A stretch of DNA of 64,000 nucleotides from Gammaproteobacteria bacterium. GTDB lineage: Bacteria > Pseudomonadota > Gammaproteobacteria > Eutrophobiales > Eutrophobiaceae. The stretch is taken from the NCBI GenBank assembly GCA_965205405.1, contig OZ242169.1:333826-397825 (forward strand), read 5' to 3'. Shown here piece after piece: positions 1-64,000 of this stretch. Numbering within the stretch: position 1 is the first letter of the stretch; each line of letters starts with the position of its first letter. The notes below the pieces were generated by a model. It was given only the letters and a program-made list of their open reading frames with translations. It searched no databases and was not told where the DNA came from. Made by a program: the position numbers and the translations under genes.

Positions 1-251
1 GGCAACATGTCGCGCCGGGTTGATAACTGTTGGCCAAATTTGACGAAAATTGGCCCCAAATCTTCCAGGGCCATGCGCAGCCTGACACCTCTGGGTTCCT
101 CTATGTTCCGGAACCAGTTCCAGGGCAACAGGCGCTGTAACCACCTTGCCGACCGGAACAGGCGCAAGGTGAATACCAGTTCATCCAGACCGTGTTTCAA
201 TAACACGCGTTGAATGGTAAGTAATCTTATAACCTGACCTATTCCTAACAT
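1..251 (-). CDS. ubiB: UbiB (ubiquinone biosynthesis protein kinase-like), N-terminal part; the 3' end runs off the window
   Basis: Minus-strand translation from the ATG at 249-251 gives [32 protein letters not shown]...[20 protein letters not shown], which matches the UbiB N-terminus (…GLDELIP…GPVWIKFGQMLSTRRDLFP). It lies downstream of ubiE and ubiJ as in the conserved operon. Confidence 0.7.
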
Positions 252-274
252 TTTGCTGATCTGTATATTTTATT

Positions 275-312
275 ATCCGCAGATATTTTTTTATCTGTGT
301 AAATCTGCGGAT
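275..312. repeat. Perfect 10-bp inverted repeat (ATCCGCAGAT / ATCTGCGGAT) with an 18-nt AT-rich loop, spanning the ubiJ stop codon
   Basis: Read directly from the sequence. It lies in the 40-bp ubiJ–ubiB junction. Confidence 0.6.
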
Positions 313-887
313 ATCCTGTGCAGTCGCTGCTTCAGGCGTTCAAGATCATCGCGTAATACATCTACCGAATTATTGAAACGCTCGACTTCATCCCGGTCAG
401 GTAATACTTCCGTTTCGTACAAGGCGTATTCACTCAGATCCATCTGAATTTTATTTTTCAACTGCCGTAAAAAATCAACGCCCGCCCTGGCGATATTGGA
501 TGCTTTCCTTGCCAGGGTATCACCAACCAATCGCGCTGCCTGTTCTTCCCAATCAATCTCAAGCCTGTGCAGCAGACGTTGGAAATCCTGCGCCAGACCC
601 AGGTCTCCCTTTATCTCCATATTTCCCGTCACGGTCGCCCTGCTCTCTCCGGATGAACGCATATAGACCAGCAGGTCAAGTGGCGTGCCCCGGATCAGGA
701 CGTCTCCTGTTCCCGCATAATCCGTATCGACCTGAATGCCGTGTTGTTCAATTTTCAGGCTTACGACGGGCTGTGTCGTATTGATTAATTCTACCTGTAC
801 CACCTTGCCTGACAACCCGGCCAACTCGTCAAGAGTTTCCCGGTCCAGGGACAATAACCGATTAACCAGTCGTTCCAGCGGTTTCAA
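291..887 (-). CDS. ubiJ: UbiJ (SCP2-domain ubiquinone biosynthesis accessory protein)
   Basis: A 198-aa ORF between ubiE and ubiB. It has the conserved position and the SCP2-like composition of YigP/UbiJ. Confidence 0.65.
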   Translation of the reverse strand: MKPLERLVNRLLSLDRETLDELAGLSGKVVQVELINTTQPVVSLKIEQHGIQVDTDYAGTGDVLIRGTPLDLLVYMRSSGESRATVTGNMEIKGDLGLAQDFQRLLHRLEIDWEEQAARLVGDTLARKASNIARAGVDFLRQLKNKIQMDLSEYALYETEVLPDRDEVERFNNSVDVLRDDLERLKQRLHRISADLHR

Positions 888-941
888 AAAGATGCTCCGA
901 AACTACCGGGGATACAATAACCGTGACCAAACCACCAGCGC

Positions 942-1026
942 ATATTTGGGGTCAGAGTAAAAATACTCAAGAATAACCCGACGCTACTTGCCAAGTTGAC
1001 TGTATTTTTACTCTGACCCCAAATAT
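942..1026. mobile_element. MITE-like hairpin element, copy 1 (TIR ATATTTGGGGTCAGAGTAAAAATAC; loop subfamily A)
   Basis: 25-bp terminal inverted repeats around a 35-nt loop, in the ubiJ–ubiE intergenic space. Confidence 0.85.
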
Positions 1027-1053
1027 ACAGTGCTGTCCGGACGCCTCCCTTCC

Positions 1054-1788
1054 TCACAACTTGTACCCCTTGTGCAGGGCGACTATACCGTCGGACAAAT
1101 TCAGGTAGTCAACCCGGGAAAAACCGGCATCCTGCAGCATTGTTTTCAGGGTTTCCTGGTCAGGGTGCATCCTGATCGACTCGACCAGGTATTGATAACT
1201 GTCAGGGTCTTTCACGACCAGTTTTCCCAGGGCGGGGATCGCGTGAAACGAATATTTATCATAAATTTGTCTTAGCAAGTCCGAAGTCACCCGGGAAAAC
1301 TCCAGGATAATAACCGGGCTGCCGTATTTCAGCTTGGCGTGAATGGAGCGCAGCGCTGCCATCTTGTCGGTCATGTTGCGCAACCCGAAGGCAAGGGTGG
1401 CACAATCGAAGCTGTTGTCTGCAAAAGGGAGCTGCTGCGCATCTGCGCGTACGCAGTGTATATCGTTGACGAGTCCCTTATCCACCAGCTTGTCCCTGCC
1501 GCATTTCAACATGGCCTCGTTAATGTCGCACAGGACGACGCCGTAACCTGCCTGTTTCAACAAAGCTGCCAGGTCGCCCGTCCCGGATGCTACATCCAGG
1601 ACTGTTGAACCGGGTCTCAAGCTGGCGAGATGAGTACATAAGCGTTTCCACAACCGGTGAATACCGAAGGACATCAGGTCATTCATCAGGTCATAGCGCA
1701 ATGCAACCGAGCTGAAGACCTCGTCCACCCGCCGGGATTTCTCTTCCGGAGAGACCCTCTGGTAACCAAAATCAACCGGCTGGCTCAT
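1054..1788 (-). CDS. ubiE: Ubiquinone/menaquinone biosynthesis C-methyltransferase UbiE
   Basis: A 244-aa ORF with a SAM-binding motif (LDVASGTGDLA) and a UbiE-like sequence throughout. Confidence 0.9.
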   Translation of the reverse strand: MSQPVDFGYQRVSPEEKSRRVDEVFSSVALRYDLMNDLMSFGIHRLWKRLCTHLASLRPGSTVLDVASGTGDLAALLKQAGYGVVLCDINEAMLKCGRDKLVDKGLVNDIHCVRADAQQLPFADNSFDCATLAFGLRNMTDKMAALRSIHAKLKYGSPVIILEFSRVTSDLLRQIYDKYSFHAIPALGKLVVKDPDSYQYLVESIRMHPDQETLKTMLQDAGFSRVDYLNLSDGIVALHKGYKL

Positions 1789-1792
1789 TGGA

Positions 1793-1895
1793 TTTGCGAG
1801 GTCAGAGTAAAATTATTTGATGGATGGGGGTTATGCATGAATCCCGATTTTGGGGTCAGAGTAAAAATTCTAACGAATTTCTTACTCTGACCCCA
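1793..1895. mobile_element. MITE-like element, copy 2: a degenerate half-copy plus a short full hairpin
   Basis: TIR variants GGTCAGAGTAAAATTAT (1798-) and TTTTGGGGTCAGAGTAAAAAT...TTACTCTGACCCCA (1848-1895). It starts 5 bp from the ubiE start codon and overlaps the stop of the DUF971 gene. Confidence 0.8.
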
Positions 1896-2274
1896 GGTTC
1901 TGTGTGACCTGGCGAGTGTAACCAGCTTTTTCCAGTGCCGCCAGGTATGACTGCCAGTGTCGCTCCCGATTTGCTCCCAGTTGATAAAGATAATCCCAGG
2001 TATAAATGCCGGAAGCATGGCCGTCATCAAAACACAGCTTCAGCGCGTAACTTCCCATAGGCTCAATCGCGTCGATATTCACATTTTCCTTGCCCGTCTG
2101 TAATATCTCCTGACCCGGACCATGCCCGCGTACTTCGGCAGAGGGTGAATAAACCCGTAGCAGCTCACAACTCAAGCTGAAACTTTTCCCGTCTGCGTAC
2201 TCCAGCACTAACTGACGCGACTTTTTCTTCAGGCTGACGGATATCGGCCTAGTGGTGGCTGTTTCTGTAGTCAT
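1882..2274 (-). CDS. DUF971 / gamma-butyrobetaine hydroxylase-like N-terminal domain protein
   Basis: A 130-aa ORF. Its C-terminal ...NLGSE* is encoded by the MITE terminal repeat. Confidence 0.55.
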   Translation of the reverse strand: MTTETATTRPISVSLKKKSRQLVLEYADGKSFSLSCELLRVYSPSAEVRGHGPGQEILQTGKENVNIDAIEPMGSYALKLCFDDGHASGIYTWDYLYQLGANRERHWQSYLAALEKAGYTRQVTQNLGSE

Positions 2275-2291
2275 TCAGGTAACAAGCTACC

Positions 2292-2376
2292 ATATTTGGG
2301 GTCAGAGTAAAAACTCATATACGGTCTATAAGGAATCAGCAAAATCTGAAATGAGTTTTTACTCTGACCCCAAATA
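2292..2376. mobile_element. MITE-like element, copy 3 (extended stem ...AAAAACTCAT/ATGAGTTTTT)
   Basis: It exactly fills the gap between DUF971 (start 2274) and hslU (stop 2379). Confidence 0.85.
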
Positions 2377-2378
2377 TA

Positions 2379-3698
2379 TTAAAGGATATATCTGGTTAAA
2401 TCCTCATCCTTGATCAGGTCATCCAGGTGCTCGGCAACGTATTGAGCATCGATATTGACAGACTTTTTCCCCTGGTCGGGGGCGTCAAAGGATAAGGTTT
2501 CAAGCAGACGTTCCATGACCGTGTGCAACCGACGGGCGCCGATATTTTCGGTGGACTCATTGACCTGCCAGGCTATTTCGGCAATGCGCGCTATACCGTC
2601 TTCGGAAAATGATAACTCCACCTGTTCGGTTTGCATAAGCGCTGAATATTGCTGTGTCAACGAAGCATCCGGCTCGACCAGGATGCGGCTGAACTCAGCC
2701 ACACCCAGGGCATCGAGTTCCACCCGGATCGGCAGCCGCCCCTGCAGTTCGGGTATCAGGTCGGAAGGTTTGGAAAAATGAAACGCACCGGAGGCAATAA
2801 ACAGGATGTGGTCTGTTTTCACCATACCGTAGCGGGTGGTCACCGTGGAGCCTTCCACCAGCGGTAGTAAATCACGTTGTACACCTTCCCTGGAAACGTC
2901 TGCGCCGCTGACCTCGGCGCGGCGTGTGACCTTGTCAATCTCATCCAGAAAAACCAGGCCGTTCTGTTCCATGTTCTCCAATGCCCTGAGCTTTATCTCA
3001 TCCTCATTCACCAGTTTCGCGGCTTCTTCCTCGGCAAGGATCTTGAGCGCCTCCTTGATCCTCAGTTTTCTAGTGCGTTTTTTCTCGCTGCCCATACTCT
3101 GAAACATGCCCTGCAACTGACTGGTCATCTCTTCCATTCCCGGCGGCGCCATGATCTCGACACCGATCGCAGGCATATTCACCTCCACCTCGATTTCCTT
3201 GTCATTCAACTCGCCGGTTTTCAGCATTTCTCGGAACTTTTCCCTGGTTGAACTGGTTTGTTCTTCTTCGGGGCCCGATCTGGGACTCGGCAACATGATT
3301 TCCAGCACCCGGTTTTCCGCGGCCAGTTCAGCCCGGTCCCGAACTTTTTCAAGCTCTTCTTCACGGGTCATCTTCACCGCGACGTCCGCCAGGTCACGTA
3401 CGATGGATTCGACGTCTCTGCCAACGTAGCCCACTTCGGTAAACTTCGTTGCCTCAATCTTGATAAACGGGGCATTCGCCAGCCTGGCCAGACGCCTCGC
3501 TATTTCCGTCTTTCCTACGCCGGTGGGGCCGATCATCAGGATGTTCTTGGGCGTAATTTCATTTCTTAATTCTTCGTTGAGTTGGGAGCGTCGCCAGCGG
3601 TTGCGTAACGCGATCGCAACCGCGCGTTTAGCCGCGTCCTGGCCGATGATGTGTTTATCCAGTTCGGCAACGATCTGTTTCGGTGTCAGTTCTTCCAT
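2379..3698 (-). CDS. hslU: ATP-dependent protease ATPase subunit HslU
   Basis: A 439-aa ORF with a Walker A motif (GPTGVGKT) and a ClpY-family sequence. Confidence 0.95.
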
Positions 3699-4252
3699 TA
3701 TTTTGTTGCTCCTGCAGCGGGCAGTTCCTCAATCGTGATATTCCGGTTCGTATAAACGCAGATGTCTGCGGCAATGGCCAGAGCCTTCTCAACAATTTCG
3801 CGCGCATCCAGTTCAGTGTTTTCCATCAGCGCCAGCGCAGCGGCCTTGGCATAAGCCCCTCCGGAACCGATAGCCATGATTCCGGTTTCAGGTTCTATCA
3901 CGTCGCCATTCCCGGAAATAAGAAGCGAATTGGACTTGTCCACGACACACAGCATGGCCTCCAGGCGCCTCAACATCCTGTCCGTACGCCAGTCTTTGGC
4001 CAGTTCAACCGCCGAGCGGACCAGGTGCCCCTGGTATGATTCCAGTTTTGCCTCGAAGCGTTCAAACAGTGTAAACGCATCCGCAGTCCCACCGGCAAAT
4101 CCTGCCAGTACCTGCTCGCGGTAAAGTTTCCTGATTTTGCTGGCATTGCCCTTCATTACGGTATTGCCAAGCGATACCTGGCCATCTCCACCAACTACCA
4201 CTTTATCACCCCGTCGTACTGACAGGATCGTTGTTCCTCTGAATTGCTCCAA
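3698..4252 (-). CDS. hslV: ATP-dependent protease subunit HslV
   Basis: [10 protein letters not shown]...GDGQVSLG matches the HslV N-terminus and it overlaps hslU by 1 nt. The catalytic Thr is preceded by a 6-aa extension (MEQFRG). Confidence 0.9.
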
Positions 4253-4296
4253 TCACTTTCTCCAGGTTAAACGCATTTTATCAGAAAGTAACAACC

Positions 4297-4400
4297 CTGT
4301 CGTAATGCTGAGAACTGCGCAGGAGCTCCCGCTAATTTTGCTGAAAGAGGGTTTGGGGGCTGTTTTTCCGTTCCAACCCTGTCTGTAATGCTGAGAACTG
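4297..4400. promoter_or_regulatory. Two roughly 26-bp direct repeats (AACCCTGTC(T)GTAATGCTGAGAACTG) upstream of hslVU
   Basis: The copies sit at about 4297-4322 and 4374-4400 in the hslV 5' region. Their function is unknown. Confidence 0.35.
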
Positions 4401-4425
4401 TGACAGATTTGAATTCGTCGTTTTT

Positions 4426-5511
4426 TTAAAGTGCCCTGAAAATACTGTCAGCCGCTCTCTCCAGGCTTTCCCGGATGGAGAAAATGCTGTTCCCTGTCAC
4501 CATGGCGGTCGTTATCGGATGGCCTTGTTTTATTTCCGTGCCTTGTGCCGGGATGTCTGCGATGGAAAATCCATCCGTTTTACACCCTTCAAAGATTAAA
4601 TCCTTCGGCGCAAATAAAATAGCCTTGCCAATTAAATGGCGGGGCACTCGTTCCTCAATGTTGACAGGCCGATTTCTACAGGCGTGACAATGGAATTTAA
4701 CGGCATGGATGCCGAGGGCCAGTTCCAGCACCTCGACCGATGCGGTGTACCTGGGGTTGACCTCAACGGGATATATTTTATCCCCCTGTTTGATTGCATC
4801 GATACCGAATAATCCCCTCAATCCGAATTCCTCGGTAACAACCGTTCCAATCCTGTTCCATTGTCTGGTGTCGGTATCGTTCAAATCTATCGGACCGATA
4901 CTGCCGCAATAACCGAACTCTCTTGCATGGAACGCCGGCTCACCAACTAATTGTCGCGTCACTCCCAATAATCGGCAGCCACCCCGGCCGCCGATAAAGA
5001 CTGCCGAAAAGCTCTCGCCCGGCAGATACTGCTGCAGGTAATAACCTGTATTAACGGTTCGACCTCCATGGAATCCAATGCCGATACCGCCGCCACTCAT
5101 TATGGGTTTAACCAGCCAATCATGGGGGGTCGCTATGCCTCCGGCGCCAGTCCGTATATCCGGGCAGGGTATCCGGTTCCGTTGAAACAGCTCGTATAAT
5201 CCGAACGGATCCCGAGTCCTGAGGCAAACCGGTTTTATATTGCCCAGTAACGTCCGTTGAACGCATAACTCTTCCAGAACGCCCGGATGGTTTTCCAGCG
5301 CTCCGGTAAAGATGAAGGGCGCATCGGGCGCCTTGGCGATCAGTGCAACGACTTCCTTCGGATAGTCGGATATTATTTCCCCCCGGAAACGTTGGCGCAG
5401 GTCTTCATCCCCGAACTGATCCAGCCAATACGGCGTATATCCGGCCCGATACGCAGAGAAGGCCGCCGCCCTGGCGCTGGCGCCGACGATGATTAGTGGT
5501 TTAACCTTCAT
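4426..5511 (-). CDS. ATP-grasp superfamily protein (pre-ATP-grasp plus ATP-grasp fold)
   Basis: A 361-aa ORF with Gly-rich ATP-grasp loops. It is divergent from the RimK-like gene. Confidence 0.55.
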   Translation of the reverse strand: MKVKPLIIVGASARAAAFSAYRAGYTPYWLDQFGDEDLRQRFRGEIISDYPKEVVALIAKAPDAPFIFTGALENHPGVLEELCVQRTLLGNIKPVCLRTRDPFGLYELFQRNRIPCPDIRTGAGGIATPHDWLVKPIMSGGGIGIGFHGGRTVNTGYYLQQYLPGESFSAVFIGGRGGCRLLGVTRQLVGEPAFHAREFGYCGSIGPIDLNDTDTRQWNRIGTVVTEEFGLRGLFGIDAIKQGDKIYPVEVNPRYTASVEVLELALGIHAVKFHCHACRNRPVNIEERVPRHLIGKAILFAPKDLIFEGCKTDGFSIADIPAQGTEIKQGHPITTAMVTGNSIFSIRESLERAADSIFRAL

Positions 5512-5534
5512 GAGTTATCATTATAATGAGAGAA

Positions 5535-5616
5535 CTTGGGGTCAGTGTAAAAACCCATTATCAGAATTTGAGAAACTTATAATCAGAATAAAACCGGGTT
5601 TTTACACTGACCCCAA
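5535..5616. mobile_element. MITE-like element, copy 4 (GTCAGTGTAAAAA variant TIR)
   Basis: It lies in the divergent intergenic region between the two ATP-grasp genes. Confidence 0.75.
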
Positions 5617-6506
5617 CATATTTATGAAAAACATCGTAATCTTCTCCGAAAATGACGGCTGGCACGAGCAGCGACTGGCCGGCGCATTCAACCGGTATGG
5701 AGTACGGACACAGGTCGTCTCTTTAAGGGATTGCCATATTGGTTTTGAACAAAGCCTGACGGGGCTGCACATCCCCGGTTTTCCCGATACTCTGCCGGAT
5801 GCCGTTTTTGTACGGGCCGTTGCCGCGGGAAGTTTTGAAGAAGTGACGTTCAGGTTGGATATCCTGCACGCATTGAAACATTCCGGCGTCGTTGTTTATA
5901 ACGACGCCGTCAGTATCGAACGCACCGTGGACAAAGGCATGACCAGTTTCCTGCTGATTAAACATCAGGTTCCGACACCGCCAGTCTGGGCCTGTGAAAC
6001 TGCTGAAGCTGCCCACGAAGTCATCCATACACAACTGCAAAAAGGGCACTCTATCGTACAAAAACCCCTGTTCGGCAACTGCGGGCGGGGCCTGCAACTG
6101 ATCGAGTCTGAGGATTATCAACTGGACGCGGACCTGATCAACGGCGTGTATTACCTGCAACGATTCATCGACCAGGACGATCACAATGGTCGTGACTGGC
6201 GGGTTTTTGTCATCAACCACCGGGCGGTCGCGGCGATGGAACGTATCTCCGATCACTGGGTAACCAACCGCGCGCGTGGTGGCAAATGCCTGCCGGCTGT
6301 TCTCATGCCGGCATTGCGGCAACTGGCCGAAGCTGCTTCCAAGGCAACCGGCATCCTGTATGGCGGCGTTGATATTATCCGTGATTCACAGGGCGATTTC
6401 CTGGTGCTGGAAGTCAACAGCGTCCCGGCATGGCGGGGGCTGCAATCCGTTTGCTCAATCGATATCCCCGACCTGTTGGTTAAGGACATCCTTTACCGCC
6501 AGTTTA

Positions 6507-7442
<936 letters not shown>

Positions 7443-7448
7443 CGATAT

Positions 7449-7530
7449 GCCGGGGCAGGCTTTGTGACTGGATACCGGACAATCCCTGTCCGGTATGACA
7501 ATAGGGCTTGATGACGGCAGGGCCTGCCTT
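7449..7530. repeat. REP-like palindromic element, copy A (core GTGACTGGATACCGGACAATCCCTGTCCGGTATGACA inside an outer GCAGGC/GCCTGC pair)
   Basis: It lies between convergent genes (MTase and RND pump). A second copy at 50305-50345 differs by compensatory stem changes. Confidence 0.7.
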
Positions 7531-7537
7531 GGAAACG

Positions 7538-10500
7538 TTAATCAGGCAATACTTCTGCGGTGACTGCTCCGTCCGGGTATCCGGTCAGCAGCTTGCGCAG
7601 GTCGAACACCAGGCTCAGCATGGCGGGGACGATGAACAGGGTAAACACGGTGGAAACCAGCAGGCCGCCGACTACTACGCCGCCTATGCCCCGGTATAAC
7701 TCCGAACCGGCCCCCGGGGCGAGGATCAGGGGCAACATGGCAAAGGTTGAGGTGCCGGCGCTCATGAATATGGGTCTGATCCGATTTCGTACCGCTTCCC
7801 GGATCGCCTCGTGGGATTCCATCCCCGCTTTCCTGATATGGTTCAGGGACTGGTGCACGATCAATATGGGATTATTGACTACCGTACCCAGGAGGATGAT
7901 GAATCCAAGCATCGTCAATACGTCCAGGGGTTGATAGGCAATGGTCGCATTGACCAGGGCCAGGCCGATAAGTCCTCCCAGTATCGCCAGGGGTACGCTG
8001 AACATGATGACAAAAGGATATAGAAAACTCTCAAACAGGGCGGACATCAGCAGGAATGTGATGATGACCGCCAACACCAGGTTCCATTTCAGCGCGTCAC
8101 CCGCCGCCACCAGTTTATCGGCGCTGCCAGCCAATTCGGCGTTGTAGACACCACCGAAGTCCCCTCTTTCCTTCATGGGGCCGATGATCTCATTCTGTAT
8201 GATCTCCATTGCCGTTTCAGTGGGCATTTTCTCGGTGGGCAATACCCGGATAGTGATGGTCCGTTCCCTTTCCCGGTGGTTGATCTGTACCGGGCCGTAG
8301 GTGAGTGACACGTCAGCGATGGCGCCAAGCGTCACGAGACGGCCATCCGGCGTGGCGATGGGCATCTGTTCCAGCGTGTGGGTGCTGTGGATATAGCTGT
8401 CTTCAGCTTTCAGCCGGATATCGATTTCCTTGCCCTCATACTGGTAATCACTGACCTTGGCGCCATCCACCAGGGCATTCACCGTAAAGCCCAGGTCGCG
8501 ATTGCTTATGTCAAGTTGCGCGGCCCGGCGCCGGTCCGTAACCACCTGAAGCTCAGGGTTTCCCAGGTCCAGGCCGGGGATGGGAAAAGTCTGGGCGCCG
8601 GGTAATACAGCAAAGGACTTTTGAAAGACCTCCCCCCCCAGGGCAATCAGTCTTTCCAGTTCCGGCCCTTTTATTTCAACATCAATACTGCGGCCTTCAC
8701 CACTTTCTTCTTCAAAGATCCCCCATAGTTGCAGGATGGGGATAGCGCCGGGGACGCTGGACATGGCCTCGTGAAAGATCGGGTACAATTCTTTCGTCCG
8801 GCGCGGGTCGTTGGAGGTCACCCCCATAAAGATTACGCCACCCTCGAAACCATAGAAGAAAACATGCAGTCCGCCGCCGGGTAAAGCTTCCGCCTCGGGC
8901 GACCCGGCTGGATGTTCCATCAGGTCTTCCAATGCCCCGGAGAACACGCCGTGGATCCCGACCCGTTCCTCCACCGTATAGCCCGGCGGCGGCAGCAGCA
9001 GGCCAAACAGAAAATCGGTATCACCCGCGGGCAGGTACTCCGTCTCGGGTTTGATGACCAGGCTGATAATTACGGCCAGGGTAACGCACACACCCACAAC
9101 AAGCAGACGGCGCAGGACCGTAACATTGATCCAGTGGGATAATGAGGCAATCCGGTCCCTGACCGCCGAGGCCAGACGTACGCCCCCCCAGAGAGAGCGA
9201 AATCCGCCGGCGCTTGGGGTCTCTCCCGCTACGTTGAGGAGACGCGCCGACAGGGTAGGAATCACCGTTATGGCGATAATCAGGCTCAGGCCTACCGCGC
9301 AACTGATGGCAACCGCGATATCAGCCAGCAATTTTCCTATGTCTTCTTCTATCAACACCACAGGGGCAAATACGGCAATAGTTGTCAGGGTACTGGCCAG
9401 GACTGCCCCCCATACCTCAACAGCGCCGCTATACGCCGCGCTGAAAAAAGGTTGCCCGGCCTGCCGATGCCGGTAGATGTTCTCCAGGACCACGATGGAA
9501 TTATCCACCACCATACCGGTTGCAAACGCCATACCGGCCAGACTGATGACGTTGATGCTCCGACCGAACAGGGCCATCATCAAAAACGTCCCGACAATGC
9601 TGATGGGGATTGCGAGAGCGAGGATCAGCGTACTGCTGACGCTGCGTAAAAATATCAGCAATACGATAATCGCAAGAGTACCGCCGATTAACAGGTTATT
9701 GCGCACCAGTCCTATGGCGCTGTTGATGTAGCCGGTCTGGTCCCAGGCATGCACCAGTTGCAAACCGCGGGGACCCAGTACTTCCCGGTTGAGCTTTTCC
9801 TGCTTCTTCCTTACCTCGTCCATTATGTCCAGTTCATTCGCACCCGTCTGGCGCTGAATGTTCAGTGCGATACTTCTATTATACAGACTGAATATCGCTC
9901 CCGTTGGCTTCTTGTGGGTCAACTCGACCCGAGCTACATCCCGCAGGTAGATCGGCACGTTGTTGCGATTGGCAATGACGATGTTTTCCAGGTCTTGCGG
10001 GGATTGATATTCGCCCACGGTACGCACGATATAACGTCGCTTGCCTTCGTCAAAGTCGCCGCCGCTGTAATTCCGGTTTTCCCGTTCTATAGCGTCGGCA
10101 AGCTGCGTCAACGTCACCCGACGCAATGCCAGCTTTGCCGGGTCGACAATGACGTGGATCTCTGCTTCGCGACCGCCGTAGGTGTTGGCTGATGAGACGC
10201 CCTCCACCCGCTCCAGTTCGGGTATGACGTAATCATCGAGAAGATCATGCAAGGTGGATATATCGCCCTCGAAGCCGTTTTCCTCGGTGGGATCCAGGTG
10301 GAACCAGGCTATCGCTCCCGAGACACCGGACTGACCCGAAATCACCGGCTTCTCAACGTTGGTGGGATAGGACTCCACCTGGTCCAGGCGGTTCGATACC
10401 TTGAGCCTGGCGGCATCCTTATCGGTACCCGTCTGAAACCGCAGCGTGATCACACCGCTGCCATCCTGGCTTTCGCTACGCATTTGCACCAGTCCTTCCA

Positions 10501-10720
10501 GGGACTTCAGTTCTTCTTCCTGTTCATCGATAATGTCCCGCTCAATCTCCAGGGGACTGGCGCCGGGCCAGTAGGTCGTTACTGTAATTTCCGGCTTATC
10601 CACGTCAGGCGTCAACTGTACGGGTAACCGCAGAAACGAAATTATCCCGAACAAAAGCAGCAGGATAACACCCACTGCGGTCGAAACGGGATAACGGATA
10701 CAGAATCTAATCAGGTTCAT
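7538..10720 (-). CDS. RND family efflux transporter permease (AcrB/HAE1-like)
   Basis: A 1060-aa, 12-TMS RND-type sequence. Confidence 0.9.
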   Translation of the reverse strand: MNLIRFCIRYPVSTAVGVILLLLFGIISFLRLPVQLTPDVDKPEITVTTYWPGASPLEIERDIIDEQEEELKSLEGLVQMRSESQDGSGVITLRFQTGTDKDAARLKVSNRLDQVESYPTNVEKPVISGQSGVSGAIAWFHLDPTEENGFEGDISTLHDLLDDYVIPELERVEGVSSANTYGGREAEIHVIVDPAKLALRRVTLTQLADAIERENRNYSGGDFDEGKRRYIVRTVGEYQSPQDLENIVIANRNNVPIYLRDVARVELTHKKPTGAIFSLYNRSIALNIQRQTGANELDIMDEVRKKQEKLNREVLGPRGLQLVHAWDQTGYINSAIGLVRNNLLIGGTLAIIVLLIFLRSVSSTLILALAIPISIVGTFLMMALFGRSINVISLAGMAFATGMVVDNSIVVLENIYRHRQAGQPFFSAAYSGAVEVWGAVLASTLTTIAVFAPVVLIEEDIGKLLADIAVAISCAVGLSLIIAITVIPTLSARLLNVAGETPSAGGFRSLWGGVRLASAVRDRIASLSHWINVTVLRRLLVVGVCVTLAVIISLVIKPETEYLPAGDTDFLFGLLLPPPGYTVEERVGIHGVFSGALEDLMEHPAGSPEAEALPGGGLHVFFYGFEGGVIFMGVTSNDPRRTKELYPIFHEAMSSVPGAIPILQLWGIFEEESGEGRSIDVEIKGPELERLIALGGEVFQKSFAVLPGAQTFPIPGLDLGNPELQVVTDRRRAAQLDISNRDLGFTVNALVDGAKVSDYQYEGKEIDIRLKAEDSYIHSTHTLEQMPIATPDGRLVTLGAIADVSLTYGPVQINHRERERTITIRVLPTEKMPTETAMEIIQNEIIGPMKERGDFGGVYNAELAGSADKLVAAGDALKWNLVLAVIITFLLMSALFESFLYPFVIMFSVPLAILGGLIGLALVNATIAYQPLDVLTMLGFIILLGTVVNNPILIVHQSLNHIRKAGMESHEAIREAVRNRIRPIFMSAGTSTFAMLPLILAPGAGSELYRGIGGVVVGGLLVSTVFTLFIVPAMLSLVFDLRKLLTGYPDGAVTAEVLPD

Positions 10721-11805
10721 GGAGACGGGTAAGCGATCAGTTCACCCTGGACAGGCTGGCCAGGCTGCAACCTTTCATTGCCGCGGGTAATCACCTTATC
10801 TCCCGGGGAAACATCACCGTCTACCACAGTCCACAACCCCATGGCGGCGCCGGGCGTCACCGGCGCCGGGATGGCGCTGCCTCCTTTGACCAGGTATACC
10901 ACAGTAATACGACCCTGGCGGACGATGGCGTCCTTGGGGACCAGCGTACCTACCGTGGATTGTCCCAACGGAAACGTCGCTCTGGCGAGCATTCCGGCGC
11001 TGATATTTTCGCTGGAATTGCTTAGTCGCAATTTAACCGTGAAAGTATGGGCACTGGTATCCACCCTGGGAATGAGCGCGCGGATATAGGCCGGATAAGT
11101 CTGGCCGGGGTGGGAGTCGAAGGTAATGCTTGCCTCCACACCAACTTTAAGAGCATTGAAATATTTCTCCGGCACATCCACGTGAACTTCCTGGATATCC
11201 GTAGATAAAACTTCCAATACGCTGTCGCCAACCTTACTCCACTGTCCGACTTCAGTATAGCGGGAAACCACTACACCATTAAACGGCGCGCGGATCGTGC
11301 TCCGGTTTATATCAAATTGAATACTTGCTATCTCTGCGCGCAATGTTTCGATGCGGCCCTGCCAGGCGTCGAATTCATATTGTGATTCATCAAGTTGCTG
11401 AGGTGATATGGTCTTGGATTCAACCAGACCCCTGAACCGTTCCAGGTTTTTTTCCGCCAGCTTCTCCCGTGCCTGCGCTTCTTTCAATCTGGCTTGAGCG
11501 GCCTGCAGTTTCAATTCCAACGGCGTGGTGCGGAGCATCACCAGGGCTTGACCCCTGGCCACTCGATCCCCTTCCCTTACCTTGAGTTCCGTCACCAGCC
11601 CATCTATTTCACTGGCAAGCACACTGACGTTGGGCGCTTCGACATAACCTGGCAATTGCACTGTCTGTTCGACCGGTTGTTCGATCGCCTCGGTATAATT
11701 TACCGGGGCTGCCCGTTGCACGTCCTCCTGACCGTAAACCGTTGCGGCTGAACAGGATAGGAAAAGGAAAGCTTCCAGGAAACTGATAACTGCTGATTTA
11801 GGCAT
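10717..11805 (-). CDS. RND efflux periplasmic adaptor (membrane fusion protein)
   Basis: A 362-aa ORF with a signal peptide, coiled-coil and biotinyl-like domains, overlapping the pump gene by 4 bp. Confidence 0.85.
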   Translation of the reverse strand: MPKSAVISFLEAFLFLSCSAATVYGQEDVQRAAPVNYTEAIEQPVEQTVQLPGYVEAPNVSVLASEIDGLVTELKVREGDRVARGQALVMLRTTPLELKLQAAQARLKEAQAREKLAEKNLERFRGLVESKTISPQQLDESQYEFDAWQGRIETLRAEIASIQFDINRSTIRAPFNGVVVSRYTEVGQWSKVGDSVLEVLSTDIQEVHVDVPEKYFNALKVGVEASITFDSHPGQTYPAYIRALIPRVDTSAHTFTVKLRLSNSSENISAGMLARATFPLGQSTVGTLVPKDAIVRQGRITVVYLVKGGSAIPAPVTPGAAMGLWTVVDGDVSPGDKVITRGNERLQPGQPVQGELIAYPSP

Positions 11806-11851
11806 TTTTCAGTTATCAGCGGTTAATACGCCTGTGATCCTTATAAAAAAA

Positions 11852-12346
11852 CTAAGAACCATCGGCCACTTCGTTAATTCGACCCGTGGCGCAATCGTAG
11901 ATAAAACCATGGATCCGATCCTTGTGGGGAATGAACGGACTGACGCGGATACGGGCCATGGATTGGCGCACATTCTGCTCCAGGTCTTTGAATGCTTCCA
12001 GTGCAAACGCCGGCCTCAGGCCGGTGTCGGCTTCGATTTCGTCTTTGAAAGCGTCATCGCGAAAGGTAAGCATCCCACAATCGGTATGTTGTATCAGCAC
12101 TATTTCCCGTGTCCCCAGCAGGCGCTGGGAGATCACCAGTGAGCGGATTACATCGTCACTGACTACAGCGCCGGCGTTGCGTATTACGTGTGCATCGCCT
12201 TCTACAAGACCCAATACCTGGTGGGGGTCCAGACGAGCGTCCATACAGGCTACTACCGCCAACTTTCGCGCCGGCGGCAAAGGCAGATTGCCCTTATCAA
12301 AGCCCTCGGCATAGCGGGCGTTGTTAAGGAGGAGTTCATCTATCAT
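11852..12346 (-). CDS. β-class carbonic anhydrase
   Basis: A 164-aa ORF with the zinc-ligand motifs CMDAR...HTDCG. Confidence 0.75.
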   Translation of the reverse strand: MIDELLLNNARYAEGFDKGNLPLPPARKLAVVACMDARLDPHQVLGLVEGDAHVIRNAGAVVSDDVIRSLVISQRLLGTREIVLIQHTDCGMLTFRDDAFKDEIEADTGLRPAFALEAFKDLEQNVRQSMARIRVSPFIPHKDRIHGFIYDCATGRINEVADGS

Positions 12347-12437
12347 GGTCGTCAGCTTATTAACAGGTTGATCCAGAGGCTACACAGGCTACCACAAGCA
12401 GAAAAAGAGAAAAAGGGAACAGATTTATTTTCCCGCG

Positions 12438-12490
12438 ATATTTGGGGTCAGTGTAAAAATACAAAGAATTTTTACACTGACCCCAAATTT
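12438..12490. mobile_element. MITE-like element, copy 6 (minimal 53-bp hairpin with GTGTAAAAA variant)
   Basis: ATATTTGGGGTCAGTGTAAAAATAC-aaagaa-TTTTTACACTGACCCCAAATTT, lying between the carbonic anhydrase and the IMPase gene. Confidence 0.85.
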
Positions 12491-12491
12491 C

Positions 12492-13289
12492 TTAGTTCAG
12501 TAATTCCAGGGTTTCTCCGTGTAATTTTTCGCCGGCCGCGGCGATGATCATTCCACCGTTTACCGCAGTATTACCCTGCCAGTCGGTAATAATGCCGCCG
12601 GCGCCTTCAACAATCGGGATCAGGGGCATAATGTCGTAAGCCGAAAGACCACCTTCTATGACCAGGTCAACATAACCCCCGGCCAGCATCCCGTAACCAA
12701 GACATTCCGTCCCAAAGCGGGAAAACTGACACCTGGAAGCCACGTGCATAAATTTTTCCCGCGTCTCATCCGTCGGGTACATACTGGGGTGGGTACAGCA
12801 CACGATGGACTTGTCCAGGCTTTCAGACCGGCGCACTTTCATCCGCTTGCGTTCCCCTCCCCGGATAAAATAAGCGGTATCTCCGTCGCCTAAATAGGTC
12901 TCTTTAACGTAGGGTTGACGCATGCCGCCGACCAGGCATTCATCAGCCTGTTTCAGTCCAACCAGCACTCCCCACATGGGCGAACCCGAGATGAAGCCCC
13001 GGGTGCCGTCAATGGGATCAATCAACCAGGTAAACGAACTTGCGCCGCCTTTTGCGCCAAATTCCTCGCCGACGATGGCGTGGTCAGGGTATTCTTCGCT
13101 GATTCTCTGCCGGATAAATTCCTCTGTTTCCCTGTCAGCCTGGGTAACGGGATCATAAGCTTTACCCTTTTGGCGTTTATCAGTCACCGTCAGGTTGCCG
13201 CGGAAATGTTTCAGCGAAATCTCACCGGCCTGTTCGATCATCGTCTCCAGGAATACCAGATATTCTGCGGCTGCTTGGGTATTATTCAT
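12492..13289 (-). CDS. Inositol monophosphatase family protein (SuhB/HisN-like)
   Basis: A 265-aa ORF with the IMPase motifs WLIDPIDGT and a DD metal-binding site. Confidence 0.8.
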   Translation of the reverse strand: MNNTQAAAEYLVFLETMIEQAGEISLKHFRGNLTVTDKRQKGKAYDPVTQADRETEEFIRQRISEEYPDHAIVGEEFGAKGGASSFTWLIDPIDGTRGFISGSPMWGVLVGLKQADECLVGGMRQPYVKETYLGDGDTAYFIRGGERKRMKVRRSESLDKSIVCCTHPSMYPTDETREKFMHVASRCQFSRFGTECLGYGMLAGGYVDLVIEGGLSAYDIMPLIPIVEGAGGIITDWQGNTAVNGGMIIAAAGEKLHGETLELLN

Positions 13290-13293
13290 TTAC

Positions 13294-14844
13294 TTAAACG
13301 GTCTCCACGTCCTGCCCCTTGATATAATCCGGCTTATCCCTTATCTCAATGATCTTCTGGCGTTCTTCGTCCGCTCTTCTGACCAGTTCTTCAATGTCGC
13401 CCAGGTCACACACTTTTCGGGCAAGCTCAACCAGGGGACCATCGACGGCGTATTCAACCCGCTGCATTGTCAGCAGCTTGATTAAAAATACGGGAGTCCC
13501 GTTAAAGCGTTCAAAGATTTCATGGCGCGCGCCGGCTTCAGAATAAAACCGATCACGGATGACTTTGACTATCTTCATTTTATCCCGGGCGCTGATATGG
13601 GGACCGCGTAAAGCATTTGCCAGGCGCCCGCCGATATACTCATCATCAAGATCGGCTTCGGTGGGTTGCATCATAATGCTGCGACCGCACAGATCAGTGA
13701 GTACTTCAATATGCTTATTAATATTTTCAATATAATAGGCGCGGGCCAGATCGACAAAAATATTATTGGGTTTATACAGCCCCCCCGGCGTTACGTTACC
13801 GGTTTCTTCAGAGGCGATAGTGAATGCCCGGCAGGTCTCGCGAAAACGGATCATGTCTGCCAACTGGGACACCACAACCGGATGCTTGGAGGTTCCCAGC
13901 GATTCCGTCAGCAACAAACCCAGACCGGCGAGCAATTCGGCATTAACCACCTGGCGAACCTGTGTCTCGACGTGAATCCAGTCGAAGATACGCTGCGGAT
14001 AAAGCCTGGCGTGATCTTCGTTACCCAGGTGAAACACGTTCTCCCAGGGGATAAGGACATTGTCGAAATAGGCCATCGAGTCCAACTCATCACCTTGCGA
14101 GGAAAACCGATAATCGTACTCTTTGGTATCGTCTTTTGCATAAGAATCCCTGGCAACGTGGGTCACGCCTTCCTGGCTGGTCGGCACGCGAGCATAAATT
14201 ACCTGGTCGGAAGTGGTACCATAATTCCACAGTACACCCAGGTTCATCCAGTTACTGAATACCGTGCTTGTTCCTATCGCTTTCCAACCTTCAACGAGGA
14301 CCCCGTCATCACGTTCTTCAGCTATACGCAACATGGGTACTTTTTCACCATCTCCCTGTGCCCGGTTATATTGTAAATCGAGAAACAATGGCGCAGCAAA
14401 CAGGTCACCGTCGCGTAATTCCTGCCATGCGTTGCGGATATTCCGGGCCATGGGCCGGCCTTTGCCGAACACCGTCTGCTCTTCCCACGGTTCGGGATCA
14501 TCAAACAAGGTATACAGGGTCGTGTTATTGCTGCACGGCAGGCGGGTAAACATGCCTGCGTGAAAATTCCGGAATATATAATCGTAGTATTTACGTTTCT
14601 CTACTACATCATCCTTGCTCCGGGTCAGTTTCCATTGTTTTGATCGAAGCACACCATCCTCATCCGTAAAAGTCAGGTGTTCCCGGTTCTCCGGATCAAG
14701 ATGAAAATCATAGAAAGCAGCGACCTGGTGAGCATAACCGCGGGTTTTGGGGTGGGTGGTAATATCGTCAATCCATTCACCGCCACAGAGCACGCGCCGC
14801 CCGTCACGCACCGATTCCAGGTACTCTTTGCCTGTTCTCAACAT
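13294..14844 (-). CDS. HpaB-family two-component flavin-dependent monooxygenase, oxygenase component
   Basis: A 516-aa ORF with 4-hydroxyphenylacetate 3-monooxygenase-like sequence throughout. It pairs with a divergent flavin reductase gene. Confidence 0.8.
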   Translation of the reverse strand: MLRTGKEYLESVRDGRRVLCGGEWIDDITTHPKTRGYAHQVAAFYDFHLDPENREHLTFTDEDGVLRSKQWKLTRSKDDVVEKRKYYDYIFRNFHAGMFTRLPCSNNTTLYTLFDDPEPWEEQTVFGKGRPMARNIRNAWQELRDGDLFAAPLFLDLQYNRAQGDGEKVPMLRIAEERDDGVLVEGWKAIGTSTVFSNWMNLGVLWNYGTTSDQVIYARVPTSQEGVTHVARDSYAKDDTKEYDYRFSSQGDELDSMAYFDNVLIPWENVFHLGNEDHARLYPQRIFDWIHVETQVRQVVNAELLAGLGLLLTESLGTSKHPVVVSQLADMIRFRETCRAFTIASEETGNVTPGGLYKPNNIFVDLARAYYIENINKHIEVLTDLCGRSIMMQPTEADLDDEYIGGRLANALRGPHISARDKMKIVKVIRDRFYSEAGARHEIFERFNGTPVFLIKLLTMQRVEYAVDGPLVELARKVCDLGDIEELVRRADEERQKIIEIRDKPDYIKGQDVETV

Positions 14845-15038
14845 GTCTTGTTTCCTCTGATATATTGTTTTTGCTATTTTCCGGTACCGCTTGGTACTTG
14901 CTTCATAATATATCCTACATTTTTACACAGAGAGTTCCAGATAATCCTGTTTTGGGAAAGGATGATGGCGCAAGTACGGGTTTTAATTTTTATTCAGATC
15001 ATTGATAATCAAGGGTAACCATTCAGTCAATACGGCAG

Positions 15039-15593
15039 ATGAAAAAATTTCTTCGCGATACCAATATCAATACTGAGCGATTCCGCGTCGGCATGGCGCA
15101 ACTGACCGGCGCCGTGAATATTATCGCCACCCGTAACGGCGACGTCCGATCAGGGTTGACCGCAAGCGCTGTTTGCTCTTTTTCAGCAGAACCCGCTCGC
15201 CTGCTGGCCTGCGTGAACTTCAGCGGCAACAGTTTTCAGCATATAGCAGAGAGCCGCTGCATGAGCGTCAACGTGCTTGCACAGAGCCAGGAAACACTGG
15301 CTAAACGCTTTGCCGACATGCTCGGTGATAATCGTGAAGACCGTTTTAAATACGGGAAGTGGATAGAACTGGTAACCGGGGCGCCGGTGTTGGAGGAGGC
15401 ACTGGCCGGTTTTGATTGCACCGTGGAAGAAATGCTGGTCGCCCATACCCACGCGGTCATCATCGGCGAGGTAAAGGACGTAATCGTCAATGGCGGCAAG
15501 AAACCTCTACTCTACTCAAACCGGGCGTTTACCACCACCATGGGCCATTATGATGACCTGCACCTGGATTACAGCATGTCCCCCTGGTATTAA
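15039..15593 (+). CDS. NAD(P)H-flavin reductase (HpaC/RutF-like)
   Basis: A 184-aa flavin reductase-like domain. Confidence 0.75.
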   Translation: MKKFLRDTNINTERFRVGMAQLTGAVNIIATRNGDVRSGLTASAVCSFSAEPARLLACVNFSGNSFQHIAESRCMSVNVLAQSQETLAKRFADMLGDNREDRFKYGKWIELVTGAPVLEEALAGFDCTVEEMLVAHTHAVIIGEVKDVIVNGGKKPLLYSNRAFTTTMGHYDDLHLDYSMSPWY

Positions 15594-15609
15594 GCTACAG
15601 GGAATTTTT

Positions 15610-15840
15610 GCCACAGAGGACACAGAGATCACAGAGATAAGTGTTTAATGCCTTCATGGAGTCTGGTGACGCCAAGTGATTAACAGACTTCGTCTTAGTC
15701 CGGTCTTTTTAAGTAACCGTAGCAACCGGGGACAAATTTAAATCTGCCCCAGTCATTTAAGATGAATTGATAAACAAGCAGGTTCCCCCCACATTAAAAA
15801 GATTCTCGATCCACTCTGTGATCTCTGTGTCCTCTGTGGC
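15610..15840. repeat. Perfect 27-bp inverted repeat (GCCACAGAGGACACAGAGATCACAGAG) bracketing a 177-bp core
   Basis: The copies at 15610-15636 and 15814-15840 are exact reverse complements. The element lies between the convergent hpaC-like and MFS genes. CACAGAG is reiterated three times inside each arm. Confidence 0.8.
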
Positions 15841-15845
15841 TAAAG

Positions 15846-17219
15846 TCACACTCGCAAATTGCCTCTTTTGAACGAGAAATAAACGCCGGCGAAACATAGC
15901 AGAGAGGTAACGATAAAGCTGGCGTTGATGCTGGCAAGTAAATTTCCGTGTTGTTCCGGCGAAATCTGCACGGGGCCTAATACCAGCGCAAAAACAAGGG
16001 TCACAATCCCCATGCTGAACATCTGTCCCACCACGCGCATGGTCGCTATTGTCCCGGCAGCCGAGCCCAGGTGTTTCCTTTCCACCGAACCCATGACGGC
16101 ATTGGAGTTCGGTGAGGAAAATAGTGAAAACCCGAGACCAATAACAATTAGAGCGGTCACAACGAATAGCGTTGACGTCTGCAGGTTCAGCATGGCGAGC
16201 AAAGCCAGGCCGATCGCGGTTAAGCCCATGCCCGAGGAAGCGAGGAGGCGCGGTTCATGCCGGTCAGACATCCTGCCTGCCAGCGGGGAAAACAATGTCA
16301 TCACCAGGGGTTGGGAGATCATGACTAAACCGGCAAACTGAGGGGTAAATCCCTTGATATTCTGCAAGTACAGGCTCATTAAAAACGTCAGCGAGAACGT
16401 GGAGGAATACATGATCAACGCGGCCATACAGGAGTAGCTGAATACCTGGTTATCGGTAAAAAGGTTGACATTGAAGAGTGGATGTTCCAGTTTCTTTTCG
16501 TACTTGAAAAAAACGGACAAGCCGATACCACTCAGTATGATCAGCATAGCGCCGAATGCGGTGGGCAGTTCAGAGAAGCCATACATCAGGGCTATCATCG
16601 AAGCGCCATAGATAATGGCGCCGGGAAAATCAAACTTTTGTCCTGCCGGGCCGCGCCACTCTCCTTTTAAATTAACCAGCGCCACGATAATAACCAGGAT
16701 CACCAACGGAACGTGGAAAACAAACACGCTGCGCCAGCCGAATTGCTGGGTAGCCCAACCACCGATAAACGGTCCGCAGGTCAACCCAAGGTAAACGAAT
16801 GAAACGGACAATCCCAATACTCTCCCGCGTTTCTCCGGAGGAAAAACGGAAGACAGGATGGCAATACCGGTGCCAAACAACATTGCCGCACCCATTCCCT
16901 GCAATACCCGGCACAGGATCAATATCAGCGGCGTTTGCGCGAGGGATGCAAGAATCGACGCAATGGTCACCGTCGTCATGCCCGACAGGAACATTTTCTT
17001 GCGACCATACATGTCACCCAGGCGTCCGAACGGCAATAAAAATACGGCGCTTGATAACAGGTATGCCAGGGGAATCCAGCTTGCTGTGATCGCATCGATT
17101 TGCAACCCTTCTACAATAGTCGGGATGGCCACGTTTACGGCCGATAACATCAGCGGAGTAATAAAAGCGCCCATGCAGACCACTATGAGCGCCGTTCTTT
17201 GCAGGGTTTGTTCAGACAC
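15846..17219 (-). CDS. MFS transporter (DHA2/EmrB-like, 14 TMS)
   Basis: A hydrophobic 457-aa ORF with MFS motifs. Confidence 0.85.
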   Translation of the reverse strand: MSEQTLQRTALIVVCMGAFITPLMLSAVNVAIPTIVEGLQIDAITASWIPLAYLLSSAVFLLPFGRLGDMYGRKKMFLSGMTTVTIASILASLAQTPLILILCRVLQGMGAAMLFGTGIAILSSVFPPEKRGRVLGLSVSFVYLGLTCGPFIGGWATQQFGWRSVFVFHVPLVILVIIVALVNLKGEWRGPAGQKFDFPGAIIYGASMIALMYGFSELPTAFGAMLIILSGIGLSVFFKYEKKLEHPLFNVNLFTDNQVFSYSCMAALIMYSSTFSLTFLMSLYLQNIKGFTPQFAGLVMISQPLVMTLFSPLAGRMSDRHEPRLLASSGMGLTAIGLALLAMLNLQTSTLFVVTALIVIGLGFSLFSSPNSNAVMGSVERKHLGSAAGTIATMRVVGQMFSMGIVTLVFALVLGPVQISPEQHGNLLASINASFIVTSLLCFAGVYFSFKRGNLRV

Positions 17220-17281
17220 GGGGATTTAGCCGGCCTCCGGCGTCATTATTTTACTCATATAGAAACGTCAGGAACAATTGT

Positions 17282-18307
17282 TCAGTAGTTCAGGTAATCG
17301 TCCACCAGGCTGAATACCAGTTCAATGATAAACGGTGTCATTTCTTTTGCGGTTTCCGTTTCGGAACGGGTATGCATCCAACCGAGATAGGTGGTGGCCC
17401 GCGCCATGAAGATAGTCGGCAGCCAACTGAGGTGTTCATCCGTCAGGGGTCTGTTTTTCCGGTAGCCCATGATTAACGCTTCCTGCGCCAGGTTAAAATG
17501 TTCTGTACCTTGCAGAAAAAAGATTGAGGTGGCGAGGTCGAACAAATACCAGCCATAGCCGCAATCATCGAAATCAATAACCCGCACACCGTCTTCGTCT
17601 GTCAGAACGTTCTCATAGACCAGGTCAGCGTGGATTAAGCCATACCCGTCCGGCGCCGTAGCCAATGCGGTCAGTTCCGTGCGTAATTTGTCTCTCACCT
17701 TGAGCATCCTGTCCTTCTGCCGTGAACTGAGGGCCGGCAATTCCCAGAAACGCCCCCAGAAAGGCCGATCACCGGTAAGGCCATCAAGGTCCCAGGCATG
17801 CCGGGTAAAACCCTCCGGTTCGCGCCAGTGTTCTGCATGGTTGTGCATCTTCGCCATGATACTGCCCAGCGTAATAAACTGTTCGCGTATCTCGTGCGCG
17901 GCGCCCTCCAGTCCCTCCTCCAGGCTGCCCAGTTGCATGCCTTCTATCCAGTCTACGATATCAACCTGGCGCGGTTCCGGAACCCCGATCGTCTCCACAA
18001 TTTCAAACATGCGATTATTGCTTGAACGGCGCAGGACCGGCGTTAACACCCCGTATTCCGTTAAACTGCCTATCCACTGCCACTCGGAGCGAAGCTCGGC
18101 GTCACTGTGGTAGCCTGCCCGGTGGACACGGACTACATATTTTCCGGCCGTGGCCTGGTCAAAGACGGAGTAGACCCCATTCTCGCGCAGCTTGAGCAAC
18201 GCCAAAGGTGAATTGCTGTCAATATCCCACAAGGGTAACGCGTCACGCACCAGGGCTTCATAGCGTTTTTCCAATTCGACTATGGGCAATTGATAAAAGT
18301 CATTCAT
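17282..18307 (-). CDS. Aminoglycoside phosphotransferase / homoserine kinase type II-like kinase (APH fold)
   Basis: Brenner motif IHADLVYENVL and a DFDD metal site. It overlaps the upstream amidase by ATGA. Confidence 0.7.
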   Translation of the reverse strand: MNDFYQLPIVELEKRYEALVRDALPLWDIDSNSPLALLKLRENGVYSVFDQATAGKYVVRVHRAGYHSDAELRSEWQWIGSLTEYGVLTPVLRRSSNNRMFEIVETIGVPEPRQVDIVDWIEGMQLGSLEEGLEGAAHEIREQFITLGSIMAKMHNHAEHWREPEGFTRHAWDLDGLTGDRPFWGRFWELPALSSRQKDRMLKVRDKLRTELTALATAPDGYGLIHADLVYENVLTDEDGVRVIDFDDCGYGWYLFDLATSIFFLQGTEHFNLAQEALIMGYRKNRPLTDEHLSWLPTIFMARATTYLGWMHTRSETETAKEMTPFIIELVFSLVDDYLNY

Positions 18308-19758
18308 TGCTTCGTAGTCCGGGGACGGAATTCAATTCCGTCCCCTTTTGCACGAATCTCAGGGCGCGGCAGGAAACCAACCTCATCCTGCAGAGCCTTG
18401 CCAATGGCCAGTATTTTCCGATCTGAGCCCGCAGGCCCTTCCAGACATACGCCGACGGGCATGCCGTTATCAGCCAGACCCACGGCGACGGACAGGCTAG
18501 GCATGCCTACGTTACTCGAAGGGTCGGTATTGCGAATTATCGTCGGCATGGTAGGGAGTTGTTGTCCGTTCAGTTCAACGGTATTGTCATGGCCTATGGG
18601 GGGTGCGGTCAAGGATACTGTGGGAATGACCAGTGCATCGAAATTGTTGTCGGCAAAATAGTCAGATAATACCGCCTGCATTTCCGGGCGATGAATGGCA
18701 ATCGCATCCCGGTACGCCGCTTCGGAAACAGCGGCGCCGGATACAACCGCGCTATAAACTTCTTTCACATCCGGGCTGGCAATTTGCGCAAGTATGTCTT
18801 CGATAGACACGCCGGGAGCGAAAGTTGCGAGATATTCAATCATGTCGCGGCGGGCCTCGTACAACGCCACAGGGAAACCCACCTTATCGTTTAATTCACT
18901 CACCCGTTCAAGATCCACTTCCACCAGGGCTTTGCATGACGCGGCCAGCAGGTCTAAGGTGGTTTCGATAACGTTTTCCATACCCGTTTCCAGATTTTCA
19001 TAATAATAAGCCCGGGGGACTCCCAGCCTTACATCGGCTAAATTGATTGTTTCAACAGGTCCCGGGTCGGCGGCCATGACCCGGTCCAGCAACTGTATAT
19101 CCTCAACCGCCCTGGCCATGGGCCCCGGCGTATCGCGGGTAGTGGAAATAGGGATGACGCCGGCCGTCGGATAACGCCCGACGGTTGGCCGGAACCCGCA
19201 TATTCCGCAAAGAGCGGCAGGCAAGCGCGTTGATCCGCCGGTATCGGTGCCGAGCCCGGCAGACAATATGCCCGCGCCGATAGCGGCTGCGGTACCGCCA
19301 CTGCTGCCTCCTGGAATCAGGTCCGGGTTATAGGGGTTTCTTGCCGGTCCGAATGTGGGGTTGTTATTGGTGATGCCAAAGGCCAGTTCGTGCATGTTTG
19401 CCTTGCCGAAGATGACGGCGCCGGCATCAAGCAATAGCTGGGCTGCGGGGGCATTTGCCGGCGGGAAATGCCCTTTCAGCGCCGGCGTACAACCTGTGGT
19501 GGGCAGGTCCGCGCTGTTGATATTGTCTTTCAGCAACAGGGGAGCGCCAAGCAGGGCTGGATTGGCGCCAGCCTGTCGTTGCCTGTCACGTCGAGCTGCG
19601 GCCTCCAGCAATCGGTCTTCATCCAGGCATATTACTGCATTTAATTGAGCCACCTCCTTGTTACGCTCCAACATGGCCCGGACGTACTCGACCGCGCCGA
19701 ACTCCCCGGCCAGCATCCGTTCAAGCGCGTTGACCAGCGTCAATTCAAGGATATTCAC
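18304..19758 (-). CDS. Amidase signature family enzyme
   Basis: GGSSGGTAAAI (GGSS[GS]G) and a Ser-cisSer-Lys signature. Confidence 0.85.
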   Translation of the reverse strand: MNILELTLVNALERMLAGEFGAVEYVRAMLERNKEVAQLNAVICLDEDRLLEAAARRDRQRQAGANPALLGAPLLLKDNINSADLPTTGCTPALKGHFPPANAPAAQLLLDAGAVIFGKANMHELAFGITNNNPTFGPARNPYNPDLIPGGSSGGTAAAIGAGILSAGLGTDTGGSTRLPAALCGICGFRPTVGRYPTAGVIPISTTRDTPGPMARAVEDIQLLDRVMAADPGPVETINLADVRLGVPRAYYYENLETGMENVIETTLDLLAASCKALVEVDLERVSELNDKVGFPVALYEARRDMIEYLATFAPGVSIEDILAQIASPDVKEVYSAVVSGAAVSEAAYRDAIAIHRPEMQAVLSDYFADNNFDALVIPTVSLTAPPIGHDNTVELNGQQLPTMPTIIRNTDPSSNVGMPSLSVAVGLADNGMPVGVCLEGPAGSDRKILAIGKALQDEVGFLPRPEIRAKGDGIEFRPRTTKQ

Positions 19759-19762
19759 ACCA

Positions 19763-19877
19763 GATATTTGGATATTTGGGGTCAGTGTAAAAACTCTTGA
19801 CAGATTTTACCAGTACCTGAGATTCCGAATATGAGTTTTTACACTGACCCCAAATATCTACTGACCCCAAATATCTA
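19763..19877. mobile_element. MITE-like element, copy 7, with flanking partial repeats
   Basis: TIRs lie at about 19772-19794 and 19833-19857, with an extra ACCCCAAATATCT solo end. Confidence 0.85.
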
Positions 19878-19935
19878 GAACTCGTAACCAGCCTGTATGT
19901 ACCACTGTCGACCGCATCCGCCGGGCAGAACGTCA

Positions 19936-22032
19936 TCACCTGCTCTCACTCCACTCCTGGAAAGTGCGGCCTGCGCCGGCCAGTTGTTCCAGTAATGGAG
20001 AAGGGGTCCACCATAAATCGCCGTAGCGCTCGCGATATTTAACGATGGCAGCGTAAACTTTATCGAGACCAACGGTGTCGGCATATTTCATTGGGCCACC
20101 GCGATAGCGGGGCATGCCGTAGCCGTTCACGAAGATGACATCGATATCGCCCGGCCGTATGGCAATCCCTTCTTCCAGCACCCGCGCCCCTTCGTTGACC
20201 ATGGAGAAGAGCATGCGTTCAATGATTTCCTCATCACTGACCTCGATCTGTTCCACCCCCAGCGCCTGCGCTTCCCGTGCGGCGATTTCCATGATCTCGG
20301 GATCAGGCAGCGCTTTTCTGCCCTCGTAGCGGTAGGTGCCGGCGCCGGTTTTCTGGCCGTAGCGCCCCATCTCACAGAGCACCCTGCACATGCGATAATA
20401 TACCGGGTCGTCCGGCCGGTCCTTCCACTCGGTATTCAGCTTGTTGAATACGTCAAGGCCGGACAAGTCCATAACCGCATGCGGGCCCATAGCCATGCCC
20501 CAGTCAAACGCAACCTGGTCCACCCGCTGCGGCGGGATGCCTTCCAGCATCATCAGTTGCGCCTCCCTGACGTAAGGGAAAAACATGCGATTGCCGACGA
20601 AACCGAAACAGACGCCCACCAGGACGCCCACTTTTCGTATCTTTTTTGCGCTGGCCATTGCCGTTGCGATGACATCCCCGGCGGTCTTCCCGCCGCGGAC
20701 TATTTCCAGCAGTTTCATGACGTTGGCAGGAGCGAAGAAGTGCAGGCCGATGACGTCCTCCGGCCGGCTTGTCACGGCGGCTATTTCGTTCAAGTCCAGA
20801 CTGGAGGTGTTGCTCGCCAGGATTGCGCCTTGTTTACAGACTTGATCCAGCTTTGTGAATACATCTTTTTTGACCTCCATGGTTTCGAAAACGGCTTCAA
20901 TGACCAGGTCGGCAGCGGCAATATCCGCATAATCAGTAGTTGGGGTAATCATCCCCATGGCCTGTTCCAGTTGCGCTTCCGTCATGCGGCCCTTGTCAAC
21001 GGCGAGCGAGTAATTTTTCCGGATAATCCCCAAACCGCGCTCCAGGCCTGCCTGGTCTGCCTCCAATATCGTGACCGGCATGGCTGCGTTAACAAAATTC
21101 ATCGCTATACCGCCACCCATGGTGCCGGCGCCGATGACGGCTACGTTTTTTATTTCCCGGACGGGCGTATTTTTGGGAACGTCGGGGATCTTGTTCACTT
21201 CCCTTTCCGCAAAAAACAAGTGCCGTTGCCCCTGGGAATGGGTGGACGCCTTGCATTCACCAAACAGTTGACGCTCTGTTTTCAGCGCATCCCGGTAGGA
21301 TTCATTCAGCGCGGCCTGTACACATTTCACTATCTGCGCCGGCGCGAAGAAACCCCGTGCCGTCCTGGCCAGTTTTTGCAGGTACCCGGCAAAAAACTCA
21401 TCATCGATGCCATCAGCAGCAACCTCCAATTGGCTGACCCGTTTGATCGGCGCGCCACTATCCAGCAACTCTCCGGTGTAGGTAATGGCGCCGGCGCGCA
21501 AATCACCCTCAACCAGTTTTTCAATAATGCCCGCTTCCAGACCTTCTGCGGCGGGGATGGGTCGGCCTGAGATCATCATATCCAGGGCTTTCCTTGCCCC
21601 GGCCAGGCGCGGCAGACGTTGCGTACCTGTGGCGCCGGGCAACAGACCCAGGTTGACTTCCGGCAGACCAATCCGTGCCGATGGAAGCGCACACCGATAG
21701 TGACAACCCATGGCAGTTTCCAACCCGCCTCCCAGGGCGGTGCCATGAATGGCAGCTACGATCAGTTTTTCCGATGCCTCGAATTTCTCAACCAAGTCGG
21801 GCAACCAGGGGTCCTCAATGGGTTTGTCAAACTCAGTAATATCGGCGCCGGCAATAAAAGTCCTGCCTGTGCATATCAGCACTGCGGCCCTGGCTGAAGC
21901 ATCGGCGGCCAGTCTCTCCAAAGCGTCCCAGCAGCTTTTTCTCACTGCCGTGGACATGGCGTTGACAGGTGGGTTATCTATGGTGATGACGGCAATGCCG
22001 TCCACGACTTCGTAGCTTGTTTTATCAGGCAT
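19936..22032 (-). CDS. Fatty-acid oxidation multifunctional α subunit (enoyl-CoA hydratase / 3-hydroxyacyl-CoA dehydrogenase, FadB/FadJ-like)
   Basis: A 698-aa ORF with an N-terminal crotonase fold and a C-terminal NAD-binding 3-HCDH domain. Confidence 0.85.
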   Translation of the reverse strand: MPDKTSYEVVDGIAVITIDNPPVNAMSTAVRKSCWDALERLAADASARAAVLICTGRTFIAGADITEFDKPIEDPWLPDLVEKFEASEKLIVAAIHGTALGGGLETAMGCHYRCALPSARIGLPEVNLGLLPGATGTQRLPRLAGARKALDMMISGRPIPAAEGLEAGIIEKLVEGDLRAGAITYTGELLDSGAPIKRVSQLEVAADGIDDEFFAGYLQKLARTARGFFAPAQIVKCVQAALNESYRDALKTERQLFGECKASTHSQGQRHLFFAEREVNKIPDVPKNTPVREIKNVAVIGAGTMGGGIAMNFVNAAMPVTILEADQAGLERGLGIIRKNYSLAVDKGRMTEAQLEQAMGMITPTTDYADIAAADLVIEAVFETMEVKKDVFTKLDQVCKQGAILASNTSSLDLNEIAAVTSRPEDVIGLHFFAPANVMKLLEIVRGGKTAGDVIATAMASAKKIRKVGVLVGVCFGFVGNRMFFPYVREAQLMMLEGIPPQRVDQVAFDWGMAMGPHAVMDLSGLDVFNKLNTEWKDRPDDPVYYRMCRVLCEMGRYGQKTGAGTYRYEGRKALPDPEIMEIAAREAQALGVEQIEVSDEEIIERMLFSMVNEGARVLEEGIAIRPGDIDVIFVNGYGMPRYRGGPMKYADTVGLDKVYAAIVKYRERYGDLWWTPSPLLEQLAGAGRTFQEWSESR

Positions 22033-22082
22033 GGGTTTATTAATTATTAGTTACCGTAAATCGGACCATTATAACAGGAGGG

Positions 22083-22200
22083 ATATTTGGGGTCAGAGTA
22101 AAAATACTCAACAATAAATCAGCACCGCCAGCTTCGTTGACTGTATTTTTACTCTGACCCCAAATATCTTACTCTGACCCCAAATATCACCCCAAATATC
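22083..22200. mobile_element. MITE-like element, copy 8 (subfamily A), plus two tandem solo right-TIR fragments
   Basis: The full element spans 22083-22166, followed by TTACTCTGACCCCAAATATC and ACCCCAAATATC repeats. Confidence 0.85.
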
Positions 22201-22214
22201 CTAATATTCGGCAA

Positions 22215-22685
22215 CTATTTGGTCGGGATGGGCAGTTCCGTTCTTTTCGTCGCTGCGCGCAGGGCGAAACTGGACCTGACCCTGGCAACGCCGGGTAGCG
22301 AAGTCAATTGTTCGTGGTGTATCCGTTCATAATCACCGGCATCGGCCACGACGACTCGCAACAGGTAGTCATAATCCCCGGACATAAGATAACACTCCAT
22401 GACTTCAGGTACACTGGCTACGCCGGCTTCAAAGGCATCCTGATCTTCCCGGCGCTGACGGTTTAAAGTGATTTCGACGAAGACGTTGCCTGACAATCCT
22501 ACTGCGGCCTGGTTGATCAACATGGCATAACCGTCGATTATGCCGGCATCCTCCAGCATTTTGACCCGGCGCAAACAGGCCGACTCGGATAAATTGACCC
22601 GTTCCGCCAGCTTTACATTACTGATACGGCCGTCCAGTTGTAGTTCGTGCAGAATGGAGCGATCCGTTCTATCCAGAGATAACAT
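22215..22685 (-). CDS. Lrp/AsnC family transcriptional regulator
   Basis: A 156-aa ORF with an HTH followed by a RAM domain. It is divergent from ald. Confidence 0.85.
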   Translation of the reverse strand: MLSLDRTDRSILHELQLDGRISNVKLAERVNLSESACLRRVKMLEDAGIIDGYAMLINQAAVGLSGNVFVEITLNRQRREDQDAFEAGVASVPEVMECYLMSGDYDYLLRVVVADAGDYERIHHEQLTSLPGVARVRSSFALRAATKRTELPIPTK

Positions 22686-22830
22686 TGAAATATAATCTCA
22701 TATTTATAGAGGATATTAGAAGATAATTCGTTTTACGCGCTATATTATCTAATATTTTGCAAAGAAATTCAGTTCTTTTTTCACTAAAATTAAGGCATTT
22801 CCAGCACAACCTTTAGCGGGTAAAAATATC
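22686..22830. promoter_or_regulatory. AT-rich divergent promoter region between lrp and ald
   Basis: A 145-bp AT-rich spacer between divergent genes. Lrp-family control of ald is an established arrangement. Confidence 0.3.
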
Positions 22831-23949
22831 ATGCAGATCGGAGTGCCAAAAGAGACCAAAAACCATGAATATCGCGCGGGCTTGACGCCGGCCAGTGTCC
22901 GTGAACTGGTGCGGGCGGGTCACCGGGTGATGGTTCAAAGTAATGCCGGCATCGGTATCGGGATGACAGACGTTGATTACACCAGCGCGGGCGCTACAGT
23001 TGTAGCGACCGCAGCTGAAGTCTTTGCCGAAGCTGCTCTGGTCATAAAGGTAAAAGAGCCGCAACCCGATGAGTGCCGGCTGCTGCGCCCCGGCCAGGTC
23101 TTATTTACCTACCTGCACCTTGCGCCTGATCCGCAACAGACACAATTACTTGTTAACTCCGGCGCGATCGCTATTGCCTATGAAACGGTCACCGCGACAG
23201 ATCAGTCCCTGCCTTTGCTCGCGCCAATGAGTGAAGTGGCAGGACGTTTGTCCGTACAGGCAGGGGCACATTGCCTGGAAAAAGCACAAGGTGGTTCCGG
23301 CGTGTTACTGGGTGGCGTTCCCGGAGTGGCTCCGGCTAAAGTATTGGTCATCGGTGGTGGTGTGGTGGGCGATAATGCCGCGGCCATGGCCCTGGGGATG
23401 GGTGCTGACGTGACGTTGCTGGATTGCTCATTGCCGCGTTTGCGACAGGTTGACGCTGAATACGGCGGACGCGTCAAATGTGTTTATTCAAACCGGGATA
23501 CCATAGAGGAATACGCGTTACAATCGGACCTCATCATCGGCGCTGTGCTCAAACCCGGCGCTACGGCGCCCAAATTATTAAGCAAAGAAATGGTTACCCG
23601 GATGAAGCCAGGTTCGGTCCTGGTTGACGTAGCTATTGATCAGGGCGGCTGTTTCGAGACCTCCCGGCCAACCACTCACCAGACGCCCACCTATATCGTC
23701 GATGATGTTGTGCATTATTGTGTGGCGAATATGCCCGGAGCAGTCCCGCGTACTTCCACGTTTGCCCTCAATAACGCCACGCTTCCCTATATCGTGGCGC
23801 TGGCCAATAAGGGAGTCAAGCAGGCATTGATGGATGACCCCGGTTTAGGTAACGGCTTAAACGTGTACCAGGGTCGCGTTACCTGCAAAGCCGTGGCCAA
23901 CGACCTTCATTACGATTACCTGCCGGCAGTGGAAGCGCTGGCAGCCTGA
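22831..23949 (+). CDS. ald: Alanine dehydrogenase
   Basis: A 372-aa ORF with an AlaDH/PNT N-terminal domain and a GGGVVG NAD motif. Confidence 0.9.
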
Positions 23950-24014
23950 ACAATCATTTTGTTTCAGGGAACTTGTAACGATAAAATCAATCAAACGAAG
24001 TAGTGGGAAACGAA

Positions 24015-24136
24015 GGGCATTCCGATCCTCCTCCTCGGTAGTCGTGTATAACATGTTCGGAATGCCCTTTAATCTTGGTAGCCCCCCATTTCTCCTGCTA
24101 TGACCCCCCAACTGAAGGAGATGAGGAGGGGCTACC
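24015..24136. terminator. Two consecutive GC-rich hairpins between convergent ald and phaB
   Basis: GGGCATTCCGA...TCGGAATGCCC (11-bp stem) and GGTAGCCCC...GGGGCTACC (9-bp stem). Confidence 0.5.
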
Positions 24137-24175
24137 ACCTTATAATGGCAGACCTTTTGTCTTCCCAGGCCCGGC

Positions 24176-24898
24176 TCAGTACATATGTTGTCCGCCATTT
24201 ATACTGAGGGTTGACCCGGTTATAAACCCTGCCTCATCGCCGATCAAAAACAACACTCCACGAGCAATTTCTTCGGCTTTTCCCAAACGGCGGACAGGGA
24301 TCCTGGCAATGATTTTTTCCAGTACGTTTTCCGGTACGGCCCGAACCATATCGGTATCAATGTATCCCGGCGCGATGGCGTTGACCGTTATACCTTTAGC
24401 CGCTCCTTCCTGGGCCAGCGCCTTGGTAAAACCATGTATCCCCGATTTTGCGGCCGCGTAATTCACCTGGCCGTATTGTCCGGCCTGGCCATTAATTGAA
24501 CCGATATTTACGATACGACCAAAACCGCGCTGGCGCATTCCGTCGATCACGCAACGAGACATATTGAAACAGGAACCCAGGTTGGTCTGGATTACTTTGT
24601 CCCACTGCTCGAAATCCATCTTGTGCATGGTGCCGTCCCGGGTAACGCCGGCATTATTGACCAACACATCTATCGGACCGAGATCCTCTTCAATCCGGGT
24701 AACGGCATCCCGGCATGCGCCAAAATCACCCACGTCGAATTTGTAAACACCAATGTGTGTTACTTCCTTGAATTTAGCGGCGGCATCATCGTTGCCCACG
24801 TAATTCGCCGCAACCTTATAGCCCGCCTCCTTCAAAGCAATTGAAATGGCCCCGCCGATACCTCGGGTGCCGCCTGTTACTATTGCTACTCTTCCCAT
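24176..24898 (-). CDS. phaB: Acetoacetyl-CoA reductase (SDR, PhaB-like)
   Basis: The start is trimmed to MGRVAIVTGGTRGIG, and the YxxxK SDR motifs are present. Confidence 0.8.
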   Translation of the reverse strand: MGRVAIVTGGTRGIGGAISIALKEAGYKVAANYVGNDDAAAKFKEVTHIGVYKFDVGDFGACRDAVTRIEEDLGPIDVLVNNAGVTRDGTMHKMDFEQWDKVIQTNLGSCFNMSRCVIDGMRQRGFGRIVNIGSINGQAGQYGQVNYAAAKSGIHGFTKALAQEGAAKGITVNAIAPGYIDTDMVRAVPENVLEKIIARIPVRRLGKAEEIARGVLFLIGDEAGFITGSTLSINGGQHMY

Positions 24899-25232
24899 AT
24901 TATTAACCTCTAAAATATTATTGGTAACGCCTGCAAAAACCGCAGACAACAAAAGAAATTCATGATTTAAATTGATAGATGAAGCTCTAGTTGTTCCGAA
25001 AACATATCAACGATAATCCATTTATGCTATTTCGGGAAACAACGAAAAAGCGTGGTGGAACTGGTGACAGTGCTGCCCGTATATGTATATCATATTTTTG
25101 GCGAAGTAATCCAGTATCTGATAGGGTAAGGATACAAGTCAGCGTGTTGAAAAGAGCCGAATGTGACTCCAACCGGGAATGTCAAATACACCAGTCGAGT
25201 TGTTTTATGCGTTGGCGGCAACAATCTGAAAT

Positions 25233-27968
25233 ATGATGGGTTCGAATAATTTAATCATCAAAACCAAACTGTTCCCACCGGCAAACAGGACTGGAGTAAT
25301 AAAACGCGCCAGCCTGAGCAAACTACTGGACACGATCGGTACGAAAAAACTGGCTTTGGTGCATGCGCCTGCCGGCTATGGCAAGACGACTCTGTTGTAT
25401 CAGTGGCATAAGTCTATGTTAGACAACGCTCAAACGACTTGCTGGTTGTCTCTGGATGAGTTGGATGATGATCCGGCAACTTTCGTCAGATATATCCTAT
25501 GCGCGTATCAGGAGGTAGTCGATGACTTTTGGGTGGATGCCGCGAATTGGATGGAAGGTCGATTACAACCTGATATCACTATTGTACTCAATCATATAAT
25601 TAATGAATTGATCAGAATTGATATGCCTATAACATTATTTATAGATGATTATCACCACATCAATTCAGTCGACATCCATCAGTTTATTGAGCGACTCGTT
25701 GACTGGTCTCCGGAGAAATTTTTATTAGTCATCGGCAGCCGTATCGTGCCATCACTGTCTCTGAGTAAATGGCGTGTAAGCGAGAAAATGACTGAGGTGG
25801 ATGTCAGCATGCTTCGATTTAGCAGAGTAGAGGCGAATGCGTTTCTGGAACGCAAGCATAAACTTCAGCTTACTGCAGAGCAGATCGCTGTTATCACTGA
25901 AAAAAGCGAAGGCTGGGCTGCCGGTCTCCAGCTAGTGGCTCTGGTGCTGAAAAACTACGATCAACGTGATGAGTTTATTGCTTCCTTTTCAGGCAATCTT
26001 TATGAGATTGCGGATTATTTAACGAATAATGTATTAATACAACAATCTCAATCCCTGACTGATTTTTTGCTTAGGACTTCTATTCTGTCACGATTTAATG
26101 CGGACATATGCAATTTATTAACTGGGCGAAATGATTCACAAAGTGTCCTGGAACAACTGGAAAATGATGGTTTATTTACATTGCCCCTGGATACACACGG
26201 GCATTGGTACCGGTACCATCATTTATTTCATGATTTCCTCACTGGCAGGCTTCGACGTCTATATCCGCATGAAGTTTTGAATTTATATCATAAAGCGGCA
26301 GGTTGGTTTCGCGCCCAAGGACTCATTAAGGAAGCTGTTGATTACGCACTACTGTCAAACGATTTGGAGATGATAGAGGATATTCATCGGGACGCGATAG
26401 CGATCATGTCATTGATGGGAACCACAGCACAGGTATATACCTGGCTTAGCAATATCCCTGATACTGTCAAAGAAAGATTTCCGCGGCTTCTTATATTGGA
26501 GGGTTTTGCCTTATGCCTGATGAACAGGATCCAGAATGCAGAAATTGTTAATACGCGTATTAACAACGCGCTTACCGAATTAGCTAACGATCCAATTAAT
26601 GTTGCCCCTGAAGAATTACGCTCTCTTAAAGCAGAGGCAACCGTCGTGCCGGCATCCATAGCAGCCATGAAGGATGATAATACGCAGCTATTAGCACTAA
26701 CCGAACAGTTGGATGATAAACCCGTGGATAATCTCATGATAGCAACATTGAATGATCTCAGGGGATATGCACAACTCAGGCATGGTCGCTTTGAGGAAAG
26801 TAAAAAGTTGCTTGATCAAGCGTGGCAGTATTTTTCCATAAATAAACAGTGCTATGGTATGGCCGTTGTGGATGGCTTTGCAGGGATAGTAGATATTCAG
26901 CAGTTAAAGTTTCAAGACGCTTATCGGGTTTTTGAGCGCTCGGAAGAAGCTGCAAAAGATGTTGATGGCGGCAACATCTTTGCACGCGCCCTGGCAAGCA
27001 CGATGCGTGCAACAGTATGTTATGAATGGAATAGAGTCGATGAGGCGCAGAAATTATTAAATTCTAATCTGCTGCTTATCGAAGAAATTGGTCCGCCAAT
27101 TTTTTCTTGTTACGGCTACGTCACACTTTCTCGTTGCTATAGTGCCATAGGCGATTGGGATGCTGCCTATAATGCATTGAACCGATGTCTATTTCGTTCA
27201 AAGCAGTGCATTAGCAACTTGTTTCCTGTCTGGGTTGAAAGAGAGCGATTACTGATTGCCAGGAAAATTCTCGACACCGGAGCTGGATATTCCGATTTTA
27301 CCGGCCACTATTCCTTGGCGTCCGATACAATTCCTGATCTATGGGATATTGGCGATTATTTTGAGCGCGCCAACCAGGTTCGCCTGAGTATTTTAGAGAA
27401 CAAACTCGATAATGCTCAGGGACGGGTTATAAGTTTACGTAAATATGCAGAGCAGCACATGGCTTTTCAGGCTGCTCTTGATAGCCTGCTTCTGGAAGCG
27501 CAGATCCTTAAAAAGCAAGAAGATCATGCACAGGCAGTGAACCTCATACAACAGGCTGTGAAGTTGGCAGAACCGGCCGGATTATTACGTACCTTTATCG
27601 ACGAAGGAGAGATAATCAGAGAATTGTTAGAAGGCTGTTTAAAAAACAAGTCTATTACAATCCAGGTCGCCTCTTACATTGAAGAAATACTGCATGCCTA
27701 TTCCTCTGTAGGAGTTTCTTGTACGGCAACTCACTTCTCGACTAGCCATGTGGATAACCACCCGGTCAGCGTTGAGGCACTGAGTAAACGTGAACTTGAC
27801 GTGTTGCAATTACTATCTGCCGGAAAAACAAATACTGAAATTGCAGAGCAATTATTTATAGCCAAGGCAACCGTGAAATTTCATGTCAGTAATATATTCA
27901 GCAAACTGCATGTCACCAATCGCACCCTTGCCGTGGCTACGGCAAGAAACAGTGGCTTGATAAGTTGA
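25233..27968 (+). CDS. MalT-like STAND ATPase / LuxR-family transcriptional activator
   Basis: A 911-aa ORF with an N-terminal Walker A motif (APAGYGKTT), a helical/TPR middle and a C-terminal LuxR HTH. The coding sequence is visibly AT-rich. Confidence 0.8.
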   Translation: MMGSNNLIIKTKLFPPANRTGVIKRASLSKLLDTIGTKKLALVHAPAGYGKTTLLYQWHKSMLDNAQTTCWLSLDELDDDPATFVRYILCAYQEVVDDFWVDAANWMEGRLQPDITIVLNHIINELIRIDMPITLFIDDYHHINSVDIHQFIERLVDWSPEKFLLVIGSRIVPSLSLSKWRVSEKMTEVDVSMLRFSRVEANAFLERKHKLQLTAEQIAVITEKSEGWAAGLQLVALVLKNYDQRDEFIASFSGNLYEIADYLTNNVLIQQSQSLTDFLLRTSILSRFNADICNLLTGRNDSQSVLEQLENDGLFTLPLDTHGHWYRYHHLFHDFLTGRLRRLYPHEVLNLYHKAAGWFRAQGLIKEAVDYALLSNDLEMIEDIHRDAIAIMSLMGTTAQVYTWLSNIPDTVKERFPRLLILEGFALCLMNRIQNAEIVNTRINNALTELANDPINVAPEELRSLKAEATVVPASIAAMKDDNTQLLALTEQLDDKPVDNLMIATLNDLRGYAQLRHGRFEESKKLLDQAWQYFSINKQCYGMAVVDGFAGIVDIQQLKFQDAYRVFERSEEAAKDVDGGNIFARALASTMRATVCYEWNRVDEAQKLLNSNLLLIEEIGPPIFSCYGYVTLSRCYSAIGDWDAAYNALNRCLFRSKQCISNLFPVWVERERLLIARKILDTGAGYSDFTGHYSLASDTIPDLWDIGDYFERANQVRLSILENKLDNAQGRVISLRKYAEQHMAFQAALDSLLLEAQILKKQEDHAQAVNLIQQAVKLAEPAGLLRTFIDEGEIIRELLEGCLKNKSITIQVASYIEEILHAYSSVGVSCTATHFSTSHVDNHPVSVEALSKRELDVLQLLSAGKTNTEIAEQLFIAKATVKFHVSNIFSKLHVTNRTLAVATARNSGLIS

Positions 27969-28117
27969 AACAGAATCTACACCATCAAAACTATACTTTA
28001 GGTCAGGCAAAAATCTGCATTCCAATATAAAACCGGTCTAATGGTGAGTTGAGTTCTTCACTAACATCATTAGTATTTTTATTATTGAATCTATCGATCA
28101 CTTTTTTATTATGAGCA

Positions 28118-29572
28118 ATGAGTCATCTCGCTTTTCTGAGTGCAACTGAGTTAGCCGGTAAAATCCTGGATAAGGAGATCAGTTCTCTGGAATTGACTGA
28201 TCACTTTATCAACCGCATCGAGAAATTGGACGATGGCATCAATGCCGTTGTGGTCAAGGATTTTGACAGGGCGCTGGCAGCAGCCACAAAGGCAGATAGA
28301 CAGCTTGCTATGGGTGAAATAACAGGGCCGTTACATGGCGTTCCCGTTACTGTCAAGGAGGCTTTTAACGTAGCCGGATTAACAACTACCTGGGGGATCC
28401 CATTTTTAAAAGACAATATTGCCGCTACCGATGCTGAGGTCGTCAAGCGGTTTAAGCAAGCCGGGGCTGTGTTCATGGGTAAGACTAATGTTCCGTGCGG
28501 GTTAGGTGATATTCAAACTTATAACGATATATATGGGGTGACGAATAATCCCTGGGACATTTCATGTTCACCCGGAGGCTCTTCCGGAGGTTCTGCGGCC
28601 GCACTGGCTGCGGGACTTTGTGCTCTGGAGGTTGGTTCCGACATGGCTGGTTCCATCCGTGTGCCTGCGCATTTTTGTGGTCTTTATAGTCACAAAGCGA
28701 CCTGGGGAGTTGTTCCAAATCAGGGCCACGCTCTGCCTGGCGTCATTGCTTCACCGGATCTTGGTGTAGTTGGGCCAATGGCGCGTAGTATAAAGGATCT
28801 AAAACTTGCCATGGATTTGCTTGTTAACGCTCAGCCATTGAATCAGTCGGGGTGGCAACCCGGACTGCCACGTCCAACAAAACACTCACTCAAGGATTAC
28901 AGGGTTGCTATCTGGTCAGATTATAAAACTGCGCCGGTAGATGAGGAGACCATCGCCCGAATTGTGAGTATAGGCGAGATACTCACAAAACTCGGCGTAT
29001 GTGTATCCGATCAGGTATTGCCAGACATTGATTTCAAAAAACATCAGGAAATATTTCTAAACCTGATGTGGTCGCTTACGACTGATGGCGTCACAGACGA
29101 TCAGTATCTTGAGGCCTGTCAGCTTGCTGAATCCATTCCATCCGATGATTTATCTGACTCAGCTATAGCAGCGCGTGCCCGTGTACTCAGTCACCGGGAT
29201 TGGCTTTTTTATAATAATCAACGTGAATTTCTGCGTTATGCATGGCGGGAATTCTTTGGTGAATGGGACATATTGATCTGTCCGGTATTTGCTGTACCTG
29301 CCTTTACACATGACCATAGCCCGATTGAGCAACGCATGCTGACAGTTAATGGTGTTCCTCAAGAATACTTTCAGTCAATGTTTTGGGCAGGAGTGAGCAC
29401 GGTGTCATATCTGCCAAGCACTGTGTTTCCAACCGGGTTATCGCGAAACGGTCTGCCAATCGGTCTCCAGGCTATCAGTGCAGAATACAACGACTACATT
29501 ACGATGGATTTTGTGAACTTGCTGACAAAACAGACAGGTGGTTTTCAGATACCCCCCGGATACGAAACGTGA
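28118..29572 (+). CDS. Amidase signature family enzyme (second paralogue)
   Basis: A 484-aa ORF with GGSSGGSAAALAAG. Confidence 0.85.
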   Translation: MSHLAFLSATELAGKILDKEISSLELTDHFINRIEKLDDGINAVVVKDFDRALAAATKADRQLAMGEITGPLHGVPVTVKEAFNVAGLTTTWGIPFLKDNIAATDAEVVKRFKQAGAVFMGKTNVPCGLGDIQTYNDIYGVTNNPWDISCSPGGSSGGSAAALAAGLCALEVGSDMAGSIRVPAHFCGLYSHKATWGVVPNQGHALPGVIASPDLGVVGPMARSIKDLKLAMDLLVNAQPLNQSGWQPGLPRPTKHSLKDYRVAIWSDYKTAPVDEETIARIVSIGEILTKLGVCVSDQVLPDIDFKKHQEIFLNLMWSLTTDGVTDDQYLEACQLAESIPSDDLSDSAIAARARVLSHRDWLFYNNQREFLRYAWREFFGEWDILICPVFAVPAFTHDHSPIEQRMLTVNGVPQEYFQSMFWAGVSTVSYLPSTVFPTGLSRNGLPIGLQAISAEYNDYITMDFVNLLTKQTGGFQIPPGYET

Positions 29573-29750
29573 TTACCGTTCCTGGGCGAAGCTTTATGAC
29601 AAACCTATACCTACGGCTAGGTAGAAACAATGTTGGTGAAAGAAACTCGCCTTATGGTTGGTTTTTCGATAGGAATTTATTGCTAGTATCTTACTCGTAT
29701 AATTAATTGCCGGAGCTTGGTTTCCGGCGCCCATCAACGGGGGACTATCC

Positions 29751-32240
29751 ATGAATAAGATCTTCAAAGCCGCTTTGAGTTTAGCTTTGATTGGCGTCGT
29801 CGCATCACCGCTTAACGCACAGGTACTGGAAGAAATTATCGTTACCGCGCAGAAACGTGAGCAGAACCTGCAGGACGTACCGATTTCAATACTGGCGATA
29901 ACAGGTGACGATATAAAGGCCGGCGGCTTTTCCGATATGGAGGACCTGGCCAGCTTCGTGCCGAATTTGTTCATGTCGGATTCGCTTGTGGGTCAGAACC
30001 TCGTCATCCGCGGCATTGGCACCACGGTCGCCAATGAGGCGTTTGAACAGGCTGTCGCGCAATTCCACGACGGGGTTTATTACGGTCGCGATAATCTGAG
30101 CCAGAACAGCTTCTTTGACCTGGAACGGGTGGAAGTAATCCGCGGTCCGGCGCCGGTATTTGCCGGACAGAGCGCCACTGCCGGCGCATTGAGTTATATC
30201 AGTCGCCGTCCCGGTGACGAGTGGGATGGGAATATTTCGGCAGCCTACGGCACTGATGAAGAACTCAGCCTGGAAGCCGCCGCCGGTGGCCCGTTGTCGG
30301 ATACGTTCGGTATCCGTGTCTCCGGACGCTATTACGAACTCAACGACGCCGGCTACAAGCATGTGCTGACCGGTAAGGAGTTGGGCACCAAGGAAAACTG
30401 GGGCACGCGGGTTCTCGGCGTGTGGACACCGACGGACGATTTTGAGCTAACATTCAAGTATGAGCATCAGGACGTGCTTCAGATTGGCGTGCCGACTGAA
30501 TATACCCGTTGCGAAACACGACCTGCACTCAGTGCCTCTCATCCCGCTATATCGCCCTTCATAGGCGCACTGTGTGCGCTGGACGCCGCGTACAACGGAA
30601 TCGATTTAAACAGGCTGGACGGCGTGGTCGGCTCCGGCGGCTCGCTGGATGTGAGAGCGGCGATGGATGAGCTCAATGCTGCCAGCGGCGCCGTGTTCGG
30701 CGACCCGAACTACTGGGGCGCTCCTTTCAGCCCGGTTTCCCGCGGTCTTAACAGCGCGCAGATATTCAATGAAGAAGAGCGGCGTGAGCACCAGGTAAAC
30801 GTCGGTCTGCTGGCGTTTGACTGGGATGTCGGCGGCAAAGGTATTGTGATGAATTCCATCACGTCCTACGTGGAATACGACAAACAAGACTTTCTGGACC
30901 CGGATATGAGTACGTTTGCCATTTTTGCCGGTAGACGCACTGAATCCTTCGAGCAGTTCGCGCAGGAGATCCGGTTTACCTCGCCGGAGGATCAACGATT
31001 CTCCTGGATGGTCGGCGCCTATTATCAGGAACATGACCTGACGACGCAGATCGATGTGCATCTGCCATGGCTGTTTGACCTGCCGAATTTCTTCTCCATG
31101 GGCTTTGTTCCGCGCAATCCCGCCCTGGACCCAACGGTGCACAGCGCCATCAGCTTTGGCGGTCCGCTGGTAGAGGATTCCCGCTGGATCTCCGCGTTTT
31201 TCAATACGACGTTTAATGTGACCGATAATATCCGCATCAATGTCGGTGGGCGCTACGTGGACATTGAGAAAGAGGGGACCGAGAACCCACAACTGTCGCT
31301 CCTGCCTATCGGCGCAACTGAATTCGGCCCTGCTGTTCCACTTGGCCCCCCGGTATCGGGTGAAGCCAATGCCAGCGACTTTCTGCCGGAGGTTGGTTTG
31401 CAGTGGGACGTGAGCAACGACATCATGCTCTACGGTAAATATTCCGAGGCGTTGAAGGCCGGCGGTTTTGTAAAGTCACCGCCGGTCACAGGCGGCGCCC
31501 CTGATCCTTTCTCTTACAAACCTGAGAAAGCGGAAGGCTGGGAAGGCGGTATCAAGGCGCTGTTGCTCAATGGCAGACTGGCGCTCAACGTGGCGGGCTT
31601 TTACACCGACTTCAGCGAACTGCAGGTCACTATTTTCAACAATGCGACCGGACAGTTCATCACACAAAACGCCGCCGCTTCACATACTACTGGTGTTGAG
31701 ATCGACGGCCGTTGGGCTGTCACCGATAATTTTACCCTGGGCTTTGCCGGTAACTATACCGAGGCCGAATATGACGAGTACAATGGCGCGCCGTGTAATT
31801 CGTTGGATACCAAGTTGGCAGTGATTGCAGCCATGAACCCGTTTGCCCCATGTTTCATTGATGGCGCCGGAGAGGAGCTGCCGTTCTCACCCGAATGGTC
31901 AGTAAACCTGCAGCCGAACTACCGGATGAGCATCGGTGGTTTTCAGGTCACCGCCGGCGCCAACCTTATATTCAGTGACGGCTATCGCCTGTTCGGTATC
32001 AGCGGCGACCCGCTGGATCAGGTGGATTCCTGGGAGCGTCTTGACCTGCGACTGGCCATTGCCCCACCCGACGGCAACTGGGAAGTCGCTGCTTATGGCC
32101 GCGATGTCACCGATGAACAGCGCCAGCACATGGACGCATTCGAATTCCTGAGCACGAGTCTGGACGTGGTTCACGATGCCAACGGTGTCGGCCGCGAGCG
32201 CGGGGCGCGTTTCGGTGTGCAGTTAAGCTACTCCTTTTAA
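29751..32240 (+). CDS. TonB-dependent outer-membrane receptor
   Basis: An 829-aa ORF with a signal peptide, a TonB box/plug and a C-terminal β-barrel ending in F. Confidence 0.85.
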   Translation: MNKIFKAALSLALIGVVASPLNAQVLEEIIVTAQKREQNLQDVPISILAITGDDIKAGGFSDMEDLASFVPNLFMSDSLVGQNLVIRGIGTTVANEAFEQAVAQFHDGVYYGRDNLSQNSFFDLERVEVIRGPAPVFAGQSATAGALSYISRRPGDEWDGNISAAYGTDEELSLEAAAGGPLSDTFGIRVSGRYYELNDAGYKHVLTGKELGTKENWGTRVLGVWTPTDDFELTFKYEHQDVLQIGVPTEYTRCETRPALSASHPAISPFIGALCALDAAYNGIDLNRLDGVVGSGGSLDVRAAMDELNAASGAVFGDPNYWGAPFSPVSRGLNSAQIFNEEERREHQVNVGLLAFDWDVGGKGIVMNSITSYVEYDKQDFLDPDMSTFAIFAGRRTESFEQFAQEIRFTSPEDQRFSWMVGAYYQEHDLTTQIDVHLPWLFDLPNFFSMGFVPRNPALDPTVHSAISFGGPLVEDSRWISAFFNTTFNVTDNIRINVGGRYVDIEKEGTENPQLSLLPIGATEFGPAVPLGPPVSGEANASDFLPEVGLQWDVSNDIMLYGKYSEALKAGGFVKSPPVTGGAPDPFSYKPEKAEGWEGGIKALLLNGRLALNVAGFYTDFSELQVTIFNNATGQFITQNAAASHTTGVEIDGRWAVTDNFTLGFAGNYTEAEYDEYNGAPCNSLDTKLAVIAAMNPFAPCFIDGAGEELPFSPEWSVNLQPNYRMSIGGFQVTAGANLIFSDGYRLFGISGDPLDQVDSWERLDLRLAIAPPDGNWEVAAYGRDVTDEQRQHMDAFEFLSTSLDVVHDANGVGRERGARFGVQLSYSF

Positions 32241-32247
32241 TATTTTA

Positions 32248-32330
32248 ATATTTGGGGTCAGAGTAAAAATACTCAACTATTATCTGAGGCCATCAGCCAA
32301 CTTGAACGTATTTTTACTCTGACCCCAAAT
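32248..32330. mobile_element. MITE-like element, copy 9 (subfamily A)
   Basis: It lies between the receptor stop codon and the start of the M24 hydrolase gene. Confidence 0.85.
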
Positions 32331-32368
32331 TCACCGGGTTAGTCATTACCACAAGAGGTACATTACAA

Positions 32369-33598
32369 ATGCTTAATAAAGTGGAACGATTCTATGCCCA
32401 GCCCCCCTATGCTCCTTTTCCCAGACCCGAGTTTGAGGACCGAGTACGCCGGCTGAAAGAAGAAATGGCAGCTGCCAGGCTGGATGTGATGGTTATGTGG
32501 GGCGATATTAATATCCGCTATTTTACCGGCTTTTACTCTAACCACTGGCCGCCGGTCACAGTATGTCCCGCGGTACTGTTAATTGCCGTCGATAAGGAAC
32601 CGGTAATGATCGTGCCGGACTTTTTCCAGGGTGTGGTAGAGGGTTATACCTTTGTTGAGGATATTCGCTGCCAACACCATCCGCACGTGACTGCACATCT
32701 CAGGGGGCTGCCAAGAGAGGTGGCGGATGTAGCGAAGGAGCTTATGGGCAGCAGCAAGGGCCGGGTCGGTATCGAAGGCGGCATCAAAGGTGGCATGACC
32801 ATTCCACGGCCAATCAACGATATCGATGAGTTTCGCGCTGCGCTTCCGGACGTGGAGTTTGTCTATGCCGCAGACCAGATCTGGAACGTTAGGATGATCA
32901 AGTCGCTGTTGGAGGTAGAGGCGTTAAAGATCGCCTGTGAAGCTGACGTCAAAGCGTATCACGACCTGATTGCCAATTTTGAGTGGGGCTGGACCGAGAA
33001 AGACGTCGGGCTGTTCGTCCGGCAACAACTCCTCGAATATGCGGATGAATGCAAACCTTGTCTTTGTATGGCCAGCCGCCGCAAGGTATTCATGGCGGAC
33101 ATCCCGGCCTGGGATGAAGGTATTCCACTGATGCCGGGTGATCGCCTGGTATTGGAACCTCTGCCTGAAATCAAAGGTTACTGGGGAAGTTCCGGTCGCA
33201 CCTTTCATATGGGCCCGGCGCCGGAGGAAGAGATTCGCAAGATACAAGTTCTGGACAGTGGCCGGGAAGTTGCCGCGGAAATCACAAAACCGGGTGTTAC
33301 AACCGGTGAGATTATGGATGCGATCAACCAGACATTACAGGATGGCGGTCTTCATTGTTCCCTGGACCAGGGTGGACACGGTGTCGGACTGGACGGTCAG
33401 GAACCTCCAGCGATTGCTCTCGGTGAAAAATTCGTGGTACAGGAAAACATGGTGCTGGCCGTCGAGTGCTGGATGTTTGAAACTGATGAGTTGGGGCACC
33501 ATAGAGTATACGGCGGAGAAGATTATGTGCATGTCACAAAAGACGGTTGTGACCTGTTACCAACTTTCCCGACGGATATCGTCAGTCTGGGTACCTGA
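32369..33598 (+). CDS. M24 family hydrolase (creatinase/prolidase N-terminal domain plus pita-bread fold; creatinase/ectoine-hydrolase-like)
   Basis: A 409-aa ORF with HGVGLDGQEPP and VECWMFE motifs. Confidence 0.7.
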   Translation: MLNKVERFYAQPPYAPFPRPEFEDRVRRLKEEMAAARLDVMVMWGDINIRYFTGFYSNHWPPVTVCPAVLLIAVDKEPVMIVPDFFQGVVEGYTFVEDIRCQHHPHVTAHLRGLPREVADVAKELMGSSKGRVGIEGGIKGGMTIPRPINDIDEFRAALPDVEFVYAADQIWNVRMIKSLLEVEALKIACEADVKAYHDLIANFEWGWTEKDVGLFVRQQLLEYADECKPCLCMASRRKVFMADIPAWDEGIPLMPGDRLVLEPLPEIKGYWGSSGRTFHMGPAPEEEIRKIQVLDSGREVAAEITKPGVTTGEIMDAINQTLQDGGLHCSLDQGGHGVGLDGQEPPAIALGEKFVVQENMVLAVECWMFETDELGHHRVYGGEDYVHVTKDGCDLLPTFPTDIVSLGT

Positions 33599-33634
33599 AA
33601 TACAAGCAGTAATTCAGTAAAAAGAATGTGAACT

Positions 33635-34528
33635 ATGAAAAGAGCCGTATTCGTCGCACCGACTATCCACGAATATTCCGACCCGAATAATCTGCTTGAT
33701 CTGGCCAGAATCACCGAACAGGCGGGCTGGGACGGTTATTTCATTTGTGATCATTTGATTCTGGATCCCGGGGGTTACCTGGCCCTTGCCGACCCCACCG
33801 TAACGCTTGGAGCGATCGCCGCGGTCACAAAGAAGGTCATTATCGGAGCAATGGTCACACCGGTATCCCGCCGGCGACCATGGAAGCTGGCAAAGGAGTT
33901 CGCCAGCCTGGATCAATTATCGGGCGGACGCCTGCGCATTGGAATCGGGTTGGGAGGTCTGGATCAGGAATTTTCGAATTTCGGGGAAGATCCTGATAAG
34001 AAAGTGCTGGCGAGGAAAACAGACGAAGGAGTCGCCATCATGGAAAAACTGCATACGGGAGAAGCCGTAAACTTCGATGGTGAAATGTACCGGATTAAGG
34101 ACGCCAGACTACTCCCGCGTCCAGTGCAACGCCCGCGCATTCCGGTTTGGGTTGCCGCCATGTTACCGGCAAAACCAGGCCAACGCCGGGCCGCGCGTTG
34201 GGACGGTATCATGCCCCACGTAATACCGGCGATTCTTGAAGAAACACAGGACATCTCGGATATAGACCTGCGCGTGATTATGTCTCCCAGCCCGGAACAG
34301 ATTCGGGAGGTGGTTGAGTTTACCTCGGGATTGCGCGACACAGATGAACCATTTGATGTGATCGCCTCTGGTATTACCTACGGACTGGACAGGAGTGAGG
34401 CGCGCAGCAGGTTACAATCCTACCGGGACGCCGGCGCCACCTGGTGGTTCGAATGGCTGGACTGCGGCAGACCGGGAACGTTGGAGCAGGTACGCGAACA
34501 GATTCAGGCTGGTCCACCGGAAGCCTGA
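33635..34528 (+). CDS. LLM-class (luciferase-like) flavin-dependent oxidoreductase
   Basis: A 297-aa TIM-barrel LLM-like sequence. Confidence 0.7.
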   Translation: MKRAVFVAPTIHEYSDPNNLLDLARITEQAGWDGYFICDHLILDPGGYLALADPTVTLGAIAAVTKKVIIGAMVTPVSRRRPWKLAKEFASLDQLSGGRLRIGIGLGGLDQEFSNFGEDPDKKVLARKTDEGVAIMEKLHTGEAVNFDGEMYRIKDARLLPRPVQRPRIPVWVAAMLPAKPGQRRAARWDGIMPHVIPAILEETQDISDIDLRVIMSPSPEQIREVVEFTSGLRDTDEPFDVIASGITYGLDRSEARSRLQSYRDAGATWWFEWLDCGRPGTLEQVREQIQAGPPEA

Positions 34529-34543
34529 GGATGCTGTCTGGTG

Positions 34544-34680
34544 ATATTTGGGGTCAGAGTAAAAAGATATTTGGGGTCAGAGTAAAAATACGGGCAATCC
34601 GGTAGATTGTGTTGCTGTACTATTAAGTATTTTTACTCTGACCCCAAATATCAAGTATTTTTACTCTGACCCCAAATATC
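34544..34680. mobile_element. MITE-like element, copy 10 (subfamily B loop CGGGCAATCCGGTAGATTGTGTTGCTGTAC), with a half-copy on each side
   Basis: The full element spans 34567-34650. Solo TIRs lie at 34544-34565 and 34654-34680. Confidence 0.85.
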
Positions 34681-34719
34681 TATAAGTAACTTTTTCTCTA
34701 CTACTAAAAGGAGATACTC

Positions 34720-35730
34720 ATGCCTGTACTTGCAATGGCAGTTCCGATACCGCCAGGGAAAATAAAAGCGTTGGAGCACCATATAACAGAAGCTGTTCAA
34801 CACGAAGATTTTGAAGAGACGCTAAAGGGTTTTGGCATTTTGCATGAGAGCTGGCATATACAGGAAACACCTCAAGGAGACCTGCTCATCCTGGTGTTTC
34901 AGTCCGATGACCCGTTTTCCATGCTCCAGGAATTCTCACGGTCGGAAAAAGACCTTCCAGTCATGCAAAAGAATTTTCTCCGGGAAACTCTGGGCATTGA
35001 TTTATCTCAACCCCCTCCCGGACCACCTTCAAGACTGATCTTTGAGTGGCCTGGTGCAATAGGAAGTAAAAAAACCATGGGGTGGGAAGTCATCCAGGAT
35101 CTCGTCGTTCCCAAGAGTACGGGTAAGACGATGAGGGTCAACAAGGGCCAGCTTTTTCGTGTCATAGAACATGAAGGGAAACAGGTAGTCGATCTTACTT
35201 TTTTAAACGCACACAATTATAAAGAGCACTTCGCCGGTGAGTATTCCGCCATGCTGAACAGTATGCAGGGAACAGGTGGCTATTATCGACTCACCAGGCT
35301 CTACTCCAAGCCCCCGTATGAGAATGTCATGGCAACCGTCGTCGATGACAAAGTTGGTAGCGGCGCCAGAGGGGGGGAAAGAGCGGGTCATTTCATGATG
35401 TGTCACTGCTCAAATCGATTACTTGAACATCTTGGCCTCCCGGGGACTCGGACTTGCAGCGATAACTTTGCCGATGCCTTCAGAGAGATTGGCTTAGAGC
35501 AGGAAGATACCTATGACGAGACTATCTTCAACGTATGGATGCACTCGTGGCTTGGCGAAGATGGCAGCATGAACTTTGCACGCCCACTTGCCGAAACAGG
35601 CGACTATGTAGACTTTCTGGCGGAGATGGATGTTATTGCCGTTTTATCAGTATGCCCGGATGAAACAAGTCCGTGTAATGATTTTAAAGCCAAAGCCTTA
35701 AGGTTCCAGGTTTTGGAATGGAAGGAATAA
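34720..35730 (+). CDS. DUF1989 (urea carboxylase-associated family) protein, long paralogue
   Basis: A 336-aa ORF whose C-terminal 210 aa are a paralogue of the next ORF (FRVIEHEGKQV...FLNAHNYKE...CPDE). Confidence 0.65.
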   Translation: MPVLAMAVPIPPGKIKALEHHITEAVQHEDFEETLKGFGILHESWHIQETPQGDLLILVFQSDDPFSMLQEFSRSEKDLPVMQKNFLRETLGIDLSQPPPGPPSRLIFEWPGAIGSKKTMGWEVIQDLVVPKSTGKTMRVNKGQLFRVIEHEGKQVVDLTFLNAHNYKEHFAGEYSAMLNSMQGTGGYYRLTRLYSKPPYENVMATVVDDKVGSGARGGERAGHFMMCHCSNRLLEHLGLPGTRTCSDNFADAFREIGLEQEDTYDETIFNVWMHSWLGEDGSMNFARPLAETGDYVDFLAEMDVIAVLSVCPDETSPCNDFKAKALRFQVLEWKE

Positions 35731-35736
35731 GAAACA

Positions 35737-36375
35737 ATGACCTCAAAGGTTATTAATGAATTCGTCATCCCCAAGTGCACTGGCAAGGCCTTCAGGGTCA
35801 ATAAGGGGCAGGTGTTTCGCGTCATAGAACATGAAGGGAAACAAGTGGCCGGCCTCATATTTTTAAACGCACACAATTATAAAGAACAGTTCATGGCCGA
35901 GTTTTCCGGAGGTCTGAATTATTTCCATCCCTCCGGTATAGGTAGTCATTACAGACTTAGTAAGCTCTACTCCAAGGTTCCCTATGAGAACGTGATGTTA
36001 ACTGTTACCGATAACAAAATTGGCGATCATTTCCTGGGGCCTCACTGCACGAGAACGATGATGGATATCTGGAAGGCGCCTGGTCATCGAAGCTGCAGCG
36101 ACAATTTTACTGACGCTCTAAGAGAGTTCGGCCTGGCGCTTGAAGATATCTATAGCCCTAGCGTTTTCAACGCTTTTGCCAATGTCCGTATCGACCCCAA
36201 GGGAGATGGCGCCATTCGCATTGACCCTCCCCGTGCCGAAAAAGACGACTATATAGAGTTTCTGGCTGAGATGGATGTTTTGGTGGCTGCTTCAGTATGC
36301 CCGGATGATAAATCAGCAATGAACGGCCACTCATGCAAAGCCATACAGATCCAGATTTTGGAATCCCAGCAATAA
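35737..36375 (+). CDS. DUF1989 (urea carboxylase-associated family) protein, short paralogue
   Basis: A 212-aa ORF, tandem with the previous gene across a 6-bp gap. Confidence 0.65.
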   Translation: MTSKVINEFVIPKCTGKAFRVNKGQVFRVIEHEGKQVAGLIFLNAHNYKEQFMAEFSGGLNYFHPSGIGSHYRLSKLYSKVPYENVMLTVTDNKIGDHFLGPHCTRTMMDIWKAPGHRSCSDNFTDALREFGLALEDIYSPSVFNAFANVRIDPKGDGAIRIDPPRAEKDDYIEFLAEMDVLVAASVCPDDKSAMNGHSCKAIQIQILESQQ

Positions 36376-36606
36376 ACACCAAGTAAAATCGAACCATTTC
36401 GATTGGATGGCCTTCATGCGTTTGTCATTGCGCCCATCCCTGGGCGCAACCCAACGGGCGGCCTGCGGCCGTGCAAATCGTCTATCCTGACGATTAGTCA
36501 TTGCGCCCACTAATGAGAAATGCAGAGTAAGGGTGCTATACTTTAGCCATGAACTATAATGGGAAATCCAGGGTCATAATGATTACTCGAGTTATGTGAC
36601 TGTTTA

Positions 36607-37958
36607 ATGAAACTTGGCCTATTTCAAATTGGGACGGCATTAGCTTTAATTTCGATCACCTGCGCGCCCTATTCCCAAACTGAGACATCCTTTTCGAAAA
36701 TACCGCAGACGCCGGTCCAATCAGTTCCTATACCCAAGCACAGGTTAATCTTCCCCGGTCCATAGCGGAATACGAACGGGAAATTCAGGCGCGGGAAGCG
36801 GAGCACGGTGTTTATGACCCCGCTACGGGTGAATTTCTATTATCCGTCGGTCTGGTCTACCAAAACGACGGAAAGCATGATGAAGCCGTTGATGCATTCG
36901 CACGCGCCCTGCAAATCAAGCGGGTCAATGAAGGCCTGTACAGTACCAGCCAACTGCTCATTTTGGAACAACTCATCAAAAGCAATATCGCCAGTGCTAA
37001 CTGGGAGGAAGTGGATCAGAACTATCAACAACTGCTATGGATAAACAAGCGCAATTATGATGCCGGCGACCCACGTCTGTTACCCGTCGTCGATACGGTC
37101 GGGCGCTGGAAGCTGAAAGCCTACAAGGAAGACCTGCTGGATAGCAGCGCAATCAGTACTATCGGCGAGTCCGAAAAACTTTTCCGGGATACGATTATTA
37201 TCCTGGAACGCCAGTATGGTGAGAATGATCCAAGGCTGATCAACCCGCTCTACGGCAGGGCATTGACAAACTACCAGTATGCCATTGAAGTTGCCAATAC
37301 CCCGCAGGATGAGTTTCATGGGGCCGGCAGTCCGACCAGGACCCAGGTGATGTGCCGCACCGTTCCGACAGCCAACGGCGGCGCCAGACGTATCTGTAAT
37401 ACCATAAGGGTACCTGACCCAAGCTATTATGCCAGCCAGTCAAGCAACAAGGACTTTGCCCTGGGGCAACGTATCGTTGCAGTCGGCAAGGCGTTGCGAC
37501 ATATTGTGCAAATTCATGAGACTAATCCTGACCTGCCCAGGGATTCCCATGCCAAGGCCCTGGTGCACCTGGGTGACTGGAATCTCCTGAGAGGCAAGAA
37601 AACCACGGCCCACAAGAACTACAAATCCGCTTATCAACTCCTGGCTGATACCGGTGAACACCAGGAAGTAATTGAAGAATTATTCGGTAAGCCGCAGAAT
37701 TTGCCGGCGCTGCGGCTGCCGTTACCCGAAATCGATGACAAACTGGAACAAGAGAAGACAACATCCGTCCTCGCGTCGTTTGACGTATCCAGCACCGGCC
37801 GCGCGAAAAATGTACAGATTCTCGAATCGGAGCCGCCGGATGCTACCTCCGCCCGCAGAAAAGCCAAGAAAACGATCCGCGGGCGCATCTACCGGCCACG
37901 TTTTGAAAACGGCGAACCGGTAAATACAGTAGGTAATAAAATCCGTATAGTGGATTAA
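36607..37958 (+). pseudogene. Lipoprotein-type signal peptide plus TPR-like body plus TonB-C-like C-terminus, interrupted by a frameshift (or a sequencing error)
   Basis: ATG at 36607 opens a reading frame encoding MKLGLFQIGTALALISITC... that stops at 36757. The body reading frame is open from 36684 and encodes coherent protein sequence, but it has no start codon before the TTG at 36963. Confidence 0.5.
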
Positions 37959-37975
37959 CCCAACCCGGGCTAGAC

Positions 37976-39373
37976 ATGAAACAGGCTGATTCCGTGTCGT
38001 TTGCGCGCGTGTTGGCGAGACGAGAAGTACTGGCCCTGTCATTCGGCGCCATGATCGGTTTCAGTTGGGTGATCCTGACCGATAACTGGATTCTCGAGGC
38101 CGGCGTCGGAGGCGCGGTCCTGGCCTTTGCCCTGGGTGGTATCGCTATCTTATTCATCGGTCTGGCATACTCGGAGTTAGCCGCCGCCATGCCGCTGGTG
38201 GGCGGGGAGCATGTTTACAGTTATCGGGCAATGGGAGATCTCGGCTCTTTTATATGCACTTGGGCGATCCTGCTGGGTTACGTATCAGTGGCCGCCTTTG
38301 AGTCTGTCGCCTTTCCGACGATACTGGAAAGCCTGTTGGGCCAAAACAGGGTGATCTACCTGTGGACGGTGTCCGGCTGGGATGTCTACCTGAGCTGGGC
38401 ATTGGTGGGGGTGGCAGGGTCGATAGTCATCGCCTGGATTAATGTCCGCGGAGTAAAACTGACGACACAGGTTCAGACGGCGGTAACAACTGTCATTATC
38501 TTGGCGGGACTGGCGCTGTTTACCGGCGCTCCCCTGAACGGACACCCGAACAATATTCAAACATTTTTCAATAACGGCTTCGCCGGGTTTGCCGGTGTCC
38601 TGGTGTTAGTACCGATCCTGTTCGTGGGTTTTGACGTCATACCACAGGCGGCAGAAGAAATTGATCTCCCCCGTAACACCATCGGACGCCTCTTGATGTT
38701 CTCAGTCATCCTGGCGGTGTTGTTTTACATCTTTGTCATCCTCGCGGTCGGTTTGTGCCTGGACGCCACGGCACTGGCTGCCGCCGACGTGGGAACCGCC
38801 GAGGCCGCTGCCGTTGCCCTGGGTGGGAAGTGGGGAGAATTCCTGCTCCTGCTGGCCGGCCTGGCCGGTATTCTTACCAGTTGGAACGCCTTTGTCGTGG
38901 GCGGCAGCCGTACTATTTACGCCCTGGCCCACGCCAATATGCTGCCCCGTACTTTCGCGGTACTCCACCCGGTCTATAAAACGCCGGTCAACGCCATTTA
39001 TCTCATAACGGTTTTTTGTATCACCGCGCCGTTCTTCGGGCGACCCATACTGTTGTGGCTGCTCAATGCCGGCAGCTTCGGCATCATTATCGCCTATGCA
39101 CTGGTGGCGGTTTCCTGGCTACTCCTGCGCCGGAGCGAACCCGGAATGGAACGACCGTTCCGCGCCGGTAATTCAACCGTCGTCGGCTGGCTGGCCCTGA
39201 TACTCGCCGTGGCCCTGATCACTATTTACCTGCCCGGCATGCCCGCCGCCCTGCTCTGGCCCCATGAATGGATAATCGTCCTCGCCTGGGCAGTCGCCGG
39301 CAGTCTTATGTATTCCCGGACACGCAGTATCTACGGCCCGGCCGACCCGGGCAGGATATTACGCCGCACATGA
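37976..39373 (+). CDS. APC-family amino-acid permease
   Basis: A 465-aa, roughly 12-TMS ORF. Confidence 0.85.
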   Translation: MKQADSVSFARVLARREVLALSFGAMIGFSWVILTDNWILEAGVGGAVLAFALGGIAILFIGLAYSELAAAMPLVGGEHVYSYRAMGDLGSFICTWAILLGYVSVAAFESVAFPTILESLLGQNRVIYLWTVSGWDVYLSWALVGVAGSIVIAWINVRGVKLTTQVQTAVTTVIILAGLALFTGAPLNGHPNNIQTFFNNGFAGFAGVLVLVPILFVGFDVIPQAAEEIDLPRNTIGRLLMFSVILAVLFYIFVILAVGLCLDATALAAADVGTAEAAAVALGGKWGEFLLLLAGLAGILTSWNAFVVGGSRTIYALAHANMLPRTFAVLHPVYKTPVNAIYLITVFCITAPFFGRPILLWLLNAGSFGIIIAYALVAVSWLLLRRSEPGMERPFRAGNSTVVGWLALILAVALITIYLPGMPAALLWPHEWIIVLAWAVAGSLMYSRTRSIYGPADPGRILRRT

Positions 39374-39411
39374 CAGGCTCTCCTTGGCGACGGTCACAAA
39401 TAGGGACCACC

Positions 39412-39591
39412 TTATACACCGATGCCGAGAAATAAACTGCCGAATATACCGGACAGGATTGCACCCAATATAAACAAAATGATAATCGCCGGAATTGCCG
39501 CTATCGCCCATTTGACCATGAAAATGACCATTGAGATGAATGGCATCTTAATATCGGCTACTATGATTTTCGTTTCTTCTGCAGGATTCAT
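39412..39591 (-). CDS. Small membrane protein (59 aa); below the ORF-track length cut-off
   Basis: MNPAEETKIIVADIKMPFISMVIFMVKWAIAAIPAIIILFILGAILSGIFGSLFLGIGV*, with an AAGAAGG Shine-Dalgarno sequence 7 nt upstream of the ATG. Confidence 0.45.
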   Translation of the reverse strand: MNPAEETKIIVADIKMPFISMVIFMVKWAIAAIPAIIILFILGAILSGIFGSLFLGIGV

Positions 39592-39648
39592 TTGTACACC
39601 TTCTTGTAGTTCAGGAAGCTCTATGATTGCAACTAAATTAACAGTACG

Positions 39649-40155
39649 GTGTCAATAATGCCAGATATGTTTGTTCCATCAAGAATGATTATCCAGCGTT
39701 ATCAAGTCGATAGGCCGGTGACAGTTTTTATTTATCTGGCATTGTTCATACTCTTGACTGCACACCCCTTTGCCCATGCAAAGGAATTTCCATTACAGGG
39801 AGAAGCCGGAGAAAAATTAAGCATTATCTCTTCATCCTCAAAAAATCATGTCCCAACTTCGACAACTGAAGATGCTGAAACCCTTCCTCCGCACAATATG
39901 GATATTCCACAAGCAAAAGGTATTATCCTCACCTTTGGACAATGGCCTGGGGCAAAGGAAAGAACCTTAATACTTGATAAAACTACAACCGCGGGACTCT
40001 CAATGGTAATTGAGCTTGCCCGTTTCAAAACCTGGGTTTTTGAATGGCCCGAATGGGAGAATGCAAAAAAAGCGCTTGAAATATGTAATGCCTTGTCAGC
40101 TATCCCTTCCCTGGAATATTGCGAACCGGATTATTTACTTGGCCCCGCTAAATAA
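39649..40155 (+). CDS. Secreted hypothetical protein
   Basis: A signal peptide (…VFIYLALFILLTAHPFAHA) in an AT-rich ORF with no recognisable domain. Confidence 0.45.
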   Translation: MSIMPDMFVPSRMIIQRYQVDRPVTVFIYLALFILLTAHPFAHAKEFPLQGEAGEKLSIISSSSKNHVPTSTTEDAETLPPHNMDIPQAKGIILTFGQWPGAKERTLILDKTTTAGLSMVIELARFKTWVFEWPEWENAKKALEICNALSAIPSLEYCEPDYLLGPAK

Positions 40156-40162
40156 GCGGAGT

Positions 40163-41557
40163 TCAATCTACCCTGGTCAGAAAATCAACATCATCCGCGT
40201 CCGGCATCAGTACAAACTCGGGATAGGACTCAATTCCGAGTTCCGCCGAATCCTGGCCTAGCTCTTCAACAGCGGCAGTTACCCGGACTCCTATAGTCTT
40301 CTCAATGGCAAACCACAGCACAAATGAAGCCAGGAAGACAAACGCCCCGACCGCAAGCACGCCGGTAAGCTGCACCATTAAGTTGCCGCCGGCTGCAATG
40401 CAGACTGCCAGGGTGCCCCAGACACCGGCAAACAGGTGCGCGGGGATCGCGCCGACTACGTCATCCACTTTCCATGTTTCCAGGAGCTTCATTGCGACCA
40501 CACAGATAACGCCCCCGACCATCCCGATAGCGACCGCCCAGTAATGAGCGACGATATCCGGGCCCGCGGTAATTGAGACCAGCCCGGCTATTGCACCGTT
40601 CAGTCCGGCGAGCAGGTCAACCCGTCCCAGGAGAGGCCGTGATACGCTGATAGCCGCCATAACCCCGGCCGCCGCCGCCAGGTTGGTATTGACCAGCACG
40701 TTGCTCATTGCCACTGCATCGGCTGCACCGCCCAAGGCGAGTTGCGACCCGCCGTTGAAGCCGAACCAGCCGAGCCACAGGATAAAGACACCCAGGGTCA
40801 CGATAGGGACGTTCGATGGCGGCGTGGACTTGACACTGCCGTCAGGACGGAATTTGCCCAATCTCGGACCTACTACCAGGGCGCCGGCCAGCGCTGCCCA
40901 GCCGCCGGTCGAGTGGACAATAGTGGACCCGGCAAAATCCTGAAAGCCCATTTCATTGAGCCAGCCGCCGCCCCAGGTCCAAGCGCCGACGATGGGATAA
41001 ATGAGACCGGTCAGAAAAATAGTAAAGATAAAAAATGACCACAGCCGCACCCGTTCAGCCATGGTTCCGGAAATAATGGACGCAGTAGTCGCGACAAACA
41101 CCATCTGGAAGAACCAGTCGGACATTACGGAATAACCGTTATCGATCACCGCGGCTTTCGCATTCTCATCACCGGACAGCAAAGCAAGCTCGTCCGCCGA
41201 CGGGCCGTAGAGAAAGGTGAAAGAGCCGATCCACCCGGACACATCCGTATACATGAGATTGTAGCCCACGAAGTAGTACATGAGGCCGGCGATGGAATAA
41301 AGCCCGATGTTCTTCAGGCAAATGACCGAGGCGTTCTTGGTGCGCACCGAACCCGCTTCGAGCATGGTGAAACCGGCGCACATCCACATTATCAACGCGC
41401 CCCAGACAAGGAATGAAAAGGTATTGAATACGAACTGTATTTCCTGTTCCACTGCGGCGTTAGCGCCTATTGAGACTAGCAGCAGTATGAAACCTGCGAG
41501 AGTTTTGCCGAGGAGTGTAAAGCGTTGAGGTGATAGATTGATACAGTTACCGGTCAT
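40163..41557 (-). CDS. amt: Ammonium transporter (Amt/MEP family)
   Basis: The start is trimmed to MTGNC… with a signal peptide. The Amt fold is conserved throughout. No glnK is adjacent. Confidence 0.9.
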   Translation of the reverse strand: MTGNCINLSPQRFTLLGKTLAGFILLLVSIGANAAVEQEIQFVFNTFSFLVWGALIMWMCAGFTMLEAGSVRTKNASVICLKNIGLYSIAGLMYYFVGYNLMYTDVSGWIGSFTFLYGPSADELALLSGDENAKAAVIDNGYSVMSDWFFQMVFVATTASIISGTMAERVRLWSFFIFTIFLTGLIYPIVGAWTWGGGWLNEMGFQDFAGSTIVHSTGGWAALAGALVVGPRLGKFRPDGSVKSTPPSNVPIVTLGVFILWLGWFGFNGGSQLALGGAADAVAMSNVLVNTNLAAAAGVMAAISVSRPLLGRVDLLAGLNGAIAGLVSITAGPDIVAHYWAVAIGMVGGVICVVAMKLLETWKVDDVVGAIPAHLFAGVWGTLAVCIAAGGNLMVQLTGVLAVGAFVFLASFVLWFAIEKTIGVRVTAAVEELGQDSAELGIESYPEFVLMPDADDVDFLTRVD

Positions 41558-41672
41558 TGCCCTCCCCCCTGTTCTTATTCTTCGAGCGGCGACTAACTTT
41601 ATCACAAAACGCGTCTGGAGCAATGGAATTCGCAAGGTTACGGACTGTCAGATGGTAGTATTACCCCTGTTG

Positions 41673-41906
41673 TCAGGCTGAACCAGCCGGCATTTGCTGG
41701 AAGAACAACTCATCAATCTTTGCCTGCGTCCTGGCATGTTCTATAGTCATACCGACCAGGTTTCCATTTGCAGCGATATCTATATAAATATTTTCATTAA
41801 TTTCTTTGGTTTCATGGACTGTTTGCTCAGAAAACTCTATCAATGCTGTATCGGTATCTTCAAAATATTTAATTTTCATCTTCCGACTCCTTAAAACTTC
41901 TATCAA
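41673..41906 (-). CDS. DUF2283 domain protein (antitoxin-like)
   Basis: KIKYFEDTDTALIEF...NGNLVGMTIEHA matches the DUF2283 pattern. The likely start is the internal MKIKY. Confidence 0.55.
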   Translation of the reverse strand: MIEVLRSRKMKIKYFEDTDTALIEFSEQTVHETKEINENIYIDIAANGNLVGMTIEHARTQAKIDELFFQQMPAGSA

Positions 41907-41933
41907 AAAAAGCGTTGTGAACTGCGCTTTTTG

Positions 41934-42863
41934 TTAATCGGTCAAATCGAGCAGGCGTTCAAGCTCTCCCATTATTGCGAGCGCTGATTGTGCCTTTGGA
42001 GAAGGAATATCTGTTGCTTGTTGAACTCGCAGCTTCAATCGCTCTAAGGCGGTACGAGCCTGAACATCGGTCGTGCTTTCTTGAAATGTTTTCAAAAACT
42101 CTCGCCAATAAACCGTCTTAATACCACACAGTTGCACATCATCAAGCTTATTCATATACGTGTCCATAATCCCCGTACGAGCTAATCGACCGAAATTGCC
42201 TCCGCCGTCCGATGCTGGCTTGTCGAGAATCTGATCCGACTTGCTCGGATACGGTTCAATTCCACCTGGAAGCTTAATGTCCGTGTGCTGTCTGGTTTTT
42301 CGGATATGTTGCCAATGATAGTTGCGATATTCCGCAGCAAAATTTGCCGATTCGATAAATGGTTCAAAGAGATTCGGGGAGCCACTGATGACGTTGCCCA
42401 AAACCCATGGAACCACAACAATCAAGTCCTGTTTAGCACAGGCTGCAGCGGTGGTTTGAAACCTCAAGCTGGGTTCAGCCTCCTTCGCTAGCAAGTACCA
42501 ACCTTTAAGTTCAATACCCAATAAAATCTCACCACTTGATGTTTTGCGCAAAAGAACATCGGGGAAAGTCTGTGCTTGCCTGACAAAACTATAAAGAGCA
42601 TACTTTTCATCCGGGTCCCATGTATTCCTTGTCAGGTTCAATGTGCGTACAACCTGCTCTTCAATCGTCGCTCCGAGTACCGTATTCAAGGTATGTAGAT
42701 CGGTAGCCATGATCCCGGAAATATGAGTTTCTGTGCGGAAATAGATTGGCAGACACGCTATTGTTTCCCGGACGTCTTTATAGAGACGGAAGTGTTCCCA
42801 GTCATTTTCGGGCAATTCCCTTCTCGGCGTGACTGGAGTAGCAGAGTTGCTTCTGGCGATCAT
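41934..42863 (-). CDS. Putative Type II restriction endonuclease (PD-(D/E)xK fold)
   Basis: A 309-aa ORF containing PDVLL…GIELKGW, which fits a PD…ELK catalytic motif. It overlaps the upstream methyltransferase by ATGA. Confidence 0.55.
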   Translation of the reverse strand: MIARSNSATPVTPRRELPENDWEHFRLYKDVRETIACLPIYFRTETHISGIMATDLHTLNTVLGATIEEQVVRTLNLTRNTWDPDEKYALYSFVRQAQTFPDVLLRKTSSGEILLGIELKGWYLLAKEAEPSLRFQTTAAACAKQDLIVVVPWVLGNVISGSPNLFEPFIESANFAAEYRNYHWQHIRKTRQHTDIKLPGGIEPYPSKSDQILDKPASDGGGNFGRLARTGIMDTYMNKLDDVQLCGIKTVYWREFLKTFQESTTDVQARTALERLKLRVQQATDIPSPKAQSALAIMGELERLLDLTD

Positions 42864-43927
42864 GAGGTAGTGAGCCTTTCCATTGCAGCAATGTAGAATT
42901 CAGGAATGATCTCCGCGGCATAGTATCGGCGGGTGGAATGATATGAAACCACCGCTCCCGGACATAATCCACCAAAAGGCTCCCAGACAACGTCACCTTT
43001 GCCAGTTGAAGCCCGAATAATCGAGTCAATGAATTTCAAAGGTTTCTGGCTACCATGCAAGCTACGGAATTTGTATTTCATCCCATTTCTTACTCCCTGG
43101 ATCCGCTCAGAGCCGCTGACCTGCGGTTCGCGCCAAACATTAGTGATACCTAAACCACACTTGAATTTTGCTCGCAGCTTACTCCACTGGTCAGCCGAAA
43201 CAGGGTGTTTTCCATCTGTGCTGAAATACGGACGACCGTTTGGGTCGCCATGTTCGTTTGCGTAACCCACCAATTTCACGAAGGACTCCACAGGCGGATA
43301 GTACCAGAGATGGTCAGCTGTAAGATATTTCCGGGTTGCAGCGTTCAGCACGCCACACGCTTCATTAGCCAGTTGCAAAGGTAAGCCTGTACGCCTCCAT
43401 TCATGTCGAAGCCATCTCTGCATGGTCAGTGTCTTGCCGTCGACTTGAAAGCGGGCTGCTTTGACGTAATGTACACATGCTTCTGTCACTACCGGAAATT
43501 TCCTCAACGTTTGCGTGTTGGCATTGCCGGCAATGTGCCCAAGTCCCTTATCCCAAATGTTACAGCAACGGTATTCCCAACCGTGTGCTGCCAGTAGCGG
43601 ATGTACAGTCGCCCAACCTATTTCCGTGTTCCAAAACCACAAAGTCGTCTCCGGGGTAGAACGTTCGCTCCACATTTTGATATGTGGTTTGTACCACTCA
43701 ACCAAGGATTCGGCAGTGTGGTTATCGCCTGGGAAACCACCCACTCCGTACGGTCCATCAGAGATAATACAAGTTGGGCTCGGCCAGTCCTCGTAGTGAT
43801 TCTCGGCGCGGTCAAAATAAATTGATACCTGATCGCGAGTATATTTCTGGCCGACAACGGGTTCAAGCTGGCGTCTCTGCTTCTCCGGAAATAAGTGAGA
43901 CTGTGACATGCTCGCAGTCTTTCTCAT
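42860..43927 (-). CDS. β-class N6-adenine/N4-cytosine DNA methyltransferase (PF01555-like)
   Basis: IISDGPYGV (a motif IV variant) lies N-terminal, followed by HGSQKP and then VWEPFGGLCPGAV (motif I) at the C-terminus. Confidence 0.75.
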   Translation of the reverse strand: MRKTASMSQSHLFPEKQRRQLEPVVGQKYTRDQVSIYFDRAENHYEDWPSPTCIISDGPYGVGGFPGDNHTAESLVEWYKPHIKMWSERSTPETTLWFWNTEIGWATVHPLLAAHGWEYRCCNIWDKGLGHIAGNANTQTLRKFPVVTEACVHYVKAARFQVDGKTLTMQRWLRHEWRRTGLPLQLANEACGVLNAATRKYLTADHLWYYPPVESFVKLVGYANEHGDPNGRPYFSTDGKHPVSADQWSKLRAKFKCGLGITNVWREPQVSGSERIQGVRNGMKYKFRSLHGSQKPLKFIDSIIRASTGKGDVVWEPFGGLCPGAVVSYHSTRRYYAAEIIPEFYIAAMERLTTS

Positions 43928-44017
43928 TGCTAACTCCTGTAAGATCGTCTGGGCATATAGTCTGCCATAAGTCGCCTTTTACCGATACTACTAATTGGGA
44001 TCAATAATCGCTACACA

Positions 44018-44371
44018 CTATTTTTTCTTTTCACGTTTTTTTGTACCTGAACGGATTGCGGCAGCAAAGGATTTTCCCGCCCAGGTAAGCATGTCTTCGG
44101 AATTGTCTAGGGCCTCTTCCGGTGCCTCGTAATAGGACAAATACATGGGTTTATCCTGTTTGTAATAGACAAATCGCTGCAGGCCACGCTCTTCAAAATC
44201 AGACCTGTTTGCGTCATCTGCCTTCAGGTACAGTGTCTCATCGGCAACCAGGCCGAACATCAGTTCGTCCTTAAATATGCCGTGGCCGCCAAACATCTTT
44301 TTGGCGCGAACGTTCCCGAAAGGCGCCAGTAACTCCAGCAGGGAACTGACGAACTCGGAATTTTGGGTCAT
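44018..44371 (-). CDS. TfoX N-terminal domain protein (stand-alone)
   Basis: 117 aa; GNVRAKKMFGGHGIFKDELMFGLVADETLYLKAD matches TfoX_N. Confidence 0.65.
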   Translation of the reverse strand: MTQNSEFVSSLLELLAPFGNVRAKKMFGGHGIFKDELMFGLVADETLYLKADDANRSDFEERGLQRFVYYKQDKPMYLSYYEAPEEALDNSEDMLTWAGKSFAAAIRSGTKKREKKK

Positions 44372-44377
44372 TGCTGA

Positions 44378-45031
44378 TTATCCGCTTAGCAATGTATTCA
44401 CGATTGAAAGCATGAAACCAATCAGCGGATGCAGGATTTTTCCCAGGACTCCGGTAAAGATCAGGACGACCAGGATCGGCAGGCCCCAGCGTTCCAGGAC
44501 GTTATACTTTTGCGCTGCTGCGGGTGAAAGGAAAGCCGTTACAATCCGGCTACCATCCAGGGGAGGCAAGGGCAACAGGTTCAGGGCGATCAATACGATA
44601 TTGATGATGATCCCGACCTTCGCCATTTCAATCAATAAGGTTGACATATAAGAAAAGGAGTTGCCTGTTGCAAACAAAACTGACAGCAGCAGCGTCCATA
44701 GCGCCAGCATAATGAGATTAGCTCCCGGTCCTGCCGCCGCCACCAGCGCCATGTCACGCCTCGGCTGCTTCAGGTTGCGCCAGTCCACCGGTACCGGTTT
44801 TGCCCAACCGAAGGCAAAAGGCGTCAAGGCGATCATGATGAGAGGGACGGCAATGGTACCTACCGGGTCGATGTGTCTTACCGGGTTCAGCGTCAACCGA
44901 CCAGCCAGCTTTGCCGTGGGATCACCCAGTTTACTCGCCACCCAGCCGTGGGCGACTTCATGCACGGTAATGGCAAAGATAATGGGAACGGCGGCGACGA
45001 CTATTTTTTCTACCAGAGAGAGCTCGTACAT
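44378..45031 (-). CDS. Peptidase M50 (site-2 protease family) membrane zinc metalloprotease
   Basis: HEVAHGW (HExxH) in TM1, multi-pass, 217 aa. Confidence 0.8.
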   Translation of the reverse strand: MYELSLVEKIVVAAVPIIFAITVHEVAHGWVASKLGDPTAKLAGRLTLNPVRHIDPVGTIAVPLIMIALTPFAFGWAKPVPVDWRNLKQPRRDMALVAAAGPGANLIMLALWTLLLSVLFATGNSFSYMSTLLIEMAKVGIIINIVLIALNLLPLPPLDGSRIVTAFLSPAAAQKYNVLERWGLPILVVLIFTGVLGKILHPLIGFMLSIVNTLLSG

Positions 45032-45059
45032 GGAAAATCGACTTGAAACAGGTTAACGA

Positions 45060-45248
45060 TCAATTTCGGGCAAGGATGATCAAGAACACAATAAACAGGA
45101 CCACTATGCCGATAGGTATAAGCGCACTTGACCAATCCGGATTCTCCGCCTCCCTGCTTTTCTTCATCGCGGCCTTGGCCCCGGGCCAGAAAAAGAAAAG
45201 GACGCCGGCGGCTAATATACCGACTAAAACCTGTTCAAATAATCCCAT
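45060..45248 (-). CDS. Small membrane protein (62 aa, two TM segments)
   Basis: Two hydrophobic segments flank a charged loop. Confidence 0.4.
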   Translation of the reverse strand: MGLFEQVLVGILAAGVLFFFWPGAKAAMKKSREAENPDWSSALIPIGIVVLFIVFLIILARN

Positions 45249-45429
45249 GATGTTGATATGACTGTCAGGACCGCTATTTGATTTCCACTATGATTAACTG
45301 ATTCAAACATCATTGTCCACAGGTTCAAAGGCGTCGCAATGCCCGAAAGATGTTGTTCCGCTCTCTGAGGATAAACAATTAAAACAAAACCCCGCAAGCA
45401 CGGGGTTTTATCAGGCGATGTCAGTCCAT

Positions 45430-45639
45430 TCAGTTGACAACAACCACCTCTATAGCATGGTACCCTTTTGGTCCTTGCTCAGCGGTATAGGTAACGCTCT
45501 GCCCCTCATTTAAAGTCTTATAGCCTTCAGATTTTATAGACGAATAATGTACAAAAATATCATCTCCGCCTTCAGACGGTTCAATAAAGCCAAACCCTTT
45601 AGCATTGTTGAACCATTTGACGGTTCCCCTCGTACTCAT
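45430..45639 (-). CDS. cspA: Cold-shock protein CspA family
   Basis: Motifs [12 protein letters not shown] (RNP1) and VHYS (RNP2). Confidence 0.9.
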
Positions 45640-45785
45640 ACTGCTCTCCCCCTTACTTTGTGAAATGTATTACTGTAATTCAGCTATCTATTGTACGGCA
45701 GAAACAAATTTCCGGTACCACCTACATCTATGACAGCCCACGAATTAGTATAGTCAATTTTTGACCCGTTACCAACTAATTTGTA
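45640..45785. promoter_or_regulatory. Long 5' UTR / promoter region of the csp gene
   Basis: A 146-bp untranslated leader, as is typical of cspA-family genes. Confidence 0.35.
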
Positions 45786-46541
45786 TCAATCCGTTGCCTG
45801 CTCCTTGTCTTCGATATTGATTCGTTTGCTTCTATGGCGCCTAATCAGTACCAGTGTCACCAGGGGACCGGAAATGACATAGATGATGGATAGCAAAAAT
45901 AGTACCAGCGAGGGTCTGACGGCAATCAGAGCAATGATCAGGACGATGAACAATATGTTGAAAAAAGGCACCTTGCCGTGCAAATCGAATTGTTTGAAAC
46001 TGTGATATCGGATGTTGCTGACCATCAGGAGACCGACGCAAATTGTCAGTGAAAAAGCAAAGACAACCAGGGTATTACTGTCAACAGGCTGGCCGACGCT
46101 ACCGAACCAGACCAGACCGGCGATGACTGCAGCCGCCGCCGGACAGGGTAATCCCTGGAAATAGCGTTTGTCGGCGCTACCGGCCTGGGTATTGAACCGG
46201 GCCAGGCGCAACGCCGCCGCTGCCGCGTAAATGAAAGCGGCCAACCAGCCCAACTTGCCCAGATCGTGCAAAGACCACTGGTAGACCACCAGGGCCGGCG
46301 CCAGTCCGAATGAAACCATGTCGGACAAGCTATCGTATTGAACGCCAAAATCGGTTTCCGTCTTGGTCAACCTGGCAATACGGCCATCCATGCCATCAAG
46401 GATCATCGCAATAAAGATGGCGATGGCGGCAGATTCGAAGCGTCCATTCATCGCGGCAGCAATTGCATAAAACCCGGCAAACAGGGCCGATGTGGTGAAC
46501 AGGTTGGGCAGCAGGTAAATTCCCCTGCGACGCTTAATCAT
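45786..46541 (-). CDS. pssA: CDP-diacylglycerol–serine O-phosphatidyltransferase (CDP-alcohol phosphatidyltransferase family)
   Basis: The D-G-x2-A-R…G-x3-D-x3-D motif is present as DGMDGRIAR…DSLSD. Confidence 0.85.
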   Translation of the reverse strand: MIKRRRGIYLLPNLFTTSALFAGFYAIAAAMNGRFESAAIAIFIAMILDGMDGRIARLTKTETDFGVQYDSLSDMVSFGLAPALVVYQWSLHDLGKLGWLAAFIYAAAAALRLARFNTQAGSADKRYFQGLPCPAAAAVIAGLVWFGSVGQPVDSNTLVVFAFSLTICVGLLMVSNIRYHSFKQFDLHGKVPFFNILFIVLIIALIAVRPSLVLFLLSIIYVISGPLVTLVLIRRHRSKRINIEDKEQATD

Positions 46542-46634
46542 ACTTTATGTCCTGTGTGAAGGATATTTGATGTGCGCCTTCCCTGGCACACACCCTGCGG
46601 GCGTCCTGCGGACCTCCAAATCCGCTCCTGGCGG

Positions 46635-46719
46635 ATTTGTGGGGTCAGAGTAAAAATACGGCCAATCCGGTAGATTGTGTTGCTGTGCTATTAAGTATTT
46701 TTACTCTGACCCCAAATAT
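46635..46719. mobile_element. MITE-like element, copy 11 (subfamily B; loop nearly identical to copies 10 and 14)
   Basis: It lies between ilvC and pssA. Confidence 0.85.
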
Positions 46720-46739
46720 CACAGTTGACCCCTGATGCC

Positions 46740-47759
<1,020 letters not shown>

Positions 47760-47805
47760 TTACCTCTCTTGGCTTGTCTCATCACGCTGGTTAAACTCTG
47801 GATCC

Positions 47806-47878
47806 TGGGGTCAGAGTAAAATTATTTGGGGCCTGGTTTATCAGCACATATCCCGACACATACTCTGACCCCAAATAT
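47806..47878. mobile_element. MITE-like element, copy 12 (degenerate)
   Basis: CTGGGGTCAGAGTAAAATTATTTGGGG…TACTCTGACCCCAAATATCC, lying between ilvC and ilvH. Confidence 0.7.
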
Positions 47879-47901
47879 CCTGCATATCCTGTATATCCAT
47901 G

Positions 47902-48393
47902 TTAGACCCTGATTGCCCTATCTCCGCGAGCGATACCGGAAACGCCGGTTCTGACAGTTTCCAGGATCATTTCAGGTTTGACAGCTTTCAGGAAGGCATC
48001 CAGCTTGTCACCGTTGCCGGTTATTTCTATTGTATAAGAATTTTCATTCACGTCGATGATACGCCCCCTGAAAATATCACTCAAACGCATCAGTTCTTCC
48101 CGGGAAGAATCAAGCGCCTTGACTTTCACCAGCATCAATTCCCTTTCGATATGATCACTTTCATTTAAATCCACGACTTTTATCACATCCACCAGTTTGT
48201 TCACGTGCTTGGTAATCTGCTCGATAATCGCATCAGAACCGGAGGTGACTATGGTCATTCGTGAAATGCTGGGTTCTTCTGTCGGCGCAACGGTGAGGGA
48301 TTCAATATTGAAGCCCCGGGCAGAGAACAGGCCGGAAATCCTGGATAACGCCCCGGCCTCATTTTCGACCAGGAGGGACAGAATATGGCGCAT
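47902..48393 (-). CDS. ilvH: Acetolactate synthase small (regulatory) subunit
   Basis: A 163-aa ORF with ACT and C-terminal domains, overlapping ilvI by 1 nt. Confidence 0.9.
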   Translation of the reverse strand: MRHILSLLVENEAGALSRISGLFSARGFNIESLTVAPTEEPSISRMTIVTSGSDAIIEQITKHVNKLVDVIKVVDLNESDHIERELMLVKVKALDSSREELMRLSDIFRGRIIDVNENSYTIEITGNGDKLDAFLKAVKPEMILETVRTGVSGIARGDRAIRV

Positions 48394-50144
48394 CAGGCCA
48401 GTTCCCGCTCTTCTGAACCGGGCGCCAGGTGCATTTCGTGCTGTCCCTTGCCCGCAGCTATCATCGGATATACGTTCTCGGTCTGGTCGGTAATAAAGTC
48501 CATCAAAACCAGCTTATCCTCCATTGCCAGCGCCTCTTTAAGCGCCGCGTCTACGTCAGCGGACTTTTCGATACGCATCCCAACGTGTCCAAAGCTTTCG
48601 GCTAGTTTGACAAAATCAGGCAAGGCCTCCATATAAGAATGTGAATAGCGCTTTTCGTAAAAGAACTCCTGCCACTGCCTGACCATGCCCATATAACGGT
48701 TGTTCAAGTTAATAATCTTGATCGGTGTCCGGTATTGCAGGCAGGTTGAAAGCTCCTGGATGCACATCACCAGGCTGGCCTCACCGGTGATGCAGACTAC
48801 CGTTTCATCCGGGTAGGCTATCTTGGCCCCCATCGCCGCCGGTAAGCCGAACCCCATAGTGCCGAGACCGCCTGAATTCAACCAGCGCCGCGGCTTGTCG
48901 AATTTATAGAACTGGGCGGCCCACATCTGATGTTGACCGACGTCCGAAGACACATAAGCATTGCCTTCGGTCAGTTCATACAATCGTTTAATAACCTGTT
49001 GCGGTTTAATCAGACTGGAGTTCTTGTCATAGCGCAGACAATCCATAGCCTGCCAGTCATTAATCTGGCGCCACCAGTCGTCCACGTCAGGCCGGTCACT
49101 GATGCTCTTCAAACCGGCATTGATATCCTGCAACACGTGTTTGACGTCACCGACAATGGGGACATCCACGGGCACGTTCTTGGCAATGGAGGACGGATCG
49201 ACGTCGATATGGATGATCCTCGCGTGGGGGCAGAATTTTTCCAAATCGCCCGTGACCCGATCATCAAAACGCGCACCGATGGCAATCAATACATCACACT
49301 GGTGCATGGCCATATTGGCCTCGTAGGTGCCGTGCATTCCCAGCATACCGATAAATTGCCGGTCCGTCGCCGGATACGCGCCCAGTCCCATCAACGTATT
49401 GGTGATTGGAAAACCCAACTTCCGGGTAAATTCAATCAACTCGGCGTCGGCGTTTGAAAGAATAACGCCGCCGCCCGAATAGATCATGGGTTTGCGCGCT
49501 TTCAGCATGAGCTTGATTGCCCGCTTGATCTGGCCCGGGTGGCCTTTGACGGTGGGCCGGTAGGAACGCATATCGACTGTATCCGGGTACTCATAGGCAC
49601 AGGAGTTTGCCGTAACGTCCTTTGGGATATCCACCAGTACGGGGCCGGGACGACCGCTGCAGGCCACGTAAAATGCCTTCTTGATGATGCCCGCCAGGTC
49701 TTTTACATCGTAAACGAGAAAATTGTGTTTTACGCAGGGCCTGGAGATGCCTATGGCATCGACCTCCTGGAACGCGTCGTTGCCGATAACGGAAGTGGGA
49801 ACCTGGCCGCTGAAAACAACCAGGGGAATGGAATCCATATACGCCGTTGCAATACCCGTTATGGCATTGGTAATCCCCGGGCCGGATGTGACCAGCACTA
49901 CGCCGGGACGGCCCGTTGCCCTGGCGTAACCATCGGCTGCGTGAGTGGCGCCCTGCTCGTGGCGTACCAGGATATGCTCAACCTCGGTTTGCTTGTAAAG
50001 TTCATCGTAAATATGCAATACGGCGCCGCCGGGGTAACCGAAAACATGCTTTACCCCTTCATCTTTCAATGCCTGCACGAAGATTTCCGCGCCGCGTAGT
50101 ATTGGCTTTGACTTACCCACCAGATAATTCCACAGATTAATCAA
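48393..50144 (-). CDS. ilvI: Acetolactate synthase large subunit (TPP enzyme)
   Basis: A 583-aa TPP-binding enzyme (…GLGTMGFGLPAAMGA…). Confidence 0.9.
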   Translation of the reverse strand: MINLWNYLVGKSKPILRGAEIFVQALKDEGVKHVFGYPGGAVLHIYDELYKQTEVEHILVRHEQGATHAADGYARATGRPGVVLVTSGPGITNAITGIATAYMDSIPLVVFSGQVPTSVIGNDAFQEVDAIGISRPCVKHNFLVYDVKDLAGIIKKAFYVACSGRPGPVLVDIPKDVTANSCAYEYPDTVDMRSYRPTVKGHPGQIKRAIKLMLKARKPMIYSGGGVILSNADAELIEFTRKLGFPITNTLMGLGAYPATDRQFIGMLGMHGTYEANMAMHQCDVLIAIGARFDDRVTGDLEKFCPHARIIHIDVDPSSIAKNVPVDVPIVGDVKHVLQDINAGLKSISDRPDVDDWWRQINDWQAMDCLRYDKNSSLIKPQQVIKRLYELTEGNAYVSSDVGQHQMWAAQFYKFDKPRRWLNSGGLGTMGFGLPAAMGAKIAYPDETVVCITGEASLVMCIQELSTCLQYRTPIKIINLNNRYMGMVRQWQEFFYEKRYSHSYMEALPDFVKLAESFGHVGMRIEKSADVDAALKEALAMEDKLVLMDFITDQTENVYPMIAAGKGQHEMHLAPGSEERELA

Positions 50145-50203
50145 TAAGAAGAAATGGTAACTTACTGATATTCTTTACAAGCGTCAAGTTGTGCTTTGCG
50201 GAA

Positions 50204-50226
50204 AATTTGGGGTCAGAGTAAAAATC
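50204..50226. mobile_element. Solo MITE terminal repeat (AAATTTGGGGTCAGAGTAAAAAT)
   Basis: A half-copy with no partner TIR, lying upstream of ilvI. Confidence 0.6.
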
Positions 50227-50304
50227 CCTCGTTCACCATTCCTGCGCAAGCAGGAATCCAGTAAAACAATGCGTCGCCGGAGGCGACACGTCTAATTACG
50301 TCCC

Positions 50305-50345
50305 TGTGACTGGGTACCGGCCAATCCCCGGCCGGTATGACGGGC
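50305..50345. repeat. REP-like palindromic element, copy B (GTGACTGGGTACCGGCCAATCCCCGGCCGGTATGACG)
   Basis: It shares its flanks with copy A (7464-7500). The stem differs by paired changes ACA/TGT versus CC/GG, so the hairpin is preserved. Confidence 0.7.
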
Positions 50346-50382
50346 CGAGGGTCAAGCCAGTATGACGAATGGAGGGGCTGGC

Positions 50383-56099
<5,717 letters not shown>

Positions 56100-56121
<22 letters not shown>

Positions 56122-57014
56122 TATATATCTTTCATTGAGCTGATTGCTTCTTTATAGGCTTCACATTCCTCCAGCAGGCGTTTTTGCAGATGTTCATCTG
56201 CCAGGGACTGGAACACTCGGGATCGGGCATGCAGATTTTTATCCTGGCGTTCGATCTCCCCGAGCAACGTATTTGACGAGTCCTCGCCGGTTTCCCCCAC
56301 TCCAAAAAAAATCCCGCCGATGTCAGCGGCGAAATGGATATCCCGGATCGAATCCCCAACGACGACAGGGGGGAATGTTTTGCCAATCTCTGAAGTCAAG
56401 CGGCGTTGGGCGCGAATCTCGCGGCGCCACATACTCCCGACAAAACGGGCCTTCGAACCGTCCGAGGAAGTACCGGGTTCGCCGACGGCAAAGGCATTGT
56501 GCGGACCGAACAAGCCTTTTTGGCTGAGCTTCAGTTCTTCCAGGGAGCGCAGGAATTCAAACTGGGTCTGATAACGATAAGAAACCAATATCATCGATGC
56601 TTCCGTACCCAGAGTTTGCAGAAATTCCAAATGCTCATCCGGTACCTTGTCATACTTGAGGTCTTCACGCAGGTATTGGGTCAGGCGGCGATTGAACAGG
56701 CCGTTGAAATAGAAACTGAGACAATCCTTAACTTCATCCGTAACCGCACTGTCCTGCAGGACACGGTTGATCAATCCCTGAGGACCGCCATGATTACGAT
56801 ACCACTCGCTGCAAAGGTTGCTATCCATATCAGGCAATTCAGCAAGATCAAAATTAGTTTGTGCGAAACGCTTTACTGTGGAATAAGTAGACAGTGAAAT
56901 AGCAATTCGCCTGCCCGATGCGACAGTTGAGGGAATGATCGTACCGTCCAGGTCAAGGAATATCAGCCGCTTCGGTAACAGGTATTTCCGGTATTCACTA
57001 TTGGCTAGTGGCAT
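56100..57014 (-). CDS. HAD-superfamily hydrolase
   Basis: Motif I (FLDLDGTI) and C-terminal GDSxxD-like motifs. Confidence 0.55.
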
Positions 57015-57017
57015 TGA

Positions 57018-58793
57018 TTAATGTGAATGACGCGGGATTTTTTCGGCGATGTTGTTATAAGCCACCATATCATCAAATACTGCGCCACTGCTGAGCGAAG
57101 ATACGTGTTCTCTATATACCTGCTGCCACCAGGTTTGACTCTCAGGAATTTTCAACTGAAGCTTTTGACGCCGCTTTGCAATCTCACTATCTTTAATCAA
57201 CACGTCAACCCGACGCGTATTTAAATCAACTCGAATTTTATCGCCGTCTTTCAGTATCGATAAATTCCCCCCTGCTGCGGCTTCCGGCGAGGCGTTTAAT
57301 ATTGACGGCGCTGCGGAAGTACCGCTTTGCCTGCCATCGCCGATCGTAGGCAGGGCCGTCACTCCCTGTTTGATAATGCGGGCGGGCGGCTGCATGTTGA
57401 CTACTTCTGCTGAACCGGGGTAGGCCACGGGGCCTGCGCCGCGCATCACCAGGATGCTGTGTTCATCTATCTCTAATGAAGGGTCATCAATCCTGTCATG
57501 GTAATCTTCCGGCCCGTCGAAAACGACAGCAACGCCCTCAAAAACGCCGGGAGTATCCGGGTCCGAGAGAAACCGCTCATGGAATGTGGGGCTGATGGCA
57601 GACACTTTCATCACTGCCGAATCGAACAGGTTGCCTGATAAAACCAGTAAGCCGGCCTTACTCATCACAGGCGTGGTAACGTCCTTGATGACTCTGTCAT
57701 CAATGATTTCTCTCCCCCTGCAATTATCGAGAATGGTTTTTCCCGAGACCGTCAACGCACCCTCGTGTAACAACCCCGACTTTTGTAAGCTACCTATCAC
57801 GGCCGGCAACCCGCCTGCCCGGTGGAATTCTTCAGCGAGATATTCCCCCACCGGCCGGCAGTTGACGATCTGGGGAATATGTTGACCGACAACCTGCCAG
57901 TCATTCATGGTCAAGGACACGCTTGCATGGCGCGCGATGGCATTGATATGAATCGGCGCATTGGTCGAACCGCCGATTGCAGCACAAACAACGATGGCAT
58001 TTTCAAACGCCTCCCGCACCAGGATGCGGGAAGGGGTAAGGTCCTCCCGAACCATATCTACGATACGCATTCCCGAATGATAAGCTGTTTGCTGCCTCTC
58101 GCGATATGGCGCCGGGATTGAAGCGGAGCCCGGCATGGACATACCGAGCGCCTCGATCAGGCAATTCATCGTGAGCGCCGTACCCATCGTATTGCAGTGG
58201 CCCACCGACGGAGCTGAGCTGATGGCAATTTCCATGAACGTCTCCTGGTCAATTTCCTCATTGACCAATTTTTTCCTTGCATCCCATATTACTTCACCTG
58301 ATCCCACACAGGTACCCAGGTACGAACCGTTTAACATAGGCCCGACCGACAATGCAATGGCCGGCAGGTTGACACTCGCCGCGCCCATGATTAGAGCAGC
58401 AGTCGTCTTATCACATCCCGTCGTCAGGACGACACCATCAATGGGATAACCGTGCAATACTTCAATCAAACTCAGACATTGCAAGTTGCGGTCCAGGGCT
58501 GCTGTGGGACGGCGTCCTGTTTCCTGAATGGGATGAACGGGAAATTCAAGGGGCACTCCCCCCGCGTCACGTATTCCTTCCCTGACACGCGTTGCCAGCT
58601 CGAGATGATAACGGTTACACGGGGCCAAATCCGAACCGGTTTGAGCAATGCCTATAATCGGACGATCCGATTGGAGTTCCTCACGGGTTAACCCGAAATT
58701 CAGGTAACGTTCAAGGTACAACGCGGTCATGCCCGGTGCATCCGGATCATTAAACCACTGTCGGCTACGTAAAGTATTCTTGACTTTTTTCAT
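57018..58793 (-). CDS. IlvD/EDD-family sugar-acid dehydratase (arabinonate/xylonate/galactonate dehydratase-like)
   Basis: A 591-aa ORF with [Fe-S] cysteines and the IlvD/EDD signature regions. It lies in a sugar-acid operon rather than an ilv cluster. Confidence 0.8.
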
Positions 58794-58796
58794 GTG

Positions 58797-59444
58797 CTAT
58801 TGCTTCTTTATTTTCAGACAATTCCGCGCCTGGTTAAAGGCCGCCACTATTGACTTTGTGTCTGTTTCGATTGCCTCGATGGATTTCCCGGGTTGGTAGA
58901 ACGATGAACCAATACCAAATCCGTCGACGCCTGATTGCAGGTATTCCGCCATGTTATTTGAGTCAATTCCGCCTGTTGCGTACATTTCGATCGGGGATGG
59001 GAACACGGCTCGTACTGCCTTCACTGCAGCGGGGGGTATCATCTCTGCCGGGAACAGTTTGATTGCGTCAGCGCCGGCTTTAATCGCTATATGGATTTCT
59101 GTTGGTGAGAAACAACCGGGGATCACAATCATATTCTCGGCTTTTGCTGCATATATCACTTCAACATCCGTGTGGGGTGAAACGATCAGGCGACCCCCTG
59201 CCCGTTTGACCTGATATACCTGATCGATAGTGGTCACAGTACCCGCCCCTATCAATTTGTCTGTACCGAACTGACGCGAAAGCTTCCGGATTGACTGATA
59301 TGGCTCGGCTGAATTGAGCGTTACCTCCATGACCACTATTCCCCCCCGAGTCAGTACTTCACTCACAGGAATAGCTTCATCAGGCGTTATCCCGCGTAAT
59401 ACCGCTACGACGGGTAGTCCTTTTATTCGATCACCGAACATGCA
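58797..59444 (-). CDS. dgoA: 2-dehydro-3-deoxy-6-phosphogalactonate / KDPG aldolase (Eda/DgoA family)
   Basis: The start is trimmed to MFGDRIKG. VLRGITPDEA…GAGTV… matches the Eda-family aldolase. Confidence 0.75.
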   Translation of the reverse strand, partial: CMFGDRIKGLPVVAVLRGITPDEAIPVSEVLTRGGIVVMEVTLNSAEPYQSIRKLSRQFGTDKLIGAGTVTTIDQVYQVKRAGGRLIVSPHTDVEVIYAAKAENMIVIPGCFSPTEIHIAIKAGADAIKLFPAEMIPPAAVKAVRAVFPSPIEMYATGGIDSNNMAEYLQSGVDGFGIGSSFYQPGKSIEAIETDTKSIVAAFNQARNCLKIKKQ

Positions 59445-60378
59445 AGGTCTCCATTTTTGCCATGACTTTTTCCGAGGTTGACGCCAGTTTCCATAATCCA
59501 TTGACAACGGCCTTTTCAGATGTGCTCGAGTTGACAGCTATATCTAATGCAGAAAAAGCCAAACCATAGTCATGGATAAGCGCATCAGTGCCGATAACTA
59601 CAATGTCCGTGACTTCAGGGTAGAGTTCCAGCGCGGATTTGATCTCCGCGCCAATCAGCAAGCCGGATAAATAACTGGTATTCAGTTTCAAACCGTTTTG
59701 TCTTGATAGCGCGCGCGCGCGGATTGAAAAGAGATGGTGAAGCAACCCCCCATCGCTCTGACTGACACAAATTCCCTCCAGGAATGCGTTTTTGTCAGAA
59801 TCGCATTCATCCAATAAGGATGAGATGGAGCCGCAATGGCGAACCGTAGCAAACACCTCTCCTGTCATAAACGTGGAGAACCGGATAATTTGATTATTTT
59901 CTACTCGAATCCATTTGCTATGCGTTCCCGGCACACAGGCCAGTAGATTCTTGTCCACTGACTGCTCGAGGATGCCAAAAATCTGTGTCTCTTCTCCTCG
60001 AATAACCTCCGGCAGTGTGGATGAAGAGAAAACAGATATGCCGGGCACGATATAAACAGGATGGGAACCGATATCAGTCACTTGCATGATATTATCGCCA
60101 AGGCTACTGATACTCACGGGGCAGGGCAAGTACTCGGTCTCGAACCAGCCGTCGCGACTGCCGATCATACCTGCCATCAGGATCGGTATCTTAGGCTCCT
60201 GCTGTAACCATTGACTACAGGTATTGTAGAGGGTCTCTCCATACCCCCCCTGGTTATGGCAAAAGATACCCTGATTATTTTCCGCCCGATCAAGCAAATT
60301 CCCATTCTCATCCAGCAGGTACGCCCGGAACCTGCTGGAGCCCCAATCAACCGCTACAAGGTCAGGCCGTGCGGACAT
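59431..60378 (-). CDS. dgoK: 2-dehydro-3-deoxygalactonokinase
   Basis: A 315-aa ORF with the DgoK N-terminal motif VAVDWGSSRFRAYL. Confidence 0.8.
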   Translation of the reverse strand: MSARPDLVAVDWGSSRFRAYLLDENGNLLDRAENNQGIFCHNQGGYGETLYNTCSQWLQQEPKIPILMAGMIGSRDGWFETEYLPCPVSISSLGDNIMQVTDIGSHPVYIVPGISVFSSSTLPEVIRGEETQIFGILEQSVDKNLLACVPGTHSKWIRVENNQIIRFSTFMTGEVFATVRHCGSISSLLDECDSDKNAFLEGICVSQSDGGLLHHLFSIRARALSRQNGLKLNTSYLSGLLIGAEIKSALELYPEVTDIVVIGTDALIHDYGLAFSALDIAVNSSTSEKAVVNGLWKLASTSEKVMAKMETLHVR

Positions 60379-61229
60379 TAAACCCGCCCGCCATCAACGA
60401 TGATGGATTGTCCGGTAATCCTGGCGGAAGCATTAGAGGCCAGAAATAAAGCTGCATGGGCAATATTTTCTTCGGTCACCATGGTTTTCAGACACTGTTG
60501 TTGAAGACATTCAGCCAATGCTTCTTCCGTAACCCATAATTCTTTTTGTCTTGCGGTGAGTACCCAACCGGATATCAAGGCATTGACGCGAATATTACTT
60601 GTACCTAATTCACGCGCTAATGACTTAGTCATACCGACAATAGCAGCTTTTGAGGCCACATAAGCAGGATAGCCGGCAAGTCCCAGGTTTGCAGAATTTG
60701 ACCCCAGGTTGATGATGCTGCCGTAACCCAATTCTGTCATATCCTGCTGAACTGACTGGGTGGTAAAAAAATACGGCCGCAGGTTTGTATTCAGTGAATT
60801 ATCCCATTCCTCTACTGTCATTGATTCCAGTTTATGGCGCGTATCCCTGGCGGCATTGTTGATCAATACACTGATGGGACCCAGTGCAGTTCTGACTTCC
60901 GCCATGGCTGCGCGAAGTGCGTCAATGTCCCGGATATCACAGCGGATGTAAAACGGTCGATAGTGTGAGAGTTGTTCCACGTCATCACACAGCCGTTCAG
61001 CCGTTTCTTGTCGTAAAGAGACAAATCCCACCTTTGCGCCTTGTAATGTAAAAGCGCGGGTGAATGCAGCACCGATGCCCGAACCACCACCTGTGATAAA
61101 CACGGTCTGACCTTTAAGATCAGGAAATTGCGGCGCCAGATCATCAGATGAGATAATTGAATTGTTGTTTTCCATTCTCGGCATCCTGTAAACATGAATT
61201 AAAATAGGTTTATTTGTCATATATATCAT
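60378..61229 (-). CDS. SDR-family sugar dehydrogenase (probable aldose 1-dehydrogenase)
   Basis: TGGGSGIG plus YxxxK motifs. The likely true start is the internal MENNN… at about 61178. Confidence 0.75.
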   Translation of the reverse strand: MIYMTNKPILIHVYRMPRMENNNSIISSDDLAPQFPDLKGQTVFITGGGSGIGAAFTRAFTLQGAKVGFVSLRQETAERLCDDVEQLSHYRPFYIRCDIRDIDALRAAMAEVRTALGPISVLINNAARDTRHKLESMTVEEWDNSLNTNLRPYFFTTQSVQQDMTELGYGSIINLGSNSANLGLAGYPAYVASKAAIVGMTKSLARELGTSNIRVNALISGWVLTARQKELWVTEEALAECLQQQCLKTMVTEENIAHAALFLASNASARITGQSIIVDGGRV

Positions 61230-61275
61230 ATATAATTTAACCGGACAATGGCTCTTTTCTTACATCGCACTGAAG

Positions 61276-61360
61276 ATATTTGGGGTCAGAGTAAAAATAC
61301 TTAGTAGTACAGCAACACAATCTACCGGATTGGCCGTATTTTTACTCTGACCCCAAATAT
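61276..61360. mobile_element. MITE-like element, copy 14 (subfamily B, in inverted orientation relative to copies 10 and 11)
   Basis: Its loop is the reverse complement of the copy-10 and copy-11 loop. It lies in the divergent promoter region between the SDR gene and the symporter. Confidence 0.85.
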
Positions 61361-61420
61361 CTGGCAGGAGTTAGCGGGAACTGCTTTTCATACGCCACAC
61401 TCGAGCAGGGGGATAAATCA

Positions 61421-62989
61421 ATGCAGTTAGCTTTTATAGATATCCTTATCATCGCGGGATACGCTGTCGGTATTGTCAGCCTTGCCACCTGGGTCTCACG
61501 AGATGCCAAGGGACATCAAAAAAATACTGAAGACTACTTCCTCGCCGGCAAAGCATTACCTTGGTGGGCCATCGGCGCCTCCCTGATTGCCGCCAATATT
61601 TCTGCGGAACAGATCATTGGCATGTCAGGTTCAGGTTACGTAATCGGACTGGCCATCGCCTCCTATGAATGGATGTCGGCAATTACCATTATCATCGTCG
61701 GTAAATATTTTTTACCGATCTTTCTCAAACACAATATTTACACGATGCCGCAGTTCCTGGAACAGCGCTATGATCGGCGTGTGCGCATGCTGCTTGCGGT
61801 ATTCTGGCTGGGCGTATACATCTTTGTCAATTTAACTTCCATTCTCTGGCTCGGTACCTTGGCTATCAATTCAATCACCGGCTTGGATTATGTTTATGGA
61901 TTACTGTTGCTGGGTTCGATGGCCTTGGCTTACTCACTTTATGGTGGTCTCAAAGCCATTGCCCTCACTGATATCATCCAGGTCATCCTCCTGATTTTCG
62001 GCGGCCTGTTGATTTCCTTCCTATCCCTACGGATGATTGGTCAGGGCGAAGGTGTGATCGCCGGCTTTGCCGAACTCATCTCCAGGGCGCCGGAAAAGTT
62101 TGACCTCATATTGACGCCGGATAACCCCCATTACATCAGTTTGCCCGGTATCTCCGTCCTGGTTGGCGGCATGTGGATCATGAACCTGTCTTACTGGGGG
62201 TTTAACCAATACATTATTCAGCGAGCCCTCGCCGCACGCAGTTTAAAGGAAGCGCAAAAAGGCATCGCTTTTGCCGCCTACCTGAAGTTGCTGATGCCAA
62301 TCATTGTCATCTTGCCCGGTATTGCCGCGGTTATCCTGGCGCCCGACTTGTCCGCGCCGGATCAAGCCTACCCGGAAATGATGAAACTGGTGCCGGCCGG
62401 ACTGCGCGGGTTAGTATTTGCTGCTCTGATCGCCGCCATCCTGTCTTCCATCGGTTCTATGGTAAATAGCATCTCCACGATCTCAACCATGGACATTTAT
62501 CGCCACTACCGCCCTGATGCCAGCGAAAAACACCTGGTCATGACAGGCAGAGGTATTGGCTTCATCGCCCTGGTTCTGGGTATGACCTGCGCCAAGCCTT
62601 TATTGGGGAGTTTTGACCAGGCATTCCAGTACATACAGGAATTTACCGGATTTTTCACTCCGGGTATCGTGGTTATATTTCTCCTGGGCATGTTCTGGAA
62701 AGGTATGACCTCACAAGCCGCACTGGCCGCCACCACCGGTTCAGCCATTCTCTCCTTTTCGTTCAAACTGCTTTGGCCGACTTTACCCTTTATTGACCGG
62801 GTTGGCCTGGTATTTCTTTTATGCGTCGCCGTTGCAGTGGGTACGTCTCTTTTTTATAAGTCCAATCGCCGGGGACAGGGTGGCGCTATTGATCATCGTA
62901 ATATCGACTATGGCACTACAACCGGCTTTAACATGGCAGCCATTGGCGTCATTCTGATACTTATCGCACTTTATGCCACCTGGTGGTAG
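61421..62989 (+). CDS. Sodium:solute symporter (SSS family)
   Basis: A 522-aa ORF with about 13 TMS and SSS motifs. Confidence 0.85.
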   Translation: MQLAFIDILIIAGYAVGIVSLATWVSRDAKGHQKNTEDYFLAGKALPWWAIGASLIAANISAEQIIGMSGSGYVIGLAIASYEWMSAITIIIVGKYFLPIFLKHNIYTMPQFLEQRYDRRVRMLLAVFWLGVYIFVNLTSILWLGTLAINSITGLDYVYGLLLLGSMALAYSLYGGLKAIALTDIIQVILLIFGGLLISFLSLRMIGQGEGVIAGFAELISRAPEKFDLILTPDNPHYISLPGISVLVGGMWIMNLSYWGFNQYIIQRALAARSLKEAQKGIAFAAYLKLLMPIIVILPGIAAVILAPDLSAPDQAYPEMMKLVPAGLRGLVFAALIAAILSSIGSMVNSISTISTMDIYRHYRPDASEKHLVMTGRGIGFIALVLGMTCAKPLLGSFDQAFQYIQEFTGFFTPGIVVIFLLGMFWKGMTSQAALAATTGSAILSFSFKLLWPTLPFIDRVGLVFLLCVAVAVGTSLFYKSNRRGQGGAIDHRNIDYGTTTGFNMAAIGVILILIALYATWW

Positions 62990-63881
62990 GCCGACTAACG
63001 TGAAGCCACAGCTGCTTGACATCATCAGGGTCGGTAATATGCTTGGCGAAGGGGTGCAATGGGATGAAGCAACCGAGTCTCTCTGGTGGACGGATATCCA
63101 GGCTCGTCTGCTTTATCGGTACCATTTGCCCAGTGGTCAATTGTCGAAATTCGTAACGCCGGAACGATTATGTTCATTCGGCTTTGTCGAAAACAAGGCA
63201 GATTTTATTGTCGCGTTTGCCTGCGGGCTTGCCCTTTTTAATCCTGTGTCACAGGATATAACCTGGCTGGAATGTCCAGATGGATTGAGCCACGGCATGC
63301 GTTTCAACGACGGAAAAGTGGACCGCCAGGGACGTTTTTGGGTGGGTACCATGGTGGAAAAAGGCGATCCCTTAACGCGTCGGGAAGGTAGTTTGTACAG
63401 TCTCGACAGCACACTTGTACCACATAAACACGAAAGCGGCATCGGTATTTCCAACGGTCTTTGCTGGTGTCCGGAAGCAAGGTACCTGTATTTTGCCGAT
63501 TCAGCCCGGAGAATAATTTACAGCTATGAATTTGACCGTGGTTCAGGGACAATAGATAATCGTAAAGTCTTTGTAGAAACAGGAAGTGGCGCCTTTCCTG
63601 ATGGGGCTGAAATTGACAGCAATGGCTGCCTGTGGAGTGCTCATTGGGGAGCGGGACAGGTCGTCAGGTACACGCCGGAGGGAAAAACGGATTCGGTGCT
63701 TACTTTACCGGTGAGTCAGCCTACTTGTGTAACGTTTGGCGGTCCGGGACACGAATTATTGTTCGTCACTTCAGCGAGAGAAGGGCTTGACGATGACAAA
63801 CTGCACGAAGAGACTCATGCAGGGGACGTGTTTGTTTTTCGGGTTGGTGTTTCCGGGTTTCCGGCATGTCGTTTTGTTTAA
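62973..63881 (+). CDS. SMP-30/gluconolactonase/LRE-like lactonase
   Basis: Six-bladed β-propeller signature. The likely true start is MLGEGVQWDE at about 63039. Confidence 0.8.
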   Translation: MPPGGRPTNVKPQLLDIIRVGNMLGEGVQWDEATESLWWTDIQARLLYRYHLPSGQLSKFVTPERLCSFGFVENKADFIVAFACGLALFNPVSQDITWLECPDGLSHGMRFNDGKVDRQGRFWVGTMVEKGDPLTRREGSLYSLDSTLVPHKHESGIGISNGLCWCPEARYLYFADSARRIIYSYEFDRGSGTIDNRKVFVETGSGAFPDGAEIDSNGCLWSAHWGAGQVVRYTPEGKTDSVLTLPVSQPTCVTFGGPGHELLFVTSAREGLDDDKLHEETHAGDVFVFRVGVSGFPACRFV

Positions 63882-63912
63882 GTGGTGAAATAAACTGTGG
63901 TGGGGGAAATAC

Positions 63913-64000
63913 ATGCTTAACAAACCAGGCCAAAATTTAACGTACAGCATTGTACAGGAATTAGGTGCATCGATTGTTTCAGGCGTTTATTCCTCGGATG
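63913..64000 (+). CDS. GntR-family regulator (DgoR-like), N-terminus only; the gene runs off the window
   Basis: MLNKPGQNLTYSIVQELGASIVSGVY… is typical of a GntR/FadR-family N-terminus. It sits next to the dgo-type operon. Confidence 0.45.
   Translation, partial: MLNKPGQNLTYSIVQELGASIVSGVYSSD

Follow-up and report, generated by a model that had tools for sequence, protein, structure and literature searches.

Hairpin-forming inverted-repeat doublets in a gammaproteobacterial genome as likely gene-less members of a TIRYT-type transposase unit

Short hairpin-forming repeats recur throughout the 64-kb stretch of gammaproteobacterial DNA analysed here (the window), raising the question of what kind of element they are and which enzyme, if any, would mobilise them. 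A sequence-only reading had taken them for an undescribed, Correia/ERIC-like family of non-autonomous elements. We consider it likely that they are gene-less terminal-inverted-repeat (TIR) doublets, or miniature "TIRtrons", of a TIRYT-type transposase unit. TIRYTs are TIR-associated tyrosine transposases, Y1/HUH enzymes of the IS200/RAYT superfamily.

Architecture and distribution of the doublets

Copies were established by reading each sequence and by an inverted-repeat scan. The window holds 12 clear inverted doublets of GATATTTGGGGTCAGAGTAAAAATAC and a further, degenerate one; a single arm stands alone, and a few other arms are relics. A search with the 25-mer ATATTTGGGGTCAGAGTAAAAATAC (≤3 mismatches) returned 23 matches where 100 shuffles gave an expectation of 0.00, which bears out the high density first noticed by eye (~1 element per 4.5 kb); the 19-nt core (≤4 mismatches) identifies 32 arms. 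In the 25-mer search, four copies have 0 mismatches in both arms. Arm complementarity is 100% over 23-27 nt in most doublets, the gap between arms is usually 35 nt, and the inverted repeat continues outward to (A)GATATTT...AAATATC(T).

The units are non-coding and hairpin-forming. Doublets have a predicted fold of -22 to -28 kcal/mol (z about -10), and the single arm one of -0.1 kcal/mol (z 0.46). Their arrangement is non-random, with 127 head-to-head and 4 tail-to-tail pairs among 324 core matches and a core spacing mode of 41 nt. Of the 10 variant sites in the 19-nt stem of window copies, 9 recur in mirror image in the opposite arm; with the 7-nt leader included, 12 variant sites are symmetric and 12 asymmetric. 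Across all loci, changes are symmetric in 38 cases and asymmetric in 31 at position 17, and 52 versus 25 at position 18. The loops keep their length but vary freely in sequence, and the two proposed loop subfamilies hold on comparison: A-type in the copies at 942, 6535, 22083 and 32248, and B-type in those at 34567, 46635 and 61276, the last of these inverted.

By a rough estimate ~86% of the window is coding and ~14% non-coding, with essentially all copies in the latter, among chromosomal genes of ordinary kinds. The earlier statement that every copy is intergenic thus stands in essence, except that two copies (1849-1897 and 6535-6619) reach into the final codons of the gene upstream. An SCP2/UbiJ-like gene (291-887) and ubiE (1054-1788) enclose the doublet at 942..1026 (25-nt perfect arms, 35-nt A-type loop; DNA fold -24.8 kcal/mol, z -10.4), which therefore lies within an operon. 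A relic single arm follows at 1795..1813 (+ strand, 4 mismatches to the 19-nt core), as does a short doublet at 1849..1897 with an 11-nt loop, whose degenerate right arm overlaps the stop codon of the gene at 1882-2274. The doublet at 2292..2377, within 1 nt of the stop codon of an hslU-like gene, has a 27-nt extended stem with the inner triplet CTC/GAG. Between divergent ATP-grasp genes, the doublet at 5535..5617 carries the AGTG variant and the inner triplet CCC/GGG, both changes being mirrored in both arms; its overlap with a gene is an artefact of an over-long ORF call, as the RimK N-terminal domain begins at residue 2 of the protein starting at 5627. The left arm of the doublet at 6535..6619 (A-type loop) provides the TAA stop of the RimK-like gene, within GAGTAAAAA, and a DNA methyltransferase gene begins 1 nt past its right arm. 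Just outside this doublet is a relic arm (6507..6525, + strand, 4 mismatches). A minimal, 53-bp doublet with a 7-nt loop and the AGTG variant (12438..12490) has the stop codon of an inositol-monophosphatase-family gene 1 nt away, and the doublet at 32248..32332, whose loop is A-like, lies 7 nt past the stop codon of a TonB-dependent receptor gene. Three copies accompany ilv genes: ilvC is followed after 20 nt by a doublet with a B-type loop (46635..46719), the ilvH-ilvC spacer contains the degenerate doublet (47804..47875), and the solo arm lies upstream of ilvI (50203..50227, + strand). Divergent SDR and sodium:solute symporter genes flank the perfect doublet with the inverted B-type loop (61276..61360).

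Partial tandem duplications of the outer doublet ends are frequent. The element at 19772..19875 comprises a doublet (19772-19857; AGTG variant, CTC/GAG) whose right outer end is duplicated in tandem over 17 nt (19859-19875). In that at 22083..22195, the outer end of a perfect doublet (22083-22167, A-type loop) is repeated by two partial copies in tandem, up to ~22195. In the composite element at 34544..34679, a perfect inner doublet with a B-type loop (34567-34651) has an additional arm on each side, partial and 23 nt long on the left (34544-34566) and complete on the right (34655-34679). The arms at 34544, 34655 and 22169, previously seen as solo relics of excision or recombination, are partial or complete tandem duplications of a neighbouring doublet end; a fourth, at 50203, sits at a synteny breakpoint relative to a close relative (L047).

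The repeat flanks Y1/HUH transposase genes in other genomes

In other gammaproteobacterial metagenome-assembled genomes (MAGs), inverted copies of the repeat lie on either side of a ~235-aa Y1/HUH transposase gene. TIRs at 86(+) and 877(-) surround ORF 163-888 in L013, those at 1912(+) and 2685(-) surround ORF 1930-2625 in L006, and at least one side of the ORF carries a TIR in L044, L030, L020, L004, L073 and L097. The window repeat is identical to these TIRs flanking TIRYT genes. At the loci examined, the Y1/HUH gene is the sole gene type found between TIRs. An identical 18-mer of the repeat occurs in at least 77 MAG species. When the search was started from the protein, 47 of 64 evaluable metagenomic homologues had flanking inverted repeats (≥14 nt, carrying GGG(G)WSAS), 12 of them of the GGGTCAGAGTAA type. 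In these homologues a distance of ~10-135 nt, mostly 30-95, separates the inner end of the left repeat from the ATG downstream of it.

The transposase ORFs match Pfam Y1_Tnp above cut-off (E 1e-10 to 3e-17). Compared with the PDB, a six-protein profile matches ISDra2 TnpA and TnpA-REP (4er8), with the HUH motif aligned (H63/H65) and the invariant Y123 aligned with the Y of QKYIE. An alignment over 223 aa gives 61% identity to 'sse 3670', a published TIRYT; the figure for the E. coli RAYT is 21%. The match to NCBIfam REP_Tyr_transpos is weak (score 61-68, cut-off 80), transpos_IS200 scores 23 (cut-off 55), and a Pfam search of the proteins detected no C-terminal HTH-like domain. Of the transposase groups suggested at the outset as possible sources of matching ends, IS200/IS605 fits at the level of the superfamily, and IS630/Tc1 and IS5 do not. 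The window contains no TIRYT gene (tblastn best E 0.17), nor did the stretches sampled from the three closest genomes yield one, so that any activity in this lineage is putative.

TIRYT/TIRtron repeats, a little-studied kind, were first described in 2013 (Di Nocera, De Gregorio & Rocco, PMC3733652). In that paper, GGGGWSAS is the motif of TIRYT TIRs, the TIRs are long, not self-complementary and flank a Y1/HUH gene, and dispersed copies occur as singles, dimers and clusters. The elements here share each of these features, the window repeat GGGGTCAG fitting the motif. Combined with the 61% protein identity to sse 3670, a TIRYT listed there, this places the repeat in the TIRYT/TIRtron class rather than in a Correia/ERIC-like or undescribed one. 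The density is one difference, TIR families being termed 'moderately abundant' in the paper, and the hosts, here uncultured marine and sediment-type Gammaproteobacteria, are another. The repeat sequence was not found in the searchable literature, and may equal a TIR listed in PMC3733652. The term TIRYT occurs in two papers of the searchable literature, neither with an enzymatic test. The transposases probably belong to subclass TnpA-Y1 2.1 of Quentin et al. 2018 (PMC6006769), but that study found no REP-like sequences adjoining the genes of this subclass and described in it the C-terminal HTH-like domain that Pfam did not detect here, both of which weigh against the present reading.

Proposed mobilisation and competing explanations

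A TIRtron is a TIRYT gene between two inverted copies of ...TTTGGGGTCAGAGTAAAAA..., and a window copy consists of two such arms placed head-to-head around a ~35-nt spacer. Single-stranded DNA or RNA of the doublet folds into a perfect 23-27 bp stem. In the mechanism we propose, a TIRYT encoded elsewhere in the genome would recognise the paired arms once they are extruded in hairpin form, as might happen on the lagging-strand template, and cleave near the outer boundary of the doublet. The unit would then be moved or copied to other intergenic sites without target-site duplication. Selection would purge insertions within genes and leave the hairpins in operon spacers, which are probably transcribed along with the neighbouring genes. 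The model for this is IS200/IS605 TnpA and E. coli TnpA-REP, enzymes that act on single-stranded DNA by cutting and rejoining it. By analogy with them, TIRYT catalysis may mobilise the doublets, presumably through a single-stranded DNA intermediate, and this particular genome would be expected to encode a TIRYT; the earlier picture of a recently active non-autonomous element with its transposase elsewhere may hold for it in that sense. The likeness to IS200/IS605 extends to the HUH/Y1 catalytic core, the lack of target-site duplication and hairpin DNA as the likely substrate, whereas IS200/IS605 elements have subterminal hairpins and no TIRs, and the proteins here are ~90 aa longer.

An extragenic, high-copy repeat in inverted pairs and a Y1/HUH protein weakly matching REP_Tyr_transpos and 4er8 would also suit a REP/BIME family of the classical type with its canonical RAYT, such as those of E. 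coli or Pseudomonas. This reading failed on two defining features, as the single arm is not palindromic and bears no GTAG or CGTC tag; with the NCBIfam score below cut-off and the protein far closer to TIRYT than to the E. coli RAYT, we regard it as very improbable. Because the single arm does not fold and lacks these tags, the doublets are not classical REPs; they are REPIN-like in behaviour. Like REPINs, which are linked to RAYTs (Bertels & Rainey 2011, PMC3116915; also PMC3337134), they are extragenic, non-autonomous hairpins of two inverted units and a spacer, with changes mirrored between arms, and the Y1 transposase gene that serves them has the repeat on its own flanks. They differ in their non-palindromic, GTAG-free unit and in an enzyme of the TIRYT branch rather than of the REPIN-linked RAYT groups. 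In addition, MAGs labelled with different orders share the 18-mer unchanged; REP sequences, by contrast, are described as specific to a lineage.

Long TIRs, small size and AT-rich flanks, together with the initial impression of Correia/ERIC-like behaviour, would suit a MITE of the Correia/ERIC kind, derived from a DDE insertion sequence (IS630/Tc1, IS5 or similar) and inserting at TA or AT. The AT/TA bases, however, belong to the inverted repeat rather than to a target site, all window copies were read and direct target-site duplications were seen at none, and the window contains no DDE transposase; these elements are therefore not Correia/IS630-type MITEs. The only gene ever found between GATATTTGGGGTCAGAGTAAAAA ends is the Y1/HUH gene, and the repeat has no plasmid match and no Rfam family match, a named family having been the foreseen objection to novelty. 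An origin of this kind is scarcely credible. Correia (NEMIS) and ERIC elements are likewise small, intergenic and gene-adjacent, with TIRs and long hairpins when transcribed, but their TIR sequence differs, and Correia duplicates its TA target. Correia and ERIC are linked to DDE-type mobilisation and not to a Y1 enzyme.

Alternatively, the palindromes might be kept by host selection as mRNA stabilisers, RNase III sites, terminators or protein-binding sites, in a decaying or 'domesticated' population with little present transposition and a lost or inactive TIRYT. The copies within operons, between ubiE and ubiJ, between ilvH and ilvC and past the end of ilvC, the constrained loop length with free loop sequence, the sites shared with diverged relatives and the window's lack of a TIRYT are in line with this. 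We nonetheless judge it unlikely, given the many perfect arms (four copies with none mismatched) amid diverged loops and flanks, the differences from a 95% identical relative and the identical sequence bounding transposase genes. A putative functional role is, moreover, compatible with mobility.

Occupancy of sites in close relatives

Turnover is visible among close relatives. In L091, the spacer orthologous to that of doublet 2292..2377 is an empty site, and an orthologous copy of doublet 6535..6619 is present. Several sites are occupied in relatives ~16% divergent in DNA, and L042 has a doublet with an unrelated loop at the 32248..32332 site; such co-occupied sites with unrelated loops could represent old, slowly decaying copies rather than recent movement. 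In L047 the flanks of 47804..47875 are 95% identical and the palindromes there differ. The same genome has a complete doublet at the site of the solo arm 50203..50227, and synteny with it stops exactly at the inner edge of that arm. At the ubiE-ubiJ site, the loop is inverted between relatives.

Inventory, folding and genomic setting of the repeats

Allowing up to three mismatches, the 25-mer ATATTTGGGGTCAGAGTAAAAATAC matched the window 23 times, whereas none were expected from 100 dinucleotide-preserving shuffles. The dense hairpin family proposed in the sequence-only reading is therefore real and far beyond chance. A search with a 19-nt core at up to four mismatches marked 32 arms (also called TIRs, and abbreviated GGGGTCAGAGTAAAAA or GATATTTGGGGTCAGAGTAAAAA), and GGGGTCAG was found in all window arms. 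Reading of the copies together with an inverted-repeat scan gave 12 clear doublets, in which two inverted arms stand head-to-head around a loop, as well as a degenerate doublet (47804-47875), a solo arm (50203-50227), and two weak relic arms (1795-1813 and 6507-6525). Arms within most doublets show full (100%) complementarity over 23-27 nt, with a gap of usually 35 nt between them. The inverted repeat extends outward to (A)GATATTT...AAATATC(T), beyond its first limits, so the AT or TA previously taken for flanking bases is part of the repeat itself. Clustering of the loops upheld the two subfamilies, and re-reading of the copies likewise upheld the extended, minimal, and degenerate forms. A-type loops (doublets at 942, 6535, 22083, and 32248) all lie on the + strand whatever the gene direction, although four copies are too few to interpret; B-type loops occur at 34567, 46635, and, inverted, 61276. 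Folded as single-stranded DNA, the doublets reach -22 to -28 kcal/mol (z ~ -10). A single 25-nt arm has no fold (-0.1 kcal/mol, z 0.46), with 86 of 200 shuffles folding equally well.

The window is ordinary chromosome with a GC content of ~0.51, and no tRNA genes were found in it. Coding density is roughly 86%, and all elements fall in the non-coding ~14%. The claim that every copy is intergenic stands to this extent, but two elements overlap the final codons of the upstream gene. Several elements come within 1 nt of a neighboring stop or start codon, and at 6551-6553 the TAA of GAGTAAAAA within an arm is the stop codon of a RimK-like gene. Such repeats matter for annotation, as they provide stop codons, are separated from gene ends by a single nucleotide, and cause ORFs to be called too long. 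The neighboring genes are housekeeping or metabolic: ubiE, an SCP2/UbiJ-like gene, an hslU-like ATPase, two ATP-grasp enzymes, a DNA methyltransferase, an AcrB-type pump, an inositol-monophosphatase-family gene, an amidase, a FadB-like enzyme, an Lrp-type regulator, a TonB-dependent receptor, and ilvI-ilvH-ilvC. Some copies, in the spacers of ubiE-ubiJ and ilvH-ilvC, sit within operons and are therefore very probably transcribed. An ORF between copies (1054-1788), first suspected to encode a transposase, proved to be UbiE.

Two local features of the window are recorded here in their own right. The methyltransferase gene (6621-7442; Pfam N6_N4_Mtase, E 4e-67) is a stand-alone N6/N4 DNA methyltransferase gene with no restriction partner evident nearby; it starts 1 nt past a doublet, so that any ribosome-binding site would have to fall inside the repeat. 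GC content dips to 0.45 at 24001-28000, compared with ~0.52 elsewhere, in a region that holds a 911-aa MalT/LuxR-type STAND regulator (25233-27968) and an SDR gene, and this DNA may have been acquired.

Distribution of the repeat and its association with a Y1 transposase gene

The 18-mer TTGGGGTCAGAGTAAAAA was scanned against one genome per species and occurred in at least 113 stretches from at least 77 assemblies, as counted by accession prefixes. All assemblies among the matches listed are MAGs, and their labels include Halieaceae/Cellvibrionales, Woeseiaceae, Chromatiales, Ectothiorhodospiraceae, Thiogranum, Lysobacterales, Methylococcales, Cycloclasticus, and unclassified Gammaproteobacteria. 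These labels are the submitters' own, and a few are probably wrong. Klebsiella pneumoniae (stretches L016 and L058), Enterobacteriaceae (L038, L039, and L102), and Cytophagales (L054, 572 nt) look implausible for this repeat, and the six stretches are probably mislabelled bins or binning contaminants. A search of a plasmid collection with one full element returned no match. Only three single matches were seen among 2.9 million viral contigs, so the repeat is not phage-borne. In a full-text literature search, 15-mers of the repeat had no match, and 12-mers matched unrelated mammalian primers only.

In two of the at least 113 stretches, the inverted pair is ~800 bp apart instead of ~35 nt and encloses a gene: arms at 1912(+) and 2685(-) surround a 231-aa ORF in L006, and arms at 86(+) and 877(-) surround a 241-aa ORF in L013. 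Ten of the stretches listed contain homologues of this ORF, eight of them with the repeat immediately at one end of the gene or at both (both in L006 and L013). Pfam Y1_Tnp scored above its cut-off in all six full-length proteins, which come from related MAGs outside the window. When one of these proteins was searched against the PDB with phmmer, no match was returned; a profile of the six sequences was needed, and it matched both ISDra2 TnpA and the TnpA-REP of E. coli (4er8). The HUH motif and the catalytic tyrosine are conserved: the former is aligned, and the invariant Y123 stands against the tyrosine of QKYIE. Identity between the L013 protein and the TIRYT sse 3670 (PMC3733652, Additional file 5) is 61% over 223 aa, compared with only 21% for E. 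coli RAYT. The aligned proteins share a conserved C-terminal extension of ~90 aa, in which Pfam detected no HTH family, even at E values up to 10.

A metagenome scan with the six-protein alignment retained 80 loci, 64 of which had enough flank to be read. Flanking inverted repeats of at least 14 nt with GGG(G)TCAG, GGGGACAG, or GGGGCCAG were present at 47 of the 64, with GGGTCAGAGTAA-type repeats accounting for 12 of these. The outer GGGGTCAG is near-universal in the metagenomic TIRs, and the inner half varies with the protein. On its inner side the left repeat ends ~10-135 nt (mostly 30-95 nt) upstream of the start codon, and the 3' end of the gene runs into the right repeat. At L013 (883-888) and L044 (~4187-4192), the protein end ...EFLL* including its stop is encoded by GAGTTTTTACTCTGA, with the TGA in CTCTGA as the stop codon.

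Class membership and rival assignments

RAYT-like genes flanked by long TIRs, and not by REPs, were named TIRYTs by Di Nocera et al. (2013), and their units TIRtrons; that paper (PMC3733652) describes dispersed TIR families as "moderately abundant", "many organized as REPs in dimers or clusters". The TIR motif shared by TIRYTs is GGGGWSAS (PMC3733652; PMC6006769). Quentin et al. (2018) placed 20 of 26 TIRYTs in Y1 subclass 2.1, which by their account probably corresponds to the TIRYTs, occurs in ~15% of surveyed strains, has no REP-like sequences nearby, and carries a C-terminal HTH-like extension (Bac_DnaA_C / HTH_23 / HTH_28) (PMC6006769). No enzymatic test of a TIRYT is reported in PMC6006769 or PMC3733652, and the term occurs in only two papers of the searchable literature.

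The window repeats most probably belong to the TIRYT/TIRtron class, because three of its four defining features are found here: a Y1/HUH transposase homologous to published TIRYTs (encoded in related MAGs, not in the window), a gene bounded by long TIRs instead of palindromic REPs, and the motif GGGGWSAS, here as GGGGTCAG. The fourth feature is a TIRYT gene in the same genome as the dispersed repeats. A tblastn search with TIRYTs against the 64-kb window gave a best E value of 0.17 and no TIRYT gene, and we infer that the gene lies elsewhere in the same genome. The sequence-only reading was right in outline: these are non-autonomous hairpin elements, and of the three transposase types that it proposed, the IS200/605 superfamily agrees with the Y1 gene flanked by the same TIRs in related MAGs. 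That reading also held the family to be of an undescribed, Correia-like kind. This part does not stand, as both the motif and the identity to sse 3670 place it with the TIRYTs. No Rfam family matched the window at gathering thresholds. One of the TIRs in Figure 9 of PMC3733652, where those of sse 3670, mpc 0880, cps 4446, and hch 1378 are given, may be this very sequence. The family is a very dense and very widespread addition to the class, not an element of a new kind.

Three other assignments were weighed against this one. The doublets are REPIN-like in architecture and behavior: as in REPINs (defined in PMC3337134), two inverted units and a spacer form an extragenic hairpin, and the arms co-vary. 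A classical REP/BIME with its RAYT is nonetheless rejected, since the unit is not a 20-40 nt imperfect palindrome (a single arm does not fold), the GTAG/CGTC tag is absent from GATATTTGGGGTCAGAGTAAAAATAC and its complement, and the proteins score 61.2 and 67.8 bits against NCBIfam REP_Tyr_transpos, the RAYT equivalog, below its cut-off of 80. Terminal inverted repeats around short gene-less units would also suit a DDE-type MITE (Correia or IS630-like). This assignment fails as well: no copy has a direct repeat outside its arms, and so there is no target-site duplication; the sole cargo found between the TIRs is the Y1 gene. IS200/IS605 proper agrees with the Y1 domain, but the NCBIfam transpos_IS200 score of 23.3 bits is below the cut-off of 55, and the ends are TIRs, not subterminal hairpins.

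Arrangement, proposed mechanism and turnover between relatives

Among 324 cores from the window and the at least 113 loci, 127 head-to-head pairs were counted versus four tail-to-tail, with a modal core-to-core spacing of 41 nt. Outside the window's own clade, loop length is kept and loop sequence is free. The two arms of a doublet carry matching variants. In the window, an A to T change at position 9 is mirrored in three copies, inner triplets TAC, CTC, or CCC occur with GTA, GAG, or GGG, and 9 of 10 variant sites in the 19-nt stem are mirrored; when the 7-nt leader is added to the stem, 12 sites are symmetric and 12 asymmetric. In the wider set, position 17 is symmetric in 38 cases versus 31 asymmetric, and position 18 in 52 versus 25. 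This co-variation points to selection on the hairpin, or to one arm having been copied from the other.

A direct partial copy of the repeat lies just outside 60 of 377 cores (16%). It comprises a 5-9-nt leader and the first 5-22 nt of the arm, forms an exact tandem duplication across the outer boundary, and is sometimes reiterated three or four times. Window examples are at 19859-19875, 22169-22195, and 34544-34566. TIRtron ends show the same duplications (L006, L013, L020, L115, and L135), as do loci L011, L044, and many others. Repeated nicking with limited resynthesis at the outer boundary possibly produced them, and slippage during replication at the base of the hairpin is possible as well. 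IS200/IS605 TnpA and TnpA-REP act on hairpins in single-stranded DNA. In the mechanism that we propose by analogy, TIRYT would recognise paired arms extruded from single-stranded DNA, would cut near the outer boundary of the unit, and would then move or copy the unit without target duplication.

It is possible, albeit somewhat doubtful, that the doublets are the TIRYT counterpart of the REPIN-RAYT system, as old, mostly vertically inherited repeats maintained by a single-copy enzyme. If so, an identical 18-19-nt arm in at least 77 species, with TIRYTs at 55-60% identity, would imply a very strict protein-DNA recognition code, and the outer-end duplications and mirrored variants would be footprints of the reaction itself, in which the outer boundary is nicked and one arm is copied from the other. 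TIRYTs are widespread, and this lineage is an unusually clean natural case, with very high copy density, perfect arms, clear loop subfamilies, and site differences between relatives. It is therefore a good system in which to ask whether TIRYTs move TIRs and where they cut, and it also suits the question of how long hairpins in housekeeping operons (ubi, ilv) affect transcripts.

Shared genes of the closest relative (L047, CBDCTH010000012.1) are 95% identical to those of the window, and those of two others (L091, OZ252091.1; L042, JAPOQU01) ~84%. The site occupied in the window at 2292-2377 is empty in L091, the sole empty site available for alignment; as the two genomes are ~16% apart, it is too diverged to give exact junctions, and hence exact boundaries or target. 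The ubiE-ubiJ spacer holds a doublet in both the window (942-1026) and L091 (6577-6647) with the loop reverse-complemented, which could reflect either an inversion caused by the arms recombining with each other or insertion on separate occasions. At the site of 32248, L042 has a doublet with an unrelated loop, and the ilvH-ilvC spacer of L047 has different palindromes.

Synteny between the window (50203-50290) and L047 (4727-4811) breaks off precisely where the solo arm has its inner edge. Downstream, a pair of small, unrelated hairpins (50238-50257, ATTCCTGCGCAAGCAGGAAT; 50273-50287, GTCGCCGGAGGCGAC) and a glycoside hydrolase family 2 gene are found in the window, as against a complete doublet, 640 nt of non-coding sequence, and a 571-aa gene in L047. 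The match ending at this edge, with other genes beyond, marks the solo arm as a rearrangement breakpoint. A TIRtron remnant in L047 was considered and rejected, as its 640-nt spacer contains no decayed TIRYT. In locus L152, a TIRYT adjoins a homologue of the gene neighboring the L047 doublet, the counterpart of the solo arm in the window.

One genome may harbor more than one TIR family and TIRYT type. Variant TIRs, AAATGGGGTCAGATACAAC in L001 (4100-5000) and AATAGGGGTCAGAGAGCATTTG in L020 (960-1900), bound TIRYT genes, with a main-type repeat in the same stretch in each case. In L120 (~1-105), a TIRYT unit starts a few bases past the 3' end of a putative tRNA gene (...GGTTCGAATCCCTCCCTCTCCGCCA). 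A second short self-complementary repeat, GGGGACA(G/A)AtTTAAaTCTGyCCCc, also fits GGGGWSAS and may belong to another type of TIRYT; TIRs with GGGGACAG stand on either side of L165, L181, L185, and L190. The second repeat has one window copy (15728-15751), between flavin reductase and MFS transporter genes, and is also present in the two closest relatives, L047 (~7150-7180) and L042 (~5990-6015).

Follow-up and report, generated by a model that had tools for sequence, protein, structure and literature searches.

Between the convergent flavin-reductase and MFS transporter genes of a gammaproteobacterial genome there is a perfect inverted repeat, which raises the question of what kind of element such a palindrome is and how it came to be there. 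The initial annotation of this DNA had left three options: a miniature transposable element (MITE), a terminator serving both genes, or a structured RNA. Here the repeat was studied in a window of 64,000 nucleotides (the whole stretch of DNA that was analysed) and by comparison with related assemblies, species-representative genomes, viral contigs and plasmids. The best explanation, to which we give a probability of roughly 0.6, is that the element is an ORF-less hairpin cassette, similar in kind to the intervening sequences (IVS) of rRNA and belonging to a widespread class of palindromic elements. Its appearance is that of selfish DNA inserted into the gap, not of a terminator or an RNA gene.

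Layout of the element

The repeat itself was confirmed in all essentials. Its arms, GCCACAGAGGACACAGAGATCACAGAG and the exact reverse complement, are complementary at 27 of 27 positions, both when the sequence is read directly and with a repeat finder, which also returned the 177-nt core, and each arm consists of GC followed by CACAGAG GA CACAGAG AT CACAGAG (Table 1). The arms are complementary over 31 nt at 97 % once the TTTT/AAA flanks are counted. The element comprises 231 bp, i.e. most of the 252-nt intergenic gap, and lies between convergent genes as had been claimed, the flavin reductase being of the HpaC/RutF type and the MFS transporter of the DHA2 type; a gene for a HpaB-like oxygenase is located upstream. 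The description of the core as AT-rich holds only mildly, its G+C content being 42-44 % compared to ~53 % in the flanking genes. Folding of the 251-nt region gave −94.6 kcal/mol on the plus strand and −97.4 kcal/mol on the minus strand, far below −40 kcal/mol, as had been anticipated, and a z-score of about −8 on either strand. This stability stems from the arms.

A search for the 27-mer, which had been suggested for the genome, was run in the 64-kb window and returned only the two arm sites (0 of 100 shuffled sequences had any match). Identical 27-mers were found in other loci, namely L009, L080 and L106 and the viral loci L140, L148 and L162. When the core was compared by blastn with all the sequence used in this work, the sole match was its orthologue in L122, and the element had no blastn match in complete E. 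coli genomes or PLSDB plasmids. L122 is an independent assembly, 97.5 % identical to the window, and it carries the same 252-nt gap with zero differences, which excludes an assembly artefact and means that the repeat is real.

Table 1 Features of the window (positions counted from its first nucleotide)
Feature	Position	Strand	Remarks
Flavin-reductase gene (ORF)	15039-15593	+	HpaC/RutF type
Gap between stop codons of the convergent genes	15594-15845		from ORFs and families; hairpin insertion hot spot
T-run outside left arm	15605-15609	+	corresponds to T-rich prefix of module consensus TTARC, but T instead of A at −3
Left arm, one module	15610-15636	+	CACAGAG at 15612-15618, 15621-15627, 15630-15636
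Core (loop)	15637-15813		177 nt, non-coding, unique, several short internal stem-loops
Weak terminator-like site	15792-15778	−	no more than shuffles give
Right arm, same module inverted	15814-15840	−	CTCTGTG AT CTCTGTG TC CTCTGTG GC
TAAA outside right arm	15841-15844	+	mirror of T-run, contains TAA
MFS transporter gene (ORF)	15846-17219	−	DHA2 type
Second-family hairpin	933-1035		
Second-family hairpin	2292-2377		
Second-family hairpin	5536-5616		
Second-family hairpin	6534-6620		
Second-family hairpin	12437-12491		missing from L122 (14761-14767)
Second-family hairpin	19771-19858		
Second-family hairpin	22077-22193		missing from L122 (6055-6064)
Second-family hairpin	32250-32330		
Second-family hairpin	34542-34681		arms doubled (nested)
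Second-family hairpin	46634-46720		
Second-family hairpin	61274-61362		

The intergenic gap as an insertion site

Close relatives of the MFS protein were found in uncultured gammaproteobacterial assemblies only, and the syntenic gap was compared in nine relatives (L121-L124 and L593-L597). The CACAGAG element is sporadic among them: it is present in the window and L122, and absent or replaced in L121, L123, L124 and L593-L597. L121, a conspecific strain, is ~96 % identical to the window and its MFS protein is identical to that of L122. Its gap retains only CTTTAGCCACAGA, after which follows a different, 87-bp hairpin of the GGGGTCAGAG family, while the adjacent flanks of L121 and L122 are identical except for the stop codon of the reductase gene, which is TAG in L121 instead of TAA. 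In the more distant relatives L123 and L597 the gap contains degenerate GGGGTCAGAG hairpins, and in L124, L593 and L595 a palindrome of a third family, GGTTCAGG..TTCAAGAC (ACGGGTTCAGGTGGGCTTTTCAAGAC...). The gap is empty in L596, also more distant (10 nt), and in L594 (15 nt); L594 and L595, with an empty and a filled site, respectively, encode identical MFS proteins.

Since the gaps of relatives are either empty or otherwise filled, the window element is DNA that was inserted and can be replaced, with replacement occurring at the level of strains. Hairpin DNA is tolerated in the gap and has entered it repeatedly, from at least three families, and the empty gap is probably the ancestral state. 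L121 and L122 differ over the entire gap and in the reductase stop codon, so that the exchange could have been a recombinational replacement instead of transposition. L121 also lacks the hpaB-like oxygenase gene (11531-13094), which is present beside the flavin-reductase gene in the window, L122, L123 and L124.

The other two hairpin families have features of their own. About a dozen hairpins of the GGGGTCAGAG family occur in the window, with conserved arms, GATATTTGGGGTCAG(A/T)GTAAAAATAC, and loops of 7-63 nt, which are mostly unrelated (Table 1). Partial duplications of the arms trail elements of this family at 19851 and 22161. The junctions at the two hairpins missing from L122 are imprecise: one loss alters the last codons of a hisN-like gene, and at the site of the other 8 nt of filler remain. 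The third family was found at L124 11390-11519, L593 2878-3007, L595 2887-3035 and L009 3200-3350. In L009 the third-family copy is enclosed by CACAGAG arms, and the hairpin lies in a co-directional gap, 20 nt upstream of a start codon.

The CACAGAG module

Each arm of the window element is an instance of a module of 27-29 nt, composed of RC and three CACAGAG heptads with two free, mostly purine bases as spacers, the heptads thus being spaced 9 nt apart. Species-representative genomes (GTDB) and viral contigs (IMG/VR) were searched with a pattern of three CACAGAG units with two free bases between them, and the module was found in at least 120 loci of the former, representing many phyla, and in at least 120 of the latter. 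Carriers among the matches listed include Planctomycetota, Acidobacteriota, Chloroflexota, Bacteroidota, Cyanobacteriota, Gemmatimonadota, Bacillota, Chlamydiota, Actinomycetota and several classes of Pseudomonadota. The cultured Gemmatirosa kalamazoonensis has the module at 23 and 19 places on two megaplasmids; further cultured carriers are Pseudoalteromonas shioyasakiensis, Bacteroides finegoldii, B. ovatus, Nostoc, Anabaena and Calothrix, and small gut phage records carry it as well.

A logo of 268 non-redundant modules gave the consensus TTARC-CACAGAG-RA-CACAGAG-RN-CACAGAG-R, with T at positions −5 and −4 in 68 % and A at −3 in 55 % of the modules. The outer flanks in the window are TTTTT and TAAA, so that position −3 is T compared to A in the consensus. 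The number of units is almost always exactly three, with rare expansions up to eight (L116, L007). One arm may have 5-8 heptads when the partner arm still has three (L116 345-465, L007 5639-5699, L006 2579-2621), which shows that the arms act as unstable tandem repeats as well.

Modules are usually paired in inverted orientation, 4-300 nt apart, with the CAC strand as the 5' arm. When a 16-of-25 match was used as the cut for a partner, up- and downstream alike, a partner was found downstream of the CAC strand for 85 of 116 genomic and 30 of 131 viral modules. Upstream partners were found for about 5 of the 116 genomic modules, explained by adjacent hairpins, and for about 4 of the 131 viral ones. 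The window hairpin conforms to this one-sided rule, with its inverted partner 177 nt downstream of the CAC strand. Owing to the inversion, either DNA strand has its purine-rich arm on the 5' side.

The constant prefix, the three-unit rule and the one-sided partner were all absent from three control heptad sets, in which 0 of 136, 0 of 25 and 0 of 30 modules had an inverted partner. The number of hits was dropped as a mark of CACAGAG, as the control GACCAAG is also abundant, via coding (collagen-like) tandem repeats; CAGACAG matched 25 loci and the single-substitution variant CACAGAC 34. It is the architecture, not the hit number, that distinguishes CACAGAG. The sister heptad CACGGAT has the same prefix, unit number and one-sided partner rule, and other sisters (CGCAGAT, CACGAAG, CACGGAA and CACGAAT) are nested in, located beside or paired with CACAGAG modules. 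No recurrent protein family emerged among the ORFs located up to 400 nt from 120 genomic modules, and none of the ~270 modules belonged to a pair with a transposase-sized ORF inside. Likenesses to the DnaA box, CRP, sigma-54, boxA, IHF, LexA and RSS-like sites, judged by eye against consensus sequences, were partial or not general and were dropped.

The modules also affect gene calling, as they yield spurious ORF extensions (e.g. HRGHRDHRE and TEDTEITE), and masking is advised for annotators. A B. finegoldii CDS annotated as a 'zinc ribbon domain-containing protein' (L511 7741-8856) has its start within a CACAGAG-type hairpin that lacks an ORF and whose arms are at 8698 and 8838, and is probably an over-extended gene call.

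Conservation of the module rather than the stem

In 112 hairpins the match from arm to arm was 83-100 % for the heptads and 92-96 % for the RC prefix, but only 27-51 % for the four spacer positions. The heptads are thus ~92 % conserved between paired arms and the 2-nt spacers essentially uncorrelated, from which it follows that the module is kept and not the stem. As the spacers differ freely, the two arms are independent instances of one module, and no palindrome is kept by pairing or homogenisation. As RNA, most of the hairpins would consist of 7-bp helices broken by 2x2 internal loops. Selection for RNA pairing left no signature in the sense strands of the nuclease cassettes described below, with 13 G.U and 17 A.C mismatches and hence no excess of G.U. 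Complementarity of the flanks beyond the RC/GY pair was only 48-65 % (52 hairpins). With both spacers complementary, the window copy belongs to a minority, since a 25/25 match occurs in 6 of 116 genomic hairpins. The perfect identity had been taken to imply either a recent event or strong constraint, and in the light of this small number a recent event is a reasonable choice; the perfect arms of the window copy fit a recent origin.

Single modules in phage contigs sit right after genes, in sense orientation. A long same-strand ORF ends within 20 nt upstream of the module in 36 of 95 cases, compared to 11 of 95 for the opposite orientation, and in 21 of 123 phage single modules the ORF terminates at a TAA, TAG or TGA that lies within the TTARC prefix. 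Crude ORF-based measures of module orientation relative to the coding strand were uninformative. Two IMG/VR contigs, L148 (9556-13341) and L165 (1437-10798), contain six modules each, and one module in L148 fills the whole space from the stop codon of one gene to the start of the next. The conservation of the heptads is explained neither by base-pairing nor by coding.

Modules around PDDEXK_3 nuclease genes

In B. finegoldii (L511) an inverted pair of the CACAGAG type exactly brackets a gene encoding a 124-aa GxxExxY protein (PF13366, PDDEXK_3, E = 2e-43). The left side reads TTCAC-CACAGAG-GA-CGCAGAG-GA-CACGGAG, followed by 26 nt and the ATG, and on the right side the TAA is followed by 9 nt and CTCTGTG-AC-CTCTGTG-TC-CTCTGTG-GTGAA. 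L511 also contains two ORF-less pairs, one of which lies between convergent genes, as in the window.

The association was also observed from the protein side. A search with an alignment of 17 family members yielded 80 metagenomic loci, of which 72 had enough flanking sequence. The best 20-nt inverted match between the flanks was at least 16/20 in 52 of these 72 PDDEXK_3 loci, compared to 17 of 72 in the direct-orientation control, and the matched sequences are modules, e.g. TTCACCACAGAGGACACAGAG, TTTTACCACGAAGAACACGA, TCACCGCAGAGACGCAGAGG, CACCACAGATTAC... With a strict two-unit pattern, 32 of 70 loci had a forward module upstream and 36 of 70 a reverse module downstream; the wrong orientation gave 9 and 6, respectively, and far flanks 12 matches in 59 kb. 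The arms hug the nuclease gene, the median distances to the start and stop codons being 16 and 9 nt, respectively. The heptads of the cassettes were CACAGAG (18), CACGAAG (6), CGCAGAG (5), CACAGAT (5), CACGGAG (4), CATGAAG (3) and CGCGGAG (1). Co-variation of heptad and protein was negligible (61 % protein identity for pairs with the same heptad, 57 % for pairs with different ones). This near-independence of heptad type and protein similarity speaks against a simple code in which each protein is specific for its own heptad, and to judge from the sequences, heptad type appears to follow the base composition of the host more than such a code.

The cassette nuclease has a length of ~125 aa, and the structures closest to its confident model (pLDDT 95.7) are those of Cas4 SSO0001, lambda exonuclease and RecE; a solved relative of the GxxExxY family was not found by sequence. 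The family has been described as having no assigned function, as having been transferred multiple times between divisions and as being present in viruses (PMC3424549). There is no PDDEXK_3 gene or remnant in the core, in the window or in ~110 kb of its relatives, and what connects the window element to the cassettes is therefore the shared arms alone. The window copy may be a non-autonomous derivative of the nuclease cassettes or a landing site for them.

S23p genes and rRNA intervening sequences

S23p is the ORF of the intervening sequences in the 23S rRNA of Coxiella and Leptospira, and its four-helix-bundle family also includes the DGR accessory protein Avd. Intervening sequences occur in the 23S rRNA genes of Salmonella and Yersinia as well. 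S23p genes were sampled on plasmids of Calothrix, Anabaena, Geminocystis, Azospirillum, Riemerella and Nostoc (L598-L604), using a probe that approximates the family consensus; the matches were validated in that they carry the annotation 'four helix bundle protein' or 'S23 ribosomal protein'. Six of the seven sampled genes were bracketed by inverted tandem-repeat arms, with the purine-rich side 5', analogous to the arms of the nuclease cassettes. The repeats were GGGTGTA (x4) in Calothrix, GTGACAG (x3-4) in Anabaena, of GGGAAAA type in Geminocystis and Nostoc, GGTTCAA in Riemerella and GACAGAG/GACGGAT in Azospirillum.

The Coxiella IVS has been described as a selfish element of 428 nt with an S23p ORF and a 28-bp terminal inverted-repeat stem, which is cut by RNase III (PMC4990558). 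The interior of an IVS contains a small S23p ORF or is ORF-less and ~100-150 nt long; the elements are sporadic among strains, and horizontal transfer has been inferred (PMC4990558). The IVS is thus the closest described counterpart of the window element, because the two share the length of the terminal inverted-repeat stem (27 bp, perfect, in the window and ~28 bp in Coxiella), a variable interior with an optional small ORF and a sporadic distribution among strains. A further likeness is seen in the S23p genes located elsewhere than in rRNA, which also have inverted arms of tandem repeats on either side. The window element differs from the IVS in its location between protein-coding genes and not in helix 9, 25 or 45 of 23S rRNA, Rfam finding no rRNA there. 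The cargo is also different, the CACAGAG module carrying a PDDEXK_3 nuclease and the IVS S23p. The arms of the window element are the CACAGAG heptad module, and the likeness to the IVS is drawn from published descriptions.

Alternative explanations

A position between convergent genes and a very stable stem would suit a bidirectional intrinsic terminator of the flavin-reductase and MFS genes, and genomic hairpins of the CACAGAG class do tend toward gene ends. The order of the flanking runs is, however, the reverse of what a terminator has: read along either strand, the stem comes after a T-run and before an A-run, which leaves no U-tract 3' of the hairpin, the sequence after the stem being TAAAGTCACA on the plus strand and AAAAATTCCC on the minus strand. 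A consensus scan gave no terminator site at the arms, a loop of 177 nt is far outside terminator geometry, and relatives have gaps of 10-15 nt with no hairpin. In addition, the module occurs single and partnerless in phage contigs. The long-stem bidirectional terminator proposed in the initial annotation is thus quite improbable. The structured non-coding RNA, in which the arms would close a functional fold of 177 nt, fared worse still and is hardly credible. It would account for the z-score on both strands and for a gap 100 % identical between genomes that differ by 2.5 % elsewhere, but the stability is due to the arms, and the core is not conserved, its homologue being found only in the L122 orthologue. 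A conspecific strain has an unrelated hairpin at the same place. Rfam gave only a chance match to MIR398 in the window element (21 bits compared to a gathering score of 55, E = 0.095) and only tRNAs in 14 other module-bearing loci, and a consensus scan found no promoter-like site at the element.

The MITE came closest of the three options raised initially, in that the element was inserted, can be replaced and is bounded by defined terminal inverted repeats, in a window with a second abundant hairpin family. A classical MITE would be a deletion derivative of an IS with a DDE transposase, mobilised in trans via its terminal inverted repeats. The perfect 27-bp repeats, the short non-coding interior and the presence in some conspecific genomes and absence from others agree with this, as do the arrays of repeated motifs at the ends, since repeated subterminal motif arrays, such as those in the ends of Tn7 and Mu, are typical transposase binding sites. 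Nevertheless, no target-site duplication was detected in 52 hairpins (no direct repeat of at least 3 nt above chance; the window flanks are TTTTT and TAAAG), the interiors are unrelated between copies even in one lineage, with no second copy of the window core in the sequence compared apart from the L122 orthologue, the arms differ freely at the spacers and no transposase stands beside the ~270 modules. A classical MITE is therefore unlikely. Spread as a REP/REPIN-type element by a RAYT (HUH Y1) transposase would explain several of the same features: short intergenic inverted doublets that form hairpins, no target-site duplication, imprecise junctions and a high turnover by gain and loss between strains, in a lineage rich in such hairpins. 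The arms, on the other hand, start with GCCACAGAG, lack the GTAG or CGTC tag and are not palindromic when taken singly, and the window has one CACAGAG copy compared to ~12 of the other family. REP sequences are lineage-specific but the module is common to phyla and phages, and the associated gene encodes a PD-(D/E)XK nuclease here and a Y1 HUH transposase in REP/REPIN systems. This explanation is likewise quite improbable. Roles in the protection of mRNA 3' ends have been proposed for REP/REPIN elements.

Two further systems bear comparison with the IVS-like cassette proposed here. The Correia elements of Neisseria are also intergenic and have terminal inverted repeats of ~26 bp and a short non-coding core, and their transcripts are substrates of RNase III (PMC2649163). 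They differ in having a TA duplication and a conserved core; CACAGAG hairpins have neither, their cores being unrelated. Integron attC sites resemble the modules in their imperfect inverted repeats with a variable centre, located right after the stop codon of the cassette ORF, and about one third of the modules end in AAC...GTT, like the R''/R' boxes. The window element, in contrast, has TTTTTGC and GCTAAAG, not RYYYAAC and GTTRRRY, and perfectly paired arms with no extrahelical bases, and partnerless single modules are common in phages.

Interpretation and implications

If the window element is an IVS-like cassette without an ORF, the copy in this genome may have been acquired or rebuilt recently, which would explain its perfect arms. 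The free spacers and the lack of an RNA-pairing signature suggest that the heptad array is recognised as DNA, and spread would depend on this recognition, for which the cassette nuclease or recombination between modules might be responsible. If read-through from the neighbouring genes covers the element, the perfect 27-bp duplex would be a substrate of RNase III, as in the rRNA IVS, and the putative cut would define or shield the 3' ends of the two mRNAs, unlike an intrinsic terminator.

A broader reading, which we put forward tentatively and at somewhat less than even odds, is that the heptad modules (CACAGAG and the sisters CACGGAT, CACGAAG, CACAGAT, CGCAGAG and CATGAAG) are the termini of undescribed selfish cassettes around GxxExxY/PDDEXK_3 genes, with a parallel set around S23p. 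The rRNA IVS would then be the only manifestation described so far, hairpins of the window type would be miniatures or landing pads, and the Cas4-like nuclease or recombination between modules would drive the spread. The arms were found to be undescribed in literature searched for the motif strings, GxxExxY, PF13366 and S23p, with few subscription journals covered, and the sole match to a motif string was a primer in a B. fragilis paper. Compared to this literature, the conservation of the module across phyla, the sister heptads and the bracketing of GxxExxY genes appear to be new; intergenic hairpin repeats (REP/REPIN, MITE, IVS) are of a kind already known.

In this genome the element amounts to a short stretch of DNA, mobile or replaceable, that occupies a tolerant site and has no obvious physiological role. 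The interest lies in the class rather than in the single copy of the window, as one module is common to Planctomycetota, Acidobacteriota, Chloroflexota, Bacteroidota, Cyanobacteriota, Gemmatimonadota, Bacillota, Pseudomonadota and phages. By its position around their genes, the module provides a concrete and testable genetic context for the GxxExxY (PDDEXK_3) proteins, which are among the largest families of small proteins without an assigned function, and also for the long-unexplained origin of the intervening sequences of rRNA.

Follow-up and report, generated by a model that had tools for sequence, protein, structure and literature searches.

We analyzed 64,000 nucleotides of contig OZ242169.1 from a gammaproteobacterial assembly (hereafter the window) and found a gene cluster that matches no described pathway and has an unusual zinc-enzyme pair at its center. 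The cluster is conserved in many uncultured bacteria from marine sources and most likely imports and degrades a nitrogen-containing organic compound. We do not regard it as a low-GC island of recent acquisition, and the region probably represents a single, vertically maintained uptake-and-catabolism locus for such a compound.

The cluster occupies seven ORFs, all on the + strand (Table 1), which are closely packed, with gaps of 36 nt between the M24 and LLM genes and 6 nt between the two DUF1989 genes. The ORFs have the positions given in the original prediction, and Pfam and NCBIfam searches bore out its domains, namely MalT-like STAND with GerE, Amidase, Plug with TonB barrel, Creatinase_N with Peptidase_M24, Bac_luciferase, and DUF1989 twice. 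Its view of the genes as one functional unit for the uptake and degradation of a nitrogenous small molecule, in a combination not described before, is still the best reading. The tandem DUF1989 domains were also found, but the sixth ORF (34720-35730, 336 aa) is not an intact DUF1989 gene; it is a 111-aa ABM-fold gene fused to a 217-aa DUF1989 gene, so that the cluster comprises eight genes. The prediction had overlooked that an ABM-fold gene is present, that the two DUF1989 proteins complement each other in their active-site residues, that the metal site of M24 is degenerate and that there is a link to cofactor F420. No curated NCBIfam equivalog passed its cut-off for any cluster protein except a generic 'amidase' model. 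None of the enzymes had a characterised orthologue, every specific NCBIfam match being far under its cut-off, and no curated family or paper was found for the combination of M24, LLM, ABM and DUF1989-A/B with a MalT-type regulator, an amidase and a TonB receptor.

Table 1 Features of the cluster and its surroundings in the window (aa, amino acids; values are E-values).
Feature	Position	Strand	Evidence
MalT-family STAND ATPase / LuxR-type (GerE) transcriptional activator, 911 aa	25233..27968	+	Pfam TPR_MalT 6.6e-28, GerE 3.9e-21, AAA_22/16
Amidase-signature hydrolase, 'type 1' amidase, 484 aa, accessory	28118..29572	+	Pfam Amidase 3.8e-94
TonB-dependent outer-membrane receptor, 829 aa, signal peptide and plug	29751..32240	+	Pfam Plug, TonB_dep_Rec_b-barrel
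MITE/REP-like palindromic repeat copy, receptor/M24 gap, family D1, 88 nt	32247..32334	.	Repeat search
Atypical M24 (creatinase/prolidase-fold) hydrolase, 409 aa, core	32369..33598	+	Pfam Peptidase_M24 1.6e-22, Creatinase_N 7.5e-12
Short luciferase-like (LLM) oxidoreductase, F420-type branch, 297 aa, core	33635..34528	+	Pfam Bac_luciferase 2e-44
Nested or duplicated MITE copies, LLM/ABM gap	34544..34697	.	Repeat search and terminal motif
ABM-fold (dimeric alpha+beta barrel) protein, predicted, 111 aa, core, fused here to DUF1989-A	34720..35052	+	Pfam DUF6176 9.4e-5 (weak)
Fusion junction, TGGTGCAA replacing one G, net +7 nt	35052..35059	+	Alignment to related loci
DUF1989-A, 217 aa when separate, core	35077..35730	+	Pfam DUF1989 6.9e-29
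DUF1989-B, 212 aa, core	35737..36375	+	Pfam DUF1989 1.1e-31
TPR / TonB_C-like putative lipoprotein	36607..37958	+	Kept directly 3' of cluster in L008, L009, L010, L013, 87-97% identity
APC-family amino-acid/amine permease	37976..39373	+	Pfam AA_permease_2 2.7e-37

The core of the cluster, M24 - LLM - ABM-like - DUF1989-A - DUF1989-B, was syntenic in ~20 species-level MAGs, and gene order was kept at amino-acid identities as low as 55-65%. Most of these MAGs are marine Gammaproteobacteria, and the set contains symbionts of sponges and corals. All eight genes were present in seven other species (loci L007-L010, L016, L030 and L031), where regulator orthologues head the cluster and the identity of regulator and amidase goes down to 55%. 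A lack of co-conservation, which would have spoken against the original prediction, was not seen, and chance is a poor explanation for the arrangement. Around half of the core loci lack the regulator, amidase and receptor, and the full set of eight genes is therefore not obligate. The regulator, accessory to the core, was found in 8 of ~22 loci, and a receptor orthologue adjoins the core in 13 other loci. In L014, L015 and L027, a second, unrelated amidase type (26% identity) replaces type 1, showing that two unrelated amidase-signature types were recruited in different lineages. These patterns bear on the reading that the genes have no common function, a siderophore-type receptor, a generic amidase and a peptidase being mere neighbors. 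This would fit the generic public annotation (M24 family metallopeptidase, LLM class flavin-dependent oxidoreductase, TonB-dependent receptor) and the siderophore receptor family that, under its cut-off, is the best subfamily match of the receptor. We consider this reading extremely improbable, given the conserved gene order, an ABM gene confined to this context and an M24 protein without the peptidase metal site.

Among the proteins outside the core, the regulator scored 408 bits against the NCBIfam MalT model, under the cut-off of 537, and matched the MalT structure (PDB 8bob) at 2e-52. The amidase passed the cut-off of PRK06170 (587 vs 503 bits), a family with a generic name, and no signal peptide was found in it. 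Its closest solved structures were the urethanases UMG-SP1-3 and ClbL (~1e-92), and the catalytic Lys (VKEAF) and GGSSGG motifs were visible in the alignment. For the receptor, no specific NCBIfam family was over its cut-off; the best subfamily match, under cut-off, was a siderophore receptor family, and PDB matches were weak, to siderophore receptors and in the plug domain only.

The 111-aa protein is predicted to have an ABM-like fold. Its AF2 model had a pLDDT of 90, and the best fold matches of the model were rhamnose mutarotase, ABM and IsdG, none of which reached E 1e-3. The search for homologues gave no more than 43 proteins, none of them under 59% identity, and the gene was seen in this cluster context only. 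It is separate and TAG-terminated in L001-L003 and all other loci. In the window, the 8-for-1-base change at the junction throws the TAG stop out of frame and thereby fuses the ABM and DUF1989-A genes. The fusion was observed in the window only, with both parts separate in every related contig, and none of the best 120 of 200 matches covered both halves. In locus L005, ~250 nt are inserted at this position, and the inverted ends of the insert contain CTGGTGCAAT, which suggests that the junction change is an excision footprint.

The DUF1989-A and -B proteins are ~48-50% identical, and their orthologues form separate groups as far as Chloroflexi and Actinobacteria. [quoted passage not shown] DUF1989-A keeps all three zinc-binding Cys and the Asp equivalent to D220 (QVVDL), lacks the His of PGHxxC and is variable at the second Asp of CPDD. 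DUF1989-B keeps the three Cys, PGHRSC and CPDD, while its D220 equivalent is Gly or Ser. F327 is replaced by Met in A and Ala in B. Since both proteins keep the 3-Cys site but different, complementary sets of the remaining, second-shell active-site residues, their sequences suggest that A and B form an obligate heteromer, for which CgdAB provides a DUF1989 precedent (PMC11271267).

In the M24 protein, alignment to prolidases showed that the first metal-binding Asp is replaced by Glu or Pro, the second by Ser, and the HE motif by QE, while the His, Glu and Glu ligands are kept. This pattern was constant in 21 orthologues of 76-98% identity, and judging from the alignment the protein lacks a full canonical two-metal site. 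Its top NCBIfam match was the ectoine hydrolase DoeA_2, at 59.8 bits vs a cut-off of 575. In Rhizobium, a distant DUF1989 family likewise adjoins two creatinase-like M24 genes. The top NCBIfam matches of the LLM protein were all F420-dependent families (TIGR03619, 147 bits vs a cut-off of 167, followed by TIGR03560, 03621 and 03557), compared to at most 62 bits for FMN-type families. Consistent with this, loci L087, L022 and L034 carry an FrhB-like gene on one side of the core and CofC-FbiC, CofE and CofD on the other, an adjacency of F420 genes seen in one lineage only.

The original prediction had named guanidino, ureido or cyclic amidine compounds as possible substrates. More specifically, these proteins can be arranged into a guanidino or ureido route, in which A/B would form a ureide by deiminating a substituted guanidine or an amidine, just as CgdAB turns carboxyguanidine into allophanate, the amidase would hydrolyse the ureide or carbamate, and the M24 protein would be a creatinase-like amidinohydrolase. 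Against the CgdAB families UAAP2 and UAAP1, DUF1989-A and -B gave E values of 1.8e-24 to 9.4e-13, the closest solved relatives of the amidase hydrolyse carbamates, the M24 protein combines creatinase/DoeA-type architecture with a degenerate metal site, and the known guanidine pathway likewise joins a DUF1989 heteromer to an amidase-signature hydrolase (PMC11271267). However, the UAAP matches reached 46-87 bits, far under the cut-offs of 206-285, domain and Rfam scans found neither a biotin carboxylase nor a guanidine (ykkC) riboswitch at the cluster, half of the core loci lack the amidase, and the F420-type reductase and ABM protein are left without a role. We hold this route as a tentative possibility. 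The match of the pair to Tdm, in its catalytic DUF1989 domain (68-70 bits in NCBIfam; 2e-12 vs PDB 9q59), is about equal to that to CgdAB, and equivalents of TDM D220 and D367 both exist, divided between A and B. A Tdm-like dealkylation, in which A/B would split an N-oxide or N-alkyl group into an aldehyde and an amine while the LLM protein makes or uses the oxidised intermediate, is nevertheless unlikely. The Tdm family cut-off is 1100 bits, F327 is not conserved, and no GcvT/THF domain or other formaldehyde-handling partner was found. In addition, LLM proteins of the F420 type normally act as reductases or dehydrogenases, not as N-oxygenases.

Outside the marine clusters, the DUF1989-A/B pair alone reaches Chloroflexi and Actinobacteria in a patchy distribution across phyla. 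There the pair (55-69% identity) adjoins three-subunit xanthine-dehydrogenase-family Mo hydroxylases, MBL-fold proteins, a nitroreductase, a flavin reductase and UbiD. In L011, whose DUF1989-B is 88% identical, it adjoins a tannase/feruloyl esterase and the hydroquinone 1,2-dioxygenase PnpCD, and L015 and L027 also carry an aromatic-type FAD hydroxylase and VOC/glyoxalase-fold genes. Such neighbors speak against the catabolic reading as framed for guanidino or ureido compounds and suggest (hetero)aromatic substrates instead. The amidase and M24 protein would then free an amine from an amide conjugate, A/B would hydrolyse an exocyclic amine, imine or quinone-imine at a cytidine deaminase-like zinc site, and the ABM and LLM proteins would carry out quinol/quinone or dihydro-heteroaromatic redox chemistry. 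Quinol and anthrone oxygenases belong to the ABM fold, and the authors of the TDM study compared the 3-Cys zinc site to that of cytidine deaminases (PMC13619132). However, no ring-cleaving dioxygenase or Mo hydroxylase is encoded in the window's cluster, and the M24 enzyme is without precedent in such pathways. Because the neighbors change between lineages, guilt by association is weak here, and we regard deamination of an aromatic amine or N-heterocycle as doubtful.

Uptake and catabolism of a nitrogen-containing compound, the preferred reading, can be laid out in steps. The sequences show the gene content, the synteny, the patterns of active-site residues and, in one lineage, the adjacency of F420 genes, and the model shows the ABM-like fold; from family membership we infer the catalytic roles, the order of all steps and the identity of the substrate. 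The MalT-type STAND activator would sense the compound or a derivative and switch on the downstream genes. The TonB-dependent receptor would carry the compound across the outer membrane, and an inner-membrane carrier would import it. No dedicated inner-membrane transporter conserved with the cluster was found in this species. The nearby APC permease is a candidate for this step in this strain; it is strain-variable, since L003 and L009 have it and L001 and L002 carry other genes in its place. In other lineages the carrier may be of the MFS type, with an ATG22-like MFS gene beside the core in 5 loci. The TPR/TonB_C-like lipoprotein is possibly accessory to the receptor; its gene encodes 446 aa in sister strains, and 11 nt inserted at 36685-36695 shift its frame here. 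Once the compound is in the cytoplasm, the amidase-signature enzyme would strip an acyl, carbamoyl or amide group, and the M24 hydrolase, creatinase- or ectoine hydrolase-like rather than peptidase-like, would cut an amidine-, guanidine- or amide-type C-N bond. The F420-type LLM oxidoreductase would perform a redox step, and the ABM-fold protein may be an isomerase, a cofactor-free oxidase or an accessory subunit. As a heteromeric 3-Cys zinc enzyme, DUF1989-A/B would make the key C-N cleavage, most likely a hydrolytic deimination or deamination that frees ammonia, as in the carboxyguanidine deiminase CgdAB.

The original prediction had taken the region for a horizontally acquired lower-GC island with MITE copies between its genes. 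Low GC was found in the regulator (0.436, z -2.8 relative to the 41 other window genes) and the amidase (0.482, GC3 z -2.0), and five of the seven ORFs were ordinary: the receptor, M24 and LLM genes had GC contents of 0.53-0.56, at or over the window mean (0.52), and the DUF1989 genes were mildly low (0.47-0.48). The low GC and GC3 of the regulator recur in its orthologues from five other species, although the rest of the cluster in these species follows the GC content of the respective genome. Recent transfer is therefore unsupported. MITE copies do lie in two of the gaps. Their terminal motif GGGGTCAGWGTAAAA occurs 27 times in the window vs 0 expected, and the MITEs are a genome-wide repeat family, unspecific to the cluster. 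The copies in the LLM/ABM gap also gave a match to a plant miRNA in Rfam, which was spurious (40 bits vs a gathering score of 144). Joint arrival of the genes by recent horizontal transfer, perhaps with incomplete integration into host metabolism, would agree with the two AT-rich genes, with the patchiness of the A/B pair across phyla and with a downstream region that varies among strains and includes an IS element in L003. This is very unlikely, however, because the downstream TPR/TonB_C, Amt and M50 synteny is shared by three of these five species (L008-L010), no tRNA, integrase or flanking direct repeats were found at the cluster borders, and the host-lineage MITE family has colonised the cluster, with a copy in the same receptor/M24 gap in L009 and L013.

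Among known systems, the guanidine carboxylase pathway consists of guanidine carboxylase, CgdAB and the amidase-signature enzyme allophanate hydrolase, with which CgdAB acts. The window cluster resembles it in having adjacent DUF1989 paralogues, an expected heteromer and an amidase-signature hydrolase in a putative locus for the catabolism of a nitrogen-rich compound. It differs in the missing carboxylase and riboswitch and the low UAAP scores, and adds the M24, F420-type LLM and ABM-fold proteins, the TonB receptor and the MalT-type activator. Tdm (DUF1989-like, DUF1989 and GcvT; PDB 9Q59) likewise joins two DUF1989-type modules, one of them degenerate, and the cluster shares its 3-Cys zinc site in both A and B and its two Asp residues, one per paralogue. 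Unlike in Tdm, A and B are separate polypeptides, both with the Cys triad.

Creatinase, the ectoine hydrolase DoeA and the DMSP lyase DddP share with the M24 protein the Creatinase_N and M24 'pita-bread' architecture, in which the two-metal site is missing or only partly kept, and act on small nitrogen or sulfur osmolytes, not peptides. The M24 protein scored only 19-60 bits against these families (cut-offs 575-613), the DoeB partner is absent, and its clade has a ligand pattern of its own (E/P, S, H, E, E). As in the MalT regulon, a STAND ATPase with a MalT-type TPR sensor and a LuxR-type DNA-binding domain heads a probable uptake-and-degradation locus, although the regulator is no MalT orthologue and the enzymes are not carbohydrate-active. 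As in TonB-receptor-linked catabolic loci of marine Gammaproteobacteria, the receptor would be the specific importer. The homarine (homABCDER) operon requires the FAD-binding HomA, HomB and the aldehyde dehydrogenase HomD (PMC13236597), which the window cluster does not encode; it is set apart by this published description, not by sequence. The homarine and trigonelline (tgn) operons, which serve marine N-heterocyclic osmolytes, resemble the cluster in being conserved in marine bacteria and directed at nitrogen-containing compounds, as is proposed for the cluster, and the hom operon is described as including HomC, a hydrolase that resembles a peptidase, and a pair of proteins for flavin-dependent ring opening (PMC13236597).

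The cluster consists of a regulator, an amidase, a TonB-dependent receptor, a creatinase-like M24 protein, a luciferase-like oxidoreductase (LLM), a gene for a dimeric alpha+beta barrel protein (the ABM gene), and two DUF1989 genes (A and B). The seven ORFs of the original prediction have exactly the coordinates reported, their domains match those it named, and all lie on the + strand. In public databases, the proteins of the 3.47-Mb source contig carry only generic names.

Coordinates of the cluster genes and neighboring features, in window positions.
Feature	Position	Strand	Length
Upstream catabolic set	13294-19758		
Flavin reductase	15039-15593		
Arms of inverted repeat TTTTGCCACAGAGGACACAGAGATCACAGAG	15606-15636 / 15814-15844		31 nt
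Upstream amidase-signature enzyme	18304-19758		
Junction lacking the second receptor	19759-19935		
MITE copy at that junction	19772-19857		
MalT-family STAND/LuxR regulator	25233-27968	+	911 aa
Amidase-signature enzyme	28118-29572	+	484 aa
TonB-dependent receptor	29751-32240	+	829 aa
MITE/REP-like repeat, receptor/M24 gap	32247-32334		88 nt
Creatinase_N + Peptidase_M24 protein	32369-33598	+	409 aa
LLM	33635-34528	+	297 aa
MITE/REP-like repeat, nested or duplicated copies, LLM/next-gene gap	34544-34697		
DUF1989 ORF, fusion	34720-35730	+	336 aa
Extra bases at fusion site	35052-35059		
DUF1989-B	35737-36375	+	212 aa
Second repeat (TGTCATTGCGCCCATCCCTGGGCGCAACCCAACGGGCGGCCTGCGGCCGTGCAAATCGTCTATCCTGACGATT)	36423-36500		~73 nt
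TPR/TonB_C-like putative lipoprotein gene	36607-37958		
Insertion ACATCCTTTTC	36685-36695		11 nt
APC permease, candidate carrier	37976-39373		
Strain-variable segment	39649-44000		
ORF without Pfam match	39649-40155		168 aa
Other MITE elements, examples	941-1028, 6534-6621, 22082-22169, 46634-46721, 61275-61362		

Two tandem DUF1989 ORFs had been proposed, and both do encode DUF1989, but the first is an in-frame fusion of the ABM gene with DUF1989-A that occurs in this window only. The corresponding DNA of near-identical metagenome contigs contains two genes: one for a 111-aa protein, closed by TAG, and then one for a DUF1989 protein of 217 aa. The window has TGGTGCAA instead of a single G, which puts the TAG stop out of frame. 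No match spanned both halves of the fusion among the best 120 of the 200 homologues found. In the sister contig L005 (L numbers denote related or sister contigs and loci from other genomes), an element of ~250 nt is inserted at the exact fusion site (about 2712-2960), with inverted ends …GCCCGGATATTGCACCAG / CTGGTGCAATATCCGGGC…. Since these ends contain CTGGTGCAAT, the extra bases in the window look like a footprint left when a second, small mobile element was excised.

To examine the conservation of the cluster, we ran a DUF1989-B profile against GTDB species, each represented by one genome, and recovered 31 loci with 56-91% identity, all from MAGs. Most belonged to uncultured Gammaproteobacteria, among them bins from corals, sponges, and Tara Oceans as well as Halieaceae, Halioglobus, and Luminiphilus, and the remainder to a few Chloroflexi and Actinomycetes. 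We placed no weight on the drop in identity from 56% to 33% among relatives of DUF1989-B, which the peptide patterns chosen for the scan may have produced artificially. Comparison of each window protein with these loci by tblastn, together with ORF clustering, showed that the M24, LLM, ABM, A, and B genes were syntenic in ~20 loci. The receptor adjoined this core in 13 loci, and the full order from regulator through amidase and receptor to core was found in seven (L007-L010, L016, L030, and L031); the Luminiphilus regulator and amidase shared just 55% identity with those of the window. Seven loci had the A/B pair without the rest of the core. The cluster genes are thus co-conserved, as the original prediction required, and the conserved unit is the five-gene core, with the regulator, amidase, and receptor as frequent accessories. 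Other recurrent accessories were an ATG22-like MFS carrier (five loci), MBL-fold, VOC, and Amidohydro_2 proteins, and, in L014, L015, and L027, another amidase-signature type that is unrelated to the cluster amidase of the window (26% identity).

The cluster had also been described as a lower-GC island, with horizontal acquisition suggested from the AT-richness of the regulator and amidase genes. Low GC was confined to these two of the seven ORFs: the 41 other window genes averaged 0.522 (sd 0.031), compared with 0.436 for the regulator and 0.482 (GC3 0.445) for the amidase. Values were 0.53-0.56 for the receptor, M24, and LLM and 0.47-0.48 for the two DUF1989 genes. The low GC and GC3 of the regulator recurred in its orthologues from five other species, for example 0.45 versus 0.56 for the receptor in L008 and 0.52 versus 0.60 in L009, and the overall GC of the cluster tracked that of each host. 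With amino acid identity at 78-87%, equilibrium would be expected at synonymous sites, and the regulator bias is therefore gene-intrinsic or ancient. Our search found no tRNA, no integrase bordered the cluster in the flanks examined, and the locus with its downstream synteny (TPR/TonB_C lipoprotein, Amt, M50) was shared with L008-L010. A tRNA-linked island was thus rejected. The atypical composition throughout and the mobility genes or tRNA at the borders that would mark a recent genomic island were not seen, and recent transfer is not supported; it is plausible that the A/B pair was transferred from one phylum to another at an earlier time.

MITE copies had been reported between several cluster genes. 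An 88-nt palindromic MITE/REP-like repeat was indeed present in two of the gaps, but it belongs to a genome-wide family whose ends read TTTGGGGTCAGAGTAAAAATAC … GTATTTTTACTCTGACCCCAAA. The window has ~13 elements and 27 matches to the terminal motif (0 expected). The family was also found in related species (L008-L010, L013, and L016), sometimes at the same intergenic site, and host-lineage MITEs inside the cluster occupied the same gap in L009 and L013, which likewise speaks against recent transfer. No riboswitch was matched in Rfam at E <=1 in 22000-40500 or at the gathering score in the whole window; the only output was spurious plant-miRNA matches to MITE hairpins. Promoter and terminator scans yielded counts no different from those of shuffled sequence.

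The flanks of the cluster varied among strains. The TPR/TonB_C-like gene was conserved 3' of the cluster in L008-L010 and L013 and was intact (446 aa) in L002 and L003; in the window, its frame is shifted by an insertion directly behind the signal peptide, marking either a pseudogene or an assembly error. The second repeat, between DUF1989-B and this gene, was found once in the window and in L002 and twice in L003 (10687-10830). Further downstream, the strain-variable segment contained differing combinations of an MBL gene, the permease, an IS element, and DNA methyltransferase genes, and its 168-aa ORF in the window had the lowest GC of the window genes (0.42; GC3 0.36). Upstream, between a FadB-like gene and the upstream amidase, sister strains encoded a second receptor of the TonB-dependent type (L090 4416-6869, L091 4395-6848), 817 aa long and sharing 27% identity with that of the cluster. 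It is absent from the window, where the junction carries a MITE copy, and the difference is a strain-level deletion or insertion. The upstream catabolic set, which is separate from the cluster, began with a two-component hydroxylase of the HpaB type and its divergently oriented flavin reductase, followed by MFS, APH-family kinase, and amidase-signature genes. This amidase was rejected as a paralogue of the cluster amidase, with only 26% identity and a place in a separate MFS/APH unit. The flavin reductase, paired divergently with the hydroxylase and 18 kb away, was likewise rejected as a partner of the LLM and is probably unrelated. An inverted repeat (97% complementary, arms 177 nt apart) separated the flavin reductase gene from the MFS gene.

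DUF1989 proteins are numerous and mostly annotated as 'urea carboxylase-associated', and to our knowledge their known activities are just two, those of carboxyguanidine deiminase (CgdAB) and TMAO demethylase (Tdm). DUF1989 is the sole domain of both A and B (212-217 aa), which were ~48-50% identical. Their orthologues formed two separate groups out to Actinobacteria, and the duplication is therefore old. We aligned both proteins to the Paracoccus TMAO demethylase, which has a zinc site of three cysteines (C285, C301, and C365) and requires D220 for activity (PMC13619132). The 3-Cys:Zn site was kept, with C104, C120, and C188 of B aligning to C285, C301, and C365 and the same cysteines present in A. 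The other residues were divided between the two proteins: the D220 position was kept in A (QVVDL) and was Gly or Ser in B, the His of PGHxxC was lost in A and kept in B (PGHRSC), and D367 (Tdm numbering) in CPDD was variable in A and kept in B. The F327 position was Met in A and Ala in B. The tandem pair was conserved across phyla. The complementary residues, the invariable adjacency of the two genes, and the precedent of CgdAB, a heteromeric DUF1989 enzyme (PMC11271267), argue for a putative obligate heteromer of A and B. Against UAAP1 and UAAP2 (TIGR03425 and TIGR03424; cut-offs 284.7 and 205.95), the CgdAB families, A scored 86.5 and 46.4 bits and B 66.5 and 47.9 bits, and both scored 68-70 bits against NCBIfam TmaoDeMthMsil (cut-off 1100). 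Since these scores are far under the cut-offs, A and B form a separate clade. A distant DUF1989 family of Rhizobium (27-32% identity) also adjoins two creatinase-like M24 genes, together with an ABC transporter (L043 6607-10615; similar in L057, L059, L068, L071, L077, L079, and L081), so the partnership of M24 and DUF1989 recurs independently of this clade and may be general.

Of the prolidase metal ligands, the M24 protein retained the His and both Glu, but the second Asp was Ser, the first was Glu or Pro, and the HE motif was QE. A canonical M24B Xaa-Pro peptidase was rejected because its set of ligands (D, D, H, E, E, plus HE) is incomplete here, and since the altered pattern was conserved in 21 orthologues, a standard two-metal peptidase role is unlikely on sequence grounds. 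The protein resembles the non-peptidase branch (creatinase, DoeA, DddP) and is an orthologue of none; it matched PDB creatinase 1chm at E 2.5e-5, and its NCBIfam scores for DoeA_2 (59.8 bits, cut-off 575) and EutD (26.5 bits, cut-off 613) were far too low for DoeA, EutD, or creatinase orthology. The best NCBIfam match of the LLM was TIGR03619 (F420-dependent, Rv2161c type) at 147.2 bits, under the cut-off of 166.9, and the next-best matches were F420 families too. Genes for F420 biosynthesis stood beside the orthologous core with its F420-type LLM in one marine gammaproteobacterial lineage only (L087, L022, and L034), where the core lay between an FrhB-like gene plus MarR on one side and Amidohydro_2, MFS, CofC-FbiC, CofE, and CofD genes on the other. 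In L087, these flanks spanned 3951-5420 (FrhB/FdhB-like side) and 13385-18309 (side of the CofC-FbiC fusion, CofE, and CofD). No F420 genes (cofC/D/E, fbiC) were found in the 64-kb window or at the other loci examined. The ABM protein had 43 detectable homologues, each at least 59% identical, and its structural model (pLDDT 90) was a ferredoxin-like alpha+beta barrel. The nearest folds were sugar mutarotases, ABM oxygenases, and IsdG, none significant, so the fold search assigned the protein no further than to the generic superfamily of dimeric alpha+beta barrels.

Among the accessory proteins, the regulator is a MalT-family STAND activator by architecture (NOD ATPase, winged helix, MalT-type TPR sensor, and LuxR/GerE helix-turn-helix), with Pfam matches to AAA_22/16, TPR_MalT, and GerE, WHD_MalT recorded for an identical protein, and a match to PDB MalT 8bob at 2.3e-52. 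It was rejected as a MalT equivalog (408 versus a cut-off of 537). The amidase had the catalytic Lys and the GGSSGG motif, and its nearest solved relatives were metagenomic urethanases and ClbL. Solved structures gave the receptor only weak plug-domain matches, without indicating specificity. Inspection of N-terminal sequences found no signal peptide in any cluster enzyme, so an inner-membrane carrier is needed; the APC permease downstream, present in some strains only, is a candidate.

The best-supported reading of these sequences is a substrate-inducible locus that would import and catabolize a nitrogen-containing organic compound, with the zinc enzyme of A and B predicted to perform the key C-N cleavage. 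The strong synteny supports the undescribed uptake-and-degradation route of the original prediction, its function being inferential. Two kinds of substrate compete. A guanidino or ureido compound would match the precedent of CgdAB plus amidase and suit the creatinase-like M24 protein, but would leave the LLM and ABM protein without a role. Deamination of a (hetero)aromatic amine or imine would give both of these redox roles, though the M24 enzyme is without precedent in such a route. The neighbors of the A/B pair elsewhere suit this second route, and those outside marine Gammaproteobacteria hint at (hetero)aromatic substrates: in Chloroflexi and Actinobacteria (L088, L089, L093, and L094), the A/B pair adjoined three-subunit Mo hydroxylases of the xanthine dehydrogenase family, along with MBL-fold proteins, nitroreductase, flavin reductase, and UbiD. 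In L011, it lay beside a tannase/feruloyl esterase and a hydroquinone 1,2-dioxygenase. The neighbors in L015 and L027 included a FAD hydroxylase and VOC genes.

Because uncultured marine Gammaproteobacteria and the symbionts of sponges and corals commonly carry the locus, its substrate is likely to be a dissolved organic nitrogen compound of ecological relevance. We tentatively propose, while thinking it somewhat improbable in full, that the core is a new, possibly F420-dependent route mineralizing a widespread compound of this kind in abundant uncultured marine Gammaproteobacteria (sponge/coral symbionts, pelagic Halieaceae, and Luminiphilus), in which the A/B heteromer would give the DUF1989 zinc fold a third, new catalytic function, with the ABM protein as its dedicated partner. 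As a distinct cross-phylum pair with split active-site residues, the A/B clade would help explain DUF1989 heteromers and would probably add a third DUF1989 reaction. The F420 genes around the core in one lineage hint at an unrecognized deazaflavin role in marine Proteobacteria, and the MalT-type regulator and receptor provide a direct handle for testing induction by compounds. The ecological spread is broad, and the chemistry, as predicted, is potentially new.

The combination had been put forward as not matching a described pathway, and this held: NCBIfam release 20 (June 2026) had no equivalog for any core protein, and full-text searches of the literature on DUF1989, DUF6176, carboxyguanidine deiminase, and the enzyme combinations found nothing describing this locus. 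The guanidine carboxylase pathway was rejected because A and B scored under the UAAP1 and UAAP2 cut-offs, no carboxylase domain that could stand for its adjacent biotin-dependent (urea/guanidine) carboxylase was found in any ORF of 7.5-40 kb or in the annotated flanks of sister contigs, and its ykkC-type guanidine riboswitch had no counterpart at the cluster in Rfam. The homABCDER operon is defined by a FAD-binding HomA, HomB, a peptidase-like HomC, and an aldehyde dehydrogenase HomD within 10 kb (PMC13236597); neither a FAD-binding protein nor an aldehyde dehydrogenase was in or next to the cluster. A homarine or trigonelline operon was rejected on gene content. Tdm shares its 3-Cys:Zn site with both A and B. 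However, Tdm has a C-terminal GcvT/THF-binding domain that is absent from A and B, and D220, F327, and D367 in one polypeptide, whereas here the D220 equivalent is in A only and the conserved D367 equivalent in B only; with scores also far under the family cut-off, the cluster DUF1989 proteins were rejected as Tdm. A Tdm-like dealkylation by A and B is less likely as well, given the missing GcvT partner and the loss of F327. Compared with these systems, the locus is a predicted catabolic operon using a putative DUF1989 heteromer and is new by its combination of genes.
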